Made by a program: the position numbers and the translations under genes
Shown: in pieces, positions 1 through 64,000 of the stretch
Numbering within the stretch: the stretch's first letter is position 1
Layout: every line of letters starts with the position of its first letter
NCBI GenBank assembly: GCA_964647255.1
Contig: CAZYGI010000013.1
Span: 1,846 to 65,845 of the forward strand
DNA: 64,000 nucleotides
DNA from: an uncultured Anaerolineales bacterium
GTDB lineage: Bacteria; Chloroflexota; Anaerolineae; CG2-30-64-16
Direction of reading: 5' to 3'
Notes under the pieces: generated by a model
Databases searched by the model: none
Told to the model about the DNA's origin: nothing
What the model saw: only the letters and a program-made list of their open reading frames with translations

Positions 1-1
1 C

Positions 2-1930
2 AACGGCCACGTTGATATTGACAACCAGAATTTCCAGATGAGCCTCTACGCCAGCGGGTCAAGCTGCAAAGACGGCATCATCGAGTTTGATTTCTTCTAC
101 GAGCCGTGGACCTACCGCTTTTTTGCCGGCAATTTTCAGCCGGACGGCTACGACTGCGTGCGCGACGCCTTCATCGGCCCCTACCGGACGGAGACAAACC
201 CCCTCGCGGTCGAACGCGGTGTTTGCAGCGGCAGCGCCGAGCTTGGGGGCAACCACTGCGGCTCGCTCCAGAAGCGACTCAGCCTCCAGCCCGGCAAGGA
301 GGCCCGTCTGCTGTTCATGCTCGGCATCGGCTCCCGCGGCGAGGCCGGTTATGCCATGCAGCGGAAGTACGGGCAGCCCGGCGCAGTGGATCGGGCCTTC
401 GCCGATTTGCAGGCCTACTGGCAGCGCAAGACCGATGTGCTCCAGGTGCAGACGCCGCACGAGGGGCTGGACACGATGATCAACACCTGGACGCTGTACC
501 AGGCCGAGACGTGCGTCGTGTGGTCGCGCTTTGCCTCCTTCGTCGAGGTGGGCGGCCGGACGGGCCTCGGTTACCGCGACACGTCGCAGGATGTGATGGC
601 TGTGCCGCACACCAACCCAGCAAAGGTCAGGCAGCGCATAGTCGAGCTGCTCAACGGCCAGGTGCGTCAGGGCTACGGCCTGCACCTCTTCGACCCCGAT
701 TGGTTCAAGCCGCCGGACCGCAAGCTGCCCGGCGCCAAGCTGCCGACCGTCGTCCCCACGCCGAGCAAGGACCAGTACCTCCACGGCCTGGCCGACGTCT
801 GTTCCGACGACCACCTGTGGATCGTGGCTTCCGTCTGCGAGTACGTCAAGGAGACCGGCGACGTCGGCTTCTTCAATAAAGTCGTACCGTTTGCCGACGA
901 GGGCGAAGCGACGGTCTACGAGCACCTCAAGCGCTCGCTCGACTTCTCGGCCGGCCAGATCGGCGCGAACGGCATCTGCCTGGGGCTGCGCGCGGACTGG
1001 AACGACTGCCTGAACCTGGGCGGCGGTGAGAGCGCCATGTCGCATTTCATCTTCCACTGGGCGCTGCTGGCGTTTGTCGAGGCCGCGCACTACTTGGGCC
1101 GCGAGGATGATGCGGCGCAGTACGCGGCGATCGCCAGCCAGATTGCGGCCGCGGCGGAGGCGCAGCTTTGGGACGGTGAGTGGTACCTGCGCGGCTTCAC
1201 CAGGACCGGCCGCAAGATCGGCTCGCACGAGGCCGGGGAAGGCAAGATCCACCTCAACGGCCAGAGCTGGGCGGTGCTGTCGGGCGTGGCGGGTCAGGAG
1301 CGCGGCCTGGCGTGCATGGATGCGGTGGACAAGTATCTGTACTCGCCCTTCGGCGTTCATCTGTGCTGGCCCAGCTACACCCAGCCTGACGACGAAATCG
1401 GCTACGTGACGCGGGTCTATCCCGGCGTCAAGGAGAACGGCTCGATCTTCAGCCACCCCAACCCATGGGTCATCATGGCCGAGACCAAATTGGGCCGCGG
1501 GAATCGGGCGATGAAATTCTACGACGCGCTGCTGCCGTACCGCCAGAACGACATGATCGAGATCCGACAGGCCGAGCCGTACTCCTACTGCCAGTTCATC
1601 ATGGGTCGCGACCACACCGCGCACGGCCGGGCGCGGCATCCCTGGCTCACCGGCACCGCGGGGTGGATGTACACGGCGGTGACCAAGCATATCTTGGGCA
1701 TCCAGGTCGGCTTCGACGGCTTGACCGTGGCTCCGTGCATCCCCGCCGACTGGGCCGAGTTCAGCGCCACCCGCCAGTGGCGCGGCGCGACGTATCACAT
1801 CACGGTTCAGAACCCGGACGGCGTGCAGCGGGGCGTCCGCGCGGCCATACTCAACGGCGCGCCGACGCAGTTCCCGCTCCCGCCACAGCCCGCGGGGACA
1901 GTGAATGAGCTAAAGGTGGTGATGGGATAA
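2..1930 (+). CDS. GH94-family glycoside phosphorylase (cellobiose/chitobiose phosphorylase-like), 5' end outside window
   Basis: ORF 38..1930 stays open in the same frame back to nt 2, so the N-terminus is off-window. Motifs GLGYRDTSQD, SIFSHPNPWVIMAE and HPWLTGTAGW resemble the catalytic domain of GH94 phosphorylases (recognised from memory). Confidence 0.7.
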   Translation, partial: NGHVDIDNQNFQMSLYASGSSCKDGIIEFDFFYEPWTYRFFAGNFQPDGYDCVRDAFIGPYRTETNPLAVERGVCSGSAELGGNHCGSLQKRLSLQPGKEARLLFMLGIGSRGEAGYAMQRKYGQPGAVDRAFADLQAYWQRKTDVLQVQTPHEGLDTMINTWTLYQAETCVVWSRFASFVEVGGRTGLGYRDTSQDVMAVPHTNPAKVRQRIVELLNGQVRQGYGLHLFDPDWFKPPDRKLPGAKLPTVVPTPSKDQYLHGLADVCSDDHLWIVASVCEYVKETGDVGFFNKVVPFADEGEATVYEHLKRSLDFSAGQIGANGICLGLRADWNDCLNLGGGESAMSHFIFHWALLAFVEAAHYLGREDDAAQYAAIASQIAAAAEAQLWDGEWYLRGFTRTGRKIGSHEAGEGKIHLNGQSWAVLSGVAGQERGLACMDAVDKYLYSPFGVHLCWPSYTQPDDEIGYVTRVYPGVKENGSIFSHPNPWVIMAETKLGRGNRAMKFYDALLPYRQNDMIEIRQAEPYSYCQFIMGRDHTAHGRARHPWLTGTAGWMYTAVTKHILGIQVGFDGLTVAPCIPADWAEFSATRQWRGATYHITVQNPDGVQRGVRAAILNGAPTQFPLPPQPAGTVNELKVVMG

Positions 1931-2092
1931 GCAACCCGGCGTACGCCGTCGGGCAGACCTTTTACCTGCCCGTCAAGGCTTCATTGAATGAAGCGCGAGG
2001 CGGCTAACAGCCCCATCCTCTGCGCTCAGTCTGGCACCCCCTGACGCGGCTTGCTGACCAAAGGAACTTCGGCACTTCGCGCCGCACTGGCC

Positions 2093-3664
2093 CTAACGCA
2101 AGACCAGCGGGAGCATAATGCGATTATGGCTGTTTGCCGTGATCTGCATGCGCCCAACCACAGGGATCGAGATGACCTCGTCCGCGCCCACTTCCAAGCT
2201 GATCACCGCCTGGCCAGGCGGCGCGGTAGCGGTTATGACAAAGTCAAGGGTGTAAGTCGCGCTCTGGCCAGGCGCCAGGCTGCCGCCGGTGAACCCCGCG
2301 TCCGAGGCGCTGAAGCCGCTGCCCTGTCCCTGGATCGCGCCGCTGCCGGGTCGAACAGACAGCCCGGGCGATGCGTTCATCGCCGTGCTGTTGATGTGAG
2401 TGATAGCGACCGGGCCGACATTGATCATCACCGCGCTGAACCGCAACACGTCGCCTGGGTGAGCTGGGCCGCTCGCCAGGCCGCTGAGATCGGTGAGGCT
2501 TCCCAGCGCGCTGAGCTGCGGTTCCGCGTGTTGGACTGCGCTTACGGCTACTGCACCCGAAAGCTGGCTGGAGCTGCCCACCCGGGTGAGATGGGCCGGG
2601 TCTTTTAAGGTGCTTGCGGCAAAGACTTGAACAGGACGCGGCGGCAACGCACCGGTGAACGTGAAAACGCCGCTCGCGGCAGCCGTCACTGGGGCCTGCC
2701 GGGCCAGGGTGAGCTGGTCATCGAAAAAGATATCCACCACCGAGAACGGATTGGCCATGCCAGCTACCTGCACGGTGGCGAAGCCATCGTACGACTGCGC
2801 CGTCAGGATGGTCGGAGTCTGGGCCCAGTTATTGGCGTGAGTGGGGAGGTCGTCGCCGCCCGCCACGCCGTTGCCAACCAGTCCGACCAGCGCGCGGGGG
2901 AAGGGGTCGCGCAGCGTCACACGCTGGGCGGCGCCCGTTGCATCGGCTAGCACCGTAATCGGGCAGCGGCCCGCGTTTCCGCAGCCACCCAGGTTGCCCT
3001 CGCCGCTGCCGGCAACCGTGTCGCCGAGGCGCGAGTCACTGCCGCGCGTGCTGACGATTATCGCGCCGTTGAAGTAGCTGCTGTAGACACTCGCCGCCGG
3101 TGCATCTACGACCAGGGCTGAATGTGATGGCGGCAACGTCATGATGAGCAGGCCATCCCGATCATATTCGATGCCGAGGCCCACCCCGCACACTACGGCG
3201 TTGGCGCCGGTGATCTTCAAACTCACGCCGCCGCCACCGATATCAATGTTGCGGAAGGTCGCGCCGGAGCCCAGGCTGACCACCGGGCTGATCGCCGCGT
3301 CGGCTTCGAGATTGGTCAGCGGCGTCTTGAAACTCCCGCAGCCCGCATCGCGGGTGCGGCCGACCGCGACGCCGTCCGGCACCGTCAGCGTGCTGTTGAT
3401 GAAGATCTTGTCCGCCGCGCTGTCGAACCGGGCGAAGCTCACGAAGTCGCCGCCTGTGGCATGCGCGAGCACGAAGCGCAATGACCCGCTCCGGGTCGTC
3501 AGGCTGCCGTCTGACACGCTGTCGCTTGCGCTGGTGACGTACCAGGTATCACCGGCAGCCGCAGCGGGCGCGTGGTTCCAGCCAAAAAACAAAACACACA
3601 CCAACCCAATACCCAGCAATCGTAACGTAGTGTGCACTGATCCACCCAGTTTCAGCGTTCTCAT
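2093..3664 (-). CDS. secreted hypothetical protein (Gly-rich beta-helix-like N-terminal part, DUF11-like C-terminal repeat domain)
   Basis: ORF 2093..3697. Start moved to MRTLKLGG (ATG at 3664), which precedes a hydrophobic signal-like segment LLGIGLVCVLFFGW..AAA. No enzymatic motif recognised. Confidence 0.55.
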   Translation of the reverse strand: MRTLKLGGSVHTTLRLLGIGLVCVLFFGWNHAPAAAAGDTWYVTSASDSVSDGSLTTRSGSLRFVLAHATGGDFVSFARFDSAADKIFINSTLTVPDGVAVGRTRDAGCGSFKTPLTNLEADAAISPVVSLGSGATFRNIDIGGGGVSLKITGANAVVCGVGLGIEYDRDGLLIMTLPPSHSALVVDAPAASVYSSYFNGAIIVSTRGSDSRLGDTVAGSGEGNLGGCGNAGRCPITVLADATGAAQRVTLRDPFPRALVGLVGNGVAGGDDLPTHANNWAQTPTILTAQSYDGFATVQVAGMANPFSVVDIFFDDQLTLARQAPVTAAASGVFTFTGALPPRPVQVFAASTLKDPAHLTRVGSSSQLSGAVAVSAVQHAEPQLSALGSLTDLSGLASGPAHPGDVLRFSAVMINVGPVAITHINSTAMNASPGLSVRPGSGAIQGQGSGFSASDAGFTGGSLAPGQSATYTLDFVITATAPPGQAVISLEVGADEVISIPVVGRMQITANSHNRIMLPLVLR

Positions 3665-3735
3665 CACACCCCCCGGACACACGCGACTTTGCTCCACTGT
3701 GATCTCAACCGTCAGGAAAACAACCTATCCTTGAA

Positions 3736-5820
3736 TTAACCTCCGGGCACGAGCGGAAAGTCGAACCTGGCCACCGTACGAGAAAGTACCGGTCCCCAAT
3801 TGCCTGCCATATCCCTCGCTCGCACCCACAGTGTATGCGGCGCCCCACTCACCCAGCCGCCGATGTCAACCGTCGCGGTCACCGCCTCGGTGGGGCTATC
3901 GAAAGCGCCGTCCGCGGCGACCAGCGGCGCACCACTGCCGCCGGATGGCGCAATCCCATCGGACCACTCTGCTGCTACGATATTCGACCCTGCCGATGCC
4001 CCATTGGCCGGGTCGGTGATCAGGGCCGTCAAGGTGCCTGTCGAGTTTATCGTGCCCAGGGTCAAAGTGATGCCCTCGATCACCGGGCCTGTCCTGTCCA
4101 GGTGAAGCACGGCAGAGCCGACCGGTCCCCAGTTTCCCAGGGCATCCCGGCCGTGGACATAGAAGATATGCCCGTCGCTTGCCAGCATCGCCAGATCGGC
4201 CGTCGAAAGGGTAATGGACACTGCCTCTGTCGGTGAGCCGTACGAACCATCGGCCGCAGACATTGCTACACCCTTGCCGGCGTCCCCCAAAGTGTCACCG
4301 AAATACTCGGCCGCCGTGATCGCTGAGATCGCGGAGGAAATCGTCGCCGTCAGGACGACGCTCTCCGTCCCGTTGGTCAGGCTGGGCGTCAGGCCAGCCT
4401 GGCCGATCACTGGCCCATAGACAGGCAAGAGCTGCCGATACGCAGCCAGGACGTCGAGCTGGCCGTAGCCAAAATCATTGTCCGGGCCGGCCGGTCCGAG
4501 GTCGGTTGCACTGTTGCGCAACGCAACCTCCTGTTGGGCGGCGGACAAGGTCGGATAGGCGCTTAGCAGCAGCGCCAACGCCCCTGCGACGTGTGGGGCG
4601 GCCAGCGAGGTGCCTGTGGCCGTGTAGTAGCCGCCGAACAGGTCGGTGGTGGTGATCTGAACTCCGGGAGCCACCAGGCTTGGATAGACTGCCCCTGCCT
4701 GGCCGCATGCCGAAAGCCCACGGCTGCTGGACGGGTAGATCTGGCCGGTGTTATCCACCGCACCCACTGCAAATGCCTCCGGGTAGTTGGCCGGGCTCAC
4801 GCTGCTGCCTGCACCGGGCCCGAAATTGCCCCCGGCGAACACCGGCAGGATACCGGCAGCCCGGAGCGCCTGGACATCGAGCTGGAAGGCGAGATTGCAG
4901 CCCGGGCTGCCGAAAGACCACGAGTTATTGACAACTGCCGGCGCGTCGGCGGTGGCCGGATTACCGTCGGGGTCGAGCAGCCACTGGAACGCTCGATGGA
5001 TGGCGGTCGCAGTCGCAGTGCCGCGGTCATTGAAGATCTTAGCAGCGATCCAGCGCGCTTGGGGCGCCGTTCCCAGCACCGTTCCGCTCCCCCCCCCGCC
5101 GACCATCACGCCCATCGTCCAGGTGCCGTGGCCGCTGCGATCGGTTGGCACAGTAGGGTGCTCACCGTAGGGATCGAACCAACTGTTTGTCCCGCCCCGC
5201 CATCGGTTGGCCAGGTCCGGGTGGGTCACGTCTACGCCGGAATCCGTGTTGGCAACAACGATCCCCTGGCCTTGAAAGCCCAGATCCCAAAGCGCCGGGG
5301 CCTTGATGGCTGCCAGGTTCGGCCCGGCGGGTGTGCCCGCCACTCCGACGGGCGTGATCTGGATGTCATCCGGTGTGATGCTGAAGAGTTCCGAACGCGC
5401 CGCTAACTCCTGGATGACATCCGCTGTAGCCGTGACCGAGAAGCCGTTGAACACCCAGAGGTAGGTAACCTGCCCTACCTGTCCCTGAGCCTGCCGGCTG
5501 GATAGGAGTGCTCGGATTGGCCCCTGAGTTGTGTCGGCACGTGCCTGAAGCGCCTTGATCACCTTGCGCTGGCGCTCGGCGTGGTTGGTACCGGTAATCT
5601 TGGACAGATCCTCCTGCGCCTTCAGCGTCGCAATGACTGTAGTCATGCTGCCGTCCGGCAAGTTCGCCAGGGTCTGCTGTACCTCAGGAGGGATCATGGC
5701 AACCGACCGGCCCGCCGTATTCTGAGATGGCGCCACGGGCAGGGGCATCTGCGCGCTGCCCGCGTTCGGGGAGAGGAGCAGCACAATTACCAGCACCATC
5801 AGCCCGATTTTTTGCGTCAT
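3736..5820 (-). CDS. secreted subtilisin-like serine protease (peptidase S8) with two C-terminal Ig-like repeat modules
   Basis: Signal peptide MTQKIGLMVLVIVLLL. Catalytic triad contexts VVANTDSGVD (Asp), HGTWTMG (His) and GTSLAAPHVAG (Ser). The C-terminal ~200 aa contain two copies of the AAEYF...SPTEA...YVHGRD..GNWGP module. Confidence 0.9.
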   Translation of the reverse strand: MTQKIGLMVLVIVLLLSPNAGSAQMPLPVAPSQNTAGRSVAMIPPEVQQTLANLPDGSMTTVIATLKAQEDLSKITGTNHAERQRKVIKALQARADTTQGPIRALLSSRQAQGQVGQVTYLWVFNGFSVTATADVIQELAARSELFSITPDDIQITPVGVAGTPAGPNLAAIKAPALWDLGFQGQGIVVANTDSGVDVTHPDLANRWRGGTNSWFDPYGEHPTVPTDRSGHGTWTMGVMVGGGGSGTVLGTAPQARWIAAKIFNDRGTATATAIHRAFQWLLDPDGNPATADAPAVVNNSWSFGSPGCNLAFQLDVQALRAAGILPVFAGGNFGPGAGSSVSPANYPEAFAVGAVDNTGQIYPSSSRGLSACGQAGAVYPSLVAPGVQITTTDLFGGYYTATGTSLAAPHVAGALALLLSAYPTLSAAQQEVALRNSATDLGPAGPDNDFGYGQLDVLAAYRQLLPVYGPVIGQAGLTPSLTNGTESVVLTATISSAISAITAAEYFGDTLGDAGKGVAMSAADGSYGSPTEAVSITLSTADLAMLASDGHIFYVHGRDALGNWGPVGSAVLHLDRTGPVIEGITLTLGTINSTGTLTALITDPANGASAGSNIVAAEWSDGIAPSGGSGAPLVAADGAFDSPTEAVTATVDIGGWVSGAPHTLWVRARDMAGNWGPVLSRTVARFDFPLVPGG

Positions 5821-5931
5821 CCGTCACCGCCCAACGAAAGAAATCCGCGACCCTAGACAAAGTGTGGAGGGCAGTTCTCAAGCATCACAGCCTTCGCTAC
5901 CGCCACAGCTACCGGTCATCGCCCCAAGTGA

Positions 5932-6330
5932 TTACTTCACAACCAGGGTGGCAGCCATCCCCAACTCCAAGTGCGCCGGAGTGCCACAAACCACCTTATA
6001 GGTCCCTGCCTCGCTCGGGGCGGTGAACGTTTCGGTCTTGGTCTCTCCCGGTTTTGCTTCCATCTCCCAGAAGACCTTGGCCTCGTCGTCGTCATCGAAA
6101 GGCAGCGTAACGTCCATCCCTTTCTTGAGCAATACCCATTCGTGGTCCAGGGCGCCGTCGTTCTTGAGGGTCAGTGCGACCGGCTGTCCTGCAGCGACTG
6201 TCCAGGTCGTCTTATCGAACTTGAAGTCCGTGGTGACCACGTTGAGGGTGCTCTTGGTGCTGCCGCCACAGGCTACGAGCACCAGGATACTTGTGGCTAT
6301 GACACCGGTAGTGATGAACCTTTTGAACAT
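5932..6330 (-). CDS. plastocyanin/azurin-like blue copper protein (cupredoxin), lipoprotein-like signal
   Basis: Start set at MFKRFITTG (ATG 6330), preceded by AGGAGG. Signal ends in LVACGG. Type-1 Cu ligand pattern: H in LDHEW, then C-x4-H-x4-M in VVCGTPAHLELGM. Confidence 0.8.
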   Translation of the reverse strand: MFKRFITTGVIATSILVLVACGGSTKSTLNVVTTDFKFDKTTWTVAAGQPVALTLKNDGALDHEWVLLKKGMDVTLPFDDDDEAKVFWEMEAKPGETKTETFTAPSEAGTYKVVCGTPAHLELGMAATLVVK

Positions 6331-6397
6331 AGAACAGCCTCCTGATTTGTCTCTCCGTTTTCTCACAAGATGAGCGCCTTGCGGCCCATCTTCGTTT

Positions 6398-6937
6398 TTA
6401 CTGCTGCGCGGCATATGGTCCGAAATGAGTATCGCCGATGGCGACTGACACGGAAGTGCCAGGTTTGACGATGCCGCCGGCGTTGGGATAAAGCATGTAG
6501 CGAACCTGGCCGACTTGGACCTCTCCCATCTCCTTCATGGTGTCTTCAGGGTGCGTCAGAATTACGTCACTGCCTTCCACGACCAGATCAGGCATCAGCT
6601 TGGGATCCTTCAGCCACTCCATAGCCTTGTCCGGGTTAACCACCCGATAGCAAAAATCAATCACGCCTCCCGCGGCAGTGATCCCGATCAAGGTGACCTG
6701 GATCCCGTAGCGTTCTGCCAACGCGCTATCCGGGACCAGGCCAGCGGACTCGGCGCTCGTTGCGACTGGCTGGGCGGCCATTACGCTGTGCATGGCTGGC
6801 TGAACGGCCGTTGCGCTGTCAGGAGCCACGCACCCACTCAGCGCCAACAGGTTCAGCGCTGCCAACAGCACCAACCTGATCAGAAGAACAGACGGCCTCA
6901 CTGGCAGTCTGACGTTTGCAGCCGGGTTCTTCATCAT
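6398..6937 (-). CDS. hypothetical lipoprotein
   Basis: 179-aa ORF with a hydrophobic leader and the lipobox-like LALSGC. No known domain recognised. Confidence 0.5.
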   Translation of the reverse strand: MMKNPAANVRLPVRPSVLLIRLVLLAALNLLALSGCVAPDSATAVQPAMHSVMAAQPVATSAESAGLVPDSALAERYGIQVTLIGITAAGGVIDFCYRVVNPDKAMEWLKDPKLMPDLVVEGSDVILTHPEDTMKEMGEVQVGQVRYMLYPNAGGIVKPGTSVSVAIGDTHFGPYAAQQ

Positions 6938-7064
6938 CGCATTTCTCCTACCGCAGGGGAGATCGCCCGGTTGAGACGGCCTCCCCTGCGCAGATCAGAT
7001 ACCATTCAGACTGTAGGCCCCGCGGACAGTCAACGGGAGCCTCCAACCATTGCGGCGCTTCAGA

Positions 7065-10000
7065 TCACGGGCCGAAGAGCGGCGACGCCGTGCGTTTGGA
7101 TGCGAAGGCGTCGAAGTACATGAGCGTCGCATCCCCGGTCGCCGTGATGCTTCCCAGGCGGGCCGCACCCGCCGAGTTGCTCGTGGCGGTGAGTGTCTGG
7201 GACAACACACCGTTCACGTAGAGCACCAGCGTGCCGGGGTTGGGGCCGCCACTGCCTACCGCCTGCCACACCACCTCAATGACATTATTGGCCGTGCCGC
7301 CGCTGATGTTGGCCCACGCAGCGTTAGTGTTGGTCGCGCCCACCTGAACCTGCACCTGTGGGGTAGTGCCATTCAAGCGATACCGCACACGGAACGCTAT
7401 CGTGCCGAACGCGTTTGACGTCGCGACAGCAAAGATGTCTTTGCCGGTAGATGTGTTGCCGTTGGGACGGAAGTAGAAGCGCGCATCGTAGATCGCAGCC
7501 ACAGGGGAGAAGTTGTTTTGTAGGTAATTCGAGGCGTTGCCCTGCGCCTGCATGCCGAAAGCGCCGAACAGAGCCGCCCCAGTCGTCACGTTCAGACGAC
7601 TGGTGGTCGTAGTTGAGCGACCGGACCAACTGCCGGGCAACGTCCCTGACTCGAAGCCGTCGGTGAAGATGTTGTTCGCCGCGGTGACGGTCAACACAGC
7701 GCTGTTGACTCCGGTGCTCCAGTTGCCGGCGGCATCCCGGATGCGTGCGCGCACGGTGTACTGGTGCCCGGCTGTGAGTGAAGCGGTGGGGACGGTCGCG
7801 GACAGGCCGATGAAGGCCGTGCCGCCGCCGGTCCCCGGGTTGGTACAAGTCGTCGGGCAGACCCAGTACTCGCCGCCGGTCACACCGCTGGCGAGGCCAC
7901 CGACCAGGGGATCGGTGGCACTGGTTACGGCCAGGCCTACGGAAGCTGTTCCCGCCGCGATCGAGTTCGGCGTGAGGGTAATGCCACTGAAGGTCGGCGG
8001 CGTGCGGTCGATCAGGAGGATCGTGCTGACCAGCGCGCCCCAGGTGCCGCCGGCGTCCTTGGCGTGCACGTAGATCGTGTGGTTGCCGGCAGTCAGCGCC
8101 GCGACGACTGACGCCGCGATCGTCCCGTTCAGGTTGGCCGATGGCGCCGGCGCACTGACGGTCATCACTGTGCCGGTCCCATTGGCGCCGCCCGCGTCGA
8201 TGAAGTACTCACCGGATGCGATGTTGCTGTTGCCCGTGGTCACGTCGCTCGCTGCTGCACTGATCGCGACGGCCGTGTTGTTGGTCGCGCTGGGATTCAG
8301 CGCGAGACCACTGACGGCCGGTCCGACCTTATCAATCACCAGGACCGTGCTGCTGGCCGGGCCCCAGTTGCCTGGCTTATCCTTGGCGTGTACGTAGAGG
8401 GTATGGTTCCCCTGACTGAGCGCCGCGATCGTGGTCAGCGGGATATCAGCACGGCCCGTCTCGGTCAGGCTGTTGAACAAGCCGTCGCCGGCGACGAACG
8501 GGAAGCCGGCGCCATTGGCGCCCACCGTATCAATGAAGCCTTCCGCCGCGCTGATACTCGACATGCCGTCGGTGAAGGAAGCAGTCACCCGGACAGCCGG
8601 CGTGCTCGAGTTGACACCCAGCGTCCCGTTGTTCGGATTGGGCGCCGCATTCACGCCGCTGGTCGCGGGACCGGTCTTGTCCACCGAGAGGGTGATCGTC
8701 GCGAAGGCCCCCCAGTTACCCAGCGCGTCCTTGCTGTGCACCGAGACGACGTACGTGCCCTGAGCAAGCGCATTGACAGTGGCAGCCGGGATGGTAGCGG
8801 TGAGGCTGGCGATCGGCAGCGCGGCATTCACCACCATCACCGAGCCGGTCCCCGGGCCTCCGGCGGCGCCGATGAAGTACTCGGCCGCCTGGATGTTGCT
8901 GTTGCCGGTGAAGCGATCATCGCCGGTGGCGCTCAACGCCATGGCGACCGAGCCATTGCCCGGGTTGGGCAACAAGCCGAGGCCAGTGGTGGTCGGGCCG
9001 CTCTTGTCCAGGTTGAGCACGACAGGATTGAAGGAGCCCCAGTTGCCGGCGGAGTCCTGCCCGTGGACGTAGACGGTGTGGTTGCCGCTCGACAAACCGG
9101 CCAGGGTCGCCGCCGCAATGGTGGCCTGGACGGCCTCTGTCGGCGAGGCAAACGCACCGGTCATGGCTGTGCCGCCTCCGTTCGCACCCGTTGTGTCAAT
9201 GAAGTATTCGGCCGCCTGGATGTTCGACCCACCCGTGGCGACATCGCTAACTGAGGCGGTCAGGAGCACTGCAACTGTGCCATTTGTCGCGGCAGGGTTC
9301 AAGGTCGCTGCGCTGGTTGCCGGACCGATCGTGTCTGTTGTCGGAGGCGTCGAGGCGCCGACCGTCAGGAAAGTAAGCATGCCGCCGAAGCCCGCGATGT
9401 TGTTGTTGCGCAGCGTGAAGCTTCCATCGTACAGGGCAAACTTACTGCCGTTCATGGCCGAGGCAGGCACGGTGGCGATCACGTCCGCGGTCTGGCCGGG
9501 ACCGATGGTCTCGGCGACCATCGTGTGCGAGTAGGTCGCGAGGCTGCCATCCACGGCCACCACTGTCTGGGACATGCCTAGCAGCGCCATGGAATGGGGC
9601 TGCAAGCCCGCATTGACGTACCGCAGCAGCACCTTGTTGCCGCCGGCGGCTGTGACGATCGGAGCGGTGTTCGGATACGCCTTGCCGTTGATCAGGTAAT
9701 ACTTGGGCGCGTAGTCCCGCATGTCGAAGGTGGCGGGCGTCGGACGGTTGTTTAACGCCGGGTCAACCTCCCCAAGCACCACCAGCGCCTCGTCGTTGAA
9801 GGCGGTAGCCGCGTTATTGTAGGCTTGACCCGCCGTGCCGGATCGCACGACCAGCGCGCCGTACAGGCCCAGCGCGACCTGGTGCTGTGAGTTGGATAGG
9901 AACCCGGCCTCGTACAAATAGGTGCCGGGGTTGGTGGCCGTGAAGGTGTAGGAATGCGTGCCGCCCGCGGCCGCGCCTGTCAGGTCCGGGACCATCGCCT

Positions 10001-10394
10001 GGCCCTGGAACATCATCGCGGTGGCTTCGGTCAGGTTATTGGTCAGGTTCACGGTGACCGTATTGCCCTGGTTGACGATGAGGACGGGGCCGGGCACACT
10101 CACAGGTCCGGGCGTTCCGGACGAAGGAGCGCTCTCCCCCGCATAGCCCCAGACCGTCACAGTGCTGGCATCCGGAAGCGTGATGCTGCCGGCGACGGCC
10201 CACAGATTGCAGGTCGTAGTGGTTCCCGCTGTGGTGCAGGGAGTGGCAGGCAGCGACGCCGCGAGCGGCGCCCTGACCGGCGCGAGATCCGCCGATGCCA
10301 GTGCCTCCCCATGGACCAGGCCGGCGCCGAGCAGAACCACGACCAGCAGGAGCAGGACCCCCATTCCCAACTTGTTGCGTAAGATCGTATGCAT
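7065..10394 (-). CDS. secreted multidomain protein: N-terminal multicopper-oxidase-like cupredoxin domains, five ~100-aa Ig-like repeats, C-terminal lectin/LamG-like domain
   Basis: Start set at MHTILRNKLGMGVLLLL (ATG 10394, AAGGAG 6 nt upstream). The N-terminal ~370 aa align by eye with the adjacent MCO genes (VPGPVLIVNQGNTVTVNLTNNL), but the usual HxHG site reads MMFQGQ. Residues ~375-915 are five repeats with the signature AAEYFID..G.G..M...SPTE...GNHT.YVH..D..GNWG. Confidence 0.75.
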   Translation of the reverse strand: MHTILRNKLGMGVLLLLVVVLLGAGLVHGEALASADLAPVRAPLAASLPATPCTTAGTTTTCNLWAVAGSITLPDASTVTVWGYAGESAPSSGTPGPVSVPGPVLIVNQGNTVTVNLTNNLTEATAMMFQGQAMVPDLTGAAAGGTHSYTFTATNPGTYLYEAGFLSNSQHQVALGLYGALVVRSGTAGQAYNNAATAFNDEALVVLGEVDPALNNRPTPATFDMRDYAPKYYLINGKAYPNTAPIVTAAGGNKVLLRYVNAGLQPHSMALLGMSQTVVAVDGSLATYSHTMVAETIGPGQTADVIATVPASAMNGSKFALYDGSFTLRNNNIAGFGGMLTFLTVGASTPPTTDTIGPATSAATLNPAATNGTVAVLLTASVSDVATGGSNIQAAEYFIDTTGANGGGTAMTGAFASPTEAVQATIAAATLAGLSSGNHTVYVHGQDSAGNWGSFNPVVLNLDKSGPTTTGLGLLPNPGNGSVAMALSATGDDRFTGNSNIQAAEYFIGAAGGPGTGSVMVVNAALPIASLTATIPAATVNALAQGTYVVSVHSKDALGNWGAFATITLSVDKTGPATSGVNAAPNPNNGTLGVNSSTPAVRVTASFTDGMSSISAAEGFIDTVGANGAGFPFVAGDGLFNSLTETGRADIPLTTIAALSQGNHTLYVHAKDKPGNWGPASSTVLVIDKVGPAVSGLALNPSATNNTAVAISAAASDVTTGNSNIASGEYFIDAGGANGTGTVMTVSAPAPSANLNGTIAASVVAALTAGNHTIYVHAKDAGGTWGALVSTILLIDRTPPTFSGITLTPNSIAAGTASVGLAVTSATDPLVGGLASGVTGGEYWVCPTTCTNPGTGGGTAFIGLSATVPTASLTAGHQYTVRARIRDAAGNWSTGVNSAVLTVTAANNIFTDGFESGTLPGSWSGRSTTTTSRLNVTTGAALFGAFGMQAQGNASNYLQNNFSPVAAIYDARFYFRPNGNTSTGKDIFAVATSNAFGTIAFRVRYRLNGTTPQVQVQVGATNTNAAWANISGGTANNVIEVVWQAVGSGGPNPGTLVLYVNGVLSQTLTATSNSAGAARLGSITATGDATLMYFDAFASKRTASPLFGP

Positions 10395-10432
10395 GGTTAA
10401 CTCCTTGTCTTCTGAGGGTTCCATCCGCCCGC

Positions 10433-11755
10433 TTACGGGCACATGTTCGGCAGTGGCGGATCAATCCGCAGATAAGTGACCGGGCCGGTCATGGTCACGC
10501 CCCAGGACGTGATCTGGTAGAGGGCGTGGTTATGGGCGATGATATAGTACTCTCCACATTGGTTGAGTGTGGACATACCAGGGGGCATCTGGCCCATCTT
10601 GCCCAGGTAAGGACTGGCACTCCAGAACATCCCGAATGTCATGTTCGCGATGTCAGGGATAGTCACCGGGACGGGATTGGTCGCCTCGTCGTAGCCTTCG
10701 GCATCATACCATTTGAAGGTTACGTCCCAGGTCTGCCCGGGTCCGATGTTGATGGCGAACTTCTCGAAAGACAGGTCCTGGCCTCCCGGCCCTTCCAGCG
10801 GATGCCCGTCGCGGCCGATGACTTGGCCGTTGTTACCGTGGGGGTGGAAGGGGTAATCTTCGGTGCCCACATTGAGATACCGGATCATCCCAGGATAAGG
10901 ATGGTAGTTCGGATCGCTCGGGGGCAGCGTGTTGTTGAACGCATGAACGCGTGCCAGCGCGCCGTAAGGCTGGTTGGGAAGCCAGCTCGCGTAGTTGTTC
11001 GCGATGCTGTCCGGGAAACCGCGGCCGTTGATCAGCCAGTAACGCGGATGGTAGTTGGCGATGTTATAGGGCGTCCCGTTCTGGACCGCCTGGTGTTGAT
11101 ACGGATCAATCTCGGAGAGCAACACCAGGAACTCCTCCCCCGAGGTGAACTGGCTGTCGGCGCGGTTGTAGGCGAAGGTGGGGCCCATTGTCGGCCGTAC
11201 GATCAGGGCGCCGAACAGGCCCATGCGCACCTGTTTTTCCGGCTGCGTGCCGGACTCATAGATGTAGGTGCCCGGGTTGGAGGCCACAAAGCTGTAGGTG
11301 ATGCTCCCTCCATTCGCACCTGCGACATTCGTCATCGAGGTCAGGTTGCCGCTGCCGTCGAACTGCGGCTGCGCCGGGTTTCCGTCCGCCAGGACGTTAT
11401 CTTGCCCTGGGAAGATGATCGAGGCGGCGTCTGGCAAGTTGTTCACCAGGCGGACCGTCACCGTATCGCCCTGGTTGACGCACAACACCGGGCCGGGGTG
11501 CTGGAAAGGCGCACCGGCCAACGAATAGCTCCACATAAACATCGTGTTGCCGTCCGGCAGGATGATGTCGCCCGTCCCGGTGGTCAGATTGAAAGTTGGG
11601 TTGGGGCTTGTGCCGGTCGTGCAGGCGATGCCCACCGCGGGCCCGGTCTGGGCTGCCACCGGCGTGGGTTTTGCCAACGGGGCGACCGAGAGCAACGCCA
11701 CAAGCAGCACCAAGGCCAGCCCCCACCGGATCCCTTTGAGCATTGATGTACGCAT
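10433..11755 (-). CDS. multicopper oxidase-like protein (two cupredoxin domains), secreted
   Basis: Signal peptide, then HPGPVLCVNQGDTVTVRLVNNL and FHPHGNN (HxH Cu-site-like). AAGGAG lies 6 nt upstream of the ATG at 11755. Confidence 0.75.
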   Translation of the reverse strand: MRTSMLKGIRWGLALVLLVALLSVAPLAKPTPVAAQTGPAVGIACTTGTSPNPTFNLTTGTGDIILPDGNTMFMWSYSLAGAPFQHPGPVLCVNQGDTVTVRLVNNLPDAASIIFPGQDNVLADGNPAQPQFDGSGNLTSMTNVAGANGGSITYSFVASNPGTYIYESGTQPEKQVRMGLFGALIVRPTMGPTFAYNRADSQFTSGEEFLVLLSEIDPYQHQAVQNGTPYNIANYHPRYWLINGRGFPDSIANNYASWLPNQPYGALARVHAFNNTLPPSDPNYHPYPGMIRYLNVGTEDYPFHPHGNNGQVIGRDGHPLEGPGGQDLSFEKFAINIGPGQTWDVTFKWYDAEGYDEATNPVPVTIPDIANMTFGMFWSASPYLGKMGQMPPGMSTLNQCGEYYIIAHNHALYQITSWGVTMTGPVTYLRIDPPLPNMCP

Positions 11756-11785
11756 TCTGAGCTCCTTCTAGCGAGTATCGGGCCG

Positions 11786-13114
11786 CTATGCCCAGTCGTT
11801 CGGGAACTGCTGCGGGCCCACGCCGCTAGGGTAGACGCGCACTTCGGTCCGCTGCCCGCCATACCCGTTGCCCAGGTTATCTGTCTGGGTGTAGCGACGG
11901 TTGTAGAGCACGTAGGTATCGTAGGGGCCGGGACCCTGATAGGCCGGCGCGGTGAAGATGACGTCGAAGCTCTCGCCAGCGCCCATCGAGAGGGTGTCGG
12001 CCTCGTAGCTGGTATCGGTCCCGTCGCGCCCGCGCATCAGGGTGGCATCCCGGCCGACCACACGCATCTTGATGCCCGGCAGGGTCATGGCGGCTTCCCG
12101 GAAGCCCAGGTTGGCGAAGCGCAGCAGCACCCGCTCACCTGCGTTGCACCGCACCAGCGAGGAGAGCGGCTGGTACTGCAGGTGCTCGTAGCCTGGTATC
12201 GGCACCAGATCGCCGTTGGCGTCGCGGACCGGATTGAACGGGTCCACCGAGCCGTTCGGCGCGATCGTGTCAGGATAGACCCGCCCGTTTAGGAGGCTGA
12301 AGTCAGCCCGATAGTCGGACCATTCGGGCAATTGGATGTGTGCGTCGCACCAGTGCGCTTCGGCCCAGACTTCGCTGAGGAACATGGCAAACTCGCGGTC
12401 GAAGCCGGTCGAGCCATTGCCGTCGTTGTAGGCGTATTTGCCGCTGGGGTACAGCGCCGTGTTGCCGTTCTGCGCCGGCCGGACAAAGACCAGGCCGGTC
12501 ATGCCCATGTGCACGTGCTCGACGTCCTCGACGTGGCAGTGGTACATGTACGTGCCCGGCTCGTGCGGCCGGTAGACGTAGGTGAAGTTGCGGCCGATCG
12601 GCACGGAAAGCGACCCTGTCGGCTCGCCGTCGTAGAATGGGATCACGTTGCGGAAGCCGTGCCAGTGAAGCGTGTGCGAGTCCACCAGGTCAGGCCGCAT
12701 CTGCAGGCCCAGGTTTGTGAGCTGAAGGTGAAACTCGTTGCTGCCGTTGTACTGGTTGACCCAGAAGATCGGCGCGTTGTGCTGCGCATGCATCTTCTGG
12801 GCGCTGATCTGCGTCGCATTTAGCCCTGTGATATTGCGGAAGCCGAAGATGTAGGTCGTAAACGGCGCTTGCGCGTACGGGTCCGGATGATAGAACCCGA
12901 TCGGCGGCGTGGGCGGCAGGGAAATCCAGCCGTCCGTGCCGGCAAAGTACAAGTCCGGCGGCCGATCCGCGGCCTCCACGACGCCAACCGGCGCGAGCAA
13001 CCGGTTCAGGCGCCCTGGCACCAGGCTCGCGCCTGCGGTCAGCAAGGCGGCGCCACCAGCCAGCTTCAGGAAGTCGCGCCGGCTGAAACCGTGGGAAAAT
13101 GACTTCGTGCTCAT
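11786..13114 (-). CDS. multicopper oxidase with twin-arginine (Tat) signal
   Basis: Tat motif SRRDFLKLAGGAALL. Cu-ligand motifs HTLHWHG and YMYHCHVEDVEHVHMGM (HCH...H....M type-1/trinuclear signature). Confidence 0.85.
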   Translation of the reverse strand: MSTKSFSHGFSRRDFLKLAGGAALLTAGASLVPGRLNRLLAPVGVVEAADRPPDLYFAGTDGWISLPPTPPIGFYHPDPYAQAPFTTYIFGFRNITGLNATQISAQKMHAQHNAPIFWVNQYNGSNEFHLQLTNLGLQMRPDLVDSHTLHWHGFRNVIPFYDGEPTGSLSVPIGRNFTYVYRPHEPGTYMYHCHVEDVEHVHMGMTGLVFVRPAQNGNTALYPSGKYAYNDGNGSTGFDREFAMFLSEVWAEAHWCDAHIQLPEWSDYRADFSLLNGRVYPDTIAPNGSVDPFNPVRDANGDLVPIPGYEHLQYQPLSSLVRCNAGERVLLRFANLGFREAAMTLPGIKMRVVGRDATLMRGRDGTDTSYEADTLSMGAGESFDVIFTAPAYQGPGPYDTYVLYNRRYTQTDNLGNGYGGQRTEVRVYPSGVGPQQFPNDWA

Positions 13115-13127
13115 CTACACATCTCCT

Positions 13128-13874
13128 CTAGCTTATCGGCGAGAAGCGGCGCCGAACCAGTACGATCAAGACCCCGACGAGGGCCAATACCCCCCCCCAG
13201 GGCAACGCCGCTCCGGCACTCACCATCCCTGCGCCGCCAAACGACTGGAGCGTCACCGCAGTGGGACTCAGCCATTGCAGGTCCGGCTTGGTGCCGGCGC
13301 TGTCCTTAGAGCTAAACAGGGCGACTGATACACTGTTGCTGCAGCCGGCGGTAAAGGCCAGGGCGAAGCTCGCTTTCCTGCCTGGCCCAGGCGCCCCAGT
13401 CCCGGTGTTGAGATAGTTCGTCAACGCGGCACCGCTGAAGGTAACGCTGTTTCCCGCCGTCGGGGCCGGCTTGGAATCCAGAAGCGCGGCCGGCGCCAGA
13501 GGCAAGCCCGGCGCGTTGCTCCAATTTAGCGCGCCCTCGGTCCATGTGCCTGGCACACTATAGAGCCCCAACGTGGCGCTGCCCGCGCTGCTGACAGTGC
13601 TGGCCGTCAGCGTCAGCGATGCGGATCCCACAGTCTGACCTGTCGGGATGCTCGACAAGTCCCACTGAAGATAGGTGATATCGGTCGCATTGCAGGAAGT
13701 CGTGCTTCCGACGACAGACAAGGTGTTCGGATCGGTCGTGCCGAAGGTCGTCCCCGTCGCAGTTGACCTCGCGTAGGCATCGTTGCTGGGCGGATTGGAA
13801 GCCGCCAGGACCGAGCTGGTCGGCAGCGTCAAAACCGCACATGCGATGACAGCTAACAAGAACAGGCGTTTCAT
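13128..13874 (-). CDS. secreted protein with C-terminal membrane anchor (DNRLRE/CBM96-like fold suspected)
   Basis: Signal peptide MKRLFLLAVIACAVL. YLQWDLSSIPTGQTVGSASLTL resembles DNRLRE-type domains. The C-terminus is hydrophobic, followed by RRR (LALVGVLIVLVRRR). Confidence 0.5.
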   Translation of the reverse strand: MKRLFLLAVIACAVLTLPTSSVLAASNPPSNDAYARSTATGTTFGTTDPNTLSVVGSTTSCNATDITYLQWDLSSIPTGQTVGSASLTLTASTVSSAGSATLGLYSVPGTWTEGALNWSNAPGLPLAPAALLDSKPAPTAGNSVTFSGAALTNYLNTGTGAPGPGRKASFALAFTAGCSNSVSVALFSSKDSAGTKPDLQWLSPTAVTLQSFGGAGMVSAGAALPWGGVLALVGVLIVLVRRRFSPIS

Positions 13875-13978
13875 GTCTCATTTCCTCCCTGGTAATCGCT
13901 GGAAAGACCTCACATCAAAGCCGCGTGACTGAGCCTTCCAGTGGCACGCCGCCCGCGCCACTGGAAGGCGGATTCACG

Positions 13979-16900
13979 TCAGGGCCATTGCGCCGGCGCG
14001 CCGGCGGCCAAACATAGTTGATACGGATGTCCGATCTCTGTCGTGAAGTTGGTCCCGAAGGAGATGGCCGGCAGCCAGAACTCGTACGTTTGGCTTAGAG
14101 CGTCCCAGTGCAAGGCCTGATCCACCTGCGTGACCGACGCTGATAAGGCGCCGGCGGTCGTGATGGTCGCCTGATCCAACGGCAACATGATGTTGTTCAG
14201 CAGACAGTTCGGGCTCGCCCCGATCAAACTGAAGTGTAGAGCGCCTGCCGTCGGCACACCGCCCAGGAAGCTCACCACCGATGGCCCGGTGTTGTCGAGT
14301 TGCACCCAGTAGGCCTGGCCGGTCTGCAAGTTGAAGTTCGTCCCGAAGGAGATGGCCGGCAGCCAGAACTCAAACGTCTGTGAGGCGGGGTCCCAGTGCA
14401 GAACCTGCGTGACACCGGCGCCGATGTAGGCCGCCAAGGCCTGTGCGTTCGGCAACTGGGCCAGCACCTCCAGCGGCAAAGCAATCTGATTGAGATACTC
14501 GACCGCACCCACGCCTGGCGTCAGGCCGAAGTTGAACACACCTACCCGGTTGGAGTTCACTGACGGCCCGCCGGCGTTCATGGCGCGTACGACGTAGTAG
14601 TAGTTCACGAGCCCCACATTGCCGACGACGCCGGTGTCCGTGAAGCCAGGGGTGAGGACCGTGGCCCAGAGTGTGTTGACGTCCGGTGCAAAGTACGGGC
14701 TGGTGCTGCGGAACACCTGGTAGCTGGTGACCACCGTGGCCCCGCCCCCGGTGTCCAGCGTCACCGCGGCCCAGTTCAGCACAGCGTTGCTGCCGGAGCG
14801 GGAGATCGTGACGACAGGGGCCTGCGGCGGGAGCGTCCAGACTTCATTGGCGCTCATGTCGAAGCCTGCCCCCTGCGGGCGAAGGATGCCGTCAATATCG
14901 TCGGACGGCGCATTAACACCGCCCGCAGCCGCCGCGCCTGCATCCACTGCCGGTGAACCGGACTGGATCCGGTAGTTGCTCAGCAGGTTCGGCGCCAGAT
15001 CTACGCCCACCATGATGGCGCTGACGAAGTTCGGGTTGGTCCGCCACGGGCTGAACCCCACTGAGGAATTGTAGGGGAGCGCCACGTTCGGATCGGTGCC
15101 GACCTTGTTGGTGGGGCTCGCATTCGTGCCAGCAGTGACCTGCAGGATCGAGTTGGTCGGCGACAACAGGCCGATCCCGTCTGCGTCCGCGAGATCCCAG
15201 TGGTTGATCGGAGTGACATCGCCCGCGATACCGAGGCCAATCACGGTCGCACCGGCCCGAGTGCCCGCCCGATTGTCCCAGAAGATGTTGTTGAACACCA
15301 GCGGGTTGCTCCAGCGCGGCGCCCCAGATGGCAAGGTGGCTTGCAATAGGGTGCTGTTAGCCGAGGTGGAGAGACCGGCCGGGGCCGGCAGGCCGTTGCT
15401 GGTCAGTGCGGTCGCTGTCGTAATGTTCTTCATGATCGTGTTGTTGTAGACCCGCACGTTCGGCGCGTCGTTCAGGCTGATGCCACCGCCCTCATGCGTG
15501 GACACGTTGTTCACGATCATGTTGTTGTAAACGTTGAACGGGAAGTTGCCCGCCATCAGGAAGCGGAGGCCGCCGCCGTCGTCGTTGCCCAGGTTCGCCT
15601 GAATCAGGTTGTCGAAGATGTCGGCCGGCCCCGTGCCCGGCGAGAGTGCGGTTGTGCTCGCCGGCAACTCGCCCGCGATCATGACGCCGCCGCCTTCATC
15701 GTAAGAACGGTCGAAGTAGATGCGGTTATGGTGGATCTTACCGTTCGGGCTGAGGCCGTAGACCGTCAGACCGCCGCCGTATTCGGCCGAGAAGTTGCCG
15801 CAGATGTCGTTGTAGGCCACCTCGTAGGCGTCCGCGCCGGCGAAGAGGCCGATGCCTCCCGCCAGGTTGGTGCCCGCGTTGGCAATGACCCGGTTGTTGG
15901 CGATGCGCACGTTCTCGTTGTGACTGCTCGTGTTCGGCGCAGGCAGATCAGGCGTGCCCAGACGAATGGTGCCGTAAGCGCCGCCATTGTTCTCGACCAC
16001 GTTGTTGGTGATCTGCAGGTTGCGGGCGTAGCCGTTGGCGAAGATAGCCCCGCCTTGGGTAACCAGGTTGGCCGGCAAGCCGGTGATGCCGCCACCGATG
16101 ACATTGAGATTGCCGGGGAAGCCCTGCTGGTCGCCGCCGCGCAGGTCAAAGCCGTCAATGCTGCCGGGGTAGCCGGCGGTGAAGGCGCCATCATGGGTGA
16201 AGATGGAGACCACCGCGCCGTCGAAGATGTTCTGGTTGCCGTCCCAGGTCAAACCAAGGATGGTGGTATACCAGTCGGTGGCTACCACACTATCACCGCC
16301 GAACGCGCCGCCGTCCACGATCGAGCCGGGCACGCGGGTGCCGTCCGGGTATACGCCGCCCGGGCCAACGCCTTGCAGTTTGACCGGCGTGGTCATGATG
16401 AGGTTTTCGTAGTAGGCGCCGCGCGGGTTGACGCGCGGGTCGGGGTCAGGGATGCCCGGGTAGACCACCACGAGGTCATTTCCGGCACTGGCAGCTGCCG
16501 CATTGAGCGCGCGTTGGATCGCGTGCCGCGCCAGGCTGGGGTCCGGATCCGTTGGGCTGTAAGGCTTGCCGGGTCCGACCTCGTAGACGTTAGGCTGGTA
16601 GGCCGCGCCCGGCGGGGCGGTCGTCACCGTACCGCCGCTGAAATTGTCGACGCGCTGCCCGATGGGGAGCTGCATGCCGATCCGGCCGCCGCCCGTCCCC
16701 TGCGTCCAGGCGCCCGTGCCGATCGTCGGGATCGCCACGCTGCCAAGCAGCGTGGTGGTGGCCCCGGTAGTCTTGAACACGTACACGGAGCCGTCGCCGT
16801 ACGCCGCCGCAGTCAGCGTGTCGCCCGACGCGAAGGTCGCCGCGAAGGTGCCGCGCGTCGTCAGCGTGCCACCGGCGTTGGTCGTCGTCGCAACCACCAC

Positions 16901-19900
16901 ACTGGGACTCTGATAAGTCACGACGATGTAGTTGTTCGGGCTTGCAGCGGTGCCCCCGCTCGCCTTCAGAATCAGGCTTGGTCGCGGGGCGATATTGACC
17001 GGCGCATTGGCAAAGGTGAAGGCCGCGCCCTGGGCTGCGCCAAAAACGTTGCCCGTGCCGTTCCAGATCGCCTGGCCTGTCGCCAGTGCTTGCGCCTGAT
17101 TGTTGTTAACCCGGATTGCCGCGATACCTGCAGTGACCGTCTGGCTCCAATTCGCGCCGAGCGTGTTCGCGTTGGTCCGGTTGAAGTTATCGAGCACCGG
17201 TAGAGAAGGCATGGCCCCGCCGCTGCCCAGCACGTGGAAAGTCAGGCCGTTGATCGTGCGCTGGCCGTTGGCTGCGGTGATCTTCAGTTGGTGCGGCCCG
17301 ACAGGGGTGGACCCTGGCACGGTGACGGCGATCGAGCGATCGTTCCAAGACGTCACCGGCAGGGCCGTAGCGTCGAGCGTGACCTGGCCGGCGCCTTGCG
17401 TGGCGCCGAAACCCTGTCCGGTAATCGTGAACGACCCGCTGCCGTTCACGTAGGGCCGCGAGACGGCGAAAATCTGCGGCGTGGCCGCATCCAGCGCGCA
17501 GCTTATGGGTTGATTGAACTGCGAACCCGGCAACTGGATCGTCACACCTACCTGCGTGGGCGCCAGGTCGGCCGGCACGAGCAGACCGGGGAAGGCCTCG
17601 AACTCCGCGGCGATGGTGCGGAACTGCGGGTTGTAGTTCAGGTTGAGGCGACCCGGGATGCCGGGATCGTTGCCGACGAACCGATACAGGTTGGCGCACA
17701 CCCCCGAAGGTGTCGGGCAGTTGATGCGCGTGGTGGATGGCAGCAACACGTCGAAGAGGCCGTTATAGTCGGACTCGACGGTGTCAACCAGCCGATTGGC
17801 GTAGTCGTAGATGCCCACCGGCGCGAACGGAACGCCCGCCTTCTCGCCATAGGTCAACGACCTCGGATTGCTGGAGAAGTTCAGGTCGTCCACGATCAGA
17901 CCCCAGAACCGGCCCGGGATCGGCACGTCGGTGAACAGGTTGAAGCCCGGCGCGGTCGAGCGCCCGTTGCTGACGGTCACCAGTTTCGTGGTGCACAGCG
18001 GCTTCTGCAGGCCTTCATACGGGCTGCCGCCCGCACCGGCAAAGTCGGGGTTGTCCACCGGCGCAGAGGCCGGCACCGTGATGCCGCCGGGGAGCGTGGT
18101 TGCCGGGTAACCATCGGTGCCAACGCCTGCCACGTCAACCGTGTGCAGCGGACCGACGCAGGCTGCCGGCGGGATCTGCGGCACCCACTGGTCGCCCGAG
18201 AAGATGTTGATGTCCTCCTCTTTGGTCACCTGATACATCGGTCTGCCGAGGGCATCATTAGGAATCTGCACGTCAACCAGGTAATCGCCGGGCGTCAGCG
18301 GGCTGAATGCGCCGCCGTTGCAGACCGGGTTGGCCGGGTCAGCGGCGTCCAGGGTGCCGCTGTAGCAGGCGTCGCCGAAGCCGTAGTTGCCGTCCACCGT
18401 GGCACCGAAGTTGGCGTCCGGGGTGCCCTGGTCCGTGGGATAGGCGCCGAACTGGTTGCTCATCAACGGACCTTCCAGACAGTCCGCATTCGGATCCGTG
18501 GGCAACACCTGCTGGTCGGCCGGATAGGTCAGCGGATCGCCGTCAACGTTGCGGGCCACACACCCCTTCGGCCGCTGCCAGTTCTCGGTGACGTAGACGT
18601 TCAGCAGCTTGCCCTTGGCAAAGGAGCCGTCCGGGGCAAGCTCATAGCGCCCGGTCGAATCACACGACGTTCCCGCATGGGTCCCGCAGATTACCGGGGC
18701 GTGCAGGTTGACGGTCAAGTTGGGGATGCCGGGCTGCCAGATCTCCACGAACGCGTAGCGCGGGTCCAGCTCGTTGCGGGTGGTGTCGTAGCTGACCGTA
18801 CCGACGATGCCGCCGTTGGTGCCGGCCGCGTACTGCTTCACACCCCAGTCCAGGCGGCCGGAGAGGCCAATGATCGGCAGCACGCTGACGTCCACGCCGG
18901 CGCCGAGCACCGTGGTTTCGGTCGGCTGATTATCCGCCTGGTAGGTGACGCCGGTGGTGTGGTACAGGTCGCTGTACACTTCCTGCACCAGCCATTGCGT
19001 AATCGGATAAGCGTTCTCCATGTAGTAATAGCCGTTGGCGTCGGTGGTGACCGTGGTGGCGCCGCGATCCATCACCGAATTCTCGCGCTTCTTCATGGTG
19101 ACCGGGAAGTTTGCCAGGCCCGGCTCGCCCGGGTCCATCTTGCCGTTTTCGTTGAGATCGTTGAAGACGTGACCCTCGATCTGGGTCCACCAGCCGGTCA
19201 AGGGCAGCACGCCCAGGTCAACTAGCTCCCCGTTGCTCACAGTGACATTGATCAGGTCGAGGATGTAATCCTGCGGCTCATCCCACCAAGTGAGGGTGTA
19301 GTTGCCATCCGGCACGTGTGGGATATCGAAGGTGCCGTCGGGGTTGCCCTGCCCCACGTAAACGGCGGTGTCGCCGTTCGTCAGATCGGTGAGTGCGATC
19401 CAGGGGCGATCAATCGGCTTGTCGAGCTTCGCGCCCCTCAGGCCGCCCCAGATGGTGCCGGGCAGGCCCAGACCACCTGTTGTGGGGACGTAAACCTTGG
19501 TGGCCATCACCAGGCCCTTGATCTCGCCGGTGGCCGGGCTGGCGGGCAAGGCTGTCGGTTTCACAAACCCAAAGAAGATGGCGGGGTAAGGTTCCCCGGC
19601 GACGATAAACTCCGTGTCCAGGCCGGTCGCGCCTTCCATGACCCAGGCGTCCCAGTCATGGTTGCCTTCCAGGGTCGTGGTCTGGATCCAGGTCTGGCCA
19701 TCGGGCGGAGTTGCCGAAAGAGCGTAGCGGTTGGGACCCACATTCGGGATCACCAAGTCGCCGTTCGCATCGCTGATGCAGTGGCCGCCTGTGCCGGGAA
19801 TGGGGGTCGGGGTGTAGTCCGGCGGATTCAGGATGACGTTGCCGTTCACATCCATCTCGTATTGCGTGCACAACGGGTTGCCAAACACGTCGGTGGTCAC

Positions 19901-20611
19901 CTCGCCGAGATAATCGGCAATGTGGCCGACGAAGCCGGGCAGGCCGTGCTCGGCCGGCTCATCCGGCCCGCTGTTGACGGGCGAAGTATCTTCGAAGATC
20001 CGCGCGCGAATCGTGGCGGTGGGCAGCGGATTGGGCTGCAGCTCCACGGTCACGGGGCCGCTGAGCGGCACCGTGAAATGTGCGCCGTCCAGCTTGTAGC
20101 CGCTGGCCATGACCGAAATCAAATACCTGCCGTTAGGCAGGTTGATGGCGGGATTCGTCCCGTTGAAGTCATCCTGGTTGCCTTCGGCGTAGATCGGGCT
20201 CGAACCCGGCACGCCGGCGATCGAGGTCCATTGACAGGTGCCAGGGTAACCCGGATTAGAAGGTGAGCACGCGCCCCCCTGGTCCGTGGCGTTGGCGCGC
20301 TGGGTTGTCGTGCCGGTGTTATCAATGTTAATGATGTACTTGTATGCCGTGACGGCAGCGCCCTTCGCTACACCCACGCCGCCAAAGGCGCGCGGCTCGG
20401 TTCGGGCGCTGATGACATTCAGGTCAAGAATATTTGTGGTTGCTTCCGGGCCAAGCTGGGCGTTGGCCAGAGGCTGGGCCAGGGCCGTTGACGTCGGGCC
20501 GGGCGCTTGCAGACCGAGCGCGGACAACAGCAAGCCGAGGATCAACAACAAGCGCGCCGAGCTGCTCAACCTCGAGTGGGGCCTGACAAACCTGACATGA
20601 GTGAAATGCAT
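13979..20611 (-). CDS. giant secreted surface protein (2,210 aa): SdrD/Cna-B-like domains, IPT/TIG, parallel beta-helix repeats, FN3, duplicated C-terminal module
   Basis: Start set at MHFTHVRF (ATG 20611, GGAGGG upstream) with a signal-like LLLILGLLLSALGL. An IPT-like segment FTITGQGFG...SIAVTVPG is present. Many NN-rich beta-helix turns occur (e.g. VYNNTIMKN, FNNIFWDN). An FN3-like segment reads VLNWAAV...YQVFRS. Confidence 0.85.
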   Translation of the reverse strand: MHFTHVRFVRPHSRLSSSARLLLILGLLLSALGLQAPGPTSTALAQPLANAQLGPEATTNILDLNVISARTEPRAFGGVGVAKGAAVTAYKYIINIDNTGTTTQRANATDQGGACSPSNPGYPGTCQWTSIAGVPGSSPIYAEGNQDDFNGTNPAINLPNGRYLISVMASGYKLDGAHFTVPLSGPVTVELQPNPLPTATIRARIFEDTSPVNSGPDEPAEHGLPGFVGHIADYLGEVTTDVFGNPLCTQYEMDVNGNVILNPPDYTPTPIPGTGGHCISDANGDLVIPNVGPNRYALSATPPDGQTWIQTTTLEGNHDWDAWVMEGATGLDTEFIVAGEPYPAIFFGFVKPTALPASPATGEIKGLVMATKVYVPTTGGLGLPGTIWGGLRGAKLDKPIDRPWIALTDLTNGDTAVYVGQGNPDGTFDIPHVPDGNYTLTWWDEPQDYILDLINVTVSNGELVDLGVLPLTGWWTQIEGHVFNDLNENGKMDPGEPGLANFPVTMKKRENSVMDRGATTVTTDANGYYYMENAYPITQWLVQEVYSDLYHTTGVTYQADNQPTETTVLGAGVDVSVLPIIGLSGRLDWGVKQYAAGTNGGIVGTVSYDTTRNELDPRYAFVEIWQPGIPNLTVNLHAPVICGTHAGTSCDSTGRYELAPDGSFAKGKLLNVYVTENWQRPKGCVARNVDGDPLTYPADQQVLPTDPNADCLEGPLMSNQFGAYPTDQGTPDANFGATVDGNYGFGDACYSGTLDAADPANPVCNGGAFSPLTPGDYLVDVQIPNDALGRPMYQVTKEEDINIFSGDQWVPQIPPAACVGPLHTVDVAGVGTDGYPATTLPGGITVPASAPVDNPDFAGAGGSPYEGLQKPLCTTKLVTVSNGRSTAPGFNLFTDVPIPGRFWGLIVDDLNFSSNPRSLTYGEKAGVPFAPVGIYDYANRLVDTVESDYNGLFDVLLPSTTRINCPTPSGVCANLYRFVGNDPGIPGRLNLNYNPQFRTIAAEFEAFPGLLVPADLAPTQVGVTIQLPGSQFNQPISCALDAATPQIFAVSRPYVNGSGSFTITGQGFGATQGAGQVTLDATALPVTSWNDRSIAVTVPGSTPVGPHQLKITAANGQRTINGLTFHVLGSGGAMPSLPVLDNFNRTNANTLGANWSQTVTAGIAAIRVNNNQAQALATGQAIWNGTGNVFGAAQGAAFTFANAPVNIAPRPSLILKASGGTAASPNNYIVVTYQSPSVVVATTTNAGGTLTTRGTFAATFASGDTLTAAAYGDGSVYVFKTTGATTTLLGSVAIPTIGTGAWTQGTGGGRIGMQLPIGQRVDNFSGGTVTTAPPGAAYQPNVYEVGPGKPYSPTDPDPSLARHAIQRALNAAAASAGNDLVVVYPGIPDPDPRVNPRGAYYENLIMTTPVKLQGVGPGGVYPDGTRVPGSIVDGGAFGGDSVVATDWYTTILGLTWDGNQNIFDGAVVSIFTHDGAFTAGYPGSIDGFDLRGGDQQGFPGNLNVIGGGITGLPANLVTQGGAIFANGYARNLQITNNVVENNGGAYGTIRLGTPDLPAPNTSSHNENVRIANNRVIANAGTNLAGGIGLFAGADAYEVAYNDICGNFSAEYGGGLTVYGLSPNGKIHHNRIYFDRSYDEGGGVMIAGELPASTTALSPGTGPADIFDNLIQANLGNDDGGGLRFLMAGNFPFNVYNNMIVNNVSTHEGGGISLNDAPNVRVYNNTIMKNITTATALTSNGLPAPAGLSTSANSTLLQATLPSGAPRWSNPLVFNNIFWDNRAGTRAGATVIGLGIAGDVTPINHWDLADADGIGLLSPTNSILQVTAGTNASPTNKVGTDPNVALPYNSSVGFSPWRTNPNFVSAIMVGVDLAPNLLSNYRIQSGSPAVDAGAAAAGGVNAPSDDIDGILRPQGAGFDMSANEVWTLPPQAPVVTISRSGSNAVLNWAAVTLDTGGGATVVTSYQVFRSTSPYFAPDVNTLWATVLTPGFTDTGVVGNVGLVNYYYVVRAMNAGGPSVNSNRVGVFNFGLTPGVGAVEYLNQIALPLEVLAQLPNAQALAAYIGAGVTQVLHWDPASQTFEFWLPAISFGTNFNLQTGQAYWVQLDNTGPSVVSFLGGVPTAGALHFSLIGASPNCLLNNIMLPLDQATITTAGALSASVTQVDQALHWDALSQTYEFWLPAISFGTNFTTEIGHPYQLCLAAGAPAQWP

Positions 20612-21021
20612 GTATCCCTCCGTTTCCCTGGAATTGCTGTCCGACTTACTGAACCGACAACGACGCGGAAATCGCCGCCAGTCACACAAACACGGGAGGA
20701 CCTCGCCTTCCGCCAATCTGGGCTCCCAGAGGCCTGATGGTGACCCTGCCTTACGATAACATGGAAGCGTACGGCGGGCGTCCCGCCGAAGAATGACCCG
20801 TTTCTCCCACTTAAGTCTCATTCCCGATGAGCCGTAGGAGGGTTGCGGCCACCCTCACCGGAGGTCTATACTGAAACCGACTCTCGATGTTTTGTAGACT
20901 TCGAAGGTCTCCGCGATAGCTGGGGTTCGGCCTTCGCGGAGTTAGCCATCGAACAACGTTCACTGGGGCGAATGCAGAAAGTCCTGGCGACTCCAGCGTA
21001 TCTTGATGGAGGAGGAGGAGC

Positions 21022-21408
21022 ATGCGCAGCATTTCAAGAGCCAAGACGGGGCTCGGTGTCATCGTAATCCTGGGGATCGGCTTGATCCATGTGGTGCTCG
21101 CCGCCGGGGAGTTCGCAGAGGCGGCCTACCTGGGTCTGATGTTCGTCGCCTGCGGCGCGGCCTCGGTTGTGGCAGCCTTCGGAATCTACCGGGGCGCGCA
21201 ATTGTGGGGCTGGGGGTTGGGCTTGCTTCTTGCCGTCGGTGCCTTCGTCGGCTACATCTTGAGCCGGACGGTGGGTCTGCCCGGGATGGAGGTGGAGGAG
21301 TGGCTGCTTCCTGCGGGGATCCTCTCACTCGTGCTGGAGATGATCTTCATCGGTCTCTATGGGTGGACACGCACAGAACAACCGCGGATAACCGGAAGCC
21401 CATCCTGA
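21022..21408 (+). CDS. small integral membrane protein (about 4 TM helices)
   Basis: 128-aa ORF preceded by GGAGGAGGAGGAG. Four hydrophobic stretches. Confidence 0.55.
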   Translation: MRSISRAKTGLGVIVILGIGLIHVVLAAGEFAEAAYLGLMFVACGAASVVAAFGIYRGAQLWGWGLGLLLAVGAFVGYILSRTVGLPGMEVEEWLLPAGILSLVLEMIFIGLYGWTRTEQPRITGSPS

Positions 21409-21565
21409 AGGATAACAGGGTCACTTAATTCTCGCACTCATGGCCCCACCCCCCTGGTCTCCACCCCGAACAGGGTGGGAAGGGGATGGCGGGAAGTCCT
21501 CCGCTCCGCTGGTATCGGAGGTTGAATGGGTTGCGTGTCCATTCGAAGAAGCGACTTATCTCTGC

Positions 21566-21952
21566 CTATTCTTTCCCCTCAACAGAGCTCGTCTGGCTAA
21601 CCTGCCGAATCGCAGCAAGCAACATCGCGATTGGCATAGACTTGACGATGAACGCCGTCGCGCCTGCTTCCTGCGCACGCGCACGCGTGCGTGCGTCGTC
21701 GTACATGGTCGAAATGATGATTGCGGTTCCAGGCAGCATCATATGTAGTTCCTTTGTTGCTGCTATCCCATCCATGCGCGGCATGTCCACATCCATCAGC
21801 ACAACATCAGGACGAAGCAGTGGCGCCAGGACGAGCGCCGCCTCCCCACTGACCGCCTCCCCAATCACTACCAGATCCACTTCCGCGTCCAGCCGCATGT
21901 GCAAACCTTTGCGCACATCCAGTTGATCCTCAACAATCAAGAGTCGAATCAT
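21566..21952 (-). CDS. stand-alone response-regulator receiver (CheY-like REC) protein
   Basis: MIRLLIVEDQ...VVLMDVDMPRMDG...TAFIVKS are typical REC motifs. Start moved to the ATG at 21952 (GGAG 6 nt upstream). Confidence 0.8.
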   Translation of the reverse strand: MIRLLIVEDQLDVRKGLHMRLDAEVDLVVIGEAVSGEAALVLAPLLRPDVVLMDVDMPRMDGIAATKELHMMLPGTAIIISTMYDDARTRARAQEAGATAFIVKSMPIAMLLAAIRQVSQTSSVEGKE

Positions 21953-22171
21953 CGTTGCTCCGTTCAACATTGCCCGGGCGGCACGGATGGTCCACGCGGT
22001 TGTGGTATAATACTGGTCTGCCAGGGATCATGTTAGCGTTGCTGGACAAACTGATCATCGCCCAGCAGCAGCATAGCATCCCACATAAGTTTACACATCG
22101 GGACGAGGAGCGATTCATCCCTCACGCTTTGGAACAACGCGCGCCTCACTCGGAAGTATCAGGAGAGCTGC

Positions 22172-22807
22172 ATGGGAATCCGCGTAATAATCGCAGATGA
22201 TCACAGCATCGTGCGCCAGGGATTGCGCATGTTTCTTGGCTCTGACCCGGAGCTCGAAATCATCGGGGAGGCGCGTGATGGCGCCGAGGCGGTTGCCCTG
22301 ACGCACCGACTTCATCCCGACGTTGTCTTGATGGACTTGTTGATGCCCGTCATGGACGGCATCAGTGCCATTGCGGTCATCCGGCGCGAGCTGCCCGCTA
22401 CCGAAGTCGTGGCGCTGACCAGTGTCCTAGATGATGGCGCGGTCGTTGATGCGATACGAGCGGGTGCTATCGGCTATCTGCTTAAGGACACCGATTCACA
22501 CGAACTGCGCCGGACCATCAAGGCCGCGGCAGCCGGCCAGATCCAGCTATCACCGCAGGTGGCTGCACGCCTGGTGCACGAGATCCGCACACCGGAGACG
22601 AGCGCTGAGCCGCTCACCGAACGAGAGACGGATGTGCTGCGACTGTTGGCGCAGGGACAGTCCAACAAGGAAATTGGCCGCGCGTTGCATATCACCGAGC
22701 AGACTGTCAAGACGCACGTCAGCCACGTCTTGGACAAACTGGGCGTGCCCAGCCGCACCCAGGCCGCGCTCTACGCGATTCGCATTGGCCTGGTATCTGC
22801 CGATTGA
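22172..22807 (+). CDS. NarL/LuxR-family two-component response regulator
   Basis: REC domain (IRVIIADDH, VVLMDLLMPVMDG) plus a C-terminal LuxR HTH (LTERETDVLRLLAQGQSNKEIGRALHITEQTVKTHVSHVL). Confidence 0.9.
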   Translation: MGIRVIIADDHSIVRQGLRMFLGSDPELEIIGEARDGAEAVALTHRLHPDVVLMDLLMPVMDGISAIAVIRRELPATEVVALTSVLDDGAVVDAIRAGAIGYLLKDTDSHELRRTIKAAAAGQIQLSPQVAARLVHEIRTPETSAEPLTERETDVLRLLAQGQSNKEIGRALHITEQTVKTHVSHVLDKLGVPSRTQAALYAIRIGLVSAD

Positions 22808-22841
22808 CACGCCGCCGCGCCCTCCCCCGATTTCGATCCGC

Positions 22842-25367
22842 ATGGGTCTCTCGCCCTCAGCGGAACCCCGATCTGCATCCGAATCAAGGATGACCTCCAT
22901 GAACAGACCGCTTCTCCGAGATGTCCTGGGCCCGATCATGCTGGCGGGTGGGTTTATCCTGTCGGATCTACTCGCGGATCGCGTGGCCGATGCGTCGCAC
23001 GGCTTCGATCTGCCACACCTTATCCTGAGCGCATCGGTGCTGTTGATCTCTCTCCTTGTGGTGAATCGGGCCGCACGGATCCACCGCCGCACAGAAGCCG
23101 CCTTGATCCAAGCGTGTGATGAGCTAGATGAGGGGATGCGCGAACGCACGACTGAACTTGAGCGGGCTAACGCGGCGCTGCAGGCAGAGATCGGCGAGCG
23201 CAAGCGCATTGAGCTGGCGCTGCGGACAAGCGAGGAGACAGCCCAGGCGCTGATGAATGCCTCGCCCGAGTCTGCGGTGCTCTTCGATGCCCAAGGCGTT
23301 GTCCTGGCATCCAACCAGACCCTCACACGAAGGTTGGGCGTCTCTCCCGAGCGATTGATTGGTTCCCTGGTTTTTGACTTTTACCCACCGGATGCGGCGG
23401 CAACCAGAAGGGCCCAACTCAACGCCATCTTACAGTCCGGTCAATCTCTGCATTTTGTTGATGAACTGGATGGCAGGACGTTCGATAATTATGTTTCGCC
23501 TGTCTTTGATGCCCAGGGCAGGATCATCAGGCTTGCCGCCTTCGGCCATGATATTACCGAACGCTTGCAGTCGGAGGCGCTGCTGCGGAAGACGATCGAA
23601 CGCCTGGAGCTTACGCAAGCCGCCGCAGGAGCCGGGACATGGGATTGGGATATCTCCACCGGCCGCTTCACGTGGTCGTCAAAGATGTTCGAACTCTTCG
23701 GCCTGGATGAACGGACCGCGGACGCCTCGCTTGAGGTCTGGCAATCTGTGCTGCATCCCGACGACCGCGAGATGGCCGAGAGGCGGATGACTCTGGCGTT
23801 GGAGCAGCACTGCGACCTGGTGAGCGAATATCGGATCGTCCTGCCAGATGGAAACAGCCGCTGGATCAGTGCACTGGGAAAGGGTAGCTATGATACCCAG
23901 GACCAGCCCATCCGCATGAGTGGAATCTGCCTCGACATCACCGATCGCATGCGCGCCGAGGCTAGAATCCAGCACCTGTCCTCTTTTCCGCAGTTGAACC
24001 CCAACCCTGTCCTGGAAGTAAGCGCCGATGGGACGATCACGTTCCGCAATCCTGGAGCCGTGAAAATCTTAGAAGAGCTCGGCCTGGGGGACGATGCTCG
24101 CGTATTCCTGCCCGGCGACATGGAAGCGATCCTGGAGTATCTAATGCAGGGCAGGGAAGCTCACTTCTTGCGCGAAGTGCAACTGGGTGGCGCGATCTTT
24201 GCCGAGTCAGTTATCGTGATCCCATCCTCCGGCGTGGTGCGCCTTTATGGCTTCGAAATCACCCAGCGCGTGCGTGCAGAAGCGGCGCTGCGTGTGAGCG
24301 AGGAGAAGTACCGTCTGCTCTTCGAGAACATGGCAGAGGGCTTCGCACTGTACGAACTGCTGTATGATGAACAGGGCAACCCGGCGGATTGGCGGATCCT
24401 GGAGGTGAACGCCGCCTATGAGCACCATACCGGCGTTGCCCGCGACCGCATTGTGGGCAGACGCATCAGCGAGATCTTCCCTGCTGCGCTGCTTGAGTAT
24501 TTGCCGCGCTTCGCGGCCGTGGTCGCCACTCAGAGGCCTTCCGAGATTGAGACGTACGCAACAGCCATCGGCCGCCATCAGCGCGTCAGCACATTCCCCG
24601 CAGGCGGTCAGCGCTTTGCCAGCATTATCGAAGACATCACCAAGCGCAAGCAGTCGGCAGAAGCGTTGCTCTCGGCGCAAGCCGCGCTCGCCGTGAACGC
24701 TCAGCGACAAAGCGCACTGGAGGAACGGCAGCGCCTGGCGCGCGAGCTGCACGACTCGGTCTCGCAGACGCTCTACGGCATCTCGCTGGGCGTGCATACC
24801 GCGCTGACCCTGTTCGACACGAATAGAGCCAAGGTGCTGGAGGCGTTGAACTACACGCTCTCCTTGGCCCATGGCGGACTTGCGGAAATGCGCGCCCTGA
24901 TCTTCGAACTGCGACCTGAGTCACTGGAAATGGACGGTCTGGCGGTTGCACTAACCAGGCAGGCTGAGGTCGTGCGGGCTCGCCAGGACGTCGAAGTTGA
25001 GCTGAGCCTGTGTGATGAACCGGACGTGCCGCTTGAAGTCAAAGAGGCGGTGTATCGCATCGCCCAGGAGGCGCTCCAAAACGCGATCAAGCACGCGCAT
25101 GCCGACCGGATGACCATCCGCCTGACGCGCGAGCCGGATGGTCTCAGGCTCGAAATTCACGACAACGGCATCGGCTTTGACCCCACGGCCACATATCCCG
25201 GGCACTTGGGACTGCGCTCGATGCGCGAGCGCGCTGCAAAAGTGGGCGGCACACTGGACATCGTCAGTGCTCCGAACCACGGCGCGCAAATCTGGGTGCA
25301 CATCCCTGTTACCGCTCCGTCCCACGCTGACGCGCCCATCCCGGAAGCTGGTCTGACAGGGATGTGA
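22842..25367 (+). CDS. multi-PAS sensor histidine kinase (HisKA_3 + HATPase_c)
   Basis: The track ORF starts at 22431, but its first ~137 codons overlap the regulator gene out of frame. The first plausible ATG after the regulator stop is 22842 (alternatives 22890 and 22899). Two TM segments, several PAS-like blocks, an H-box ARELHDSVSQTLYGISL and an ATPase block IHDNGIGFD...GLRSMRERA. Confidence 0.85.
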   Translation: MGLSPSAEPRSASESRMTSMNRPLLRDVLGPIMLAGGFILSDLLADRVADASHGFDLPHLILSASVLLISLLVVNRAARIHRRTEAALIQACDELDEGMRERTTELERANAALQAEIGERKRIELALRTSEETAQALMNASPESAVLFDAQGVVLASNQTLTRRLGVSPERLIGSLVFDFYPPDAAATRRAQLNAILQSGQSLHFVDELDGRTFDNYVSPVFDAQGRIIRLAAFGHDITERLQSEALLRKTIERLELTQAAAGAGTWDWDISTGRFTWSSKMFELFGLDERTADASLEVWQSVLHPDDREMAERRMTLALEQHCDLVSEYRIVLPDGNSRWISALGKGSYDTQDQPIRMSGICLDITDRMRAEARIQHLSSFPQLNPNPVLEVSADGTITFRNPGAVKILEELGLGDDARVFLPGDMEAILEYLMQGREAHFLREVQLGGAIFAESVIVIPSSGVVRLYGFEITQRVRAEAALRVSEEKYRLLFENMAEGFALYELLYDEQGNPADWRILEVNAAYEHHTGVARDRIVGRRISEIFPAALLEYLPRFAAVVATQRPSEIETYATAIGRHQRVSTFPAGGQRFASIIEDITKRKQSAEALLSAQAALAVNAQRQSALEERQRLARELHDSVSQTLYGISLGVHTALTLFDTNRAKVLEALNYTLSLAHGGLAEMRALIFELRPESLEMDGLAVALTRQAEVVRARQDVEVELSLCDEPDVPLEVKEAVYRIAQEALQNAIKHAHADRMTIRLTREPDGLRLEIHDNGIGFDPTATYPGHLGLRSMRERAAKVGGTLDIVSAPNHGAQIWVHIPVTAPSHADAPIPEAGLTGM

Positions 25368-25674
25368 GGCCGTGAGCCTCCGGTCTTGGCCGCATACGGT
25401 GGCGCCGCGCAACCGCGATGTAGGCCTCCAGTCGCGGGTTGAGATCAGCGACGATGTTACTGCCGGAACGCCGATCCAGTCATCTGCCGCGGGCGACCAA
25501 GGACGCTGCAACACCTGCGAGGTCGGCCAGCGCCGATCCACAAACGCGACCCACGCCGGTGGACGCCCGGCGCTGCGCCCTTTCGCCGCGATTTCGATCG
25601 CCGAGCGCGCCGCGGCCAGATGCTTAACCGGTGCTCTAGCGGCTCCCAAAGAACCGCTCATGCACCCGATCCTT

Positions 25675-25755
25675 TCACGGCGTCACATCCCAGTCGTACC
25701 AGAACACGTCCGCCAGGTAGCGGTAAGCCGCATCCGAACCCACCAGCAGCACCAT
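25675..25755 (-). pseudogene. orphan 3' fragment of a PLD-like gene (last 26 codons plus stop)
   Basis: The minus-strand translation MVLLVGSDAAYRYLADVFWYDWDVTP* matches the C-terminus of the 53065..54990 product (...MALLVGSDAAYRYLADVFWYDWDVTP*). An in-frame TAG lies immediately upstream at 25756-25758. Weaker DNA resemblance to the PLD gene may extend to ~25900 (not verified). Confidence 0.8.
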
Positions 25756-25757
25756 CT
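25675..25757. repeat. left copy of an 83-bp direct repeat (att-like), 81/83 identical to 53065..53147
   Basis: Direct base-by-base comparison. Mismatches only at 25723/53113 and 25751/53141. Flanking sequence to the left of each copy is unrelated. Confidence 0.9.
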
Positions 25758-26020
25758 ACTCGCCCGATAGGGAGAATCGCAGCTCACCCGCCGCCGGTCT
25801 TCCCGTCTGCCGGCCTGCACCAATCAGCCCACGGCCAAGTTGACGATCCCAACCAGGTGACCTGGGCCTCCCCGAACGGACATAGCTCAGATTGGGCGTT
25901 GCACAGTCTGCAAGCTTACCTCCTGCTGCCCCCAGCCTCTGTTTTAATCGCCAGGACCGCACGCCAAATGCAATTATCTATTTGTATTAAATTAGTATTT
26001 TAATTACTTACGATTTGTAC

Positions 26021-26049
26021 TTGATATGTTTTTATTTTAGATGTATAGT
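26021..26049 (+). promoter_or_regulatory. candidate sigma-70 promoter of the CIS operon (TTGATA-N17-TATAGT) inside an AT-rich tract
   Basis: TTGATA at 26021-26026, a 17-nt spacer, then TATAGT at 26044-26049. It sits in a ~110-nt, very AT-rich stretch (about 25966-26075) in an otherwise GC-rich window, ~95 nt upstream of the sheath start. Confidence 0.5.
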
Positions 26050-26143
26050 CGCTTTGTTCTGATGCCGCAAGGCAATCAAGATCCGATGGCAGGTACGAAC
26101 TTTTCTTGCCGGATTGCATGATTTCTGCAAAAGGAGATTAACG

Positions 26144-27796
26144 ATGCCCGTTGCCCCCCCTGTGACCTATCCTGGAGTGTATATTCAGGAGGTGGAAAGC
26201 CCGGTGCACACCGTGACACCGGTGGCAACATCCACCACGGCGTTTGTCGGCCGGGCGAAGCGCGGCCCCGATGGCAGCCCCGACGGTGGTGGGCCGGAGC
26301 TCATCCACAGCTTCGGCGACTTCCAACGTATCTTCGGCGGTTTGTGGGCCGATAGCCCCCTGGGCTACGCGGTCAACGATTTCTTCCTCAACGGCGGCAG
26401 CGATGCAGTGATCGTCAGGCTGCACAATGGCGCCAAGGCCGCAACCATCACCATGCCGGCGGGTGGCGGCACCGTTGCGCTTCAGGCCAAGTCCAAGGGC
26501 GCATGGGGGAACTCCCTACGCGTGCGTGTGGAGTACGTTTTGCCTGCAAACACATCCTCAACCGATCCTACCTACAAGATGGTTGCGGACAATGTAGCCA
26601 CGCCGCTCGGCGTCACCGATCCGACGGAGCTATTCAACTTGTATGTGTATGATGGTGACAGCGGCGCGACAGAGAAACTGACCAACATCACCGCGAACAC
26701 GGGCGTGCGCACCGTCAACAAGGTGCTGGCCCATGAATCGAGCCTGGTGGCGTGCGCCGATCCCGATATGTCGTGGGCCATCAAACCAGACCCCCACGCG
26801 AAGCTGGTCAAGCCGACCAAGCCCTGGTGGGATGATGACAACGCGGGCGGCTTCACTCCGGCGGATGCCAACAGCGGAAGTGATGGCGGCGCGCTGCAAC
26901 CGACCGATTACACCGGCGATCCGGGAAAGAAAACCGGCATCTATGCACTGGAAAATGCGGATATCTTCAACCTGCTGGTAATCCCCCCCGACACCGCCAA
27001 CGGCGATACGCCTACCGACCCTGTATTGACCACGGCGCTGGCCTACTGCGAGCGCAAACGCGCCATCCTCCTGGTGGATCCGCCCTCTGGATGGGCCCGC
27101 AAGGATAACGCCAAGAACGGCGTGCCGATCAGCGGCCTTGGCCCCAGCGCAAACGCCGCCATCTACTTCCCGCGCATCCGGAAGGCCAACCCGCTGCACC
27201 AAAACCAGATCGAGACCTTCGTGCCCAGCGGCACGGTGGCCGGCATCATTGCGCGCACCGATCTGCAGCGGGGTGTCTGGAAGGCGCCGGCGGGGCTCGA
27301 AGCAACCATGAGCGGTGTGGCGTCGCTGACCGTGCCGCTCACCGACGCCGAGAACGGCGAGCTGAACCCGCTTGGCATCAACTGCCTGCGCACTCTGCCC
27401 GCGGCCGGGAACGTCGTTTGGGGCGCACGCACCACGGTCGGAGACGACCGGCTGTCGTCGCAGTGGAAATATCTGCCGGTCCGGCGCACGGCCCTCTGGA
27501 TCGAGGAAACGCTCTATCGCAGCTCCCAGTGGGCGGTCTTCGAGCCCAACGACGAACCGCTCTGGTCGGCCTTGCGGCTGAATATCGGCGCATTCATGCA
27601 GGGCTTGTTCCGCCAGGGCGCATTCCAGGGCCAATCGCCCAAGGACGCCTATTTCGTCCAGTGCGACAGCACCACCACGACCCAGGCCGACATTGACCGG
27701 GGCATCGTCAATATCGTGGTCGGCTTTGCGCCGCTGAAACCCGCCGAGTTCGTCGTGATCTACATCCAGCAGATCGCCGGCAACATCGCGACATGA
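26144..27796 (+). CDS. contractile tail sheath protein (Afp2-4/Cis2-like)
   Basis: Start at MPVAPPVTYPGVYIQEVES (ATG 26144, AAGGAG 7 nt upstream). The PGVYI.E N-terminal hallmark and the C-terminal GINCLRTLP..GNVVWGARTT...KPAEFVVI block are typical of phage/eCIS sheath proteins. Confidence 0.9.
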   Translation: MPVAPPVTYPGVYIQEVESPVHTVTPVATSTTAFVGRAKRGPDGSPDGGGPELIHSFGDFQRIFGGLWADSPLGYAVNDFFLNGGSDAVIVRLHNGAKAATITMPAGGGTVALQAKSKGAWGNSLRVRVEYVLPANTSSTDPTYKMVADNVATPLGVTDPTELFNLYVYDGDSGATEKLTNITANTGVRTVNKVLAHESSLVACADPDMSWAIKPDPHAKLVKPTKPWWDDDNAGGFTPADANSGSDGGALQPTDYTGDPGKKTGIYALENADIFNLLVIPPDTANGDTPTDPVLTTALAYCERKRAILLVDPPSGWARKDNAKNGVPISGLGPSANAAIYFPRIRKANPLHQNQIETFVPSGTVAGIIARTDLQRGVWKAPAGLEATMSGVASLTVPLTDAENGELNPLGINCLRTLPAAGNVVWGARTTVGDDRLSSQWKYLPVRRTALWIEETLYRSSQWAVFEPNDEPLWSALRLNIGAFMQGLFRQGAFQGQSPKDAYFVQCDSTTTTQADIDRGIVNIVVGFAPLKPAEFVVIYIQQIAGNIAT

Positions 27797-27834
27797 GCAG
27801 CAGCCCTGGGCACGGGCGCTAAGGAGAGAACACC

Positions 27835-28248
27835 ATGGCAGAAAAAGCAAGTTGGACAATGCAGTTGAGGATCGATGGGGGCCCCGCGATCAGCGCGGCC
27901 AGCCAGGTGACCGTGGACGCCTACGACAAGGCGAGCCTTGATCTGACCAAGAACGCGGCCACCAAGACCGTCCAGGTGCAGCCCGCTCCCGGCCTGGCAA
28001 GATACCTGGTGGTCACCGCCAGTGCATACAGCGACCCAAAAGATAACACGGCAAAGGTGAGCTTCAAATTCGCGAAGGCTGATGGCACCCCCATCGGCAA
28101 TGATATCCAGTTGGTGGATGCGCTGGTGGTGACCGGCCAGGCGGCCCTGGCCAGCATCGCGCCGAATTGGACCGGCCTGACGTTCACGAGCACGTTCGCC
28201 GATCCCATCACCGTGAATGTGCTGGTCTGCCGGGCTGCTGCTCCGTGA
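27835..28248 (+). CDS. hypothetical beta-rich 137-aa protein between sheath and tube genes
   Basis: Good RBS (AAGGAGAG). No domain recognised. Confidence 0.55.
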   Translation: MAEKASWTMQLRIDGGPAISAASQVTVDAYDKASLDLTKNAATKTVQVQPAPGLARYLVVTASAYSDPKDNTAKVSFKFAKADGTPIGNDIQLVDALVVTGQAALASIAPNWTGLTFTSTFADPITVNVLVCRAAAP

Positions 28249-28341
28249 TGGCCCGGCGCTGGCACCTCGCGCCGGCCGCGCCCATCGACCTGGCCGCGAT
28301 CCGATCCCGGCCATCACTTCAAAGCCTGAAAAGGAGGAAGC

Positions 28342-28872
28342 ATGCCTGCTCCAGAGTTCACGGTCAACACGTACCGATACGATCCGTCCAAGAAGTTCAA
28401 ATTTCGCGTCAATTGGTATAACAATTATTTGGCCGGCATCAGCAAGGTGGGCGGCCTGACGCGCACCACGCAGGTCGTCAGCCACCGCGAGGGCGGCGAC
28501 CCCAGCAGCAGCCGCAAATCGCCGGGCCAGACCGACTATGGGCCGATCACCCTGGAACGCGGGGTCACGCACGATAAAGACTTCGAGCAGTGGGCCAATA
28601 AGGTCTGGGCCTACGGCAACGCGGCCGGCCAGGAGGTCTCGCTCAAGGATTTCCGCAAGGACATCATCATCGAGCTGTACAACGAGGCCGGGCAGAAGGT
28701 GGTCGCGTACAACGTCCATCGCTGCTGGGTGTCGGAGTTCACGGCGCTGCCCGAGCTGGATGCCGGCGGCAACGCGGTCGCGATCCAATCCATCACGCTG
28801 CAACATGAAGGGTGGGAACGTGACACCTCGGTGGTTGAGCCGACGGAACCGAACTATTTGCTGCCATCGTAA
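28342..28872 (+). CDS. tail tube protein (T4 gp19-like / Afp1-Cis1-like)
   Basis: KFKFRVNW...ISKVGGLTRTTQVVSHREGGDPSSSRKSPGQTDYGPITLERGVTHD..FEQWA matches the conserved phage-tail-region tube family pattern. RBS AAAGGAGG. Confidence 0.85.
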   Translation: MPAPEFTVNTYRYDPSKKFKFRVNWYNNYLAGISKVGGLTRTTQVVSHREGGDPSSSRKSPGQTDYGPITLERGVTHDKDFEQWANKVWAYGNAAGQEVSLKDFRKDIIIELYNEAGQKVVAYNVHRCWVSEFTALPELDAGGNAVAIQSITLQHEGWERDTSVVEPTEPNYLLPS

Positions 28873-28893
28873 GGCTGCCTGCCACATTGGGGG

Positions 28894-29631
28894 ATGCGTG
28901 TGATGCGTACACTCTCTGCCCTGGACCTGGTGCGCGCGTGGGAGGCAGGCCGCGATCGCCATCCGGTGGATCGCGCGCTGCTGCTGCTGGCGCTCGCGTA
29001 CCCCGAGCTCACGCGAGACCAGCTGGCCGCGCTCACCATCGGACAGCGCAACGGCCGGCTCCTGGCGCTGCGCCAGCAGCTTCTGGGCGCGCACTTGAAC
29101 GCGTACGCCGAATGTCCCCAATGCCGCGAAGCGCTGGAATTCTCCATCAACGCGCCATCGCTCCGGTCGCCCGAACCCGCAGAACTGATGTTCACCCTGG
29201 CCATTGATGGATTGGAGGTGCGCCTCCGCCTGCCCGACAGCCTGGATCTGGCGGCCATCAGCGATGTGCCGGGGCCGGATGAGGCCCGACGCCAGCTGTT
29301 CGAGCGCTGTGTGCTGGAGGCCCGGCAAGGCGAGACGCCGGTCGCGGCCGCGGCGTTGTCCGATGAGATCGTGACGGCTTTGGCTGACGCCATGGGCGAA
29401 CGCGATCCGCAGGCGAGCCCGCGCTTCCGATTGAACTGCCCGGCCTGCGGGCACGGCTGGGCCGCCCTGTTCGACATCGTCTCGTACTTCTGGACCGAGA
29501 TCAACGCCTACGCGCAGCGCCTGCTGGGTGAGGTGCATCACCTGGCACGGGCCTATGGCTGGCGCGAAGCCGATATCCTGGCGATGAGCTCAGCTCGGCG
29601 CCAATTCTATCTGAACCTGGCGGGCGAATGA
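28894..29631 (+). CDS. conserved-position hypothetical protein with a CxxC...CxxC zinc-ribbon-like pair
   Basis: ECPQCREAL and NCPACGHGW motifs. Its stop overlaps the next start (ATGA at 29628). Function unknown; I think similar proteins occur after the tube gene in other eCIS loci, but I cannot verify that. Confidence 0.6.
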   Translation: MRVMRTLSALDLVRAWEAGRDRHPVDRALLLLALAYPELTRDQLAALTIGQRNGRLLALRQQLLGAHLNAYAECPQCREALEFSINAPSLRSPEPAELMFTLAIDGLEVRLRLPDSLDLAAISDVPGPDEARRQLFERCVLEARQGETPVAAAALSDEIVTALADAMGERDPQASPRFRLNCPACGHGWAALFDIVSYFWTEINAYAQRLLGEVHHLARAYGWREADILAMSSARRQFYLNLAGE

Positions 29632-31817
29632 ACGATTTTCTGGCCGCGATCGTGACGGCAGTGCAGACGCCCCCGGCTTCACCGATGATCCAGCCGTCCT
29701 TGGCGCCGCACTTTGCGCTCATGCCGGACATCGCCGGCGACAGCATGGCCGTCGGGGGCGATGTCGGTGACCCGCTGTTTGAGGCGGTCGGGATGGCCAA
29801 CGGCGCCTTACCGGGTGCGCCGGATGTTATCCCACCGCTGCTGCCGCTCGGCGTCTATGATGATGACACGGCGCACTTGCCGTGGTCGGAGGCTGAGGCG
29901 CCGGCGTTTGCGGCCGAACCCGGGGACCCGGCCAGTCCGGAGGCTCCGAGCCGATCCACAATCAGCCAACCGGTCTTCGCTGATGCCAGCGCGGATGAAA
30001 CATCTCGCGCCGCCACGATAGATGAATCCGCTCGTAGGAGCGACTTCAGTCGTTCGGCGCAGACCACGGCGGACGAATCCGCTCGTAGTAACGACTTCAG
30101 TCGTTCGGCGCAGACCACGGCGCCTGAAGTCGCTCCTACAAACCGATCCATTTTCAGAGCAGCCAGCCAGGCCTCGCGCGACGCCACAGCAAATGAGAAT
30201 GGACGTCGCAGCTTGCCGCGTTCCGGCGCGAGCCCCGACGTCCCGAACCTCGAAGCTGCTTCACATTCTGGATCAGAACGCTCGCCGCTGTCCGGTTCCG
30301 TTGCAATCACGGACGCTGTTTCAGCGCCGGAGCCGGAGTCCGCGGCGCGCACTGGCGCAACACGGGTGACACCGGGCATTCCACCTGATGCAGACGCGAC
30401 GCGCATCACCGCACAGCCGGTCGTTCCGGCCCCCGCTCACTCGTCATTCGGCACATCTCCCTTGAAGGCGTCCGATGTGGTCGAGCCCGCAGCCGCTAAT
30501 CGGCCGGGCGCAGACGCACCGAAAGCGACCCTCAGGGCGGCAGATGCGCATGGGAGCGCCGGCGCCACGCTGGCTGAAGAGCTCAAACCAGGGCGTACAG
30601 AGCACGAAGTGCAGGCCGGTTCTAAGAGTCATCCTGGCGCCGTTGCGGCTTGGCGGGCGACCGGTGCACCCACACCCGAGAGCCTGTGGGACACCGATCC
30701 CAAGAGAGTTACTTTCGGGATGGAGGCCCTTGTCGGGCGCGCCGCCACGACGGATGAATCCGCTCGTAGTAACGACTTCAGTCGTTCGGCGCAGACCACG
30801 ACGGACAAATCCGCTCGTAGTAACGACTTCAGTCGTTCGGCGCAGACCACGGCGCCTACAGATGCAACGGGTGCGGTGATGCCCGACGAGGTGAAACCAA
30901 GAGCCCTACCAGACTCCCAAACGAACGCGCCCCCCAGGCTTGCGGCTGGCGCACCGCTCGAGGCCACGCGGGCGACGCGCAGCCGAATCCGGCCGGCAGG
31001 ATCCCGCCGCGCCGGGGTGACCCCAGTCCAGGCGCAGGCAGGCGAGGCCATACGCCACGCCGCTCCCGGGCACACCGCTGAGGCTGCGAGCCCCACCTCG
31101 GAGGCCGATGCGAAGCCAACGACATCGTCACTACCCTTCGTAAGTATGGCGCGACCCAGGAGTGAGATACCGCGAGCGACTTTAGCGGAGACAGGCGCGG
31201 CGGCCGCCGAGAACGTAGCGCAAGCTGGCAGCTTGCGCCACTCGCCCGTTCTCAGAGCAGCCGCCCATGCCGTGAGCGGCGCCACCGACGATGAAGCCAG
31301 ACGGGGCAGCTCCCTGCGTGCCGGGGCCAGACCTGCCAACCAGATGTTCAGAGCCGCCAATGAAAGCGGGATGCGAGTGGATGCAGGGCCCATGAACGAC
31401 TCGGACACTGCCCGCCTTGATCCGCGCCGTCCGCGTCCCATGCTCAAAGCGGTGCGTGTCCCTGAGCAGACCGCACCGGTGACAGCCGAGGCGAGGGACA
31501 GCACCCCGGAGCACTTCAACGCGCTGGTCCGCCAGACGGAGCGCGCCGCCACGAGCGGGAGTGTGCGGACCCCATCCATCATCCGGCCTGTGCCGGAAGC
31601 ACCTGCAGCGGTCACAGGCCGGACCGCGGCCTCGGGTCGGTCACAGGTCCAGGAGCTGGCCCCGGCCGAGTCATTGCCCACCATTCGGGTGACCATCGGC
31701 CGCATCGAGGTGCGGGCCCGCAGTACCGAAGCAGCCCCTGTGCCGGCTCGTCCCATGCCGCGCCCCCCGATGTCACTCGACGCGTACCTCGGCCGCGCCG
31801 CAAGAGGCAACCGATGA
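29628..31817 (+). CDS. putative tail-length tape-measure-like protein (Afp14/Cis14-like), low complexity with internal tandem repeats
   Basis: 729 aa, Ala/Pro/Arg/Ser-rich, with four 17-aa DESARSNDFSRSAQTTA units. The C-terminal LPTIRVTIGRIEVRA motif is what I recall from eCIS tape-measure candidates. Translationally coupled on both sides. Confidence 0.5.
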   Translation: MNDFLAAIVTAVQTPPASPMIQPSLAPHFALMPDIAGDSMAVGGDVGDPLFEAVGMANGALPGAPDVIPPLLPLGVYDDDTAHLPWSEAEAPAFAAEPGDPASPEAPSRSTISQPVFADASADETSRAATIDESARRSDFSRSAQTTADESARSNDFSRSAQTTAPEVAPTNRSIFRAASQASRDATANENGRRSLPRSGASPDVPNLEAASHSGSERSPLSGSVAITDAVSAPEPESAARTGATRVTPGIPPDADATRITAQPVVPAPAHSSFGTSPLKASDVVEPAAANRPGADAPKATLRAADAHGSAGATLAEELKPGRTEHEVQAGSKSHPGAVAAWRATGAPTPESLWDTDPKRVTFGMEALVGRAATTDESARSNDFSRSAQTTTDKSARSNDFSRSAQTTAPTDATGAVMPDEVKPRALPDSQTNAPPRLAAGAPLEATRATRSRIRPAGSRRAGVTPVQAQAGEAIRHAAPGHTAEAASPTSEADAKPTTSSLPFVSMARPRSEIPRATLAETGAAAAENVAQAGSLRHSPVLRAAAHAVSGATDDEARRGSSLRAGARPANQMFRAANESGMRVDAGPMNDSDTARLDPRRPRPMLKAVRVPEQTAPVTAEARDSTPEHFNALVRQTERAATSGSVRTPSIIRPVPEAPAAVTGRTAASGRSQVQELAPAESLPTIRVTIGRIEVRARSTEAAPVPARPMPRPPMSLDAYLGRAARGNR
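30021..30122 (+). repeat. 2 x 51-bp in-frame tandem repeat (pair 1) inside the tape-measure-like gene
   Basis: Copies at 30021-30071 and 30072-30122, near-identical. Each contains the palindrome CGACTTCAGTCG. Confidence 0.9.
30753..30854 (+). repeat. 2 x 51-bp in-frame tandem repeat (pair 2), same unit as 30021..30122
   Basis: Copies at 30753-30803 and 30804-30854. The unit GA(T/C)(G/A)AATCCGCTCGTAGTAACGACTTCAGTCGTTCGGCGCAGACCACG is shared with pair 1, 732 bp away. Confidence 0.9.
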
Positions 31818-33004
31818 GCAACGCGCGCGCGATCGCTGTCGTCACCGCGGCCCTGGCCAGCATCTTGACATCGGTGGCCAGGACGGTCCTGTCCGGCACC
31901 GTCATCCATGTGGGGCGGCCAGAGAAACTCCCGGAGCCGGACCGTGATCAGCCCGGCATCAACGTCTTTCTCTTCCAGGTGAGCATCAACGATACGCTGC
32001 GTAACGTGGACCTGCCGATGCGTATGGCCGACGGCCGTCTGGTGCAGCGTCCTACCCTGGGCCTGGATCTGATCTATCTCCTGACCTTTCATGGCCCCGG
32101 CCTTGTGCCTGAGCTGCTGTTGGGACGCACGCTTAGCGCGCTTCACGCCCGTCCGGCGCTGTCACCGGAGCTGGTGGCCAACGCCATCCAACAAAAGGGC
32201 AACGTACCCGGCGATCGCTATCTGCAGGAGACGGACATTGATCAAGCCAAGGGGATCCGTTTCGAGTCGTACCCACTTTCTCTGGAGGAGCTTTCCAAGC
32301 TGTGGTCCGTCTTCTTCCAGATGCCTTACGCCCTCTCGCTGGCCTACCGGGCGACCGCCGTGATGGTCGAGGCTGAGGATTTGCCGGTGCCTGCGCTGCC
32401 GGTGCGTGACATCAGCGCGCGGTCCGGCGCCGGCGGCATCCCGCAGATAGAGCAGATCCTGCCGCCGCTGGTCGAGCCCGACACCCCCATCGTGCTGCGT
32501 GGCCGTAACTTGAGCGCGGCTGACACCTGGATCCAGTTCAGCGGGTCCGCGACGCCCGTGGCGCCACAGGTAACCGCGGATGGCTTGCAGGTCACGCTGC
32601 CCAATGACCTGGCTGCGGGCGCGACGTCCGCGTCGCTGGTCGACGCGACCGGGCGGCCGCTGTCCAACGCCGCGCCGTTTATGCTCCACCCGCGCGTCAT
32701 CAGCGCTGACGTCGCCAACAGGCTGCTCACGGTGAACCTGGTGCCGCAGGTGCAAGCGGGGCAGCGCGTGCGGCTGCTGCTGAATATGGTCGGGAGCCGT
32801 GAGGCGTACACAATCGATGTACCGAACGTGACGCAGTCTACCGGCCAAATTGCGATCCCCGTCCCTGCGCTGCAATCCGGCGGCAGCTACCTGGTGCGCG
32901 TGCAGGTGAATGGCGCGGAGAGCCAGCTCACCACCGTCCCGCCGCCTGATAAGCCGCACAGCCCGGCTCAGCCGTACAACTTCCCGATGGTAACCCTCCC
33001 ATGA
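31814..33004 (+). CDS. DUF4255 (Pvc16/Afp16-like) tail terminator/cap protein with C-terminal IPT-like domain
   Basis: The N-terminus MSNARAIAVVTAALASILTSV...INVFLFQVSIN is typical of the Pvc16 N-terminal domain. The C-terminal PIVLRGRNL...LQVTLP is Ig/IPT-like. ATGA overlaps at both ends. Confidence 0.75.
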   Translation: MSNARAIAVVTAALASILTSVARTVLSGTVIHVGRPEKLPEPDRDQPGINVFLFQVSINDTLRNVDLPMRMADGRLVQRPTLGLDLIYLLTFHGPGLVPELLLGRTLSALHARPALSPELVANAIQQKGNVPGDRYLQETDIDQAKGIRFESYPLSLEELSKLWSVFFQMPYALSLAYRATAVMVEAEDLPVPALPVRDISARSGAGGIPQIEQILPPLVEPDTPIVLRGRNLSAADTWIQFSGSATPVAPQVTADGLQVTLPNDLAAGATSASLVDATGRPLSNAAPFMLHPRVISADVANRLLTVNLVPQVQAGQRVRLLLNMVGSREAYTIDVPNVTQSTGQIAIPVPALQSGGSYLVRVQVNGAESQLTTVPPPDKPHSPAQPYNFPMVTLP

Positions 33005-34989
33005 GCGCGACGACGGCGGCCAACTGGGCCGAAGCCAACTGGCAACATCTGACGAACGCGCTGGAAACGGTGCGCTACGCGTTGCTGCGCCATACCAGGA
33101 AGTACGACATTCCAGAGTCCGCGGGTTCGCCGGCCGCCGGCATGGAACTGTCACCGCCACCTGCCCTGGAGACCGTAGTCAAGTTATTCGGCCTTTCGGC
33201 CTTTGAGCGGGCCGTGCTGCTGCTGTGCGCCGGCTGCGAGCTGGATTCGCGCTTCGCGACCCTGTGCGCGACGATTCATGGGGATCCGCACCAGTCCTAT
33301 CCAACCTTCAGCGTGGCGCTGGCCGCCTTGCCCGACCCCCAGTGGTCGGCAGTGACCCCGGCCGCGCCGCTGCGCGACTGGCAACTGATCCACGTGGAGC
33401 CGGGCGCTAGCCTGACGCGCAACACCCTGCGGATTGACGAGCGCATCCTGCACTACCTGGCCGGCGTTTCGCACCTGGATGCGCAGCTCGCCGGGCTGGT
33501 CCAGCCGCAGGTCCCGCCCGAAAAACTGGCGCCGTCGCACTGGGCCCTGGCCCGCGAGATCGCAGCCACCTGGTCGCAGGCTGCAGGCCAGGGCGCCTTG
33601 CCTGCGATGCAATTATGTGGGCCCGAGGTCGCAGGCAAGCGCGATATCGCCGCGGCAGCCTGCCGCTTGCTGGGCCTGCCGCTCTACCGCATGCCGGCCG
33701 CGGCGCTGCCCACCCGTCCGGGTGAGCATGACCAGATGCTGCGCCTGTGGCAGCGGGAATACCTGCTGGACAACCACGTGCTGCTGTTGGACTGCGACGA
33801 CAGCGACCCGCACGACAAGGCGCTGGAGAGCGCGATCGCACAGATCGTCGAGGCGACGCCCTACATGCCGCTGCTGCTGACCGGCCGCGAACGCCGCGGC
33901 CCGTGGCAGCGCCCGGTGCTCACCTTCGACGTGGTCAAGCCTACCCCGGCCGAACAGCGCCAGGTCTGGGTGGCGTTGTTGGGGCAGGATGCAGAGCTGT
34001 TGGCCCCCCAGGTGGAGCAGATCGTCAGCCAGTTCAACCTGGATGCGCCTGCCATCGCCGCGGCGCACAGCGGCGCGCTGGGGCTGATGGAAGACGCGAT
34101 ACGCAGCGGCGATCGGCCTGCCGAGGAAAAGCTAGGGGACGCGCTCTGGCAGGTCTGCCGGCGGCAGGCCCGCCCCCGCCTGGACGACCTCGCGGCGCGG
34201 ATTGACACCGTCGCCGGCTGGGATGACCTGGTGCTGCCGGACGCCGAACTGGAGATCCTGCACGAGATCGCGGCCCAGGTGCGGGGACGCAGCCAGGTGT
34301 ACGAAAGGTGGGGCTTCCAGGCCAAGAGCCGCCGCGGCCTGGGGATCAGCGCGTTGTTCGCGGGCGCCAGCGGGACGGGCAAGACCCTGGCGGCCGAGGT
34401 GCTGGCCAACGAGCTGCGGCTGGACCTCTACCGCATTGACCTCAGCGCCATCGTCAGCAAGTGGGTGGGGGAGACTGAGAAAAACCTGAGCCGCGTGTTT
34501 GACGCCGCCGAGGCGGGGGGTGCGATCCTGCTCTTCGACGAGGCCGATGCGTTGTTCGGCAAGCGCGGCGAGGTCAAGGACAGCCACGACCGCTACGCCA
34601 ATATCGAGATCAGCTATCTGTTGCAGCGTATGGAATCGTATCGCGGGCTGGCGATCCTGACCTCCAACCTGAAGGAATCGCTCGACAGCGCCTTTGCCCG
34701 GCGCATCCGTTTCACCGTAACGTTTCCTTTTCCCGATGCGGCCGAGCGCGCGGCCATCTGGCAACGGGTGTTTCCGGCCGCAACGCCCACGAAGGGACTG
34801 GACCCGACCAAACTGGCGCGGCTGGATCTGCCGGGCGGCTCGATCCGCAACATCGCGCTCAACGCCGCGTTCCTGGCCGCGGGCGCGGGCGAGCCGGTGC
34901 GCATGGCGCATCTGCTGCGCGCGGCGCGGCGCGAATATGCCAAGCTGGAACGGCCGATCAACGCCGCGGACGTCAAGGACTGGCTGTGA
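33001..34989 (+). CDS. AAA+ ATPase (Afp15/Cis15-like)
   Basis: Walker A GASGTGKT, Walker B ILLFDEADALFGKR, and second region of homology LAILTSNL...AFARRIRF in the C-terminal half. Confidence 0.9.
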   Translation: MSATTAANWAEANWQHLTNALETVRYALLRHTRKYDIPESAGSPAAGMELSPPPALETVVKLFGLSAFERAVLLLCAGCELDSRFATLCATIHGDPHQSYPTFSVALAALPDPQWSAVTPAAPLRDWQLIHVEPGASLTRNTLRIDERILHYLAGVSHLDAQLAGLVQPQVPPEKLAPSHWALAREIAATWSQAAGQGALPAMQLCGPEVAGKRDIAAAACRLLGLPLYRMPAAALPTRPGEHDQMLRLWQREYLLDNHVLLLDCDDSDPHDKALESAIAQIVEATPYMPLLLTGRERRGPWQRPVLTFDVVKPTPAEQRQVWVALLGQDAELLAPQVEQIVSQFNLDAPAIAAAHSGALGLMEDAIRSGDRPAEEKLGDALWQVCRRQARPRLDDLAARIDTVAGWDDLVLPDAELEILHEIAAQVRGRSQVYERWGFQAKSRRGLGISALFAGASGTGKTLAAEVLANELRLDLYRIDLSAIVSKWVGETEKNLSRVFDAAEAGGAILLFDEADALFGKRGEVKDSHDRYANIEISYLLQRMESYRGLAILTSNLKESLDSAFARRIRFTVTFPFPDAAERAAIWQRVFPAATPTKGLDPTKLARLDLPGGSIRNIALNAAFLAAGAGEPVRMAHLLRAARREYAKLERPINAADVKDWL

Positions 34990-35035
34990 AGGGGCGGCAC
35001 GTGAGATCGGTGAGTAGCTTTGAGGAGAAGCAGGG

Positions 35036-36004
35036 ATGCGTGCAATCATGAGGTCTGTGAGCGGACGTGCAACGGGGACAGTGAGATCATCTGCCGCCCC
35101 GTCATCATTACATCCTGCCGGGCCTGGCTTCTCTGTCCGTCAGGGTCACACAATGACGAACCTAGGGAATTTCACCACGCGCTGGGCCGATGAACCGGAC
35201 GTTCGACGATCTGCCGGCAGGGCGTTCACAAGCGTGAATGGGAACATGCGGGAAATTCCGCACCAGGCGGACCGGGAACGCCCGAGCTCGATGGCTCAAA
35301 GCCTGGCGCTGCGGCACATCCAGCGCGCGAATCAACGCGCCGGACGCAGCAACTCGATGGTGCTTTACCGTCACGGCTCGATCACGCCGCTCACGCATCC
35401 TGACGAAGAGGCCGCCGAAGTCGGAGGCGAATTGAACCTGAACGAGCAGACGAGCCCGCATCTGCGCGACTTCGCTGAGCTGACCCACCAGTCTGGACTA
35501 CCAGGAATCGCAGTGATGGCGCCAGTGGCGCCGCGCAACTACCCGACGGCGCACCTACCGGGTGAGCTCAACGAGAAGCCGGATCGCACGCAGGCCGCCT
35601 TGCTCCAGGCCGCGCAGCAGACGGGCATCCCGGTCCACGCGGTCGGCCACAGTTGGGGCGGAGCGGAGACGGTCAACGTGTTGAGCGGGCAGCCGGAGGA
35701 GGTGCAGCAGAACACGACCCTCCATTTCGCCGGCGGCGCCACCTGGCCGACGCGCCAGGAGGAGCTGAAGAAGAATCTGGCAGGCCTCCGATCTCCCGTC
35801 AATCTGTACAAGGGCGCCACGGATCCGGTCACCCATTTCGGCGGGGCCTATGACTATTTCAGTGGTCGGCCGGTGACAGAGCGACCGGAGGTGGAACTGC
35901 ACAGAACCGCGGGCGGACATGGTTTCGCTCAGAGCTACCTCCCAAAGGTGAGCGAAGAGATCGCAAAACGTGAGGAAAGTAAAAAAGTTGGCGGGAAGGA
36001 TTAG
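35036..36004 (+). CDS. alpha/beta-hydrolase-like protein (GHSWGG nucleophile elbow); candidate CIS payload
   Basis: GAGGAG RBS 8 nt upstream. VHAVGHSWGG (Ser codon 35651-35653) fits the G-x-S-x-G motif. Downstream GATDPV and GGHGF are possible acid/His positions. The N-terminal ~100 aa look disordered. Confidence 0.55.
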   Translation: MRAIMRSVSGRATGTVRSSAAPSSLHPAGPGFSVRQGHTMTNLGNFTTRWADEPDVRRSAGRAFTSVNGNMREIPHQADRERPSSMAQSLALRHIQRANQRAGRSNSMVLYRHGSITPLTHPDEEAAEVGGELNLNEQTSPHLRDFAELTHQSGLPGIAVMAPVAPRNYPTAHLPGELNEKPDRTQAALLQAAQQTGIPVHAVGHSWGGAETVNVLSGQPEEVQQNTTLHFAGGATWPTRQEELKKNLAGLRSPVNLYKGATDPVTHFGGAYDYFSGRPVTERPEVELHRTAGGHGFAQSYLPKVSEEIAKREESKKVGGKD

Positions 36005-36010
36005 GCAATC

Positions 36011-36604
36011 ATGAGATTACTTCGATCTCCCATCGTGAGGGCAGGTGCTGTGGGGGCCACTGCGGCAACGGCAGGATACCAGGCCATGCAACAACGTGAG
36101 GCTGTACCCGCCGGCGCCGGGCATCGAACCGACCAGATGCGGGCCGGCAATGTGCCCACTGACCGAAGCGTCACGGGTTTTGCCAAGAACTGGGTATGGG
36201 ATGATCCCACGCATCAGATCCAGGATCAAGGCCGGCAACAGATTGCTGACGCCACGTCGCGGAGCGATACATTCTATGGCTATCTGGTCGCTCGCACCAA
36301 CCGCGCACTCGACAGAAGCGGTTACGGCTTACCCGGGCACTTGGCAAGACCCATCGCTCAAAACGTTGGAGACGAATCCACGGGCAAAATCACCCAGGCT
36401 CAGGCGCACTGGAATGAGGCGAAGGGATTTGCACACCATTATTTCAAAGAGGGATTGTGGAGAGGCAACAATGAAGCTCGAGATCCCATTTACCTAACCG
36501 GCGCGGCGATGAACACCCTTGGGGCGGGCGGTTCCGCCGCGGCGAGCGCTCTCGCCAGGGGATACAAAGCTGATCCGGATAACAATGAGCCGCCGTGGCT
36601 ATAA
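36011..36604 (+). CDS. hypothetical 197-aa protein
   Basis: An ORF with coding-like composition directly after the hydrolase-like gene. No domain recognised. Confidence 0.45.
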   Translation: MRLLRSPIVRAGAVGATAATAGYQAMQQREAVPAGAGHRTDQMRAGNVPTDRSVTGFAKNWVWDDPTHQIQDQGRQQIADATSRSDTFYGYLVARTNRALDRSGYGLPGHLARPIAQNVGDESTGKITQAQAHWNEAKGFAHHYFKEGLWRGNNEARDPIYLTGAAMNTLGAGGSAAASALARGYKADPDNNEPPWL

Positions 36605-36640
36605 TTTGCGCAGATCCGTTATCGGCATGAGGGAGTGAGA

Positions 36641-36982
36641 ATGGACCGGCAGGCCAACCTGGCTTTACGCATCGAGCAGCTCATCCTGCACGACCTGCCC
36701 TACAGCCAACGCAGCCGCGTGGCCGCAGCCATCGAGGCGGAGTTGACCCGCCTGCTGACCGAGCGGGGCATCCCCGAGGGGTGGAGTGGCGACATGCCGC
36801 CCATCAACGCCGGCCCGGTGCACGTCAGCCCGCACCTGTCGGCGGAGACCATAGGCCGGCAGGTGGCGGAAACGGTCTACGCAGGATTTGCCGGCGCCGC
36901 GCGCAGCACAGCGCCGGCCGGAGATCGAGCCGGGTCCGGACAGTTAATGTCGACGGCGCATCCCGGCGGGGAAAATCACTGA
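36641..36982 (+). CDS. hypothetical 113-aa protein
   Basis: The track ORF starts at GTG 36635. ATG 36641 has GGGAG 5 nt upstream. No domain recognised. Confidence 0.45.
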   Translation: MDRQANLALRIEQLILHDLPYSQRSRVAAAIEAELTRLLTERGIPEGWSGDMPPINAGPVHVSPHLSAETIGRQVAETVYAGFAGAARSTAPAGDRAGSGQLMSTAHPGGENH

Positions 36983-36992
36983 GGACGCACCT

Positions 36993-37649
36993 ATGCCTAC
37001 CTACTTGCCGGGACCACGCCTTCTGAAGGGCGCCATCGTCGCGATCGACCTGGCGACCAACCAGCGCAGCGCGATCGTCTTCCAGTATAACCCGGAGACG
37101 CTGAGCCGCTCCCTGCAGCCGCAGATGGCCGGCGGCGACCAGGGACAGCGCTCGCCGGCAGTGCGCTTCACCGGCGCGCCGGTGGAAACGGTCACGCTCG
37201 ACGTGATGATTGACGCCACCGACCAGTTGGAGGCGGGCGACGCGCAGGCCGCCGGCACGGGCATCTACCCCCAGCTCACCGCACTGGAGATGCTGCTCTA
37301 CCCGCAAAGCCAGCAGGTCATCCAGAACAACCAGGTGCTCAGCCAGGGCAGCATCGAGATCGGTCCCTACGTGGCGCCGCTGACGCTGTTCATCTGGGGC
37401 GGCAACCGGGTCCTGCCCGTCCTGCTGACCGGGCTGAACAGCCGCGAGGAGCTGTTCGACAATCACCTGAACCCCATCCGGGCCACGGTGACCTTGAACA
37501 TGCGCGCGCTCAGCTACTCGGACCTGGACAGCAGCCACAAAGGCTATCATCTTTTCCTGGCCTACCAACAGGCCAAGGAAGTCATGGCCCGCCGGGGACT
37601 GGCCAGCGATCCCGACAAGGCTATCGGCGTCAACATCAACCGCCTGTAA
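36993..37649 (+). CDS. CIS tube-initiator/adaptor protein (Afp7/Pvc7 N-terminal-domain-like)
   Basis: LKGAIVAIDL..SAIVFQYNPETLSRSL..VRFTGAPVETVTLDVMIDATD resembles the conserved tube-protein N-domain seen in LysM-containing eCIS proteins. Confidence 0.6.
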   Translation: MPTYLPGPRLLKGAIVAIDLATNQRSAIVFQYNPETLSRSLQPQMAGGDQGQRSPAVRFTGAPVETVTLDVMIDATDQLEAGDAQAAGTGIYPQLTALEMLLYPQSQQVIQNNQVLSQGSIEIGPYVAPLTLFIWGGNRVLPVLLTGLNSREELFDNHLNPIRATVTLNMRALSYSDLDSSHKGYHLFLAYQQAKEVMARRGLASDPDKAIGVNINRL

Positions 37650-37658
37650 GGAGTTACC

Positions 37659-37955
37659 GTGTTCGATCATACCAGCCGTTACTACTACCTGGAAGATAGG
37701 ATCTACGAGACCCCAGACGGCCGCCAGATCGCCTACAAGGCCCGGCGCTTCCTGCCGCAGGGTCAGGCGCTGCCCCTGCTGGGCGAGGCCACCGCACGTG
37801 TGGAAGAACGCCTGGACCTGATTACCGCCCGCTCCTTGGGCGACCCGGCGCTGTTCTGGCAGATTTGCGATGCCAACAACGCCCTGGATCCTTTTGACCT
37901 GGTAGATGAGGCCGGCCGCGTCCTGCGCGTGCCGATTCCCCAGTTCGTGAAGTGA
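37659..37955 (+). CDS. LysM-like / phage tail protein X-like small protein
   Basis: GTG start with TAAGGAG 5 nt upstream. ARSLGDPALFWQICDANNALDPFDL...GRVLRVP resembles a LysM/gpX fold signature. Confidence 0.55.
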   Translation: MFDHTSRYYYLEDRIYETPDGRQIAYKARRFLPQGQALPLLGEATARVEERLDLITARSLGDPALFWQICDANNALDPFDLVDEAGRVLRVPIPQFVK

Positions 37956-37956
37956 T

Positions 37957-39096
37957 ATGAACCCGCCAAACCTTCTCCTCAACCTCCTCATCGGCCGCGT
38001 GGCGCCGGCGCCGGCGCCGATAGAGCTGATGACTGCGCTGGAAAGCGTCGAGGTGAACCAGAGCGACGACGGAGACGCCGGGTTCAGCCAGGGCTTCCAA
38101 CTGATTTTCCGCGCCGAGCGCGACAAGACGCTGACCAGCCAGGTTGCACTGCTGCACCAGCCGCTTCTGCAGCCGGGCGGGCGGGTGATACTCACGGTGA
38201 CCTTGGGTGGAACGCCCCAGGTGTTGATGGACGGCATCATCACCCATCACCAGTTTACCCCAGGCCGGGATGCGCGGTTGGTGGTGACCGGCAAGGATCT
38301 CAGCGTGCTGATGGATATGCTTGAACTCTCGCTGGGGTACCCGGCCATGCCCCACGAAGCGATTGTGGCCCTGGTGCTGGCGAAGTACGCAGCCTTCGGC
38401 ATTATTCCCGAGGTTATCCCGGCGCCGACCGCCTGGACGGGCACGCCGATCCAAGAGGTGCCCTTCCAGGTGGGCACAGACCGCACCTACCTGCGCACCC
38501 TGGCCCAGTCTCACGGGTATATTTTCGGCGTACGGCCGGGACCGGCGCCGGGGGTCAACCAGGCGTACTGGGGCCCCTTGATCAAGATCGGCGTGCCTCA
38601 GAAGGCGCTCAATGTGGACATGGGCGCGTCGACCAACGTGGAGTCTCTCGATTTCTCCAACGACTCGCTGGCGCCGGAGCAGGTGTATGGCCTGGTGCAC
38701 TTGCGAGACAGCGAGGTTCCCGTGCCGATTCTGACCATGGCCACGGTCGGGCTACAGCCCCTGGCCAGCCAGCAGGCCGTCCTTGCGAACCAACCCTTCG
38801 TACGCAAGACACGACTGGCATACCAGGGATCCAGTCCTATCGAGGCCCTGGCGCAAGCCCAGTCCACGACCAACTCGTCAAGCGAGGCCACCGTGACGGG
38901 CACGGGCGCCCTAGACGCCCTGCGCTATCGGGCGATCCTCACCGCGCCGGGCATCGTCGGCGTGCGCGGCGCAGGCGAGAGCTACGACGGCTACTACTGG
39001 GTCAAGAACGTGAAGCACCAGATCAGCCTGGGCGAGTACAAGCAAAGTTTCACCCTAACCCGCGAGGGAACCGGCACGACCACGCAAAGGATGTAA
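37957..39096 (+). CDS. phage late control gene D-like baseplate hub (gp27/VgrG N-terminal-like; Afp8 N-part)
   Basis: The C-terminal YYWVKNVKHQISLGEYKQSFTLTREG is typical of gpD-family proteins. The position immediately upstream of the spike gene agrees. Confidence 0.75.
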   Translation: MNPPNLLLNLLIGRVAPAPAPIELMTALESVEVNQSDDGDAGFSQGFQLIFRAERDKTLTSQVALLHQPLLQPGGRVILTVTLGGTPQVLMDGIITHHQFTPGRDARLVVTGKDLSVLMDMLELSLGYPAMPHEAIVALVLAKYAAFGIIPEVIPAPTAWTGTPIQEVPFQVGTDRTYLRTLAQSHGYIFGVRPGPAPGVNQAYWGPLIKIGVPQKALNVDMGASTNVESLDFSNDSLAPEQVYGLVHLRDSEVPVPILTMATVGLQPLASQQAVLANQPFVRKTRLAYQGSSPIEALAQAQSTTNSSSEATVTGTGALDALRYRAILTAPGIVGVRGAGESYDGYYWVKNVKHQISLGEYKQSFTLTREGTGTTTQRM

Positions 39097-39098
39097 GT

Positions 39099-39794
39099 AT
39101 GCCAAACTTTGGAAAATACCGCGGCAAAGTCATAGATCCCGTCGATCCGGAGCAACTGGGGCGCATCATCGCCCTCGTCCCTTCGATCTCCGAGCTGCCG
39201 CTGACCTGGGCCATGCCCGCCACACCCTACGCCGGCTCGGGCGTGGGCTTCTTTGCCATCCCGCCTGTGGGCGCCAACGTCTGGATCGAGTTCGAGGGCG
39301 GCGATCCTAACTATCCCATCTGGACGGGCTGCTTCTGGGGTGATGGCGAGGTGCCGGCCGAGCCGGCCCTCCCCACCACGCTGATGCTCAAAACCACGCT
39401 GGGGGTCTTCAGTATCAACAACTTGGATGCAGAGCTCAAGCTGAGCCTCACTGCTCCTGATGGGCAGATGACTCTGGTGATGAATCCCACGGGCATCAAG
39501 CTGAGCCTTAACGAGGTCAGCATCACCATCACCCAGGAAGCCATCACCTTGAGCCACGCGCCGTCCACGGTCGAGGTCACGCCCGAAGGCATCACCGCAT
39601 CCTGTCCCGAGAGCGTCACCCTGAACAGTGCCGAGGCCAGCGTCGAGGTGACGCCGGCGGCGATCAATCTCGCTAACGGCGCGGCCAGCATCGAGATCGC
39701 ACCGGCCGCCATTGCCATCGAGAACGGCGCCGGCAGCATTGCCATTTCGCCGGCCAGCGTCACCATCAACGAAGGCGCCCTGGAGATTATCTAA
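39099..39794 (+). CDS. gpV/gp5-like spike protein (OB-fold plus beta-helical needle; Afp8 C-part)
   Basis: GKYRGKVIDPVDPEQLGRI..WAMPATPYAG..GFFAIPPVGANVWIEFEGGDPNYPIWTGCFW is the baseplate-assembly-protein-V signature. The C-terminus has short periodic repeats (VEVTPEGITA..VEVTPAAINL..IEIAPAAIAI). Confidence 0.85.
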   Translation: MPNFGKYRGKVIDPVDPEQLGRIIALVPSISELPLTWAMPATPYAGSGVGFFAIPPVGANVWIEFEGGDPNYPIWTGCFWGDGEVPAEPALPTTLMLKTTLGVFSINNLDAELKLSLTAPDGQMTLVMNPTGIKLSLNEVSITITQEAITLSHAPSTVEVTPEGITASCPESVTLNSAEASVEVTPAAINLANGAASIEIAPAAIAIENGAGSIAISPASVTINEGALEII

Positions 39795-39795
39795 C

Positions 39796-40125
39796 ATGCC
39801 CGGATTCATCCTTCACGAAGGCGCGCTGGTGCAGTGCGCGCACGGCGGCATGGTCCAGCCCACCGTGCCCAACCCGCGGGTGACAGTCATGGGCATGCCG
39901 ATCATCACCGTCGGCGCGCCGTGGGTCGTCGCCGGCTGCGCGTTTCCGCCGCCGCCGGTCGCCAACGGGCCCTGCGTCGTCGCGGAGTGGCTGCCGCCGA
40001 CCGCCTCGCTGCGCGTCACCTCGATGGGCATGCCCGTGCTGGTGCAGAGCAGCCAGGCTATCTGCACCCCCACCGGCACGCCGGTGATCGTGGGCGTCAC
40101 GCAGACTCGCGTCATGGCGGAGTGA
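39796..40125 (+). CDS. PAAR-like spike-tip protein (Afp10/Cis10-like)
   Basis: Start at MPGFILHEGALVQCAHGG (ATG 39796, 1 nt after the spike stop). Small, Gly/Pro/Val/Cys-rich, in the canonical position after the spike. Confidence 0.65.
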   Translation: MPGFILHEGALVQCAHGGMVQPTVPNPRVTVMGMPIITVGAPWVVAGCAFPPPPVANGPCVVAEWLPPTASLRVTSMGMPVLVQSSQAICTPTGTPVIVGVTQTRVMAE

Positions 40126-40128
40126 TCC

Positions 40129-40479
40129 ATGCAGCTCGCTTTTCCGTACCGCATCAACCACACGGGCCGCACCAGCCAGGATCGCGGCATGCACCTGCGC
40201 GATCTCATCGAGCAAGTGTTGTTCACGACGCCGACCGAGCGCGTAAACCGGCCCGACTTCGGCGCCGGCGTGCTCGAACTGGTCTTCGCGGCCGAGAACG
40301 ATGAGCTCCTGGCCGCCAGCCGATTCATGATCCAGGGCGCCTTGCAACAGTGGCTCGGTGACCTGATCCAGGTCGAGGCTGTCGCAGTCGAGCGAGAGGA
40401 TACGACCGTGAGCATCACGATCCGGTACCTGGAGCGCCGCACCCAGGTGCGCCAGGTAGCCCAGTTCAGGAGCGCGTAG
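40129..40479 (+). CDS. gp25/GPW-like baseplate wedge protein (Afp9/Cis9-like)
   Basis: LRDLIEQVLFTTPTERVNRPDFGAGVLELVF matches the GPW_gp25 family core. Confidence 0.8.
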   Translation: MQLAFPYRINHTGRTSQDRGMHLRDLIEQVLFTTPTERVNRPDFGAGVLELVFAAENDELLAASRFMIQGALQQWLGDLIQVEAVAVEREDTTVSITIRYLERRTQVRQVAQFRSA

Positions 40480-40483
40480 CCCC

Positions 40484-42616
40484 ATGAGCCGCTTTGACCG
40501 CCCGCCTGAGATTGATTACCTGGCCAAGGATTTTGCCAGCTTCCGGCAGCTCATGCTGGACCAGATCGCGCTGCTGATTCCCGACTGGCAGGAGCGCCAT
40601 CCCGCCGATCTGGGCAACGTTCTGGTGGAGATCCTGGCGTATGCGGCGGACTATCTTAGCTACACGCAAGATGCCATCGCCACTGAGGCCTATCTGGGCA
40701 CAGCCCGCCTCCGGCGTTCCGTGCGGCGGCACGCCAGGCTTCTCGACTACAATCTCCACAACGGGTGCAACGCGCGGACCTGGGTCCATATCGCCCTCCA
40801 GCCGAGCGCCGGTGACTGGCGCCTGCCCAAAGGCGCTTTGCTTCTGGCCGGTTTCGACGGCTACGGCCGGTCAGTGGTCACCCCCGGCGAGTTGGCGGCG
40901 ATCATGGCGCAGGACTCGCCGGTGCAGGTGTTCACAACCCTGCACGATGTGCAACTTTCAGGTGGACAGCCTGAGATTGCATTCTATGTCCAGGATCGCG
41001 CGGACGTGGTGCTGCGCTGCGGCGCGACATCGGCCCGCCTGGCGGACAGCCTCGACCCGCAGACCCACAGGAGCGCCCTCGATGATCTCCAGGTCGGCGA
41101 TGTGCTCATCTTCGAACAACGGCTGAATCCCGAAAGTGGTTTAAGTGCAGGCGTGGATCCCGGCCATCGGCACGCGGTGCGGTTGACCAAGATCGTGCGA
41201 ACGTCGCAGGCGCGGTGGCAGGCGGAGACGGCCCATACCGCAAGCCCGGTCCCCACGCTGCCGCCTGTTGGCATCCAGTGGGATCAGGCTGATGCGCTGC
41301 CGTTCGACCTGCCAGTTGGCGCCTACCGCTCAGCAGCCACAGGGTCTGGCGGCAGGGACAGAGAACTCAGCGTTGCCCTGCGCAACATCGTGCTGGTGGA
41401 TCATGGCGCCTGGGTCGAGCCGGAGAGGCTGCCGGCCGTGATCGCCGACGCGCGTTACCGCCCGTCTCTCACGCACCGAAATGTGACCTACACAACGGTC
41501 TATAATCACGCCCAGGCGTGTCGCCAGCCGGCTAGCGCCGCAACGGCCCAGCGCCCGTATGACGCCCAGGCCGCGGTCGAGCTGACAGAGCAGCGAACCC
41601 TCGTGCTGCCGGAATCCGCGGATCACCCGCCGCTGCTGCGGATGTCCCAGGCCGCCACCGGCGGCGCCCGGTTTGAGTCGCTTCATCGCTGGGTTCAGCG
41701 CCGCGACCTCCTGAGCAGCGACCGGACCGCGCGCACCTTCGTGGTGGAAACCGAAGACGACGGACGGGCGTACTTGCGCTTTGGCTACGGCGGCCTGGGC
41801 AAGGGACTCTCTGCCGGCGATACGCTGGTCGCCACCTATCGCGTTGGCAACGGTTCGCAGGGCAACGTCGGGCGGCATGCCATCGCGCACCTGGTTTCGG
41901 ATGATCGGATCAGCGGCATGGCCGCTCGGATCCAGGAGGTGCGCAACCCGCTCCCCGTCACGAGCGGCTTCGATGCGGAATCCATCGAAACGACGCGGCT
42001 GTCCGCGCCCCACGCCTTCCAAACGCCCTTGAGCTGCGTCAGCCCTGAGGATTACGCTGCGCAGGCGCTGCAGCTTCCCGGTGGCGGGGTGCGCCAGGCC
42101 AGGGCGCGGATCGAGCACACCGGCAATTGGCAGACGGTCTTCGTGTACGTGCAGCGCCAGGGGGGCCGGCCCCTGGATCCCGCGTTCGGCCAGCAATTGC
42201 TGGCCTGGCTGCAGCCGCGGGCCATGAGCGGCTACGAGGTGGCGATACGACCGCCCCACATGGCTGCGCTCGACCTCCATCTGCGCGTGTGGGTCGCGCC
42301 CCATCGGTTCAAAAGTGCTGTGCGTCAGGCAGTGCAGGAGGCACTCAGCAACAAAGCGCAAGCAGACGGTGAACAGGGGTTTTTCCATCCAGACAACCTG
42401 AGCTTCGGCCGTTCAATCTACAGGAGCGAGGTGATTCGCGCCGCAATGGCCCTCGACGACGTTGCTCGGGTTGAGATCGTGCGGTTCAACCGGCAGGATG
42501 ACACCCGCCAGATGGACCCGTTGCCCATTGGGGATCTGGAGATCGCCCGGCTCGACGCCGACCCCGATCGGCCCCAATACGGCACGCTGCGTGTTGACGT
42601 GGAAGGGGGCCTATGA
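40484..42616 (+). CDS. baseplate J/gp6-like wedge protein (Afp11/Cis11-like)
   Basis: The N-terminal EIDYLAKDFASFRQLMLDQIALLIPDW...DLGNVLVEILAYAADYLSYTQDAIATEAYLGTA is the baseplate-J-type signature. Confidence 0.8.
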   Translation: MSRFDRPPEIDYLAKDFASFRQLMLDQIALLIPDWQERHPADLGNVLVEILAYAADYLSYTQDAIATEAYLGTARLRRSVRRHARLLDYNLHNGCNARTWVHIALQPSAGDWRLPKGALLLAGFDGYGRSVVTPGELAAIMAQDSPVQVFTTLHDVQLSGGQPEIAFYVQDRADVVLRCGATSARLADSLDPQTHRSALDDLQVGDVLIFEQRLNPESGLSAGVDPGHRHAVRLTKIVRTSQARWQAETAHTASPVPTLPPVGIQWDQADALPFDLPVGAYRSAATGSGGRDRELSVALRNIVLVDHGAWVEPERLPAVIADARYRPSLTHRNVTYTTVYNHAQACRQPASAATAQRPYDAQAAVELTEQRTLVLPESADHPPLLRMSQAATGGARFESLHRWVQRRDLLSSDRTARTFVVETEDDGRAYLRFGYGGLGKGLSAGDTLVATYRVGNGSQGNVGRHAIAHLVSDDRISGMAARIQEVRNPLPVTSGFDAESIETTRLSAPHAFQTPLSCVSPEDYAAQALQLPGGGVRQARARIEHTGNWQTVFVYVQRQGGRPLDPAFGQQLLAWLQPRAMSGYEVAIRPPHMAALDLHLRVWVAPHRFKSAVRQAVQEALSNKAQADGEQGFFHPDNLSFGRSIYRSEVIRAAMALDDVARVEIVRFNRQDDTRQMDPLPIGDLEIARLDADPDRPQYGTLRVDVEGGL

Positions 42617-45600
42617 ACGACATCGCCGGCGAGCACGCCCTCCAGCTTCCAGCCGTTAGCGTCGAGCGCACGCGCATCAACCCGCCAGGCCGGTCTCAAC
42701 TGGCGTACGGGGGTGGAGCTTACCTGGCAGTCCTGGATCGGATGTTGATCCGGCTGCCGCGCCAGGTGATCCCCGGGCCGGATGGCGGCCCGGACCTGGC
42801 GCCGTTCGCCCGGTTCAACGCCGACTCCGGCGACGACTGGACCGTGGCCCTGCTGCATGCCTGGGCCGCGGTGACCGACGTGCTCGGCTTCTATCACGAA
42901 CGCATCATCAACGAAGGCTATCTGCGGACGGCGACCGAGCGCCTGTCGGTCGTGCAGTTGGCGCGCACCGTAGGCTACGAGTTGCACCCTGGCCTGGCCG
43001 CCGGCGCCGTGCTGGCTCTCACCGTGGTGCAGGGGCTGGGCGAACCGCCCAGGACCTTTTTCGTGCCGAAGGGCACGGCCGTGCAGAGCCTTCCGTCACC
43101 CAAGAGCGGGCTGCACCAGGGAACGCCAGCCAGCAGCATGCCGCAGGTCTTCGAGACCAGCGACGATTTCGTGGCCCGTTCGGACTGGAACCTCCTGCGG
43201 CCGGCAGCCAGCGGTGAATTGACCGGGGAACATCGCATCCTGCCCGGCACGAATTCCTTGCGCCTCCTGGGCAACCGCACTGACCTGAGAAAGGGAGACC
43301 GGCTGCTGTTCATCGGCCAGGACCCGACGCATCCGCAGCGCAAGCTCTGGCAGATGGCCCAGGTGAAGGTCACCGCGCCCAACGCCGCCGGGTTCACCGC
43401 GGTCTCGTGGGAAAGCGTGCCTGGCCTGCCAGCGGGTCCTCTGCCGCTCCTAGGCCCCGACCCAGAGCCCGACGTCGAGCCGCTAGCCATCGCCGCCCCC
43501 CAGCTCTTCGTGCTGCGCCAGCAGGCCAAACTATTCACTTACACGGCGGCCGGGGTCTACCGCACCTGGCCTTCCCAGGGGACAGCGGGCGAACCTGACG
43601 CCGGGGATGTCGCAACCTCCGGCAGCGCCGACGGACAAGCTCCGGCCGCTGCGCATGACGTCCAGCCCCAGCCAGCCTGGTGGCCGGCCGGCATCGGCCT
43701 GCCGCACGAGCCGGTAGACTTGCTCCTGAGCACCCGGAGCGGCCATCTGCTGGGAGTCACCACGAAAGGCATCTACCGCTCGAACGACGGCGGGGCCACG
43801 TGGCAGCCAGCCGGCGCAGGGTTGCAAGCCAGGCATATCACGGCCCTGACCGAAGGCAATGATGGCACGCTCTACGCCGGCACCGACAAGGGCGAGGTGC
43901 ACCTGTCACAGGACGAGGGCGAAACCTGGCGGCAGGCGGCCGGCGACCCCATCCACCTGCCCGTGCGCGGCCTGGGCAAGCTGGCGCCGGCTATCCTGCG
44001 CAGCACGGGCCACCTGCCGGAGGTCGTCGTCACCTCGCTGGCAGCCTACCGCAGCGGCGGCACAGACGTGCTGGCCGCCGGCGCCGACTCGGGTGTGTTC
44101 CTGTCAACGAATCAGGGCCGGCAGTGGAAGGCGGCCAATCTGGTGCTGCCCAAGCTCGACCGCAAGACCGGCATGGCAAAGGTCAGCGTACAGGCGCTGG
44201 GCGTCGTCCGCGCCGGCAAGCGCCAGCAGCTCTACGCCGGCACAGACGAGGGGGTGTTCCCTATCCGGGCGACGTCCAGCGCGACGCCTGTCATCCTGGC
44301 CGGCCTAGTGTTGGCCGTGCTCTACCGGCTGATACTCAACCCGGGCGGCATCCTGACCAGGCAAGTCTATACTGCGGTCGTCAATTTGACCAAGGCTGCC
44401 GGCGCCGCAGTCGCCGCACTCTTGACCCGGTTGAATGAGATCGCCGGGATCAACCTGCCCCCGATCAGCGATCCGCTGGCAACCCCCGTCGCGAAGTTGA
44501 TCGGCAACGTGGGCAAGGCGATCTTGACGCCTATCGCCCAGCTTCCCGCGACCATACCGGTCCCTACGGCGACGCCGGCCAGCACAGCCAGCGCAACGGC
44601 CACGGCGATGGCGACGGCCACCGCAACGCCTACGGCGATGGCCGCGGTGACTGTGACACCCGCGGCAACGGCCGCGGCCGCGTCGGCTCCGGTCGCAGCA
44701 GCGCTGCCCAAGCCGATTGCGGCAATCCTGGCCGTCTTAGACCAGTATCCGGTGCTCTGGTTTCTTGTTGATGCCGCGTTGATCGCCGCGGCGATCGGCA
44801 TCGTGATGATCGCCTGGTGGCTGATCTGGCGTTTCTTGAACAACCGGCCCGGCCGTCGCATCGCCGGCGCGCTTCCCCCTGCCGCGCTGCCGGCCGCAAT
44901 GCCGGGCAAGCTGCCCGGTGTGAAAGATCTGATCCAGCAGCTCACGGCCCAGAGGCCCCCTGTGGCAGTGCGAGATCTCAAAGCCAACCTGACGGGGCTG
45001 TACGCTGGGACGGCCCAAGGCGTTTATCATGCCGCGGGACCTGGGCCAGGACCGCAAGACAAGTGGCTGCGCCGCCTGGGCGCGCGTCTCGTGCAGATCG
45101 CTTTTCCCGGCCTGCTGGCCGGTTGGACCCGGTTGGAGACCGCTTCGCAGGCTCAGCCGGATGTCCAGTCGCTGGCCTTGCCTGAACCGGATTCCCTGCT
45201 GGCGGCTACCGGGGCTGGCGCGACCCACCATTACCGTTATGTCAATAATTCTTGGAAACCGACGGAGGCGGATGGCGCACCGGCAGCGTTGACAGGCATC
45301 GCCGGCACTGCCGCACTCGGCAAGGGGCTGTTCCTGGCCGGGACGCCGCCTAAGGCCAAAGTCGACCCCGCCTGGTCGCCCTGGCAGTTGCAAGAACACG
45401 CCATCCACCTGGACGCGCTGCCTGATGGCATCGCGGCGGGGAGCTGGCTGGTTTTGGACGCTGCAGGCGGGGCCCAGACCGACCAGCCCTCGCCCTTGCC
45501 GCGCTTGTACCAGGTGCGCAAAACTGAGCGCGCCGACAGCAGCGATGCCAGCAAGAAGCAGCCGCTCACGCGCGTGGTTGTTGACCGGGGCGATGACCTG

Positions 45601-47328
45601 GCGCGCTATGACCGCACGACAGCGCGCGCGCTGTTCCAGAGTGAGCCGTTGGCGATCTATGACGACCGGCCGGTGCAGGGCAGCATCCTGGCCCTCGACC
45701 GGGTTGTGACGGACCTGCGGCCAGGCCAACCCGTGATCATCAGCGGCAAGCGCATGCGCGCCCGGTTGATCGCTCCAGCGGACCCCCCCGTCACTTTGAC
45801 AACATTGAACGGGCTGCAAACAGTGCCGATCCGGCCGGGAGAATCGCTGATCGTGCTCAGGCCTCCGCAGCGCCAGGCCGTGACGAACCAAAATGCAAGC
45901 CGGACACGTGGCGACGCCGCTCAGGCCCCCGGCCCAGCGGACCAGCAGCCCACCGCGGAAATCTGGCGCCTGCGCAACCGGGATGGGATCGAGGGCGAGG
46001 CGACCATCGAAGCCGCGACGGACGCGGCCGCGCCTCAGTTCGTCATCGAGCCGCCGCACGACGATGATCCGGAGGTCAACGAGCTTGCCGCGCTCTACGA
46101 TATCGCCGCCAGCGCCGACCGGACGACGCTCACGCTGACCACCGATTTGTCTGCCCCGGACCGGACGCTCAGGCCGCTCGCCAACATGTTCGAGCGGACG
46201 ACGGTTACCCTGCGTGCCAACATCGTTCAGGCCACGCACGGCAGCACGGTACCGCTAGAGGTGCTGGGCAGCAGCGATGGCTCGCAAGCCAATCAACGCT
46301 TCCTGCTGCGCCAGGCCCCGCTGACCTACATCAGCGCCGCCACGCCGGAGGGCCGACAGAGCACGTTGGCCGTCACGGTGGCCGGGGTGCGTTGGCGACA
46401 GGCGCCGTTCCTGTACGGGCATCCGCGCGACGAGCGGGCCTACATCGTGCAGCACGACGAACAAGGCCGGGCCACCATCACCTTCGGCGACGGCCGCGCC
46501 GGTGCGCGCCTGCCCAGCACACGAGAGGAGGTTCGGGCCACCTATCGCATCGGGATCGGCGAGGCAGGAAACGTGCCCGCGGGCAGCCTGACCCAACTGC
46601 GGTCCGCGCCGCCTGGGCTGGCAGGTGTGACCAATCCGCTCCCGGCATCGGGCGGCGTCGAACCGGAGACGAACGACTCAATCCGGGCGAACGTGTCGCT
46701 TGGGCTGCACGCCATGCACCGCATCGTCTCTTTGAGCGACTACGAGGACTTCGTGCGTTCCTTTGCCGGCATCGGGCGGGTGCAAGCCAAGATGTTCCAC
46801 CGCGGTCATGGCGGCCTGTTGCACCTCACCGTTGCCGACGCCGACGGCAACCCACTGCCGCTAACCTCAAACCTTTACCTGAACCTGGTGACGGCGGTTG
46901 AGCGCGCCCGGGTCGCGCCCACGCCACGGCTGCGGATTGATGCCTACGAGCCGGTATTCTTCGATGTCGCGCTCAAGGTGGTCGTGGACCACGACTTCAA
47001 AGCCCGGCAGGCAACGATCGAGCAGCAAGCCAGGCTGGCTTTGAGCAACGCCTTCACGTTCCAGCGCCGCGACTTCGGCCAGGGCGTGTCGGCGTCGGAG
47101 ATCATCAACCTGGTCCAGCCGATCGCTGGGGTCGTGGGTGTCGAGATCACGCAGCTGGCCTATCACGGCAGCAGTCCAACCCAACCGCCCCCCGATACGG
47201 CGCAGGCCGTGGCCGCGCAACCCGCCCGCTGGCCGCAGGACGCCGTCCTTCCCGCACCAGCCCAGTTGCTGTTGATCAACAGTCAGAATCCGAAGGGCAT
47301 CGCCATCGCCGTGGAGTTTGTGCCATGA
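42613..47328 (+). CDS. giant baseplate wedge protein (putative-baseplate-assembly family) with a ~640-aa insertion carrying Asp-box/BNR repeats, two predicted TM helices and an Ala/Thr/Pro linker
   Basis: N-terminal family signature DDWTVALLHAWAAVTDVLGFYHERIINEGYLRTATERLSVVQLARTVGY. Asp-boxes SNDGGATW (43780-43803), SQDEGETW (43906-43929) and STNQGRQW (44104-44127). Hydrophobic helices PVILAGLVLAVLYRLIL (44287-44337) and VLWFLVDAALIAAAIGIVMIAWWLIWRFL (44752-44838). ATGA coupling at both ends. Confidence 0.8.
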   Translation: MNDIAGEHALQLPAVSVERTRINPPGRSQLAYGGGAYLAVLDRMLIRLPRQVIPGPDGGPDLAPFARFNADSGDDWTVALLHAWAAVTDVLGFYHERIINEGYLRTATERLSVVQLARTVGYELHPGLAAGAVLALTVVQGLGEPPRTFFVPKGTAVQSLPSPKSGLHQGTPASSMPQVFETSDDFVARSDWNLLRPAASGELTGEHRILPGTNSLRLLGNRTDLRKGDRLLFIGQDPTHPQRKLWQMAQVKVTAPNAAGFTAVSWESVPGLPAGPLPLLGPDPEPDVEPLAIAAPQLFVLRQQAKLFTYTAAGVYRTWPSQGTAGEPDAGDVATSGSADGQAPAAAHDVQPQPAWWPAGIGLPHEPVDLLLSTRSGHLLGVTTKGIYRSNDGGATWQPAGAGLQARHITALTEGNDGTLYAGTDKGEVHLSQDEGETWRQAAGDPIHLPVRGLGKLAPAILRSTGHLPEVVVTSLAAYRSGGTDVLAAGADSGVFLSTNQGRQWKAANLVLPKLDRKTGMAKVSVQALGVVRAGKRQQLYAGTDEGVFPIRATSSATPVILAGLVLAVLYRLILNPGGILTRQVYTAVVNLTKAAGAAVAALLTRLNEIAGINLPPISDPLATPVAKLIGNVGKAILTPIAQLPATIPVPTATPASTASATATAMATATATPTAMAAVTVTPAATAAAASAPVAAALPKPIAAILAVLDQYPVLWFLVDAALIAAAIGIVMIAWWLIWRFLNNRPGRRIAGALPPAALPAAMPGKLPGVKDLIQQLTAQRPPVAVRDLKANLTGLYAGTAQGVYHAAGPGPGPQDKWLRRLGARLVQIAFPGLLAGWTRLETASQAQPDVQSLALPEPDSLLAATGAGATHHYRYVNNSWKPTEADGAPAALTGIAGTAALGKGLFLAGTPPKAKVDPAWSPWQLQEHAIHLDALPDGIAAGSWLVLDAAGGAQTDQPSPLPRLYQVRKTERADSSDASKKQPLTRVVVDRGDDLARYDRTTARALFQSEPLAIYDDRPVQGSILALDRVVTDLRPGQPVIISGKRMRARLIAPADPPVTLTTLNGLQTVPIRPGESLIVLRPPQRQAVTNQNASRTRGDAAQAPGPADQQPTAEIWRLRNRDGIEGEATIEAATDAAAPQFVIEPPHDDDPEVNELAALYDIAASADRTTLTLTTDLSAPDRTLRPLANMFERTTVTLRANIVQATHGSTVPLEVLGSSDGSQANQRFLLRQAPLTYISAATPEGRQSTLAVTVAGVRWRQAPFLYGHPRDERAYIVQHDEQGRATITFGDGRAGARLPSTREEVRATYRIGIGEAGNVPAGSLTQLRSAPPGLAGVTNPLPASGGVEPETNDSIRANVSLGLHAMHRIVSLSDYEDFVRSFAGIGRVQAKMFHRGHGGLLHLTVADADGNPLPLTSNLYLNLVTAVERARVAPTPRLRIDAYEPVFFDVALKVVVDHDFKARQATIEQQARLALSNAFTFQRRDFGQGVSASEIINLVQPIAGVVGVEITQLAYHGSSPTQPPPDTAQAVAAQPARWPQDAVLPAPAQLLLINSQNPKGIAIAVEFVP

Positions 47329-49694
47329 GTGACAGCATCGAAGAACGCTTCTATGCCCTGTTGCCGCAGTTGTATCGCCATCGTGACATGCTGCAAGGCC
47401 AGCCCCTGCGCGCGCTCCTGGCCGTGCTTGAAGGAGAGTATCAGGCGCTGAGCCAGGACATGCAGGCCACCTACGACAATTGGTTCGTGGACACCTGCGA
47501 TGAGTGGGTGTTGCCCTACCTGGCCGACCTGCTCGGCATCCGCGGCCTGGACCACGTCCAGCACCTGTTTCCCACCCAGCGCCGCCTCGTGGCCAACGCC
47601 CTGGCCTACCGGCGCCGCAAAGGGACCGCAGCCGTCTTGGAGCACGTCTTGCGCGATGTGACCGGCTGGGACGTGCGGGTGGTCGAATTCTTCCAGCTCC
47701 TATCGGTCACCCAACATCTGTCCGCGCTCCGGCCCAACACCGGCCGCAGCGTGGATCTCCGGGAGTCCCTCGCCCTGTCGCAAGCAGGCGGCGCCTTCGA
47801 GCGCTTTGCGCACACCCTGGATGTAAGAGGCAACGAGGCCGAGCTTGTGCTATCCGGTTCTGACCGAGGGGCCCAGCCATCGAAGTATCACCCGGCTAAC
47901 CTGGGCATCTTCGTGTGGCGGCTGCGCGCCTACCCCCTGGATGACACCTTCGCCCGTCCGGTCGCCGGTTCCGCGCACGCGGGGTGCTTCACCTTCGACG
48001 CGGCCGGTCGTTCGGTGCGCCTGTTCAACCGTCCTCAGCCCGTGGATAGCATCCTGGATCGCGCCCAGGCGCCCAATCTGACCATCCCCCTGACCCGCGC
48101 GTTGCTGGACTCTGACCTGCGGGCCGCAGCAGATGAGGCCGGCAACGGCGCCTATTACGGTCCCGACCGCAGCTTCATGATCAGCTATCGAACCGGACCA
48201 GGCGATCCTTTCCAGCCAGTTCAGCCTGAAGGCCTGCTGGTGGCTGACCTCTCTAGCTGGCGCCTTCCACCAGGCCAGCCATCGGACGCGTCCGGCGGCC
48301 CGAAGATCGTCGCCGTGGATCCGGAACTGGGACGGATGAGGTTTCTCTTGCCGCAGGGGCCCAAGGAGATGGGCGACGTCATCGTCAGCTACACCTATGG
48401 CTTCAACGCCGATTTGGGAGGAGGCGCCTACAGCCGCTACGCAGATCTGCAGGCGCTGGAAAACCTCCCCGAACACGCGCTGCGGATCAGTGTCGCCGAG
48501 GGCGGCCTGAGCGAGCTCCCAGCAATCGCGGACGCAAGTGACCGCGACGCTTTAGATTGGCCGCGTCCACTTCGTACGCTCCAGGCGGCCCTGGACGCGT
48601 GGGAACGCTACTGCGAAGACTGCGCGGTCAAAGACCTGCGGCCGATCGGCGCCATCGTCATCCTGGACAACGGGCGCTACGGCGGCAAGTCGCAGCGCGG
48701 TGACAGCCAAACGCTCGATGCGAGCGGCGATCTGGTGATCCGGCTGCCACAGGGCGCGCAATTGTCCATCATCGCCGCCGATGGCGTGCGACCCTCCATC
48801 CGGCCCTTCAATCGGCTGAGGATCACCACGACGCTCGAGCCAATCCCGCGGAAGGGAGTTGAGCCACGGCTGCTGAGCAAAGCCAGTGAGCCATCCGCGC
48901 CCGATCGCCGCCTGCAGTTAAACGGGATCCTGCTCGAGGGCCGGCCCATCGAGATCAACGACGAGCCATTTGATGGCTTCATAGACCTGGAGCTGAAACA
49001 CTGCACGACTCTGGCATCGGGCATCAGGGTCAAGTTACGCTCGCCACGCTCCCAGGCGTTGCGCGTTCGGATCGAAAATAGCATCGTGGGTGCGGTGCGG
49101 CTTCCCAGTGACACCTTCGAGTTGGCGATCGCCGACAGCATCGTAGATTCGGGCGACGAAGAAGATGCCATCGCGGGGAGTAAACCTGGAGAAATGGGGC
49201 CGGCCACAACACTAGAGCGCGTTACGGTCTTGGGCGCTACACGAGTTCTTGAACTGAAGCTGGCCTCGGATGTGATCTTCACCCAGCCCCTGCATGTCGA
49301 GCACTGCCAAGGCGGGCTGATCCGCCGGTGTTATGTACCGCCGGAAAGCCAGGCGACGCCGCGCCGCGAGCACTGCCAACCCGACCTCGCCCTCGAGGCG
49401 CTCGGTCGCATCACAACACCGCCCGACACGGCCGCTGCCGAGGCGCTTGCCGCTGAAAAGGATCGGCTGCAACGGCGAATACGGCCCATCTTCACATCCA
49501 CCGATCCTGGCCATCCCGGCTACGCGCAGTTGCACCCTTCAACCGCCGTCGAGATACGGAGCGGCGGCCAGGCCGGTGCAGAAATGGGCGCATTTCATGA
49601 CCTGTACGAACATCAACGCGTGGCAAACCTGCGCCGAGCGTTGGACGAGTACTTGCCGCTGGGCAAGCAGGTCAGCATCCATTTCGTGACCTAG
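47325..49694 (+). CDS. P2 gpI-like baseplate/tail protein (Afp12/Cis12-like)
   Basis: The N-terminal ERFYALLPQLYRHRD...LRALLAVLEGEYQAL...WFVDTCDEWVLPYLADLLGI is the phage-tail-protein-I-type domain signature. Confidence 0.75.
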   Translation: MSDSIEERFYALLPQLYRHRDMLQGQPLRALLAVLEGEYQALSQDMQATYDNWFVDTCDEWVLPYLADLLGIRGLDHVQHLFPTQRRLVANALAYRRRKGTAAVLEHVLRDVTGWDVRVVEFFQLLSVTQHLSALRPNTGRSVDLRESLALSQAGGAFERFAHTLDVRGNEAELVLSGSDRGAQPSKYHPANLGIFVWRLRAYPLDDTFARPVAGSAHAGCFTFDAAGRSVRLFNRPQPVDSILDRAQAPNLTIPLTRALLDSDLRAAADEAGNGAYYGPDRSFMISYRTGPGDPFQPVQPEGLLVADLSSWRLPPGQPSDASGGPKIVAVDPELGRMRFLLPQGPKEMGDVIVSYTYGFNADLGGGAYSRYADLQALENLPEHALRISVAEGGLSELPAIADASDRDALDWPRPLRTLQAALDAWERYCEDCAVKDLRPIGAIVILDNGRYGGKSQRGDSQTLDASGDLVIRLPQGAQLSIIAADGVRPSIRPFNRLRITTTLEPIPRKGVEPRLLSKASEPSAPDRRLQLNGILLEGRPIEINDEPFDGFIDLELKHCTTLASGIRVKLRSPRSQALRVRIENSIVGAVRLPSDTFELAIADSIVDSGDEEDAIAGSKPGEMGPATTLERVTVLGATRVLELKLASDVIFTQPLHVEHCQGGLIRRCYVPPESQATPRREHCQPDLALEALGRITTPPDTAAAEALAAEKDRLQRRIRPIFTSTDPGHPGYAQLHPSTAVEIRSGGQAGAEMGAFHDLYEHQRVANLRRALDEYLPLGKQVSIHFVT

Positions 49695-49750
49695 TTGCAG
49701 GGATGCGCCGCTGCGCGGTCAGGCATTTTCCACAGACAATGAAGGTAACA

Positions 49751-51655
49751 ATGCGAGGCGATTTCTCACGTTCGACATTTGATCCCAAGCAACACTACAC
49801 CACCGTGCGCATGCAACAGGGCCGGATGCAGCTTGATGCCGACTGGAACGAGCAGATGGACATCCTGTTGCACCTGCTGCGCGTCCAGGCGCAAGACCTG
49901 CTAGGCCCTTACGGCGCACCTGCGCGTTCGGCCGGTTTCGCCATCTCGCTGCCGGAGCGCGGCGGTCTTCAGGACGATCTGCGCATCGCGGCCGGCCGTT
50001 ACTACGTTGACGGCATCCTGGTGGAAAACGATAGCGACACGTTGTTCCGTGCGCAACCGTATTGGCCCAATGCTGACCTGCGGGAGGCCATGCATGACGC
50101 CGACCGCTGCGTGATCTATCTGGATGTGTGGGAGCGACATCTGAGCGGCGCCGAGGCGCCGTCGCTCCTCGAGCCTGCCCTGGGCGGCCTCGATACCACC
50201 ACCCGCACCCAGACCGTGTGGCAGGTGAAACGATGGCCGGCGACCTCCTCGGACAAAGTTCCCCAACCAGCTACGAACAAGGGCCTGTTGAGCGCATGGA
50301 GCCAATGGCGTGATGCGCAGAGCCGACCAGGCGGTTCGGTCGGTCGTGGCGCGCTGCGCCCCAGGGTGACACCGGCCGGTTACGGCCTGACCAATCAGCT
50401 TTATCGGGTCGAAATCCACACCGGAGGCGATGAAGCGACGTTCAAGTGGTCGCGGAACAACGGCTCGGTCACGTTTGTTGTGACGAGCCTACAATTCAAA
50501 GACGCGCTGCTGACGGTCACGTTGGAAGGTGTATCGGCGGCGACGGACCTACAGGTGGGCGACTGGTTGGAACTGGCTGATCCGTCGTACGAGCTAAGCT
50601 CGCGGCCGGCGCCGCTGTTCAAGATCCACGACTCACCCAACTGGGATTCCGCGTCCGCGACGGTCAACCTGGTTCCCGCGACCGCTCCGAGCGAACAAGA
50701 CCGCCAGGAGATCGAGGCCATTGGACAGCACCTATCCCAAGGCAGGCAGATCCAACTGGATGGCATGCGCACAGTCCTGCGGCGTTGGGACCACAATGAG
50801 CATGCCCAGGGGAACAGCGCCGGCCTGGATGGCGCCATCGCGGTGCGACCCAACCAGTGGCTGCCCCTTGAAAACGGCATCGAGGTCCGCTTTGAGGGCG
50901 CCAGTGACCTGCGCACAGGCGACTACTGGCTTATTCCTGCCCGCAGCGAGACCGAGGGCTATTCGCTCCTCTGGCCAGTTGAACCCGCACAGGTCAATGC
51001 AACCCGCAGTGAGGCGTCAGCCGTCGATCCGACTGCCCCTGAAGCAGCATCACAAAGTCTCTCGTATGCGAAGCAACCTGCGCAGCGGATCGAACACCAT
51101 CTTGCCCCTTTGGCGGTGCTCTTCCGCGACGGAACAGCTCCGGCCGTGTCCGACCTGCGAACGCTCTTCCAGCCCGTTGTCGGCTTCGAATCTGACGAAA
51201 CCGCTATCGAGCAACGCCTGCAGGGTGCGATTGACGCGCTGAGGGGCGAAATCACCCAAATGTCGTCTGCGGTCTACCCGGTGGCCGATCCCAGCGCCGG
51301 CCTCGAATCAGGCCAGGTGGTTGCCCTGGATCCGGTCAGCGGCGGCATCGAGCTGGCCAAACGCAGCAATGCATCCCTTGTCGTCGGCGTGACGCTCGGT
51401 CCCTTTGGCGACTGGGAGGAGCGGAAACAGGCAACCCCAAGCTACCGGGTAGCGCAAACCGGCCGCCACCAATGCCTGGTGCGCGGTCGGATTGAGCCCG
51501 GCGACCTGCTGGTACCCTCGGATGTGCCCGGCTATGCCATGTCGGCAGGACTGATTATCCAGCCAGGCGCGGTGATCGGCAAGGCGCTACAGGCCCACCA
51601 CCCAACCGATGTCAAAGAGGTTGCAACGATCGCCATCATGGTGACCTTACAGTAA
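49751..51655 (+). CDS. DUF6519-like protein (CIS-associated, function unknown)
   Basis: Start set at MRGDFSRSTFDPKQHYTTVRMQQGRMQLDADWNEQ (ATG 49751). I recall this N-terminal motif from DUF6519-type proteins encoded at the distal end of eCIS loci (memory only). Confidence 0.6.
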   Translation: MRGDFSRSTFDPKQHYTTVRMQQGRMQLDADWNEQMDILLHLLRVQAQDLLGPYGAPARSAGFAISLPERGGLQDDLRIAAGRYYVDGILVENDSDTLFRAQPYWPNADLREAMHDADRCVIYLDVWERHLSGAEAPSLLEPALGGLDTTTRTQTVWQVKRWPATSSDKVPQPATNKGLLSAWSQWRDAQSRPGGSVGRGALRPRVTPAGYGLTNQLYRVEIHTGGDEATFKWSRNNGSVTFVVTSLQFKDALLTVTLEGVSAATDLQVGDWLELADPSYELSSRPAPLFKIHDSPNWDSASATVNLVPATAPSEQDRQEIEAIGQHLSQGRQIQLDGMRTVLRRWDHNEHAQGNSAGLDGAIAVRPNQWLPLENGIEVRFEGASDLRTGDYWLIPARSETEGYSLLWPVEPAQVNATRSEASAVDPTAPEAASQSLSYAKQPAQRIEHHLAPLAVLFRDGTAPAVSDLRTLFQPVVGFESDETAIEQRLQGAIDALRGEITQMSSAVYPVADPSAGLESGQVVALDPVSGGIELAKRSNASLVVGVTLGPFGDWEERKQATPSYRVAQTGRHQCLVRGRIEPGDLLVPSDVPGYAMSAGLIIQPGAVIGKALQAHHPTDVKEVATIAIMVTLQ

Positions 51656-51667
51656 GGAGGATGGATC

Positions 51668-52444
51668 ATGATTAACTTCAAGAATGGGGGCTTTCTGCTG
51701 GGATTGCTGGCGGGTGCGGCGCTGACGGCGCTGTTAGGCATCTTCGTGCTGACGCTGATCCAAACCGCCAGGCCTGCGCCGGTCGTGACGCCAACCGACA
51801 CGCCCACAACCGAGCCAACGCACACGCCTACACCAGTCACGCTAACCGACACGCCCACAACCGAGCCAACGTACACGCCCACACCAGTCATGCTAACCGA
51901 CACGCCCACAACCGAGCCAACGTACACGCCCACCCAGACGCCTACACCGGCTACGCCTACGGTTACCCCGGCAGTGCCATCTGTGACCCCAAACACTGTG
52001 GGTGGATCCGGGGGGAGTCCCTATTCGTTAGCCTGTCCGCCAGGATCCGCGGCCACTGGCATCCAGGGGCGGGCTGGTAGTAACGTCAACCAGGTGCGGG
52101 TGCGGTGTCAGGGCATCGTCGATGCGACGCTCTCCGGGGCGAGCTCAACGACAGCCAGCGCGGGCGGCGGGGGAGGCTCTCCCTATGACCTGGGCTGCCC
52201 CGCTGGCTACGTTGTAGTAGGCATCCGCGGGAGGGTCGGGAACGGTGGCGCAGGGGTCGTGGATATGCTGGGCGTTGACTGCGCCGCACCGGCGGGAGGC
52301 CCCACGTTTACCACCGCCTCGGTTGGGACGATCTTCGGCGGTTCAATCGAGTATAGCCTGAGGTGCCCAGCCGGCACGATCGTCAGGGGTCTGCAAGGAA
52401 GAGCAGGGGACCTCGTCGACGCCATCGGGCTGCAATGCCAATAG
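51668..52444 (+). CDS. membrane-anchored protein with a Thr/Pro tandem-repeat linker and three Cys-containing lectin-like (jacalin/beta-prism-like) repeats
   Basis: AAGGAGG 7 nt upstream. N-terminal TM GGFLLGLLAGAALTALLGIFVLTLI. The 17-aa TDTPTTEPT(H/Y)TPTPV(T/M)L unit occurs about 2.7 times. Three repeats of GG(S/G)GGSPY.L.CP.G....GI.GR.G......V.C. Confidence 0.7.
   Translation: MINFKNGGFLLGLLAGAALTALLGIFVLTLIQTARPAPVVTPTDTPTTEPTHTPTPVTLTDTPTTEPTYTPTPVMLTDTPTTEPTYTPTQTPTPATPTVTPAVPSVTPNTVGGSGGSPYSLACPPGSAATGIQGRAGSNVNQVRVRCQGIVDATLSGASSTTASAGGGGGSPYDLGCPAGYVVVGIRGRVGNGGAGVVDMLGVDCAAPAGGPTFTTASVGTIFGGSIEYSLRCPAGTIVRGLQGRAGDLVDAIGLQCQ
51793..51932 (+). repeat. 51-bp in-frame tandem repeat (about 2.7 copies) encoding the Thr/Pro linker
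   Basis: Copies start at 51793, 51844 and 51895, with only a few substitutions. Confidence 0.9.
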
Positions 52445-52573
52445 GCGCGACTGCGAGCAGCCGCGCAACCGGTCTCTGTGCCCGGTTTCAGCCTGTCAGA
52501 CGGCGCCTGAAGTGCTATCGTTGGAGGCCGCGCGCGCTGCTCGTGAGCGTCCCAGACGCAAAGGAGTCATAGA

Positions 52574-52620
52574 CCGCCGGCAAAGCCGGCGGCTTGAGAT
52601 TTGAGCCGCTCAAAGCGGCT
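52574..52620 (+). other. two consecutive perfect short hairpins downstream of the last CIS gene
   Basis: CCGCCGGC-AAA-GCCGGCGG (52574-52592) and AGCCGCT-CAA-AGCGGCT (52604-52620). Neither has a clear U-tract. Confidence 0.6.
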
Positions 52621-52767
52621 AGCGGAGCGCCTGACGGCGCGTCTGAAGCACGTTTCGCCGTGCCAATTGACATGCGTCTGCCGTCCAGTTCGGGGAACAC
52701 AACCAAACGATGCCTCTATGTGCGACATCGCGCTTGCAGCCCGATCTCGTGTACGCTAGACTGTCTT

Positions 52768-52887
52768 GGGAGTCGTGCAGAGCCACCTTGCGGGAATCTT
52801 GAGCGGTTCACGCTGGCGGATTCCACACGACTCCCGGAACTGTCAAACTCTACAAGTCTCCCCGGCAGAGCCGGGGGTTTCCCTTTT
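52768..52887 (+). ncRNA. candidate structured small RNA or leader remnant ending in an intrinsic terminator
   Basis: A perfect 10-bp long-range pairing, GGGAGTCGTG (52768-52777) with CACGACTCCC (52826-52835), is followed by the hairpin CCCCGGC-AGA-GCCGGGG (52860-52876) and GTTTCCCTTTTC. No convincing ORF spans it. The promoter is only weakly supported (TTGCAG-N17-TAGACT around 52734-52762). Confidence 0.25.
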
Positions 52888-52893
52888 CAATGA

Positions 52894-53060
52894 TCATGCC
52901 AGCAAAGGGTACTTCTGCCACACCGGCCGATCGGCCGCATCATAGTCCCATTGGGTGACGAACGTGCCGCCGCCCGTTCCGCTGACGACTTTGGTCGCTT
53001 GGGGTCACGCAGCCGCGCGTCGTAGGTCCAACTGGCTCTGCCGGAACTATCGCTCAGGCT
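52894..53060 (-). pseudogene. RHS/YD-repeat gene remnant (frameshifted fragment)
   Basis: Minus-strand translations give ...SWTYDARLRD (one frame) and PQATKVVSGTGGGTFVTQWDYDAADRPVWQKYPLLA* (frame shifted by 1 nt near 53004). Both contain YD-repeat-like motifs (xTYDA, WDYDAADR). Confidence 0.45.
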
Positions 53061-53064
53061 GCGC

Positions 53065-53147
53065 TCACGGCGTCACATCCCAGTCGTACCAGAACACGTC
53101 CGCCAGGTAGCGATAAGCCGCATCCGAACCCACCAGCAGCGCCATCT
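53065..53147. repeat. right copy of the 83-bp direct repeat (att-like); coincides with the last 27 codons (including the stop) of the PLD-like gene
   Basis: See 25675..25757. The offset between copies is 27,390 bp. Confidence 0.9.
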
Positions 53148-54990
53148 CCCGGTTGAGCTTGGCCGAGACCTCCCCGCCGTTCAGGCTGCCGGCCACAACC
53201 CACCCCTGGCCGCCGATCTGCGCCAACACCAGCTTGTTGTGGATGCCGGCCCCGGTCGGGTTGCGCCGCCGCGCCTGCAAGTCCAGCCCTTCACTTTGGG
53301 CGATATAGCTCAAATACTCCACCGTGCGCAGGTTGCTGCGCGGGCTCTCCAGATCCTGGTTGTCGAAGAACGCGTCCAGCAGCACGCGCACGGTCGCGCC
53401 TCGCCGCGCGGCCGCGATGTAGGCCAGCAGCCGCGGGTTGGGATCGGCGGTCACATTGCTGCTCTCCGCGCCAAAATACGTATTTTCATACAGCTGCTCC
53501 ACCAGGATCGTGTCGCCCGCCCCGGCGCGGTTCACCAGCCCCAGCAGGCTGTCCTGGTCTCGCAGCGCCTGCTCCGGCGAGTGAATAAGCTGGAAGGTGA
53601 ACGTCCCTTCGGCGAAGAGCGGCAGTGGCTTGCGGATCGGATAGAAGCTGCCGCCGGACTCGTACGACGGGATATAACCGCTTGGCGGCGCGCCCAGGGT
53701 CACGTCGCCGGCATCCCAAACCCAGATGTCCTGCTGGACACCCGGCGCGATGTCGGCGTCCATGATGGCGGTCAGCTCTGCCACCACCGACGGCGCATCG
53801 GTCGCCAGGTACACCCCGCGGCGGCCGAGCGTGCCGTCACTCTTGTCATCGTCGGGGAACGCCTCTGCATTCGGGTTCTCGCTGCCGATCAGCGCTGTGT
53901 CGCCGTCCAGCACCCAGAACTTGCCGTGCTGGTAGGTGTAGCGGTCATGGATGCCGGCCGCCGAATTCGAACGAAAGTAATACGCGCGGCCGCCGGCCTG
54001 GACGATCTGCTGCACGATCCACCGCTGCTGGTCGCTGATCCCGCCGGGCGGAGCGCCTTCCAAGATCATCTCGACCGCGACGCCCGCGCGCGCCCGTGCA
54101 ACCAAGATCTCGCCCAACCGCGCGTTATCGAATGTATATCCCTCGAAGCGGATGCTGACGTGCGCCCCTTGGAGAAGCGCCTTGAGCGCCGCAAAGGAGT
54201 TGTCCGGCGCGAGGAAAACCTCCAGGGTCGCCGCCTCTGTGGCGACGTGCGGCACAAAGAAGCGCTCCAGTTGCCAGCCGGGATATTGTGCCTTTCGGCC
54301 GTTGATGAGGTCGTCCGGATCCGAGGCCCAATCCGCTCGGGTGTCGGTGTCGGCAACGGGCAGGCCGGTGCGCTGATCCAGCTTGCGGTACAGGATCTGA
54401 CCTGCCTCGCCAAAGTTTACAGAGGGCTTGTACGGGGTGACTGCCGCGCCGCGCCAGCCAGCCGAAACGACGTCGCCGCCTTCGTAAACCAGGACATCGC
54501 TGTAGCTGCCGCTCGGACTGCCCAGCGTCACTCGTCCGCCGGTGTTGCCCAATGTGAACGCCGTGCCGGTCAAATCCGGCACCGCCGGATCGGTGTCGCC
54601 GCCGTACTCACACGCCGGCTTGAACCCGAAAGTTAGCGTGAAAGAAACCGCCTTGCGGGCGCACCACAACTTGGTTTGCGCGTCCAGGGCCATTCCGTTC
54701 GGAAATGCCACCGTGCGGCTGCCCACCGTCACCTTCCAGCCCGCCAAAGATGCCGCGGCCGAGAGTGGGTTGTAGACCTGAAACGCCTCGTCCGGCTCGC
54801 CGGACAGATACGTGTCATAGTACAACGCGGAGAGCAGCAGGGGCGGATCGCCGGTGCGAAAGCTACGTCCGATCAAGGGCAGGTAAACGCGACGGGGTGG
54901 GGGCGCTGCCGGCCCGCCGTAAGCAGGCACAGCCATAGCAAGCGCCACACTGGAGATCAAGACCGCCAGGAGCAACGGGCGAGGTCGCAT
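53065..54990 (-). CDS. secreted phospholipase D-family (two HKD motifs) protein with an N-terminal lamin-tail-like domain
   Basis: Signal peptide MRPRPLLLAVLISSVALAMA. HKD motifs HGKFWVLDGDTALIGSEN and HNKLVLAQIGGQGWVVAGSLN. The N-terminal LLSALYYDTYLSGEPDEAFQVYNP..LAGWKV is LTD-like. Confidence 0.8.
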   Translation of the reverse strand: MRPRPLLLAVLISSVALAMAVPAYGGPAAPPPRRVYLPLIGRSFRTGDPPLLLSALYYDTYLSGEPDEAFQVYNPLSAAASLAGWKVTVGSRTVAFPNGMALDAQTKLWCARKAVSFTLTFGFKPACEYGGDTDPAVPDLTGTAFTLGNTGGRVTLGSPSGSYSDVLVYEGGDVVSAGWRGAAVTPYKPSVNFGEAGQILYRKLDQRTGLPVADTDTRADWASDPDDLINGRKAQYPGWQLERFFVPHVATEAATLEVFLAPDNSFAALKALLQGAHVSIRFEGYTFDNARLGEILVARARAGVAVEMILEGAPPGGISDQQRWIVQQIVQAGGRAYYFRSNSAAGIHDRYTYQHGKFWVLDGDTALIGSENPNAEAFPDDDKSDGTLGRRGVYLATDAPSVVAELTAIMDADIAPGVQQDIWVWDAGDVTLGAPPSGYIPSYESGGSFYPIRKPLPLFAEGTFTFQLIHSPEQALRDQDSLLGLVNRAGAGDTILVEQLYENTYFGAESSNVTADPNPRLLAYIAAARRGATVRVLLDAFFDNQDLESPRSNLRTVEYLSYIAQSEGLDLQARRRNPTGAGIHNKLVLAQIGGQGWVVAGSLNGGEVSAKLNREMALLVGSDAAYRYLADVFWYDWDVTP

Positions 54991-54998
54991 GATTAGCC

Positions 54999-55232
54999 TT
55001 AACTGCCATCAGAACCTATGCGGAGCAGGACGTCCATCGGTTCATCCCGCACCACAGCGCCATGCGGACACGCTGAAACACACACCAGGCAGGCCCGGCA
55101 GCGCACATGCTGGATGATGGGCAGATCACCGCGCTCCGGCTGGACGATGGCGCGTGTGCGGCAGACAACCCGGACCTGACAGGTCGAGCACGTCCGGCAT
55201 AGGGACCGATCCACGCGAGGAAGCGTTCGCAT
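54999..55232 (-). CDS. small 4Fe-4S dicluster ferredoxin-like protein
   Basis: CRTCSTCQVRVVC and CRACLVCVSACP cysteine clusters. GGAG 8 nt upstream of the ATG. Confidence 0.65.
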   Translation of the reverse strand: MRTLPRVDRSLCRTCSTCQVRVVCRTRAIVQPERGDLPIIQHVRCRACLVCVSACPHGAVVRDEPMDVLLRIGSDGS

Positions 55233-55378
55233 CGCAAAAACTCCGCCCGGAGTATAGCGCGGGATAGCATACGCGGCAAATCGTGATTGACACCGCGCCC
55301 CTCAGGTGTTATAGTGGCCTCGTCAGCACGCTGCCGGAACCCGGCACATTCTCACCTTAATCCGCACGGGGGCCAGAT

Positions 55379-56248
55379 ATGGAAAACCTCGTCCCGCACT
55401 TTGTCGAGTTGATCCGCCGCGCATCCACTGATCTGCCCGCGGACATGGAATCTGCCCTGCGCCAGGCGCGGGAAAACGAAAATCCCGGCTCTGCGGCGCA
55501 AACCACGCTCGATGCCATCCTGGAGAACGTCCGCCTGTCGCGAGCGGGCTCCACCCCGATCTGCCAGGACACTGGCACGCCGATCTTCTATGTCTACTAC
55601 CCGGCCGGCTGGTCAACCCTGGCGCTCAAGAAACAGATACGCGAGGCGGTCGCCGAGGCAACGGCAAAATCGTACCTGCGCCCCAACTCGGTGGATAGCC
55701 TCACCGGCAAAAACCCGGGCAACAACCTGGGCGACGACTTCCCTTCCTTCCACTTCGAGGAATGGGAGGAGGACACTCTCAAAGTAGATCTGATGTTGAA
55801 GGGCGGCGGCTGCGAAAACGTCGGTGCACAGTACAGCCTGCCCGACACGCGCCTCGACGCCAACCGGGACCTGGAAGGGGTGCGCCGCGCGGTGCTCGAT
55901 GCGGTGCAGCAGGCCCAAGGGATGGGCTGCGCGCCTGCGGTGATCGGCGTGGCGGTGGGCGGCGACCGGGGCACCAGTTATATCAAGTCCAAGGAGCAGT
56001 TCTATCGCCCGCTGGACGATGAAAGCCCCGATCCACGGCTTGCAGCGCTGGAGAAGCGGCTGACACAGGAAGCAAACACCCTGGGCATCGGCCCGATGGG
56101 GTTTGGGGGCAAGACCACCGTGCTATCGGTCAAGATTGACTCGTTGGAGCGCCTGCCTGCCAGCTACTTCGTCACCGCGTCGTATATGTGTTGGGCGGAC
56201 CGCCGGCGGACCATGATCTACCGAAACGGCGAAGTGACGATTCAATGA
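55379..56248 (+). CDS. class I fumarate hydratase / Fe-S hydro-lyase, alpha (N-terminal-domain) subunit
   Basis: PICQDTGTPIFYV, LKGGGCENV and GIGPMGFGG motifs of the tartrate/fumarate Fe-S hydro-lyase family. Confidence 0.85.
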   Translation: MENLVPHFVELIRRASTDLPADMESALRQARENENPGSAAQTTLDAILENVRLSRAGSTPICQDTGTPIFYVYYPAGWSTLALKKQIREAVAEATAKSYLRPNSVDSLTGKNPGNNLGDDFPSFHFEEWEEDTLKVDLMLKGGGCENVGAQYSLPDTRLDANRDLEGVRRAVLDAVQQAQGMGCAPAVIGVAVGGDRGTSYIKSKEQFYRPLDDESPDPRLAALEKRLTQEANTLGIGPMGFGGKTTVLSVKIDSLERLPASYFVTASYMCWADRRRTMIYRNGEVTIQ

Positions 56249-56318
56249 CGTGAAGCGTGGAGCGGACGTGTTCGCTCCACGCTCTCTGCTCCACATCTCG
56301 CGCCGAGGAGCTCTCCGT

Positions 56319-56936
56319 ATGGCTACTGTAGATTTGCGTATCCCGATCAGCGAAGAAAGCATTCGTGCACTGCACGTGGGCGATCAGGTGCGCCTGTACG
56401 GCGTCATCGTCACCGCGCGCGATGCTGCGCATAAATACATCAAAGACACCTTCTTCCACAGCGCCGTGCCCGAGGCCGAACGGCCGGTACACGACGAGCT
56501 GAAACGGCTATGGGCCGGCGGTGCGATGTACCACTGCGGTCCGGTGGTCAGCCGCGACGATGCGGGGCGCTGGCACTTCGTCTCCGCCGGACCGACCACC
56601 AGCATCCGGGAAGAACCCTATGAGGCGGATGTGATCGCCTATTTCGGCCTGCGCGCAATCATCGGCAAGGGCGGCATGGGACCAAAAACGTTAGCCGCAT
56701 GCCAGAAATCAGGCGCGGTCTATCTGCACGCCATCGGCGGTGCGGCAACCCTGATTGCCAGTTATGTCAAAGAAGTTGTGACCGTGTTCAAGAAGGATGA
56801 GTTGGGGGTGCCTGAGGCGTTCTGGGTAGTGCGCGTCGAAGGTTTTCCCGCTGTAGTCACCATGGATGCCCACGGCCAGAGCCTCCACGAGCAGATATAC
56901 GAGGCATCAAAACAGAAGCTGGCCGAGCTGCTGTAG
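56319..56936 (+). CDS. class I fumarate hydratase / Fe-S hydro-lyase, beta (C-terminal-domain) subunit
   Basis: Start set at MATVDLRIP (ATG 56319, GAGGAG 8 nt upstream). LHVGDQVRLYGVIVTARDAAHK...GPTTS.R...IIGKGGMG are family motifs. Confidence 0.85.
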   Translation: MATVDLRIPISEESIRALHVGDQVRLYGVIVTARDAAHKYIKDTFFHSAVPEAERPVHDELKRLWAGGAMYHCGPVVSRDDAGRWHFVSAGPTTSIREEPYEADVIAYFGLRAIIGKGGMGPKTLAACQKSGAVYLHAIGGAATLIASYVKEVVTVFKKDELGVPEAFWVVRVEGFPAVVTMDAHGQSLHEQIYEASKQKLAELL

Positions 56937-57023
56937 CAAGTACGCGCCGAGGCGCAAAGCGCAGCTTATCGCTGGCAACTTTGCGCCTCGGCGCTAGGCT
57001 ACCTGGTGAGCGCGTTTGACGCG

Positions 57024-57221
57024 CTAGACCATTCCGGGCAGCTTGTCCGGGTCGCCGCAGTGCCGGTGCTCGATCTCAGTAATCTTTCTACGCAACCGGC
57101 GCACGAAATCCAGGGCCGCTTCCGCGTCCTCATCCTGCACGATCATCTTTACTTCGACCACTTCTTCCGGCGAAAGCGGCACGCCGACCCCGAACGGCTT
57201 TGCTGAACTGTACTGGCTCAT
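57024..57221 (-). CDS. small hypothetical protein, divergent from the CsoR-family gene
   Basis: 65-aa ORF with a strong GGGAGGGAG RBS. No domain recognised. Confidence 0.4.
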   Translation of the reverse strand: MSQYSSAKPFGVGVPLSPEEVVEVKMIVQDEDAEAALDFVRRLRRKITEIEHRHCGDPDKLPGMV

Positions 57222-57261
57222 GCTCCCTCCCGGATTTGACGCTCGATCCCGACAGCGATAT

Positions 57262-57279
57262 ACTATACCCCAGTATAGT
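57262..57279. promoter_or_regulatory. candidate operator palindrome ACTATAC-CCCA-GTATAGT upstream of the CsoR-family gene
   Basis: A 7-bp perfect inverted repeat with a C-rich centre, 37 nt upstream of the ATG at 57316. CsoR-type operators are typically AT-rich arms around a G/C tract. Confidence 0.4.
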
Positions 57280-57315
57280 TATGCGTATGGCGGGTGTCAA
57301 ATCGCCGGGGGGACT

Positions 57316-57585
57316 ATGGAACTGCAATCGCCTGAGGTCAAGTCGGACCTGGCGGCTCGGTTGAAACGGATCGAAGGCCAGGTGCGGGGCGTAGAAAAGA
57401 TGGTTGAAGAGGAGCGCGAGTGCACCGACATCTTGCAGCAGATGACGGCGATCCGCTCCGCGATGCATCAGGCGAGCCTGGTGTTGGCCCGCTCGTACGC
57501 GGCGCGCTGCCTGGCTGAACCGACCCGGGGCAACCTGGACGACATGCTCGACCAACTCATGGCGACGCTGCGCAAGTTGGAGTGA
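57316..57585 (+). CDS. CsoR/RcnR/FrmR-family (DUF156) metal- or stress-sensing repressor
   Basis: LAARLKRIEGQVRGVEKMVEEERECTDILQQMTAIRSAMHQ is the family core. Cys (ECTD) and His (AMHQ) are present, but the residue 4 positions after the His is Leu, not the Cys of classic Cu-CsoR. Confidence 0.8.
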   Translation: MELQSPEVKSDLAARLKRIEGQVRGVEKMVEEERECTDILQQMTAIRSAMHQASLVLARSYAARCLAEPTRGNLDDMLDQLMATLRKLE

Positions 57586-57757
57586 GGAGGGCTGCAATGA
57601 CGGTAATGGACCTGCTGTTCGGTGCCTTGTTTGTATTCTTGCTGATCAACATGTTCCGCGGCGGCGGCTGAGCATCATCAGGCGTATGCCGGCCCCGTGC
57701 GGGCAGCCCAAAGCCAGATGAACAGCACGCCAGACAATCAAGCGACTGAATGGAGAG

Positions 57758-58156
57758 TTGAGCATCATGGATCTTCTGAAACGGATTATCGGCGCCAAGA
57801 CCAACGATGTTGAGACGAGCGACGCGGTCGTCGTCGAGCCGCGCCATCTGACCGGCGAGGAGTTCGATCGGATCGTCGCCGGTTCGAACATCCCGGTGCT
57901 GGTGGACTTCTGGGCCGAGTGGTGTGGGCCGTGCCGTGCGATTGCACCGTCGGTCAGCAAGCTGGCCGAAGAATATGCGGGCCGGGCGTTGATCACCAAG
58001 CTGGACGCGGATGAATACCCCGACATCTTGCAGCGCTACGGCATCATGGGCATCCCGACCCTGATCTTCTTCAAGGATGGCCGAGAGCGGGACCGCCAGG
58101 TCGGCTTCACCAGCTACGGCGCCCTCAAGAGTAAACTGGACCCTCTGCTGGCCTGA
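57758..58156 (+). CDS. trxA: thioredoxin
   Basis: VLVDFWAEWCGPCRAIAP active site (WCGPC) and GIMGIPTLIFFKDG. Confidence 0.9.
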   Translation: MSIMDLLKRIIGAKTNDVETSDAVVVEPRHLTGEEFDRIVAGSNIPVLVDFWAEWCGPCRAIAPSVSKLAEEYAGRALITKLDADEYPDILQRYGIMGIPTLIFFKDGRERDRQVGFTSYGALKSKLDPLLA

Positions 58157-58234
58157 TCCCAAGAGCACCTGAGAGGCGTCTGAACCACCCGCCTCACCGA
58201 CCTCAGCATCCCGATCGCCGCGCCTGGACAGGCC

Positions 58235-58270
58235 CCGCCCGATGGTATAATAGCTATCGGGCGGTTTCTT
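58235..58270 (+). terminator. hairpin downstream of trxA (possible terminator) whose loop contains TGGTATAAT
   Basis: 9-bp stem CCGCCCGAT/ATCGGGCGG (58235-58243 / 58256-58264), a 12-nt loop, then TTTCTTG. The loop sequence also reads as an extended -10 element, so the role is ambiguous. Confidence 0.4.
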
Positions 58271-58309
58271 GTAACGCCGCCATCATCCCGGCATCAAAAG
58301 GAGTGGCCT

Positions 58310-58936
58310 ACGGACGTTTCTCATCTCAGCGAAGCGGCGCTGGTCGAGGCCGCCGTTGCCGGACAACAGGAAGCCTTCGCCGAAATCGTCGAACGCTACT
58401 CCGGCACGATTTACAACCTGGCGTTGCGCCTGATGAACGACCGGCAGGAAGCCGAGGAAGTGCTGCAGGAGACCTTCATCAGCGCGTTCCGGGCCCTGGA
58501 GCGATTCGAGGGCCGCAGCCAATTGAGCACATGGCTTTATCGGATCGGCTACAACGCGGCGCTCATGCGCCTGCGCAAACGCCGGCTGCCGACCCTGTCG
58601 CTGGATGAGCCGCGCGAGGGCGAGGAGGGCGAGTACACGCCGCGGCAGTTGGTGGACTGGACGGCGGCGCCGGATCGGCTGCTGATGGGCCAGGAGCTGC
58701 GCCAGGTCCTGAATGCCGCATTGGCGACCCTGCCCGAATCGCTGCGCAGCGTGTTTGTGCTGCGCGATATCGAAGGTCTATCCACCACGGAAGCGGCGGC
58801 GGCGCTCGGTCTCACCGAAACCAACGCCAAGGTGCGCCTCCACCGCGCGCGACTGGCGCTGCGCGAGCGACTGACGGGCTATTTTGTCCAGACAACCGGC
58901 GACGCCGGACAACCTGGGCTTCGAGCAAAGGCTTAA
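58310..58936 (+). CDS. ECF (sigma-70 family, group 4) RNA polymerase sigma factor; start codon uncertain
   Basis: Region 2 (FAEIVERYSGTIYNLALRLMNDRQEAEEVLQETFISAF) and region 4 (LRSVFVLRDIEGLSTTEAAAALGLTETNAKVRLHRAR). The frame is open from 58184 with no ATG/GTG/TTG before 58424, which lies inside region 2. AAGGAG at 58298-58303 is followed 6 nt later by an in-frame ACG (58310), and there is a CTG at 58340. Confidence 0.8.
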   Translation, partial: TDVSHLSEAALVEAAVAGQQEAFAEIVERYSGTIYNLALRLMNDRQEAEEVLQETFISAFRALERFEGRSQLSTWLYRIGYNAALMRLRKRRLPTLSLDEPREGEEGEYTPRQLVDWTAAPDRLLMGQELRQVLNAALATLPESLRSVFVLRDIEGLSTTEAAAALGLTETNAKVRLHRARLALRERLTGYFVQTTGDAGQPGLRAKA

Positions 58937-58946
58937 GGTGAACGAC

Positions 58947-59177
58947 ATGTTCTGCAAAGAAATGCTGGGGGAGCTATCAGATTATCTCGACGGCGAGCTG
59001 CAAGCGCAGCTCTGCGCCGAGATCGAACAGCATATGGTGGAGTGCGGCAATTGTCGCGTGGTGGTGGATACCTTACGCAAGACCGTGTCGCTCTACCACG
59101 AATATGGCCACGAGCCGGTGCCCACAGATGCCAAGGAGCGGCTGTATGCGGTGCTGAAGCTGGATACCGGCAGCTAG
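58947..59177 (+). CDS. zinc-binding anti-sigma factor (ZAS, RsrA-like)
   Basis: H-x3-C-x2-C motif in EQHMVECGNC plus N-terminal Cys residues. It starts 11 nt after the sigma stop. Confidence 0.75.
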   Translation: MFCKEMLGELSDYLDGELQAQLCAEIEQHMVECGNCRVVVDTLRKTVSLYHEYGHEPVPTDAKERLYAVLKLDTGS

Positions 59178-59282
59178 ACACCGGAAGCCAGCAGGCTCCG
59201 CTCCCCGTTCGGATCCAGCAGCCAGCAGCCGGCTTCCGGATTTGCCAAATCATGCCCGCCTGCGTATAATCTCTTCAGTTCC

Positions 59283-59359
59283 GGGCGGTTAGCTCAGTTG
59301 GCTAGAGCGCAGCGTTGACATCGCTGAGGTCAGAGGTTCAAGCCCTCTACCGCCCACCA
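59283..59359 (+). tRNA. tRNA-Val (anticodon GAC)
   Basis: Hand-folded cloverleaf. Acceptor GGGCGGT/ACCGCCC, D-arm GCTC/GAGC, anticodon stem CAGCG/CGCTG with loop TTGACAT, T-arm AGAGG-TTCAAGC-CCTCT, encoded CCA. Confidence 0.95.
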
Positions 59360-59369
59360 GAATAGACTC

Positions 59370-59615
59370 AAAGCGTTGACCGGGACGAGTACGTGGCGCA
59401 GATGCGTCAGAGAGGGCGGGTCGTTGGCTGCAAGCCCGCTTCGCTGAAGTCCACCGAAAACCCCCCGGGAGCGGATGCCTGAAAGCGCAAGCGACTATGG
59501 CATCCCGGACGACCCCGTTATAAGTCACAAGAGAAGACGCATGGCTGTGCCCATACGTCAACTTGGGTGGAACCGCGAGCTCCTCGCCCCAATGGCGATG
59601 GAGCTTTTTGTTTTC
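59370..59615 (+). promoter_or_regulatory. T-box riboswitch leader controlling thrS
   Basis: Conserved T-box sequence TGGGTGGAACCGCG (59564-59577) overlaps the 5' arm of a terminator GAGCTCCTCGCC-CCAAT-GGCGATGGAGCT (59577-59605) followed by TTTTTGTTTT. Upstream AGTA and AGAGAG stem-I elements are present. Candidate Thr specifier ACC at 59460-59462 (or 59453-59455). Confidence 0.8.
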
Positions 59616-59633
59616 TCAGAAAGGAGGCCTTTA

Positions 59634-61463
<1,830 letters not shown>

Positions 61464-61464
61464 G

Positions 61465-61558
61465 AAGACGACCGATAAACGATAGACGACGGACGATAAC
61501 AGCGTCTATCGTCTATCGTCCACGGTCCACCGTCCGTTCATCGGCGGTCGGTCTTTTT
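61465..61558 (+). terminator. long imperfect nested hairpin plus T5 downstream of thrS
   Basis: CGATAGACGA (61480-61489) pairs with TCGTCTATCG (61509-61518). Outer arms GACGACCGAT / ATCGGCGGTCGGTC are imperfect. Ends in CTTTTT at 61553-61558. Confidence 0.45.
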
Positions 61559-61682
61559 GACACCCTCCCCCCGTTATGTTATAGTTGCTCCTCGGTGTGG
61601 CCTGGCCGATGACCAGGCCGCCTTTTGCGTATTGGTAAGGCCCGCCCGATAGCGAGCCGTTGAAACAAATGAGGGAAGCCGT

Positions 61683-62219
61683 ATTACTACCATAACCGCC
61701 AAGCCCAACCGCGTGAATCAACAGATCCGCGTGCGAGAGGTGCGGGTCATTGACGAAGAAGGCAACCAGCTCGGCATTTTGCCGATCCAGGAAGCCCTTC
61801 GCATCGCCTATGAGCGCAGCCTGGACCTTGTCGAGGTGGCGCCGAACGCCGTGCCTCCTGTCTGCCGTTTGCTCGACTATGGTAAGTTCCAGTACGAGAA
61901 ACAGAAGAAGGAGCGCGAGGCCCGCAAGGCGCAGAAAGTCATCGAGATCAAAGAGATCCGTCTGCGACCGCGCACCGGCGAGCACGACCTGGATACCAAA
62001 GTGCGTCAGGCGATCTCCTTCCTGGATGAAGACAGCAAGGTCAAAGTGGCCGTGCGCTTCCGGGGCCGCGAGATCACGCATCCGGAGATTGCACGCGAGC
62101 AGTTGGATGAATTCGCGGCCAAAGTTGGCGCCGCGGCGGTCATCGAAATGACGCCATCCATGGAAGGGCGCAACCTGTTCATGTTGTTGAGCCCGAATCC
62201 GGCGACGAAGAAGCAGTAG
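61683..62219 (+). CDS. infC: translation initiation factor IF-3, probable AUU start
   Basis: KPNRVNQQIRVREVRVIDEEGNQLGI... is the IF-3 N-terminus. The frame is open from 61653 with no ATG/GTG/TTG before GTG 61713, which would remove conserved N-terminal residues. ATT at 61683 sits 8 nt after GAGG (61671-61674). Confidence 0.85.
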   Translation: MTTITAKPNRVNQQIRVREVRVIDEEGNQLGILPIQEALRIAYERSLDLVEVAPNAVPPVCRLLDYGKFQYEKQKKEREARKAQKVIEIKEIRLRPRTGEHDLDTKVRQAISFLDEDSKVKVAVRFRGREITHPEIAREQLDEFAAKVGAAAVIEMTPSMEGRNLFMLLSPNPATKKQ

Positions 62220-62251
62220 GCGCCACATTTCTGATAGCGCGTTCTCATAAT

Positions 62252-62325
62252 ACGTAAAACGTAGAGCGCATCACGGAATTGTAGCTAAGATTGCGGGGCT
62301 GCGCCTCACGTTTTACGTTTTATTC
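62252..62325 (+). promoter_or_regulatory. long hairpin plus T-rich tract between infC and rpmI (possible attenuator / L20-responsive element)
   Basis: ACGTAAAACGTAGAGCGCA (62252-62270) pairs with TGCGCCTCACGTTTTACGT (62300-62318), 17/19 complementary. Followed by TTTATT. Confidence 0.4.
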
Positions 62326-62345
62326 TGTCTGGGAGGGTTTTTACA

Positions 62346-62549
62346 GTGCCGAAGATCAAGACCCACAAGTCAACGGCCAAGCGGTTCCGCCGCACGGGCA
62401 CCGGTAAACTGGTTGCGATGCACCAGGGCCGCGGCCACCTGCGACGCCACAAGGCCCCGCGCACGCTGGTCAAGTACCGCGAGATCAAGGTCGTCGAGGG
62501 CTCGTCGGCCGACAAGCGCGTGCAGACGCTCGCGCCGTACATTGATTGA
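62346..62549 (+). CDS. rpmI: 50S ribosomal protein L35
   Basis: GTG start after GGGAGGG. The PKIKTHKSTAKRFRRTGTGK signature. Confidence 0.95.
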   Translation: MPKIKTHKSTAKRFRRTGTGKLVAMHQGRGHLRRHKAPRTLVKYREIKVVEGSSADKRVQTLAPYID

Positions 62550-62654
62550 GAGCACGGCTCGCCACCGACGCCCGGCTGCCAAATCTCAACCGGCAGCCCA
62601 TGGCCACTACGAAGTGCCGATTTGATCGGCCGCCATCGAGAGGAGTAATAAGCA

Positions 62655-63008
62655 ATGCCCCGAGCAAAGGGTGGAGTTGTCCTCCGCCGCCGTCACAACA
62701 AAATCTTGAAGCTGACCAAGGGCCAGCGCATGTCGCGCCACTTATTGTGGCATCGCGCAAACGAAGGCATGCTGAAGTCCTTGTTCTATGCCACGCGTGA
62801 CCGCCGCACCCGCAAACGCGACATGCGCGGCCTTTGGATCGCCCGCATCAACGCTGCGGCCCGCCAGAACGGCATCACCTACAGCCGGCTGACCCACGCG
62901 TTGAAGCAAGCCGACATCCGGCTTGACCGCAAAATCCTGGCCGACCTCGCGGTGCGTGATCCGCAAGCGTTCGCCCGGGTGGTTGAGGTCGCGAAGGCAG
63001 CGCTGTAA
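62655..63008 (+). CDS. rplT: 50S ribosomal protein L20
   Basis: [23 protein letters not shown]...[23 protein letters not shown] signature. Confidence 0.95.
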
Positions 63009-63027
63009 ATCCTGCCAGGAGCCGTGC

Positions 63028-63578
63028 ATGATCACGAGCCCTGACAACCCGAAGGTCAAAGCGGCCTAAGCACTCCTGGAGCGTAAGGGCCGCGAACAAG
63101 CAGAGTTATGCCTGGTCGAGGGTGTACGGCTGGTTGAAGATGCCATAAGAGCGGGGGCTATCCCCGCTCTTATTTTTTCACTGCGTCGAGCAGCGAGACC
63201 GAGCGTGGCCGCGCGCTGTTGGCCGCGACCGCGGACTTGGGCGCGACCCGGCTGGAAACCACGCCTGCGATCCTCGGAACTTTGAGCGACGCGGTAACGT
63301 CCCAGGCCAGCGCAGCCGTTACGGGCACCTGGCGCGCCGACCCACACGGCGGCCCGCCCTACGATGCGGTGAATTGGACTGCGCCCCCTGCGTTGATCCT
63401 GGAGGGTGAAACCGATGGCTTGAGCCCCGCAGCCGAGACGCTCAGCCCCGGCAGAGTCACCATCTCGATGGCGAAGGAAGTCGGGTCCCTAAACGCTGCG
63501 ATGGCCGTCACCGTCGTACTCTTCGAAGCCGCGCGGCAGAGGCGCAATTGGACACAGAGCAATTGCACAAAAGATTGA
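63028..63578 (+). pseudogene. decayed TrmH/SpoU-family RNA 2'-O-methyltransferase
   Basis: MITSPDNPKVKAA-TAA(63067-63069)-ALLERKGREQAELCLVEGVRLVEDAIRAGAIPALIF. Then a 1-nt frame change in the T6 run at 63173-63178 leads into FTASSSETERGRALL...LGTLSDAVTSQA. The central SpoU catalytic region appears missing before ...ALILEGETDGLS...ISMAKEVGSLNAAMAVTVVLFEA. Confidence 0.65.
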
Positions 63579-63690
63579 ACCGATGTATTATTGCCGCAGA
63601 GAGGAGGCCGCCGGCGCGTGAGGTGAGACTACAATCTGGCCCGGAATGCAACTTGTCCCGATCATAACATAGGGAAAAAGGAATGCCCAG

Positions 63691-64000
63691 ATGACTGCCG
63701 ACATCATTTTTCGTATCATTGGCTTCATTCTTTTCGGAATCATCGGTTGGATGGCAGGCACGGCTTGGGCGGGCGCTGCGGCGGGCACAACGCAACCGAA
63801 CCTGACCACGTTGCGATACCTCCTGCCGCCAACCGTAGTCGGTGCTGTGCTCGGCGCGATCGTCGCGCCGTGGTTGACGACGAAACCCGCCGCCTGGATC
63901 CGGCACGCCGTGCGCGAAATGACTGCCGTCCAGATCCTCGCGGGCAGCCTGGGCCTGGTGCTCGGCCTGGTGGTTGCCGCGCTGCTTGCTTTACCTTTGT
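63691..64000 (+). CDS. integral membrane protein, 3' end outside window (PIN/TRAM YacL-like N-terminus suspected)
   Basis: ATG 63691 opens a frame with no stop to the window end. Three or four hydrophobic helices (IIFRIIGFILFGIIGWMAG, VVGAVLGAIVAPW, ILAGSLGLVLGLVVAALLALPL). Absent from the ORF track, presumably because it has no stop. Confidence 0.5.
   Translation, partial: MTADIIFRIIGFILFGIIGWMAGTAWAGAAAGTTQPNLTTLRYLLPPTVVGAVLGAIVAPWLTTKPAAWIRHAVREMTAVQILAGSLGLVLGLVVAALLALPL

Follow-up and report, generated by a model that had tools for sequence, protein, structure and literature searches.

The 27-kb phage-tail-like injection-system (eCIS) operon in the stretch of Anaerolineales DNA analysed here (64,000 nucleotides, hereafter the window) is bracketed by two copies of an 83-bp direct repeat, one of which is the working 3' end of an intact PLD-like gene. 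The repeat and both of its junctions are not an artefact of one assembly, as they recur in independent metagenome assemblies. We give about even chances to the reading that the repeat is a fixed scar of a single-crossover insertion at a gene end prone to recombination. The interpretation of this structure as the attL/attR of a mobile cassette is only partly supported, and site-specific insertion and present-day mobility of the operon are hypothetical.

The repeat and the PLD-like gene

The two copies and the gene to which one of them belongs are located as follows:

25675..25757, minus strand: left orphan copy of the 83-bp repeat, matching PLD codons 615-641 plus stop; also present in L015 and L011
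53065..53147, minus strand: right repeat copy (83 bp), serving as functional 3' end to the PLD-like gene; identical in L010
53065..54990, minus strand: intact PLD-like gene of 641 aa (Pfam PLDc_2; weak LTD match below cutoff)

As reported in the initial annotation, the copies are 81/83 identical, in direct orientation and 27,390 bp apart from start to start. With the PLD gene as query against the remainder of the window, BLAST returned the pair at E=2e-35, far beyond chance. The sequences adjoining the two copies are unrelated on either side, as had been noted for the left sides, giving sharp edges, one of which coincides exactly with the PLD stop codon. The pair thus has the form of direct repeats bounding an inserted segment. 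Both copies represent one sequence type, and the two positions at which they differ are both kept in other assemblies. The left copy, translated as MVLLVGSDAAYRYLADVFWYDWDVTP followed by a stop, is preceded by an in-frame stop and is an orphan, as had been claimed; likewise, the right copy does end an intact gene. A suggested weaker PLD likeness for about 150 nt past the left copy was not borne out by local alignment against dinucleotide shuffles (p=0.11-0.42). An extension at the protein level by tblastn and HMM was rejected, as it gave about 4/11 residues and an inserted stop. A decayed long PLD pseudogene carrying a gene-converted patch was set aside, since the flanking similarity is not significant and the longest exact run common with other alleles is too short for conversion.

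The PLD-like protein carries a PLDc_2 domain (PF13091, E=2.7e-20) and has the full-length architecture of its orthologues, its 641 aa comparing with 632-662 aa in most close full-length homologues. Its N-terminus resembles a signal peptide when inspected by eye. Among 454 homologues, the nearest from other species are 80-81% identical (aa). The C-terminus, WYDWDVTP followed by the stop, is the conserved family end, so that one repeat copy (codons 615-641 plus stop) lies within a target gene that is kept intact. When the PLD 3' end was scanned for self-repeats at ten other PLD loci, over the downstream sequence as present and up to 10 kb, nine gave none and L004 gave a weak 26-nt match (E=0.005).

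All contigs of the same species that were recovered across either junction contain the repeat copy. An ENA scaffold from a different sample and assembler (L015, about 98% identical overall) has the left copy beside the sheath gene, spans the kinase side too and is continuous through the left junction. The left copy also lies beside the sheath gene in a Logan contig (L011, 96%) that breaks inside the repeat, and an ENA contig (L010, 99.7%) reproduces the junction on the PLD/CIS side. Across three strains the left orphan shows only one or two changes.

A further contig, L102, a single 2.7-kb metagenome scaffold that could be chimeric, matches the window at 99.7% identity over the PLD body and at only 69/83 over the last 83 nt. 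After the PLD stop it is unrelated to the window. The drop in identity points to a recombination breakpoint no more than a few nt away from the inner repeat edge. The 83-nt end of L102 is of another type and comes closer to that of L103 (76/83); the sequence downstream of it has homology to both L014 and L103. Since end and downstream sequence both differ from the window, L102 is not simply the attB of this event, and it does not join PLD to the kinase flank.

The operon, its spacers and its relatives

Only the eCIS operon, its upstream/promoter region and a 620-nt 3' spacer were recognised between the repeat copies, arranged as follows:

25758..25975, no strand: GC-rich lineage-specific spacer, not common to L100/L104, with no significant PLD similarity
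25976..26143, plus strand: AT-rich region upstream of the operon, conserved in three lineages
26144..52444, plus strand: Afp/PVC-type eCIS operon (Pfam), with the same gene order in L015 and L100
52445..53064, no strand: 620-nt spacer from the last CIS gene to the PLD stop, with no significant Pfam or Rfam match

The Afp/PVC-type core set is present in one co-directional operon (PF04984/PF17482, PF06841, PF19266, PF04965, PF04865, PF09684, PF04717, PF00004, PF14065). It encodes sheath, tube, T4 baseplate-like, Pvc16_N, AAA ATPase, second tube and spike (VgrG-like OB domain) proteins, together with gp25, two baseplate-J-like proteins, a P2-I-like protein and DUF6519. The calls for PAAR (PF05488, below cut-off) and for a jacalin-like last gene are weak, and the exact sequence of the jacalin-like protein is not on record. 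For a comparison of the right end, a search with the DUF6519 protein against viral contigs gave nothing, and its relatives in metagenome contigs (at most about 38% identity over most of the protein) were too distant to be used.

Upstream of the operon a promoter-like TTGATA-17-TATAGT is found at 26021-26049, and about 220 nt of lineage-specific DNA parts the orphan copy from this conserved promoter region. The 620-nt spacer contains a terminator-like hairpin (52859-52877) followed by a T-run, and its part 52767-53064 is reproduced in L010. No RNA families were found by Rfam in the left spacer, and the right spacer gave four chance-level matches only, far below gathering scores.

No recombinase, transposase or excisionase was found by Pfam in the island or flanking ORFs tested, nor any remnant of an integrase in these, and the ten longest translations made from stop to stop in the two spacers (25368-26143 and 52445-53064) were equally free of all three. 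For these ORFs and translations, the earlier statement that the island lacks an integrase holds. The composition of the island is native, with a tetranucleotide correlation of r=0.984 to the flanks and GC3 values of 0.69-0.86, within the flank range. Neither atypical base composition nor atypical codon usage was thus seen, and a foreign origin judged by composition was rejected.

Related operons at about 87% nucleotide identity are found in other surroundings: ActD/cytochrome c genes precede the operon in L100, and a surface-protein gene does so in L104. Their homology to the window starts 42 nt (L100) and 14 nt (L104) before the sheath ATG by nucleotide BLAST, and weaker conservation of the promoter region extends to about 170 nt upstream in a multiple alignment. 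Neither operon has a PLD fragment upstream, suggesting that PLD targeting is not a family trait; the same target site was found neither on the upstream sides of these two operons nor at nine other PLD loci. A possible remnant of the cytochrome c gene of L100 in the junction was rejected, as the tblastx matches lie in non-coding frames and are absent in tblastn with the real protein. L101 (sheath 74% identical, aa), where metabolic genes are interleaved with sheath and tube genes, looks mosaic or mis-assembled and was not used as evidence of context.

Orthologues of the PLD gene (10 loci) and of the kinase gene on the left flank (2 loci) adjoin neither CIS genes nor each other. Downstream of the kinase orthologues lie an OmpR-type regulator and Big_13 proteins, and downstream of the PLD orthologues unrelated genes; in one relative both genes are on one contig, about 230 kb apart. 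The empty site predicted by the initial annotation, with PLD adjoining the kinase, was found in neither relatives nor same-species contigs. When one genome per species was searched with the PLD protein, 9 loci came up with no CIS or kinase downstream, and other neighbours were seen around two of the closest kinase orthologues. The 90% clusters of PLD and kinase contained only occupied contigs plus L102. No presence/absence polymorphism with an empty attB was thus seen, L010, L011 and L015 all being occupied.

PLD-derived scraps and the origin of the repeat

Two further PLD-derived scraps, overlooked in the initial annotation, lie just left of the left copy, at the end of the kinase gene:

22899..25367, plus strand: PAS/HisKA_3 histidine kinase (Pfam; exact protein P0121), last gene of the left synteny block
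25348..25375, plus strand: scrap (c), an inverted match to the final 28 nt of PLD, stop included; 24/28 identical
25403..25463, minus strand: scrap (b), PLD aa 508-530; 79% nucleotide identity to the resident gene, non-collinear

Scrap (b) is on the wrong side of the left copy, and was detected by blastn (E=2e-10), by the PLD-family HMM (domain E=2e-6), by tblastn and as repeat family D7. It is about equally distant from all orthologues (45-50/61). Scrap (c) (E=0.008 against the whole window) also terminates exactly at the PLD stop codon, and the histidine kinase gene takes its final codons and its stop from this scrap. The window's kinase ends in a tail of 17 aa that the closest orthologues lack, which places the synteny break right at the kinase end. 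Compared with the 83-bp copy, both scraps have diverged significantly further (Fisher test: (b), p=4e-4; (c), p=0.03) and are the older pieces. Three PLD-derived pieces thus lie within 410 nt at the kinase-CIS junction, and none elsewhere in the 64 kb.

The 83-bp repeat may be a fossil junction pair, formed when eCIS-carrying DNA was joined to the PLD 3' end. The proposed event is a single reciprocal (Campbell-type) crossover between the chromosomal PLD end and a circular or looped intermediate, which would have carried an 83-nt copy of that end together with the operon and its promoter region; the right copy would thereby have become the working gene end and the left copy an orphan. A repeat edge at the stop codon is expected if the incoming DNA brought a replacement 3' end. 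Either RecA acting on the 83-nt homology or a recombinase encoded elsewhere could account for the crossover, and the data fit both; the direction of the event and the arrival of the operon as one unit are presumed in this scheme. In its present state the structure is fixed in this species, with no mobility gene in the ORFs tested. In favour of the scar count the sharp repeat, the stop-codon edge of the repeat and of scrap (c), the purely CIS gene content between the copies, the recurrence of both junctions, the other contexts of the operon and of the PLD and kinase orthologues, the kinase tail and the L102 breakpoint. Against it count the missing recombinase and empty site, the native composition, the lack of PLD fragments upstream of the L100 and L104 operons, the extra events needed for the scraps, and the failure of L102 to be a simple attB. 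The two older scraps, and the change of ancestry in a near-identical strain contig, suggest that PLD-end sequences have recombined more than once at this place.

The initial annotation took the two copies for attL and attR of a mobile cassette. In support of this, a coherent unit is bracketed in the classic attL/attR geometry with the target gene restored and the edge at its stop codon, the operon is found in differing contexts among relatives, PLD and kinase orthologues elsewhere adjoin neither each other nor a CIS, and the breakpoint in L102 lies at the inner repeat edge. It is unlikely, however, that the operon is an active, integrase-less cassette that is mobilised at PLD codons ~614-641 as a true attB by a recombinase whose gene lies elsewhere in the genome or on a helper element. 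The island keeps its place in all strains, with divergence reaching about 4% (96-99.7% nucleotide identity), no empty site was found, the 64 kb contain no helper gene, the operons of relatives are without PLD fragments upstream, and L102 has neither the predicted attB sequence nor the flank. Against the attL/attR reading in general also speak the native composition and the lack of significant PLD similarity beyond the left copy. Moreover, scraps (b) and (c) sit in the supposed native downstream DNA, which a single clean integration does not predict; being non-collinear or inverted and more diverged, they require extra events. A related version, in which the last 27 codons of PLD are a true att site and the integrase-less operon is exchanged between strains by a recombinase acting in trans, would make L102 an alternative occupant or allele and the scraps relics of earlier visits. 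We regard this version too as rather doubtful.

A less probable origin than the insertion scar, though one to be taken seriously, is that the CIS and PLD genes were already neighbours, and that the kinase block was joined to the upstream side of the operon by illegitimate or replicative repair, which by template switching or end joining pasted in short pieces of PLD, the 83-nt one among them. The repeat would then be uninformative on the mobility of a cassette. The mixed order and orientation of the three pieces, the missing recombinase, the native composition, the lineage-specific DNA between the orphan and the promoter region and the synteny break at the kinase stop are all consistent with such filler. 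On the other hand, the 83-nt piece and scrap (c) stop exactly at the PLD stop codon, whereas a copy of the resident gene should continue into its present downstream sequence, and scrap (b) resembles the resident gene no more than it does other orthologues. The significant differences in divergence among the pieces furthermore argue that they were not made in one event. Quite improbable is a function of the orphan as antisense, by which its transcript would pair with the 3' end of the PLD mRNA and couple PLD to the kinase/CIS locus. The orphan does lie on the sense strand between the kinase and the CIS promoter; a transcript of its 83 nt would be near-perfect antisense, with 81/83 complementarity to the PLD mRNA predicted from the sequence, and it has been kept with few changes in three strains. 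The whole left spacer is about 99% conserved, however, which equals the genome average and so indicates no extra constraint on the orphan; there is no promoter- or terminator-like signal beside it and no Rfam match, and no such copy at the nine other PLD loci that were scanned. A mis-join at a short shared sequence, which might be suspected as the source is a metagenome-assembled contig and L011 breaks within the repeat, is largely refuted by the left junction of L015, by the right junction spanned in L010 and by the preservation of the two differences between the copies in other assemblies, and has hardly any likelihood left.

Relation to known systems

Campbell-type homologous single crossover and homology-facilitated illegitimate recombination are known mechanisms. 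These routes duplicate exactly the shared homology and need no element-encoded integrase, as would fit the insertion-scar reading, and a native-like composition is expected if the donor is a close relative. Unlike in the usual Campbell-type crossover, 83 nt is short for RecA, and the circular intermediate is hypothetical here. Templated or filler insertions arise at complex rearrangement junctions by template switching or end joining. The present junction resembles these, being a synteny breakpoint at which short fragments of a nearby gene cluster in mixed order and orientation, but its fragments differ in age, and for two of them the stop codon is the exact end point.

Islands and prophages at gene ends, for example those targeting tRNA/tmRNA genes and the islands of dusA-specific integrases, have attL/attR direct repeats (PMC4482086). 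The present locus shares with them the duplicated end of an intact target gene, the coherent cargo and the repeat edge at the coding end. It differs in that no tyrosine or serine recombinase or excisionase was found in the ORFs tested and no empty attB was found, in its native composition, in the older scraps of the target gene beside the attL position, one of them inverted, and in its cargo, a bare eCIS operon and nothing else.

In content and order the operon resembles Afp/PVC-type eCIS (sheath, tubes, Pvc16-like protein, AAA ATPase, spike with a weak PAAR match, gp25, and J-like and I-like baseplate proteins). Such systems are known to be transferred horizontally, in some cases on plasmids (review PMC10598620), and work on their transfer by Chen 2019 and Geller 2021 is cited here as treated in that review (PMC10598620). 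The loci are widely held to move horizontally, with the mechanics mostly deduced from phylogeny or plasmid location (PMC10598620), whereas here a defined repeat pair ends a chromosomal operon.

At present the evidence goes no further than a fixed insertion scar, at a gene end prone to recombination, which is an ordinary genome feature. If the PLD end were a true att site served in trans, the locus would define a minimal mobilisable eCIS cassette, the first one for which att sites are defined, and this in Chloroflexota. A chromosomal eCIS operon with clean, repeat-defined ends offers a concrete junction for learning how such operons are acquired.

The repeat pair and the PLD-like gene

The PLD-like gene at the right end of the island (53065-54990, minus strand) encodes a protein of 641 aa with a clear PLDc_2 domain and a weak LTD match that falls below the Pfam cutoff. 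Its N-terminus reads as a putative signal peptide, and its C-terminus (...WYDWDVTP*) is the conserved end of the family. Pairwise alignment and a whole-window repeat search recovered the direct repeat described in the initial annotation, with copies at 25675-25757 and 53065-53147 that are 83 nt long and identical at 81 of 83 positions; their starts lie 27,390 bp from each other. A BLAST search of the gene against the rest of the window gave the pair an E-value of 2e-35 and returned only two other, far weaker hits. Translation agrees with the initial annotation on both copies: the right one is the end of the intact gene (codons 615-641 and the stop), and the left one is an orphan, MVLLVGSDAAYRYLADVFWYDWDVTP*, with an in-frame stop ahead of it. 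The chance that this orphan copy has an antisense function is very slight.

Identity collapses at both sides of the copies, and the repeat's outer edge coincides precisely with the stop codon of the PLD gene. A weaker PLD resemblance, thought possible for ~150 nt beyond the left copy, is unsupported, since local alignment of the 40-200 nt past the inner edge against dinucleotide shuffles was not significant (p=0.11-0.42).

A single NCBI contig of 69.9 kb carries the exact kinase and sheath proteins of this uncultured Chloroflexota bacterium, along with a PLD protein from the same 90% cluster. L015, a scaffold in ENA that derives from a different sample, is collinear with window 12937-35421, including the whole stretch from the kinase through the PLD-derived pieces and the left copy to the sheath gene, and is ~98% identical overall and ~99.3% outside a variable sheath-to-tube stretch. 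A Logan contig (L011, 96% identical) begins within the left copy and continues into the sheath gene, and an ENA contig (L010, 99.7% identical) extends from the fumarase genes across the PLD gene and covers 298 nt of the CIS-side spacer. The two positions that distinguish the repeat copies are kept in these same-species assemblies. Because independent assemblies reproduce both junctions, these are not an assembly artefact, and the probability that the repeat arose in this way is negligible.

Further PLD-derived pieces and an alternative allele

Besides the left copy, the interval between the kinase and sheath genes holds two more PLD-derived pieces, absent from the initial annotation:

25403-25463, minus strand: scrap (b), PLD aa 508-530; 79% nt identity, blastn E=2e-10, 15/20 aa identical, PLD-family HMM domain E=2e-6
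25348-25375, plus strand: scrap (c), the last 28 nt of the PLD gene including the stop, inverted; 24/28 identical, E=0.008 against the whole window

Scrap (b) is about equally distant from all PLD orthologues (45-50/61) and lies downstream of the stop codon of the orphan copy; it is therefore non-collinear with the PLD gene. Scrap (c) starts exactly at the PLD stop codon and overlaps the stop of the kinase gene, whose final residues and stop it encodes. At its C-terminus (25317-25367) the kinase carries 17 aa that its closest orthologues lack; this extension runs into scrap (c), and synteny with relatives stops at the kinase end. Divergence is significantly lower for the 83-nt copy than for scrap (b) (Fisher p=4e-4) and scrap (c) (p=0.03), and both scraps would, on this measure, be older than that copy. 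These differences in divergence therefore indicate that PLD fragments were deposited at the junction more than once.

A single alternative allele was found, on a 2,689-bp ENA scaffold (L102, ERZ28614797 scaffold_28751; switch region 2551-2689). Over the body of the PLD gene it matches the window at 99.7% identity, and it is near-identical in the covered upstream DNA; identity falls to 69/83 in the last 83 nt, and the sequence after the PLD stop is unrelated to either window flank. The last 83 nt are nearer to those of another locus, L103 (76/83), whose PLD gene is 77% identical overall, and the 56-nt tail shows homology to what lies downstream of the PLD gene in L103 and in a further locus, L014 (z=7.5). 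The switch point lies a few nt from the inner edge of the repeat, a coincidence somewhat weakened by the conservation, among orthologues, of the stretch that contains this edge. If the allele is real, the inner edge would be a recombination junction in a second configuration, which is suggestive only; the scaffold is either a mosaic allele that occurs naturally or a contig with a chimeric end. It does not match the attB site predicted in the initial annotation, in which the PLD gene would be joined to the kinase gene: the two copies in the window share one sequence type, and there is no match in either flank.

The injection system operon and its genomic context

Pfam searches showed that 26144-52444 is one co-directional operon bearing the hallmarks of an Afp/PVC-type extracellular contractile injection system (eCIS). 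The operon and its flanks are as follows:

Left of the island, kinase end at 25367: LuxR-type response regulator and PAS/HisKA_3 histidine kinase
26144-52444, plus strand, first part of the operon: sheath, gp19-like tube, T4-baseplate-like, Pvc16_N, AAA ATPase, second CIS tube
26144-52444, plus strand, rest of the operon: VgrG-like OB spike, weak PAAR match, gp25, two baseplate-J-like, P2-I-like, DUF6519, weak jacalin-like last gene
Right of the island, beyond the PLD gene: fumarase alpha and beta subunits, CsoR-like repressor, tRNA-Val, ThrRS

The composition of the island is native, with a tetranucleotide correlation to the flanks of 0.984 and a GC3 overlapping the flank range. Rfam gave no match above chance in either spacer.

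Between the strains, window 26400-28600 is only 66-93% identical to L015 13460-15700, against ~99.3% elsewhere. This stretch takes in the middle of the sheath gene, a small gene at 27835-28248 and the first part of the tube gene; the drop in identity suggests that alleles were replaced, or that diversifying change occurred, where the particle is exposed. A 729-aa CIS protein lacking Pfam matches (ORF 29628-31817), the least conserved part of the operon relative to the related operon L100, contains two pairs of 51-nt-spaced repeats (30006-30176 and 30687-30857) encoding ...DESARSNDFSRSAQTT... motifs. In the last CIS gene (51668-52444), 3-4 tandem 51-nt repeats at 51785-51949 form a Thr/Pro-rich linker before the weak jacalin-like domain. 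The 620-nt spacer that follows (52445-53064) yielded no convincing ORF and no convincing match in Pfam or Rfam; GC-rich hairpins were seen by eye near 52577-52625, and a terminator-like hairpin with a T-run lies at 52859-52887, 415 nt past the stop codon of the last CIS gene. The spacer could hold a small RNA or be a long 3' UTR. Elsewhere in the window, two very large secreted-looking proteins (7065-10442 and 13979-20821, both minus strand) adjoin multicopper oxidase, cupredoxin and subtilase genes, in a block whose synteny is kept in the relatives L012 and L013. Internal repeats of ~330 nt occur in one of them; the second, of 2,280 aa, has an L015 counterpart annotated with SdrD_B and TIG.

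Downstream of the PLD orthologues in nine representative genomes and L014, the sequence available (10 kb at most) contained neither CIS genes nor the kinase. Among the orthologue loci compared, the fumarase/CsoR side is common only to the closest genome (L001, 80% aa). A second copy of the PLD end is absent from nine of the ten loci, the remaining one (L004) having only a weak 26-nt match. Orthologues of the kinase (~70% aa) keep the upstream synteny and have an OmpR-type regulator and Big_13 proteins on their downstream side; in one relative the PLD and kinase orthologues lie ~230 kb apart on the same contig. The operon in the source species thus sits exactly where two synteny blocks meet.

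For the CIS operon, closer relatives exist than for the DNA that flanks it. In L100 (GCA_037441915.1; sheath 88% aa, ~87% nt in the first genes and ~81% further on) the operon is preceded by ActD and two cytochrome c genes, and in L104 (sheath 89% aa) by a surface-protein gene. As these upstream genes differ from each other and from those of the window, the operon occupies three contexts in three related lineages. No PLD fragment was found upstream of the operon in L100 or L104. In a three-way alignment the common module begins at about window 25976, and the stretch 25758-25975 is lineage specific. The module opens with a region conserved despite the unrelated upstream genes:

Window 25976-26143, L100 2790-2968, L104 1090-1267: AT-rich upstream region conserved in three lineages, with a promoter-like TTGATA-17-TATAGT

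A further ENA contig (L101, contig_127725, 10001-15000) carries sheath and tube homologues (74% aa, 82% nt) interleaved with unrelated metabolic genes, among them Meth_synt_2, NUDIX and Lyase_1; either a CIS locus has been broken up there or the contig is mis-assembled.

Origin of the repeat

Duplicated gene ends flanking islands are a classic pattern, as in dusA or tRNA islands (PMC4482086). We give about an even chance to the repeat being a fixed insertion scar, in which a single-crossover insertion would have duplicated exactly the shared homology, in an attL/attR-like manner. Such an insertion is favoured by two independent PLD pieces whose ends fall precisely on the stop codon, by the intact PLD gene, by a repeat that bounds a single operon and by the differing contexts of that operon among relatives. 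The main rival, which we consider somewhat unlikely, is that the PLD pieces are filler at a rearrangement junction, unrelated to any movement of the cassette. Filler accounts for the clustering and mixed orientation of the pieces, but leaves their stop-codon edges and age differences unaccounted for.

The initial annotation proposed that the operon arrived, or can move, as an attL/attR cassette lacking an integrase. The missing integrase stands: neither the island ORFs nor the flank ORFs that were tested showed a recombinase, transposase or excisionase domain, and nor did the two spacers in their ten longest stop-to-stop translations. This same lack, together with the native composition, argues against a site-specific element that is still mobile. 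Moreover, the proposed empty site, with the PLD gene adjacent to the kinase gene, was not found, strains up to ~4% diverged being all occupied; the related operons show no PLD targeting, and scraps (b) and (c) demand additional events. A cassette that is still active and mobilised in trans is therefore improbable, and the fixed insertion scar remains the preferred reading.

Horizontal spread of eCIS loci is accepted and has been discussed in terms of phylogeny, prophage association and plasmid carriage (PMC10598620); in that review we found no mention of integrases and saw no discussion of att sites. The present locus is a repeat-bounded chromosomal island with a bare eCIS operon as cargo.

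What the first reader, a model, noticed from the sequence alone, without database searches (positions are those of the whole stretch)
26144..52444. Complete phage-tail-like contractile injection system (eCIS-type) operon of ~21 co-directional genes
Seen in sequence: an uninterrupted plus-strand gene array. Recognisable products are sheath, tube, tape-measure-like protein, DUF4255 cap, AAA+ ATPase, tube-initiator N-domain, LysM-like protein, gpD hub, gpV spike, PAAR-like tip, gp25, two baseplate-J-type wedge proteins and a gpI-like protein.

Five junctions are ATGA start/stop overlaps (29628, 31814, 33001, 42613, 47325). Several other junctions are 1-4 nt apart.

Established knowledge: this gene set, and especially DUF4255 plus a dedicated AAA+ ATPase without any capsid, portal or terminase genes, defines Afp/PVC/MAC/CIS-type particles rather than a prophage or a T6SS.

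Inference: the hub/spike is split into gpD and gpV, Afp7 is split into a tube domain and LysM, there is no tail fibre, and the wedge is membrane-anchored (see the other findings). Together these put it outside the well-studied Afp/PVC architecture. It may represent an uncharacterised, possibly cell-internal, CIS lineage.
Basis: partly seen in the sequence, partly recalled or inferred. Interest (0 to 1): 0.85.

Follow-up and report, generated by a model that had tools for sequence, protein, structure and literature searches.

The report
Membrane-anchored contractile injection system operon
This is a complete 21-gene operon for a phage-tail-like molecular syringe in an uncultured Chloroflexota bacterium; it belongs to an already catalogued branch of these machines, but one baseplate protein carries a conserved membrane-spanning hairpin, which suggests the syringe is built into the cell's own membrane.

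Summary
26144-52444 is an unbroken array of 21 plus-strand genes with five ATGA overlaps. HMM hits cover sheath, tube, gp51-like protein, Pvc16_N cap, WHD-AAA+ ATPase, CIS_tube initiator, gpV spike, gp25, two Baseplate_J proteins, Tail_P2_I and DUF6519. No capsid, portal or terminase gene lies in the 64 kb window.

It is a contractile injection system (CIS), not a prophage or a canonical T6SS. Its "odd" features are two afp11 copies and afp8 split into gp27-like and gp5-like ORFs. These are the published hallmarks of eCIS lineage II subtypes IIa/IIc (Chen 2019), so they are not new.

"No tail fibre" is doubtful, because DUF6519 is the proposed fibre anchor eBAP5. "Tape measure" is only a positional guess.

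The unusual part is the 1571-aa second Baseplate_J protein. It carries a ~630-aa insertion: a β-propeller interrupted by two transmembrane helices. About 28 homologues keep this hairpin, including one in Kouleothrix, and the charge pattern fits N-in/C-in. Cyanobacterial relatives lack it. A small bitopic membrane protein is also conserved at the operon end.

Best reading: a CIS tethered to the cytoplasmic membrane by its own wedge. I found no description of this in the literature. It is a new variant of a known kind.

The parts
26016..26050 (+). Promoter-like site (TTGATA-17 nt-TATAGT) in an AT-rich stretch about 95 nt upstream of the sheath gene
   Evidence: Consensus scan, 10 of 12 matches, although the count is not above shuffles. 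The block is conserved upstream of the sheath gene of relative L006 (TTGACA-17-TATAGT, 83% over 35 nt), while the surrounding DNA is unrelated.
26144..27796 (+). Sheath (Cis2), 550 aa
   Evidence: Phage_sheath_1 and Phage_sheath_1C. It aligns full length to the S. coelicolor CIS-Sc sheath 8bky/9gtp (4.6e-69). The haloarchaeal sheath 9ezm scores 4.3e-69 and tCIS All3325 only 1e-32.
27835..28248 (+). 137-aa protein of unknown role between sheath and tube
   Evidence: No Pfam, NCBIfam, PHROG or PDB hit. Present in close relative L006 at 84% identity. Absent from L005.
28342..28872 (+). Inner tube (Cis1), 176 aa
   Evidence: Phage_T4_gp19, 2.4e-46.
28894..29631 (+). T4 gp51-like baseplate-hub assembly protein, 245 aa
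   Evidence: PF12322 T4_baseplate, 3e-8. phrog_150 baseplate hub, 8e-7. Syntenic in L005 and L006.
29628..31817 (+). 729-aa low-complexity Ala/Pro/Ser/Arg-rich protein in the position of a tape measure; function unproven
   Evidence: No family or PDB hit. Only the first ~30 aa and a C-terminal motif (P-T-I-R-V-T-I-G-R-I-E-V-R ... S-L-D-x-Y-L) are conserved among three orthologues of 578-729 aa. It holds two pairs of 51-nt (17-aa) repeats. The L007 orthologue is 904 aa.
31814..33004 (+). Cap / tail terminator (Cis16), 396 aa, with an Ig-like C-terminal extension
   Evidence: Pvc16_N 3e-33 and TIG 5e-5.
33001..34989 (+). AAA+ ATPase (Cis15), 662 aa
   Evidence: WHD 2.7e-18 and AAA 5.5e-25.
35036..36004 (+). 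322-aa orphan protein, candidate cargo; possibly an α/β-hydrolase with a disordered N-terminal loading region
   Evidence: Lies in the variable cassette where relatives carry eCIS_core (DUF4157) proteins. Only 3 proteins in 5.8 billion match it, and no further relative appears among 1.84 billion representatives. GHSWG Ser206, Asp263 and His295 are invariant. phrog_789 esterase/lipase, 5e-4. The AF2 model is poor (pLDDT 45.8) and the fold search is not significant.
36011..36604 (+). 197-aa unknown protein paired with the 322-aa gene (second cargo or immunity; undecided)
   Evidence: No family hit. Co-occurs with the 322-aa gene in L006 at 53% identity, against 73% for its neighbour.
36635..36982 (+). 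115-aa small conserved protein of the lineage, function unknown
   Evidence: Orthologues of 93-118 aa lie directly after the ATPase in L001, L005 and L007, and before the tube initiator in L006. No family hit.
36993..37649 (+). Tube initiator (N-terminal part of Afp7/Cis7), 218 aa
   Evidence: PF19266 CIS_tube, 5.9e-11.
37659..37955 (+). LysM-like small baseplate protein (C-terminal part of Afp7/Cis7), 98 aa
   Evidence: phrog_7145 baseplate wedge subunit, 9e-7. The profile's best PDB match is tCIS Cis7 All3321 residues 163-219, E = 0.034. This evidence is weak.
37957..39096 (+). gp27/gpD-like hub (N-terminal half of VgrG/Afp8), 379 aa
   Evidence: The profile of 4 orthologues hits VgrG 9rce_F residues 60-182 at 1.2e-8, and the 581-aa chain 7aef_q (which I take to be the AlgoCIS spike/Cis8; its depositor label reads otherwise) at 2.4e-5. 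The L007 orthologue has a weak Phage_GPD hit.
39099..39794 (+). gp5/gpV-like spike, 231 aa
   Evidence: Phage_base_V, 2.4e-20.
39796..40125 (+). PAAR-like spike tip, 109 aa
   Evidence: PAAR_motif 7e-4 and DUF4280 6e-3, both below cut-off. A 107-aa orthologue occupies the same place in every locus, at 62-95% identity.
40129..40479 (+). gp25-like wedge/sheath initiator (Cis9), 116 aa
   Evidence: GPW_gp25, 3e-14.
40484..42616 (+). First Baseplate_J wedge protein (Cis11a), 710 aa, no hydrophobic segment
   Evidence: Baseplate_J 1.7e-4 (21.4 bits against a cut-off of 21.1) and Gp6-like_1st 4.5e-4. Paralogous to Cis11b, 27% identity over 274 aa, E = 6e-15. No TM segment.
42613..47328 (+). Second Baseplate_J wedge protein (Cis11b), 1571 aa, with a ~630-aa insertion (aa ~275-905) made of a β-propeller interrupted by a transmembrane hairpin
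   Evidence: Baseplate_J 8e-9 and BNR/Sortilin. It hits CIS-Sc Cis11 9gtp_1K at 9.5e-10. The insertion is delimited against the 867-aa homologue P0065. AF2 model: pLDDT 71.6, pTM 0.67, strands-helix-helix-strands. Foldseek finds β-propellers at about 1e-6.
44278..44346 (+). Predicted transmembrane helix 1 of Cis11b (aa 556-578)
   Evidence: Kyte-Doolittle 19-residue mean of 2.17. Helix in the AF2 model. Conserved position directly after the AGTDxGVF(P/R)I blade motif in about 28 homologues.
44746..44838 (+). Predicted transmembrane helix 2 of Cis11b (aa 712-742), followed by R-F-L-N-N-R-P-G-R-R
   Evidence: Kyte-Doolittle mean of 2.46. Helix in the AF2 model. K+R enrichment on the cytoplasmic flanks across 25 homologues.
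47325..49694 (+). gp7/gpI/TssG-like wedge protein (Cis12 position), 789 aa
   Evidence: Tail_P2_I 2.3e-10, above cut-off; TssG 2e-3, below cut-off.
49703..51655 (+). DUF6519 protein (eBAP5 type), candidate fibre/crown attached to the Tail_P2_I protein, 650 aa
   Evidence: DUF6519, 1.2e-65. The role is the one proposed in PMC12923769. No TM segment.
51668..52444 (+). Bitopic membrane protein, 258 aa: a 6-aa cytoplasmic stub, a TM helix, a Thr/Pro-rich linker and three Cys-containing repeats (jacalin-like lectin)
   Evidence: TM segment aa 7-35, Kyte-Doolittle 2.51. The L001 orthologue hits Jacalin at 2.9e-4. The M-x-N-[FLI]-[SK]+TM start is conserved in all 5 loci while the ectodomain varies or is absent.
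25675..25757 (.). Left copy of an 83-nt direct repeat that brackets the operon; a displaced fragment of the 3' end of the PLD-like gene
   Evidence: the repeat finder family D3, 98% identity, spacing 27,390 nt. tblastn of the PLD-like protein shows a pseudogene fragment with an in-frame stop.
53065..53147 (.). Right copy of the 83-nt direct repeat; the last 27 codons and stop of the intact PLD-like gene 53065-54990 (minus strand)
   Evidence: PLDc_2 hit.

Best explanation
The region is one operon, about 26.5 kb from the promoter near 26021 to about 52500. It encodes a complete contractile injection system of eCIS lineage II, with the gene content of subtypes IIa/IIc.

Shown by homology:
- tube, sheath, cap and AAA+ ATPase
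- tube initiator plus LysM-like protein
- a spike split into a gp27-like hub, a gp5-like spike and a PAAR-like tip
- gp25, two paralogous gp6/Baseplate_J proteins and a gp7/Tail_P2_I protein
- a DUF6519 (eBAP5) protein

Inferred from known structures: the wedge is a heterotrimer of Cis11a, Cis11b and Cis12. It mirrors the 2×Cis11 + 1×Cis12 wedge of Streptomyces CIS-Sc and R2 pyocin, but with two different genes filling the two gp6 positions.

Shown by sequence and conservation: Cis11b carries a seven-bladed β-propeller inserted into the gp6 fold. Two transmembrane helices loop out between blades 4 and 5. Both ends of the hairpin face the cytoplasm.

Inferred mechanism:
1. Six wedges put twelve TM helices into the cytoplasmic membrane, together with the conserved single-pass protein encoded by the last gene.
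2. The particle therefore assembles in the cytoplasm with its baseplate fixed on the inner face of the membrane.
3. The ATPase loads cargo into the tube through a disordered N-terminal region. The cargo here is the orphan 322-aa protein, possibly a hydrolase; relatives carry DUF4157 proteins instead.
4. Sheath contraction drives tube and spike through the producer's own membrane.
5. The shot either goes outward into a neighbouring cell (T6SS-like) or acts as a stress-triggered self-killing device, as in Streptomyces. The sequence cannot tell which.
For: CIS identity:
- Pfam hits for 14 of the 21 genes; a profile or PHROG hit for two more.
- No head genes and no T6SS membrane-complex families in 64 kb.

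Lineage:
- Two afp11 copies, a split afp8 and a PAAR-like gene match the IIa/IIc description (PMC6899500).
- The sheath is about equally close to the clade IIa haloarchaeal sheath (9ezm) and the IId CIS-Sc sheath (8bky), and much further from tCIS, PVC and Afp.

Wedge:
- Cis11b hits CIS-Sc Cis11.
- The CIS-Sc wedge is 2×Cis11 + Cis12 (PMC12237407).

Membrane anchor:
- Two hydrophobic segments with Kyte-Doolittle means of 2.17 and 2.46.
- AF2 places helices there between propeller strands; Foldseek confirms a propeller.
- 23 of 28 closest homologues (31-64% identity) show exactly two such segments. One shows four, one shows three, and three show only one at the 1.7 threshold (weaker second segments appear at lower thresholds).
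- The loop between the helices varies from about 8 to about 245 aa, so the conserved element is the hairpin itself.
- Mean K+R is 2.28 and 3.16 on the outer flanks of the hairpin, against 1.44 and 0.60 on the loop side.
- Cyanobacterial homologues with larger propellers have no such segments.

Lineage conservation:
- Gene order is identical in L001 (Anaerolineales MAG), L002 (Kouleothrix), L003/L005, L006 and L007.
- A TM-anchored last gene is conserved in all five loci that reach the operon end.

Cargo:
- The cassette between the ATPase and the tube initiator is variable. It holds eCIS_core proteins in four relatives.
- The loading model comes from the AlgoCIS preprint.
Against: - No experiment exists; the organism is an uncultured MAG.
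- TM prediction rests on hydropathy and AF2 helices only, because no dedicated predictor was available.
- The position of the Cis11b insertion relative to the spike and membrane is inferred, not modelled. The full wedge could not be folded.
- A DUF6519 'fibre' and DUF4157 cargo in relatives are features normally associated with released extracellular particles.
- The only imaged Chloroflexota CISs (Roseiflexus, IId) float free in the cytoplasm (PMC12998442).
- The subtype assignment rests on gene content, not on an Afp11 tree against dbeCIS.
- The cargo assignment for the 322-aa protein is weak.
Confidence: 0.6

Rival explanations
1. It is an ordinary extracellular CIS. Particles assemble free in the cytoplasm, are released by lysis and bind target cells through the DUF6519 fibre. 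The hydrophobic hairpin of Cis11b is either buried in the baseplate or used to engage the target membrane.
For: DUF6519 is the proposed fibre anchor eBAP5 and lies directly after Tail_P2_I. Relatives carry DUF4157/eCIS_core cargo, which is typical of eCIS. The operon has a cap and an AAA+ ATPase, as Afp and PVC do.
Against: - Two segments of 23-31 residues with hydropathy of 2.2-3.0 are far more hydrophobic than buried soluble helices.
- They obey the positive-inside rule and come in even numbers.
- Twelve TM helices per particle would hold it in the producer's membrane.
- A second conserved membrane protein sits in the operon.
- No lysis genes lie in or beside the operon.
Confidence: 0.2
2. 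It is a Streptomyces-type cytoplasmic CIS (cCIS, subtype IId). It floats free and is recruited to the membrane only under stress to kill its own cell, with the last gene acting as the CisA equivalent.
For: - The sheath aligns full length with CIS-Sc and Cis11b hits CIS-Sc Cis11.
- The last gene is a bitopic membrane protein with a sugar-binding-type ectodomain, encoded right after the wedge/fibre genes. This is the position and general build of Sco4242/CisA (PMC10020575; PMC12237407).
- Roseiflexus IId particles are unanchored.
Against: - The gene content fails two IId features: single afp11 and contiguous afp8.
- The last-gene product has only 5-8 cytoplasmic residues, so it lacks the cytoplasmic N-terminal region through which CisA is predicted to contact Cis11.
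- The anchor is built into the wedge itself, which argues against a free-floating resting state.
- A self-killing outcome is not excluded; only the free-floating part is disfavoured.
Confidence: 0.15
3. It is the tail module of a myovirus prophage or a tailocin remnant.
For: All structural genes have phage-tail homologues. An 83-nt direct repeat brackets the operon like an integrated element.
Against: - No capsid, portal, terminase, integrase or lysis genes lie in the bracketed segment or elsewhere in the 64-kb window.
- Pvc16_N, WHD-AAA+, CIS_tube and DUF6519 are CIS markers.
- The same head-less operon recurs in five other genomes.
Confidence: 0.02

Closest known systems
eCIS lineage II, subtypes IIa/IIc (Chen et al. 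2019, dbeCIS; PMC6899500)
   Same: - Two afp11 (Baseplate_J) genes.
- afp8 split into gp27-like and gp5-like ORFs.
- PAAR-like afp10 present.
- No recognisable afp14, afp6, afp13 or lineage-I-type afp12.
- Several lineage-specific genes of unknown function.
   Different: No transmembrane Afp11 paralogue is described for these subtypes in the papers searched. Whether the locus is IIa or IIc could not be decided without the Afp11 tree. The absence of Afp12/13-type genes favours IIc.
Streptomyces coelicolor CIS-Sc (subtype IId cytoplasmic CIS; PDB 8bky, 9gtp; PMC10066040, PMC12237407)
   Same: - Closest solved sheath by full-length alignment (4.6e-69).
- Cis11 is homologous to Cis11b.
- The wedge has two gp6-type subunits plus one gp7-type subunit.
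- No conventional tail fibre.
- A bitopic membrane protein is encoded after the wedge genes.
- Firing is thought to need membrane contact.
   Different: - CIS-Sc has one cis11 gene and a contiguous VgrG.
- Its particle has no membrane-binding component and relies on a separate protein, CisA, with a long cytoplasmic N-terminus.
- Here the anchor is part of the wedge, and the last-gene product has almost no cytoplasmic part.
Haloarchaeal T6SS of Halogeometricum borinquense (clade IIa; PDB 9ezm; PMC11566945)
   Same: - Two cis11 genes.
- Top-scoring solved sheath (4.3e-69, in two stretches).
- Baseplate seated on the cytoplasmic membrane.
- No TssJLM complex.
   Different: Anchoring there is attributed to a separate six-TM protein (Hbor_38620) encoded upstream, not to a Cis11 insertion. 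It is an archaeal host with an S-layer.
Thylakoid-anchored CIS of Anabaena (tCIS; PDB 7b5h; PMC8894136)
   Same: - Baseplate extensions tether the particle to an internal face of a membrane.
- Cis11 carries extra domains.
- Cyanobacterial 'baseplate assembly proteins' with BNR/Sortilin propellers are the nearest TM-less homologues of Cis11b.
   Different: - tCIS uses an amphipathic extension of Cis12 and a TM helix in the fibre-like Cis13, plus a Cis19 crown.
- Its sheath is much more distant (1e-32).
- The host here has no thylakoids.
Roseiflexus/Chloroflexota-Deinococcota CIS clade (subtype IId; PMC12998442)
   Same: Same phylum; intracellular phage-tail-like particles; no cisA homologue.
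   Different: Those particles are unanchored in the cytoplasm and belong to IId. No Roseiflexus protein appears among the 120 best Cis11b homologues.

Membership tests
Contractile injection systems of the Afp/PVC/eCIS superfamily | Contractile sheath and gp19-type inner tube | tested here: met
   Phage_sheath_1/1C and Phage_T4_gp19 above cut-off. The sheath hits solved CIS sheaths.
Contractile injection systems of the Afp/PVC/eCIS superfamily | Afp16-type cap (Pvc16_N/DUF4255) and a dedicated AAA+ ATPase (Afp15) | tested here: met
   Pvc16_N 3e-33; WHD plus AAA 5.5e-25.
Contractile injection systems of the Afp/PVC/eCIS superfamily | Baseplate core: gp25, Baseplate_J (Afp11), VgrG-type spike, tube initiator | tested here: met
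   GPW_gp25, Baseplate_J twice, Phage_base_V and CIS_tube. gp27-like hub by profile.
Contractile injection systems of the Afp/PVC/eCIS superfamily | No capsid, portal, terminase or replication genes alongside | tested here: met
   Pfam and PHROG scans of the flanking ORFs of the 64-kb window. The same holds in L002, L003, L005 and L007.
eCIS subtypes IIa/IIc (Chen 2019) | Two copies of afp11 | tested here: met
   40484-42616 and 42613-47328 both hit Baseplate_J. They are paralogues, E = 6e-15.
eCIS subtypes IIa/IIc (Chen 2019) | afp8 split into gp27 and gp5 ORFs | tested here: met
   The 379-aa protein matches the N-terminal part of VgrG. The 231-aa protein matches Phage_base_V.
eCIS subtypes IIa/IIc (Chen 2019) | afp10 (PAAR-like) present | tested here: inconclusive
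   The PAAR_motif and DUF4280 hits are below cut-off. The gene is conserved in place in all loci.
eCIS subtypes IIa/IIc (Chen 2019) | Placement in the IIa or IIc clade of the Afp11 maximum-likelihood tree | not testable with these tools
eCIS subtype IId (Streptomyces CIS-Sc, Roseiflexus CIS) | Single afp11 gene | tested here: not met
   Two Baseplate_J genes. Criterion from PMC6899500.
eCIS subtype IId (Streptomyces CIS-Sc, Roseiflexus CIS) | Contiguous afp8 (VgrG) ORF | tested here: not met
   Hub and spike are separate ORFs 2 nt apart.
Canonical T6SS (subtypes i-iii) | TssJ/L/M membrane complex, TssA, TssK, ClpV and a two-gene TssB/TssC sheath | tested here: not met
   None of these families was hit in any ORF of the operon or flanks. 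The sheath is a single 550-aa phage-type protein. Only a sub-threshold TssG hit overlaps Tail_P2_I.
Thylakoid-anchored CIS (tCIS) | Cis13 fibre with a TM helix, Cis12 amphipathic extension, Cis19 crown | tested here: inconclusive
   Phmmer or profile searches of eight operon products (sheath, 137-aa, 729-aa, tube initiator, LysM-like, hub, Cis11a, Cis11b) plus Tail_P2_I against the PDB found 7b5h chains only for the sheath (1e-32) and the LysM region (0.034). The DUF6519 protein and the last gene were not queried against the PDB, and no fold-level comparison was made. The Tail_P2_I and DUF6519 proteins have no hydrophobic segment.
Myovirus prophage / R-type tailocin | Head, packaging or lysis genes, or tailocin regulators and a lysis cassette, next to the tail genes | tested here: not met

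The most novel reading that the evidence does not exclude
This Chloroflexota lineage would be an independent evolutionary route to a membrane-anchored, T6SS-like secretion machine. The baseplate wedge itself is an integral membrane protein: a TM hairpin looped out of a β-propeller inserted into a gp6/Afp11 paralogue, assisted by a conserved single-pass partner. No trans-envelope complex and no separate adaptor would be needed. That would add a further mode of CIS-membrane attachment to T6SS (TssJLM), T6SS-iv feet, tCIS, the haloarchaeal six-TM adaptor and CisA.
Probability: 0.45. Interest if true: 0.75.

Novelty: new variant of a known kind. Interest (0 to 1): 0.55.

Why it matters
How a phage-tail-like particle meets a membrane decides what it does: free toxin dart, contact-dependent weapon, or suicide device. 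Each newly solved attachment mode has defined a new class (T6SS, tCIS, cCIS, archaeal T6SS).

A wedge protein that spans the membrane by itself would be the simplest anchor yet. It would show that membrane tethering can arise from a single domain insertion. It would also give a clear sequence marker, the propeller plus TM hairpin in the second Afp11 copy, for predicting mode of action from genomes.

The lineage lives in filamentous Chloroflexota of sludge and soil-type metagenomes, where cell-cell killing or programmed cell death is unexplored. The operon also seems to move as a 26.5-kb unit with swappable cargo and swappable ectodomains.

Tried and rejected
- **Source look-ups.** Exact-sequence look-ups of the tube protein and of P0001 found no contig. 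The one genome-contig scan returned a single relative, an Anaerolineales MAG.
- **729-aa protein as tape measure.** There is no family hit, and a profile against the PDB gave only spurious low-complexity matches. It is kept as a positional guess only.
- **322-aa protein.** Three homologues in 5.8 billion proteins, and no further family member among 1.84 billion representatives (one marginal local match, E = 1.7e-4, to a 2110-aa protein). AF2 gave pLDDT 45.8 and Foldseek nothing at E ≤ 1e-3. The weak hits mix α/β-hydrolases with TIM barrels. The hydrolase idea stays a hypothesis that rests on GHSWG/D/H and one PHROG hit.
- **137-aa protein.** No hit in any library, including the PDB at E ≤ 10.
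- **Cis11a and the Tail_P2_I protein against the PDB.** Nothing useful.
- **L004.** A 74%-identical sheath sits on an ENA contig with sheath and tube genes scattered among metabolic genes. I treated it as chimeric or decayed and did not use it.
- **Subtype IId.** I first assumed it from sheath similarity to CIS-Sc, then rejected it after reading the gene-content criteria.
- **Upstream two-component system and downstream PLD-like gene as parts of the system.** Rejected, because neither is syntenic in the relatives.
- **Terminator.** The consensus scan found only one hairpin, at 52859-52877, beyond the conserved unit. No firm terminator is assigned.

Full report
**1. Observation**

The window is 64 kb at about 64% G+C. 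From 26144 to 52444 there are 21 consecutive plus-strand ORFs.
- The five ATGA overlaps are at the stated positions: 29628, 31814, 33001, 42613 and 47325.
- Eleven other junctions are 1-12 nt apart, and the widest gap is 93 nt.
- The sheath start at ATG 26144 matches a 550-aa database protein exactly.
- Long minus-strand ORFs inside the array are shadows typical of high-G+C DNA. The plus-strand frames carry the family hits and the orthologues.

**2. Gene products**

Pfam hits above the curated cut-offs:

| Coordinates | Product |
|---|---|
| 26144-27796 | sheath |
| 28342-28872 | T4 gp19 tube |
| 28894-29631 | T4_baseplate (gp51-like) |
| 31814-33004 | Pvc16_N cap with a TIG domain |
| 33001-34989 | WHD + AAA ATPase |
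| 36993-37649 | CIS_tube |
| 39099-39794 | Phage_base_V |
| 40129-40479 | gp25 |
| 40484-42616 and 42613-47328 | Baseplate_J |
| 47325-49694 | Tail_P2_I |
| 49703-51655 | DUF6519 |

Weaker assignments:
- The 109-aa PAAR-like protein scores below cut-off.
- The 379-aa protein has no Pfam hit. A profile of four orthologues matches the N-terminal gp27-like part of VgrG at 1.2e-8, and the 581-aa chain 7aef_q (which I take to be the AlgoCIS spike; its depositor label reads otherwise) at 2.4e-5. The L007 orthologue has a weak Phage_GPD hit.
- The 98-aa protein hits a PHROG baseplate family at 9e-7. Its best solved match is the LysM part of tCIS Cis7, at E = 0.034.

No homology at all was found for four products: the 137-aa, 729-aa, 197-aa and 115-aa proteins.

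**3. Not a prophage and not a canonical T6SS**

- The flanks encode GH94, a subtilase, three multicopper-oxidase-like proteins, a 2280-aa surface protein, a NarL-type response regulator with a PAS histidine kinase, a PLD-like protein, fumarase, CsoR, tRNA-Val and ThrRS.
- Nothing resembles capsid, portal, terminase, integrase or lysis genes.
- No TssJLM, TssA, TssK or ClpV family was hit.

**4. Relatives and source**

The 1571-aa protein has one species-level relative in GTDB genomes, an uncultured Anaerolineales MAG at 84% identity (L001). Further homologues lie in Kouleothrix sp. (L002) and in metagenome contigs (L003/L005, L006, L007).

All of them share one gene order:
1. sheath, tube, gp51-like protein
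2. a 578-904-aa low-complexity protein
3. cap, ATPase, a small 93-118-aa protein
4. a variable cassette
5. CIS_tube, a ~100-aa protein, a ~380-aa protein
6. gpV, a 107-aa protein, gp25
7. a ~700-aa Baseplate_J, then a long Baseplate_J
8. Tail_P2_I, DUF6519, and a membrane-anchored last gene

The sheath family is very large, with 8000 hits below 1e-30. Named relatives at 55-60% identity occur in Caldilineaceae, Anaerolineae, Longimicrobium and Rudaea.

**5. Classification**

The sheath is about equally close to two solved sheaths: the haloarchaeal one (9ezm, clade IIa; 4.3e-69) and the Streptomyces CIS-Sc one (8bky/9gtp, IId; 4.6e-69, full length). It is far from tCIS, AlgoCIS, PVC and Afp.

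Chen et al. 2019 state the following:
- Subtypes IIa and IIc have two afp11 copies and an afp8 split into gp27 and gp5 ORFs.
- Subtype IId has one afp11 and a contiguous afp8.
- afp10 is present in IIa, IIc and IId.
- afp12/afp13 are absent from most IIc and IId loci.
- afp14 is absent from lineage II.

The window locus therefore fits IIa/IIc and fails IId. The lack of Afp12/13-type genes favours IIc.

The DUF6519 gene after Tail_P2_I is the eBAP5 type of candidate fibre/baseplate anchor defined in 2026. That contradicts 'no tail fibre', although the fibre role of eBAP5 is itself only a prediction.

**6. The distinctive element: Cis11b**

Compared with an 867-aa homologue, the 1571-aa protein has a ~630-aa insertion between residues ~275 and ~905.
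- The insertion contains BNR/Sortilin motifs.
- It has two very hydrophobic segments, aa 556-578 and aa 712-742, with Kyte-Doolittle means of 2.17 and 2.46.
- An AF2 model of aa 280-910, built with 21 homologues, reached pLDDT 71.6 and pTM 0.67.
  - It shows four blades of β-strands, a helix at 558-575, two loop helices and a disordered Ala/Thr/Pro stretch.
  - A long helix then ends at 743, followed by three more blades.
- Foldseek matches β-propellers such as Ycf48, GH74 and Reg_prop at about 1e-6.

Conservation among the 28 closest homologues (31-64% identity):
- 23 have two such segments at the same place. One has four, one has three, and three have one clear segment (weaker ones appear at lower thresholds).
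- TM1 always follows the AGTDxGVF(P/R)I blade motif.
- TM2 is followed by a basic motif (RFLNNRPGRR).
- The loop between the helices ranges from about 8 to about 245 residues.
- Mean K+R in the 15 flanking residues is 2.28 before TM1 and 3.16 after the last TM. It is 1.44 and 0.60 on the loop side, which fits the positive-inside rule for an N-in/C-in hairpin.
- An even number of spans is what a baseplate protein needs if both halves of its gp6 fold stay in the cytoplasm.
- Cyanobacterial homologues (1600-2700 aa, more propellers) have no such segments.
- Cis11a, Tail_P2_I and DUF6519 have none either.

**7. A second conserved membrane component**

In all five loci that reach the operon end, the gene after DUF6519 begins M-x-N-[FLI]-[SK], followed by a strong TM helix. 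Its ectodomain varies:
- jacalin-like repeats behind a Thr/Pro linker in the window and L001
- a CBM-like domain in L002
- a PMP/pectin-lyase-like domain in L003
- nothing at all in L007, where the ORF is 40 aa

Its position and build recall Sco4242/CisA of Streptomyces. However, it has only 5-8 cytoplasmic residues.

**8. Cargo cassette**

The genes between the ATPase and the tube initiator differ between relatives.
- L001, L002, L003/L005 and L007 carry one or two eCIS_core (DUF4157) proteins.
- The window and L006 carry a 322-aa and a 197-aa pair instead.
- The 322-aa protein is an orphan. It has an invariant GHSWG, Asp and His and a weak esterase/lipase PHROG hit. Its first ~145 residues have low confidence in the model.
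- Modelling and fold search of the 322-aa protein were inconclusive.
- In AlgoCIS the AAA+ ATPase loads cargo through a disordered N-terminal sequence, and DUF4157 is optional. I infer the same route here.

**9. Mechanism**

The steps are given in the best explanation above.
- Shown: the parts list, the paralogous wedge genes, the conserved hairpin and its charge asymmetry, and the conserved bitopic partner.
- Inferred: a Cis11a-Cis11b-Cis12 wedge by analogy with the 2×Cis11 + Cis12 wedge of CIS-Sc, seating on the cytoplasmic membrane, and firing through it.
- Open: whether the shot goes outward (T6SS-like) or is self-killing.

Known attachment modes use TssJLM, T6SS-iv feet, the tCIS Cis12 amphipathic extension with the Cis13 TM helix, a separate six-TM protein in haloarchaea, or CisA. 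Searches of the held literature found no report of TM helices inside an Afp11/Cis11 paralogue. The imaged Chloroflexota CISs (Roseiflexus, IId) are unanchored.

**10. Mobility**

An 83-nt direct repeat, 81 of 83 identical, lies at 25675-25757 and 53065-53147 and brackets the operon.
- The right copy is the end of the intact PLD-like gene.
- The left copy is a displaced pseudogene fragment.
- Homology with L006 begins at the promoter block 26016-26050, and homology with L001 stops at 52506.
- Relatives carry the operon in other contexts.

This looks like insertion of a ~27-kb island into the 3' end of the PLD-like gene. No integrase is present.

**11. Verdict**

The CIS interpretation is right. 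The claims of 'no fibre', 'tape measure' and 'outside known architectures' need correcting. The integral-membrane wedge makes the locus a new variant of a known kind, and it is worth experimental follow-up.

Noticed in passing
window 25675-25757 and 53065-53147 (also 25403-25463 vs 53402-53462): An 83-nt direct repeat at 98% identity, 27,390 nt apart, brackets the whole operon. The right copy is the 3' end of the intact PLD-like gene (minus strand). The left copy is a displaced pseudogene fragment with an in-frame stop. A second, weaker and non-colinear fragment lies further left. This looks like an att-type duplication from island insertion, but there is no integrase inside.
   Followed up: partly
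window 25960-26060: An AT-rich stretch in a ~64% G+C genome holds a -35/-10-like pair, TTGATA-17-TATAGT. The same block (TTGACA-17-TATAGT) is conserved upstream of the sheath gene in L006, although the surrounding DNA is unrelated.
   Followed up: partly
window 30006-30176 and 30687-30857: Two separated pairs of 51-nt tandem repeats encode a 17-aa unit (..DESARSNDFSRSAQTTA..) inside the 729-aa low-complexity gene. The two pairs are 95% identical to each other across 630 nt.
   Followed up: no
window 51785-51949: 51-nt tandem repeats encode the Thr/Pro-rich linker (TDTPTTEPTYTPTP) of the last gene. The copy number differs from the L001 orthologue.
   Followed up: no
window 59283-59594: tRNA-Val (GAC) is followed immediately by a full-length T-box leader (106.8 bits) in front of the threonyl-tRNA synthetase ORF. 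The first ATG of that ORF (59475) lies inside the leader, so the real start is probably further downstream.
   Followed up: no
window 22172-25367: A NarL/LuxR-type response regulator and a multi-PAS HisKA_3 histidine kinase lie on the same strand just upstream of the operon. They are not syntenic in relatives, so they are probably not a dedicated regulator.
   Followed up: partly
L004 (ENA contig_127725) 10001-14996: A sheath at 74% identity and a gp19 tube gene are separated by methionine-synthase-like, NUDIX and other metabolic fragments, with no other CIS genes within 10 kb. This is either a chimeric assembly or a decayed cluster.
   Followed up: no
L003 23344-23879 (minus strand): A second Tail_P2_I gene and an 807-aa ORF lie on the opposite strand about 4 kb beyond the end of the CIS operon on the same JGI contig. 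This may be a second tail-like cluster next door.
   Followed up: no
window 7065-13114 and 13979-20821 (minus strand): Three consecutive multicopper-oxidase-like genes, one of 1125 aa with Ig-like repeats, are followed by a CBM96 protein and a 2280-aa SdrD/TIG-repeat surface protein. This is a large cell-surface gene block unrelated to the CIS.
   Followed up: no
L007 19559-19681; L002 18436-19371; L003 18135-19667; window 51668-52444: The gene after DUF6519 keeps only its first ~35 residues (M-x-N-[FLI]-[SK] plus a TM helix) across loci. The extracellular part is swapped between jacalin-like, CBM-like and PMP-like domains, or is missing altogether. The conserved function therefore seems to lie in the membrane helix.
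   Followed up: partly

What the first reader, a model, noticed from the sequence alone, without database searches (positions are those of the whole stretch)
35036..36982. Three non-structural genes interrupt the structural operon; the first is a serine-hydrolase-like candidate payload
Seen in sequence: three ORFs with no tail-protein signature lie between the AAA+ ATPase gene and the tube-initiator gene.

The first (322 aa) has a GHSWGG nucleophile elbow (35645-35662), with later Asp and His candidates. Its first ~100 residues look disordered. The next two (197 and 113 aa) are unrecognisable.

Established knowledge: eCIS cargo proteins are usually encoded inside or next to the locus, and several are loaded through disordered N-terminal regions. 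Lipase/esterase-type alpha/beta hydrolases are common secreted toxins.

Inference: this may be a hydrolase effector together with a chaperone, immunity protein or assembly factor.
Basis: partly seen in the sequence, partly recalled or inferred. Interest (0 to 1): 0.65.

Follow-up and report, generated by a model that had tools for sequence, protein, structure and literature searches.

The report
Variable cargo slot in an injection-system operon
Between the loading ATPase and the baseplate genes of a phage-tail-like injection system lie an optional orphan esterase/lipase-type enzyme that is probably an injected payload, a fast-evolving partner gene of unknown role, and a small unannotated protein that is a conserved companion of the ATPase across this whole group of systems.

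Summary
The three ORFs are real, co-oriented, tightly packed and under purifying selection. ORF1 (35036-36004) is an alpha/beta-hydrolase. It has HG113-114, GHS206WGG, Asp263 and His295 in canonical order, all invariant in its homologues. Its model matches only esterases, lipases and thioesterases. By sequence it is an orphan: one cluster among 1.84 billion representatives.

In 14 related loci the same ATPase-to-tube-initiator slot holds DUF4157 (eCIS_core) cargo-type proteins, some with toxin domains. A system whose ATPase is 94% identical lacks ORF1 altogether. ORF1 is therefore optional and sits where cargo sits, so a payload role is plausible but unproven.

ORF2 persists without ORF1 and evolves very fast. 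That argues against a dedicated immunity protein or chaperone for ORF1.

ORF3 is not payload. It belongs to an unannotated ~83-residue family present in nearly every related locus, almost always immediately after the ATPase, and it co-diverges with the ATPase. It is a candidate loading or assembly cofactor.

ORF2 was not modelled and no biochemistry exists.

The parts
33001..34989 (+). AAA+ ATPase (Afp15/Pvc15/Alg15 type); upstream boundary of the slot and the presumed cargo loader
   Evidence: Pfam AAA E 5.5e-25 and WHD E 2.7e-18. 94% identical to the ATPase of L041.
35036..36004 (+). ORF1, 322 aa: orphan alpha/beta-hydrolase and candidate eCIS payload
   Evidence: AF2 model shows 8 strands with alternating helices. 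Foldseek PDB gives 168 hits at E<=1e-3 and the top 50 are all alpha/beta-hydrolases. BFVD hits are likewise esterases and alpha/beta-hydrolases. PHROG esterase/lipase E 5.4e-4. Only its own cluster is found among 1.84e9 representatives. dN/dS 0.22.
35036..35152 (+). ORF1 codons 1-39: basic, poorly conserved, low-confidence N-terminal leader; candidate loading sequence
   Evidence: Shine-Dalgarno GAGGAG before Met1 in the window and AGGAGG before Met1 in L001. Frame kept without indels in three lineages. Codon-position differences 7/10/17 and dN/dS 0.30. pLDDT 30-34. Net charge +5 and disorder-promoting fraction 0.65, like the cargo N-termini of relatives. Some gene callers instead start at Met40.
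35372..35377 (+). His113-Gly114, oxyanion-hole HG motif directly after strand 108-113
   Evidence: Invariant in all homologues; position relative to the strand from the model.
35645..35662 (+). GHSWGG nucleophile elbow; Ser206 codon at 35651-35653
   Evidence: G204, H205, S206, W207 and G208 are invariant. The motif lies between strand 200-205 and helix 207-217. Weak Pfam Hydrolase_4 match over residues 193-224.
35822..35824 (+). Asp263, candidate catalytic acid after strand 255-260
   Evidence: Invariant; topology from the model.
35918..35920 (+). His295, candidate catalytic base after strand 286-291
   Evidence: Invariant within the GGHGF motif; topology from the model.
36011..36604 (+). ORF2, 197 aa: fast-evolving protein of unknown fold with a basic, disorder-like N-terminus; possible second cargo
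   Evidence: Homologues occur only in L001, P0014/P0015, L041 and L042. It is present without ORF1 in L041 and L042. It is 48% identical where the neighbouring ATPase is 94% identical. dN/dS 0.41. GC3 0.606 against 0.78-0.92 for structural genes. No Pfam, NCBIfam, PHROG or PDB match. No hydrophobic segment.
36641..36982 (+). ORF3, 113 aa: member of an unannotated ~83-residue family linked to the eCIS ATPase; conserved core is residues 1-87 (36641-36901) and the tail is variable
   Evidence: A family HMM hits 17 of 19 genome loci that have the ATPase upstream. In all 17 metagenome loci it lies directly after the ATPase. Divergence tracks the ATPase: r 0.855, and partial r 0.70 controlling for the tube initiator, against 0.23 the other way round. 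No Pfam or PDB sequence match. Model pLDDT 64, helical, with no fold match.
36993..37649 (+). Tube-initiator (Afp5-like CIS_tube) gene; downstream boundary of the slot
   Evidence: PF19266 E 5.9e-11. Used to retrieve 22 related loci.

Best explanation
[quoted passage not shown] The closest relatives suggest the host is an Anaerolineae bacterium. The slot lies between the AAA+ loading ATPase and the tube-initiator gene.

ORF1 is a small serine alpha/beta-hydrolase with no large lid insertion (oxyanion HG113-114, Ser206, Asp263, His295). It has a basic, disordered N-terminal leader of about 40-60 residues. I infer that the ATPase recognises this leader, threads the protein into the tube lumen and that it is delivered on contraction. 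In the target it would act as an esterase, lipase or thioesterase-type effector.

ORF2 is most likely a second, rapidly diversifying cargo or co-effector rather than a partner specific to ORF1.

ORF3 is not payload. It is a lineage-conserved small protein encoded with the ATPase and evolving with it. I infer that it works as a cofactor or adaptor of the ATPase in cargo loading or assembly.

Shown here: the fold and catalytic motif order of ORF1; the variability of the slot; that ORF1 is optional; the conservation and ATPase linkage of ORF3. Inferred: loading, delivery, toxicity, substrate, and the roles of ORF2 and ORF3.
For: Locus identity: sheath, gp19 tube, Pvc16 cap, AAA+, CIS_tube, Phage_base_V spike, PAAR, gp25 and Baseplate_J are all present.

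ORF1 fold: AF2 gives pTM 0.68 and an 8-strand beta-alpha-beta topology, with Ser206 after strand 200-205, Asp263 after 255-260 and His295 after 286-291. Foldseek PDB gives 168 hits at E<=1e-3, and the top 50 are all esterases, lipases or thioesterases. BFVD gives the same picture. PHROG esterase/lipase E 5.4e-4. The triad residues and HG are invariant.

Slot is for cargo: in 14 related loci the slot holds 22 proteins with eCIS_core/DUF4157. Some carry Ntox44 or Peptidase_C26 domains. Slot length ranges from about 15 nt to about 8 kb. DUF4157 proteins Cgo1 and Cgo2 are demonstrated lumen cargos (PMC8894135). Their loading needs a disordered N-terminal region and the AAA+ protein Alg15, but not DUF4157 (bioRxiv 10.64898/2026.05.27.728243).

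ORF1 is optional: L041 (ATPase 94% identical) and L042 lack it.

ORF1 and ORF2 N-termini are basic and rich in disorder-promoting residues, like cargo N-termini and unlike structural proteins. Their GC3 is atypical.

Precedent: the PGAP1-type alpha/beta-hydrolase EAT17 is toxic to yeast (PMC11297309).

ORF3: plus the window-versus-L002 mosaic. There, TMP, cap, ATPase and ORF3 are 46-61% identical, while the flanking tube and baseplate genes are 85-95% identical.
Against: There is no experimental evidence for loading, toxicity or enzyme activity.

ORF1 lacks DUF4157 and the N-terminal motifs shared by cargos in related loci.

The ORF1 model is only moderately confident (mean pLDDT 62.8 from 5 sequences), and the triad geometry could not be measured.

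No curated alpha/beta-hydrolase profile reaches its threshold: Hydrolase_4 scores 14.3 bits against a cut-off of 27.

Some gene callers start ORF1 at Met40, which would remove most of the proposed leader.

N-terminal similarity between ORF1 and ORF2 is marginal.

ORF2 was not modelled.

The proposed role of ORF3 rests on gene linkage and co-divergence in 11 non-independent loci. Its model is low-confidence and matches nothing.
Confidence: 0.6

Rival explanations
1. ORF1 and ORF2 form a toxin-immunity (or toxin-chaperone) pair. ORF2 would neutralise or stabilise the hydrolase in the producer cell, as Tli proteins do for T6SS Tle lipases.
For: ORF2 starts 6 nt after the ORF1 stop codon. The two genes are adjacent in three lineages: the window, L001 and the P0002/P0015 contig. 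ORF2 evolves fast, as immunity genes often do. The short motif F..xW.{0,2}D[DE]P is intact in ORF2 only where ORF1 is present.
Against: L041 and L042 keep ORF2 and ORF3 but have no ORF1 and no remnant of it, although orphan immunity genes are known to persist. ORF2 has no signal peptide or hydrophobic segment. Its N-terminus resembles cargo leaders.
Confidence: 0.15
2. ORF1 is not injected. It is a producer-side enzyme, for example a lysis or release esterase comparable to mycobacteriophage LysB, or an enzyme that matures or modifies the particle.
For: eCIS particles are released by producer-cell lysis (PMC8894135). Phages encode alpha/beta-hydrolase esterases, and the ORF1 model matches several phage esterases.
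Against: ORF1 sits in the slot that holds cargo-type proteins in relatives, not in a lysis cassette. No holin-like or membrane protein lies nearby. It has a basic, disordered leader typical of cargo. A 94%-identical system does without it.
Confidence: 0.1
3. All three ORFs are structural or assembly components of the particle, such as a plug, an initiator or an adaptor, and none is payload.
For: The genes lie inside the structural operon with no promoter-like or terminator-like sites. ORF3 is conserved in nearly all related loci. Small CIS proteins such as the Alg6 plug long escaped annotation (PMC8894135).
Against: ORF1 and ORF2 are absent from 17 of the 18 related genome loci whose slot is covered; only L001 has them. 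ORF1 is also missing from L041 and L042. ORF1 is an enzyme fold. No sequence or fold match to any solved CIS protein was found for ORF1, ORF2 or ORF3. For ORF3 alone this reading stays open, at roughly 0.3.
Confidence: 0.07
4. ORF1 and ORF2 are passengers acquired by horizontal transfer, with no functional link to the injection system.
For: Their GC3 is atypical (0.72 and 0.61) compared with neighbouring genes. Their distribution is patchy.
Against: They are packed tightly in the operon without their own signals. They are under purifying selection. They are found only in this eCIS context in every contig recovered.
Confidence: 0.05

Closest known systems
[quoted passage not shown]
   Same: The genes are encoded inside the CIS cluster. 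They have a disordered N-terminal region followed by a folded effector part. In related loci the equivalent slot holds DUF4157 proteins of exactly this architecture. A dedicated AAA+ ATPase is encoded alongside.
   Different: ORF1 and ORF2 lack DUF4157 and the associated N-terminal motifs. No loading data exist. The small ATPase-adjacent ORF3-type protein is not mentioned among the AlgoCIS components in the passages I read.
EAT17 of Mycetohabitans rhizoxinica (PGAP1-like alpha/beta-hydrolase eCIS-associated toxin, toxic to yeast) and the T6SS effector TplE, which that paper names as similar (PMC11297309)
   Same: It is an alpha/beta-hydrolase serine enzyme associated with a contractile injection system and lacking DUF4157. 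It is precedent that this fold is used as injected payload.
   Different: ORF1 has no PGAP1 (PF07819) match at E<=0.1 and no detectable sequence relative outside its own cluster. Its substrate is unknown.
Hormone-sensitive-lipase-family and small carboxylesterases (EstDL136 6aae, EstE1 2c7b, PestE 2yh2, EST2 1evq)
   Same: These are the best structural neighbours (Foldseek E 4e-6 to 1e-4, probability 1.00). They share the strand order, the nucleophile elbow and an HG-type oxyanion motif.
   Different: Sequence identity is 11-18% and TM-scores only 0.35-0.54. ORF1 has no large insertion after strand 227-232. It has an extra helix (85-101) between strands 2 and 3, and two low-confidence loops (116-135 and 164-180).
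PVC payloads Pdp1 and Pnf with N-terminal packaging domains (as summarised in bioRxiv 10.64898/2026.05.27.728243; Pvc15 dependence is from my own knowledge)
   Same: These cargos also lack DUF4157 and rely on a disordered N-terminal region.
   Different: [quoted passage not shown] There is no sequence similarity.
T6SS effector adaptors and chaperones (Tap/Tec DUF4123, Eag DUF1795); functional analogy for ORF3 only, recalled from general knowledge and mentioned in PMC11297309
   Same: They are small accessory proteins encoded next to cargo genes and needed for loading rather than for building the machine.
   Different: No sequence or fold similarity was found. ORF3 is linked to the ATPase rather than to individual cargos, because it is present even where the slot holds no cargo (L025, L031).

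Membership tests
Alpha/beta-hydrolase fold serine hydrolases (ORF1) | Central, mostly parallel 8-stranded sheet with connecting helices in the canonical order | tested here: met
   AF2 strands at 62-67, 70-74, 108-113, 157-161, 200-205, 227-232, 255-260 and 286-291, with intervening helices. There are 168 PDB fold hits at E<=1e-3 and the top 50 all have this fold. BFVD agrees. The model is of moderate confidence (pLDDT 62.8).
Alpha/beta-hydrolase fold serine hydrolases (ORF1) | Nucleophile elbow Sm-x-Nu-x-Sm between strand 5 and the following helix | tested here: met
   G204-H-S206-W-G208 lies between strand 200-205 and helix 207-217 and is invariant in the family.
Alpha/beta-hydrolase fold serine hydrolases (ORF1) | Acid after strand 7 and histidine after strand 8, in the order Ser-Asp-His; oxyanion residues after strand 3 | tested here: met
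   Asp263, His295 and His113-Gly114 are invariant and sit at the expected topological positions.
Alpha/beta-hydrolase fold serine hydrolases (ORF1) | Triad residues within hydrogen-bonding distance in three dimensions | not testable with these tools
   Model coordinates are not exposed.
Alpha/beta-hydrolase fold serine hydrolases (ORF1) | Significant match to a curated sequence family above its threshold | tested here: not met
   The best Pfam hit is Hydrolase_4 at 14.3 bits against a cut-off of 27. NCBIfam gives nothing. PHROG esterase/lipase gives E 5.4e-4. The exhaustive HMMER search finds only ORF1's own cluster.
eCIS cargo / eCIS-associated toxin (ORF1, ORF2) | Encoded within or next to an eCIS operon | tested here: met
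   They lie inside the operon between the ATPase and the tube initiator.
eCIS cargo / eCIS-associated toxin (ORF1, ORF2) | Accessory distribution: variable between otherwise similar systems, at a position where other systems carry cargo | tested here: met
   The slot holds DUF4157 proteins in 14 loci and is empty in others. ORF1 is absent where the ATPase is 94% identical.
eCIS cargo / eCIS-associated toxin (ORF1, ORF2) | Disordered, hydrophilic N-terminal loading sequence | tested here: inconclusive
   pLDDT is below 50 for ORF1 residues 1-59. Net charge is +5 and +4, and the disorder-promoting fraction is 0.65-0.68, like cargos of related loci. The ORF1 start codon is ambiguous (Met1 or Met40). 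No dedicated disorder predictor was run.
eCIS cargo / eCIS-associated toxin (ORF1, ORF2) | DUF4157/eCIS_core domain in the protein or in a neighbouring gene (frequent marker, not obligatory) | tested here: not met
   There is no eCIS_core hit anywhere in the window or L001. hhalign of ORF1 residues 40-112 against eCIS_core gives probability 0.4%.
eCIS cargo / eCIS-associated toxin (ORF1, ORF2) | Physical presence in particles, ATPase-dependent loading, and toxicity to a target | not testable with these tools
   These need purification with mass spectrometry, mutants and expression assays.
Core structural eCIS components, Afp1-16 equivalents (ORF1-3) | Present in essentially all related loci | tested here: not met
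   ORF1 and ORF2 occur only in the closest relatives. ORF3-like genes are in 17 of 19 genome loci, so this feature is nearly met for ORF3 alone.
Core structural eCIS components, Afp1-16 equivalents (ORF1-3) | Sequence or fold homology to a solved CIS or phage-tail protein | tested here: not met
   PDB sequence and profile searches find no CIS protein. The ORF3 fold search has a best E of 3.3, but that model is low-confidence, so for ORF3 this is weak negative evidence.
T6SS Tle lipase / Tli immunity pair (ORF1+ORF2) | Immunity gene strictly coupled to the toxin gene and exported to the compartment where the toxin acts | tested here: not met
   ORF2 occurs without ORF1 in L041 and L042. ORF2 has no signal peptide or hydrophobic segment; the maximum 19-residue Kyte-Doolittle average is 0.93.

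The most novel reading that the evidence does not exclude
The ORF3-like family (~83-residue core, no Pfam model) is a previously unrecognised cofactor of the eCIS AAA+ loader. It could be the missing specificity or coupling factor between cargo leaders and the ATPase. Under this reading, cap, ATPase, ORF3 and cargo form an exchangeable loading cassette that recombines as a unit between otherwise near-identical particles. That would explain how a non-DUF4157 orphan hydrolase can be adopted as payload.
Probability: 0.3. Interest if true: 0.7.

Novelty: new member of a known kind. Interest (0 to 1): 0.5.

Why it matters
How eCIS particles choose and load cargo is an open question, and it limits their re-engineering as protein-delivery tools. 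This locus offers three things.

First, a compact payload candidate without DUF4157, with a clear catalytic site. It sits in a slot that normally carries DUF4157 cargos. That makes it a natural experiment on what a loader needs to recognise.

Second, presence/absence variation of that payload between systems whose ATPases are 94% identical.

Third, a small, widely conserved, unannotated gene tied to the loader ATPase. Pfam-based surveys could not have seen it, and it can be tested directly by deletion. It occurs in related loci attributed to Anaerolineae, cyanobacteria, Methanothrix, Acidobacteriota and Proteobacteria.

If ORF3 proves irrelevant, what remains is an ordinary but new effector candidate.

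Tried and rejected
1. ORF1 residues 40-107 as a degenerate DUF4157/eCIS_core domain ('AGRAFT', 'LALRHIQ'). An HMM built from 10 slot proteins gives no hit to window ORF1 at E<=10. hhalign probability is 0.4%. The model instead places these residues as strands 1-2 plus a helix of the hydrolase fold. Rejected.

2. The ORF3 N-terminal segment as a mimic of the conserved tape-measure C-terminus ('IRVTIGRIEVRA'). hhalign aligns 10 columns at probability 0.4%. Rejected.

3. ORF3 as the AlgoCIS cap adaptor or plug. Alg16B is a 284-residue protein with an Ig-like domain and a beta-barrel. No PDB sequence or fold match was found. The Afp6 position after the tube initiator is taken by the 98-aa gene at 37659-37955, which matches a phage baseplate-wedge family. 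Not supported.

4. A shared N-terminal loading sequence between ORF1 and ORF2. Shuffle tests give p = 0.05, 0.013 and 0.41 in three lineages, and hhalign gives E 0.02 with probability 2.3%. Only the short motif F..xW.{0,2}D[DE]P is shared. Left as unexplained.

5. Signal peptides or membrane segments in ORF1 and ORF2: none found.

6. Word-indexed homologue searches gave only 3, 2 and 4 clusters for ORF1, ORF2 and ORF3. The exhaustive profile search for ORF1 added nothing.

7. The diverse ORF3 alignment A5 was too variable for the metagenome scan. The tighter alignment A6 worked.

The ORF2 profile against PDB sequences gave nothing.

9. The literature I read (PMC8213781, PMC8894135, PMC8894136, PMC11297309, and the 2026 PROCIS preprint) does not describe an ORF3-like protein.
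Full report
**1. Observation**

The window carries a complete extracellular contractile injection system (eCIS) operon on the + strand. Its parts are:
- sheath, 26114-27796
- gp19-type tube, 28342-28872
- a baseplate-hub-like gene, 28894-29631
- a 729-aa tape-measure-like gene ending in the conserved 'IRVTIGRIEVRA…SLDAYL' motif, 29628-31817
- Pvc16-type cap, 31814-33004
- AAA+ ATPase, 33001-34989
- CIS_tube initiator, 36993-37649
- spike, PAAR, gp25 and Baseplate_J genes, followed by further baseplate or fibre genes up to about 52444.

The three ORFs of the finding lie exactly where stated: 35036-36004 (322 aa), 36011-36604 (197 aa) and 36641-36982 (113 aa). The intergenic gaps are 46, 6, 36 and 10 nt. 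No promoter-like or terminator-like site was found between 32900 and 37800. GHSWGG occupies nt 35645-35662, with Ser206 as the third residue.

All three are genuine coding genes. Against the syntenic locus L001, dN/dS is 0.22, 0.41 and 0.37, compared with 0.11 for the tube initiator and 0.23 for the cap.

**2. ORF1 is an alpha/beta-hydrolase**

By sequence ORF1 is an orphan:
- No Pfam family passes threshold. Hydrolase_4 scores 14.3 bits over the elbow region, against a cut-off of 27.
- There is no NCBIfam hit and no PDB sequence hit.
- The word-indexed search found three clusters.
- A profile search of 1.84 billion representatives found only ORF1's own cluster.

The fold is nevertheless clear. 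The AlphaFold2 model (5 sequences, mean pLDDT 62.8, pTM 0.68) has strands at 62-67, 70-74, 108-113, 157-161, 200-205, 227-232, 255-260 and 286-291, alternating with helices. Foldseek finds 168 PDB chains at E<=1e-3, and the top 50 are all carboxylesterases, lipases or thioesterases. The viral structure library gives the same picture. PHROGs gives an independent 'esterase/lipase' match at E 5.4e-4.

His113-Gly114 follows strand 3, Ser206 follows strand 5, Asp263 follows strand 7 and His295 follows strand 8. All are invariant in the family. The triad geometry could not be measured because the coordinates are not exposed. No large insertion follows strand 227-232. The substrate cannot be inferred.

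**3. The N-terminus of ORF1**

Residues 40-107 are the most conserved part of the protein (dN/dS 0.14) and are modelled as the first two strands plus a helix. Only residues 1-59 are low-confidence.

Codons 1-39 do behave as coding sequence:
- The frame and length are kept in three lineages.
- Differences by codon position are 7, 10 and 17.
- dN/dS is 0.30.
- Shine-Dalgarno sites precede Met1 in both the window and L001.

Some gene callers nevertheless start at Met40. The leader is basic (+5) and rich in disorder-promoting residues (0.65). This resembles the N-termini of the cargo-type proteins in related loci (0.53-0.75) and differs from the structural proteins (0.40-0.50).

**4. What the slot is**

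A genome scan with the tube initiator returned 22 loci, with 94-50% identity to the query. Their record titles assign them to Anaerolineae, cyanobacteria, Methanothrix, Acidobacteriota and Proteobacteria. The core genes are syntenic, but the distance from the ATPase stop to the tube-initiator start varies. It is about 15 nt in L016, 71 nt in L019 and up to about 8 kb in L009 and L018.

In 14 loci the slot encodes 22 proteins with an eCIS_core/DUF4157 domain. Some carry C-terminal Ntox44 or Peptidase_C26 domains. DUF4157 proteins are the demonstrated lumen cargos of AlgoCIS (PMC8894135) and the strongest marker of eCIS-associated toxins (PMC8213781, PMC11297309). A 2026 preprint reports that their disordered N-terminal domain and the AAA+ protein Alg15 are needed for loading, while DUF4157 itself is not (10.64898/2026.05.27.728243).

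ORF1 and ORF2 occur only in the closest relatives. Neither the window nor L001 encodes any eCIS_core protein. Their GC3 (0.72 and 0.61) is below that of the surrounding structural genes (0.78-0.92).

The most telling case is L041. Its ATPase is 94% identical to the window's, but its slot contains only an ORF2 homologue (48% identical) and ORF3. L042 has the same arrangement. ORF1 is therefore dispensable for the machine and occupies the position used for cargo. This is the strongest support available here for a payload role. It remains an inference.

**5. ORF2**

ORF2 has no family, PDB or PHROG match and no hydrophobic segment. It has a basic, disorder-like N-terminus and diverges very quickly. 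It persists without ORF1 in two lineages. That argues against a dedicated immunity protein or chaperone for the hydrolase, although an orphan immunity gene cannot be excluded.

ORF1 and ORF2 share a co-linear invariant motif, F..xW.{0,2}D[DE]P, at residues 46-54 and 57-66. Overall N-terminal similarity is only marginal. The motif is degenerate in ORF2 of the two lineages that lack ORF1. I cannot explain this. I rate 'second cargo or co-effector' as the most likely role, with low confidence.

**6. ORF3**

A profile built from the slot ORFs finds an ORF3-like gene in 17 of the 19 genome loci that have the ATPase upstream. Its ~83-residue core has the pattern 'N.EL.IEEL.L.G.P…R…AA.E.EL.RL…G.P…G.Q.A…Y.G'. 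Only two Thermoanaerobaculia loci lack it, and a third has a truncated copy.

A metagenome scan retrieved 17 more loci, and in all of them the gene lies directly after the ATPase. In L025 and L031 it is followed immediately by the tube initiator, with no cargo in between. ORF3 is thus a lineage-conserved accessory and not a partner of particular payloads.

Its divergence follows the ATPase (r 0.855; partial r 0.70 controlling for the tube initiator) rather than the tube initiator (partial r 0.23). This comes from 11 loci that are not independent.

The comparison of the window with L002 shows a mosaic. Tube and baseplate genes are 85-95% identical. Tape measure, cap, ATPase and ORF3 are 46-61% identical, and the cargo genes are entirely different. 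This suggests that a cap-ATPase-ORF3-cargo cassette is exchanged as a unit.

The family has no Pfam model and no PDB sequence match. The model of ORF3 is helical but weak (pLDDT 64) and matches nothing. The papers I read describe no such protein, and the main survey of eCIS core genes was Pfam-based. I propose a cofactor or adaptor of the loading ATPase. A small structural or assembly subunit is the main alternative.

**7. Verdict**

The hydrolase assignment is well supported. The payload interpretation is plausible and now rests on comparative evidence, but it is untested. ORF2 is probably not an ORF1-specific helper. ORF3 is a conserved, unannotated companion of the ATPase.

As an effector candidate, ORF1 is a new member of a known kind; alpha/beta-hydrolase eCIS toxins such as EAT17 already exist (PMC11297309). 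The more novel lead is the ORF3 family.

Noticed in passing
window 29628-31817, repeats at 30006-30176 and 30687-30857: The 729-aa tape-measure-like gene carries a 51-nt in-frame unit (17 aa, 'DESARSNDFSRSAQTT…'). It is duplicated in tandem at two sites 630-680 nt apart, giving four copies at 61-95% identity. The unit contains short inverted repeats. It may be a length-modulating duplication or an inserted repeat element.
   Followed up: partly
window 53065-54990 (- strand): A 641-aa protein with a PLD-like domain (PLDc_2, E 2.7e-20) and a weak lamin-tail-domain match lies convergent to the end of the eCIS locus. It could be another phospholipase-type effector or be unrelated.
   Followed up: no
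window versus L002 (whole locus): Mosaic relationship. Tube, baseplate-hub, tube-initiator, spike, PAAR and gp25 genes are 85-95% identical. Tape measure, cap, ATPase and ORF3 are 46-61% identical, and the cargo genes are unrelated. This suggests recombinational exchange of a cap-ATPase-ORF3-cargo cassette.
   Followed up: partly
L005, L008, L023 (Methanothrix MAGs): Archaeal methanogen assemblies carry the same eCIS type (tube initiator 53-54% identical), with ORF3-like genes and DUF4157 cargos. This implies transfer between domains, provided the binning is correct.
   Followed up: no
L008 3979-4236 and 6027-6284: One locus has two ORF3-like genes, each followed by DUF4157 cargo genes. This is a possible duplication of the adaptor-plus-cargo unit.
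   Followed up: no
L009 4397-8416: The 8-kb slot of this cyanobacterial locus also contains several small genes between the DUF4157 cargo and the tube initiator. By eye two of them resemble toxin-antitoxin components: a PIN-like gene at 5477-5878 and a BrnT-like gene at 6009-6314. This was not checked with profiles.
   Followed up: no
window 22431-25367: A 978-aa multi-PAS histidine kinase (HisKA_3/HATPase_c) lies upstream of the sheath gene on the same strand. It is a possible regulator of the locus.
   Followed up: no
window 35171-35197 (ORF1 residues 46-54) and 36179-36208 (ORF2 residues 57-66): The motif F..xW.{0,2}D[DE]P is invariant in ORF1 and in the ORF2 copies that co-occur with ORF1. 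It is degenerate (VAKNYIWNKP, VAKNYVRDKP) in ORF2 of L041 and L042, which lack ORF1. It may be a shared recognition element or a coincidence.
   Followed up: partly
window 49703-52444: The locus ends with a DUF6519 protein (E 1.2e-65) and a 258-aa ORF with no family match. Their role in this eCIS type was not examined.
   Followed up: no
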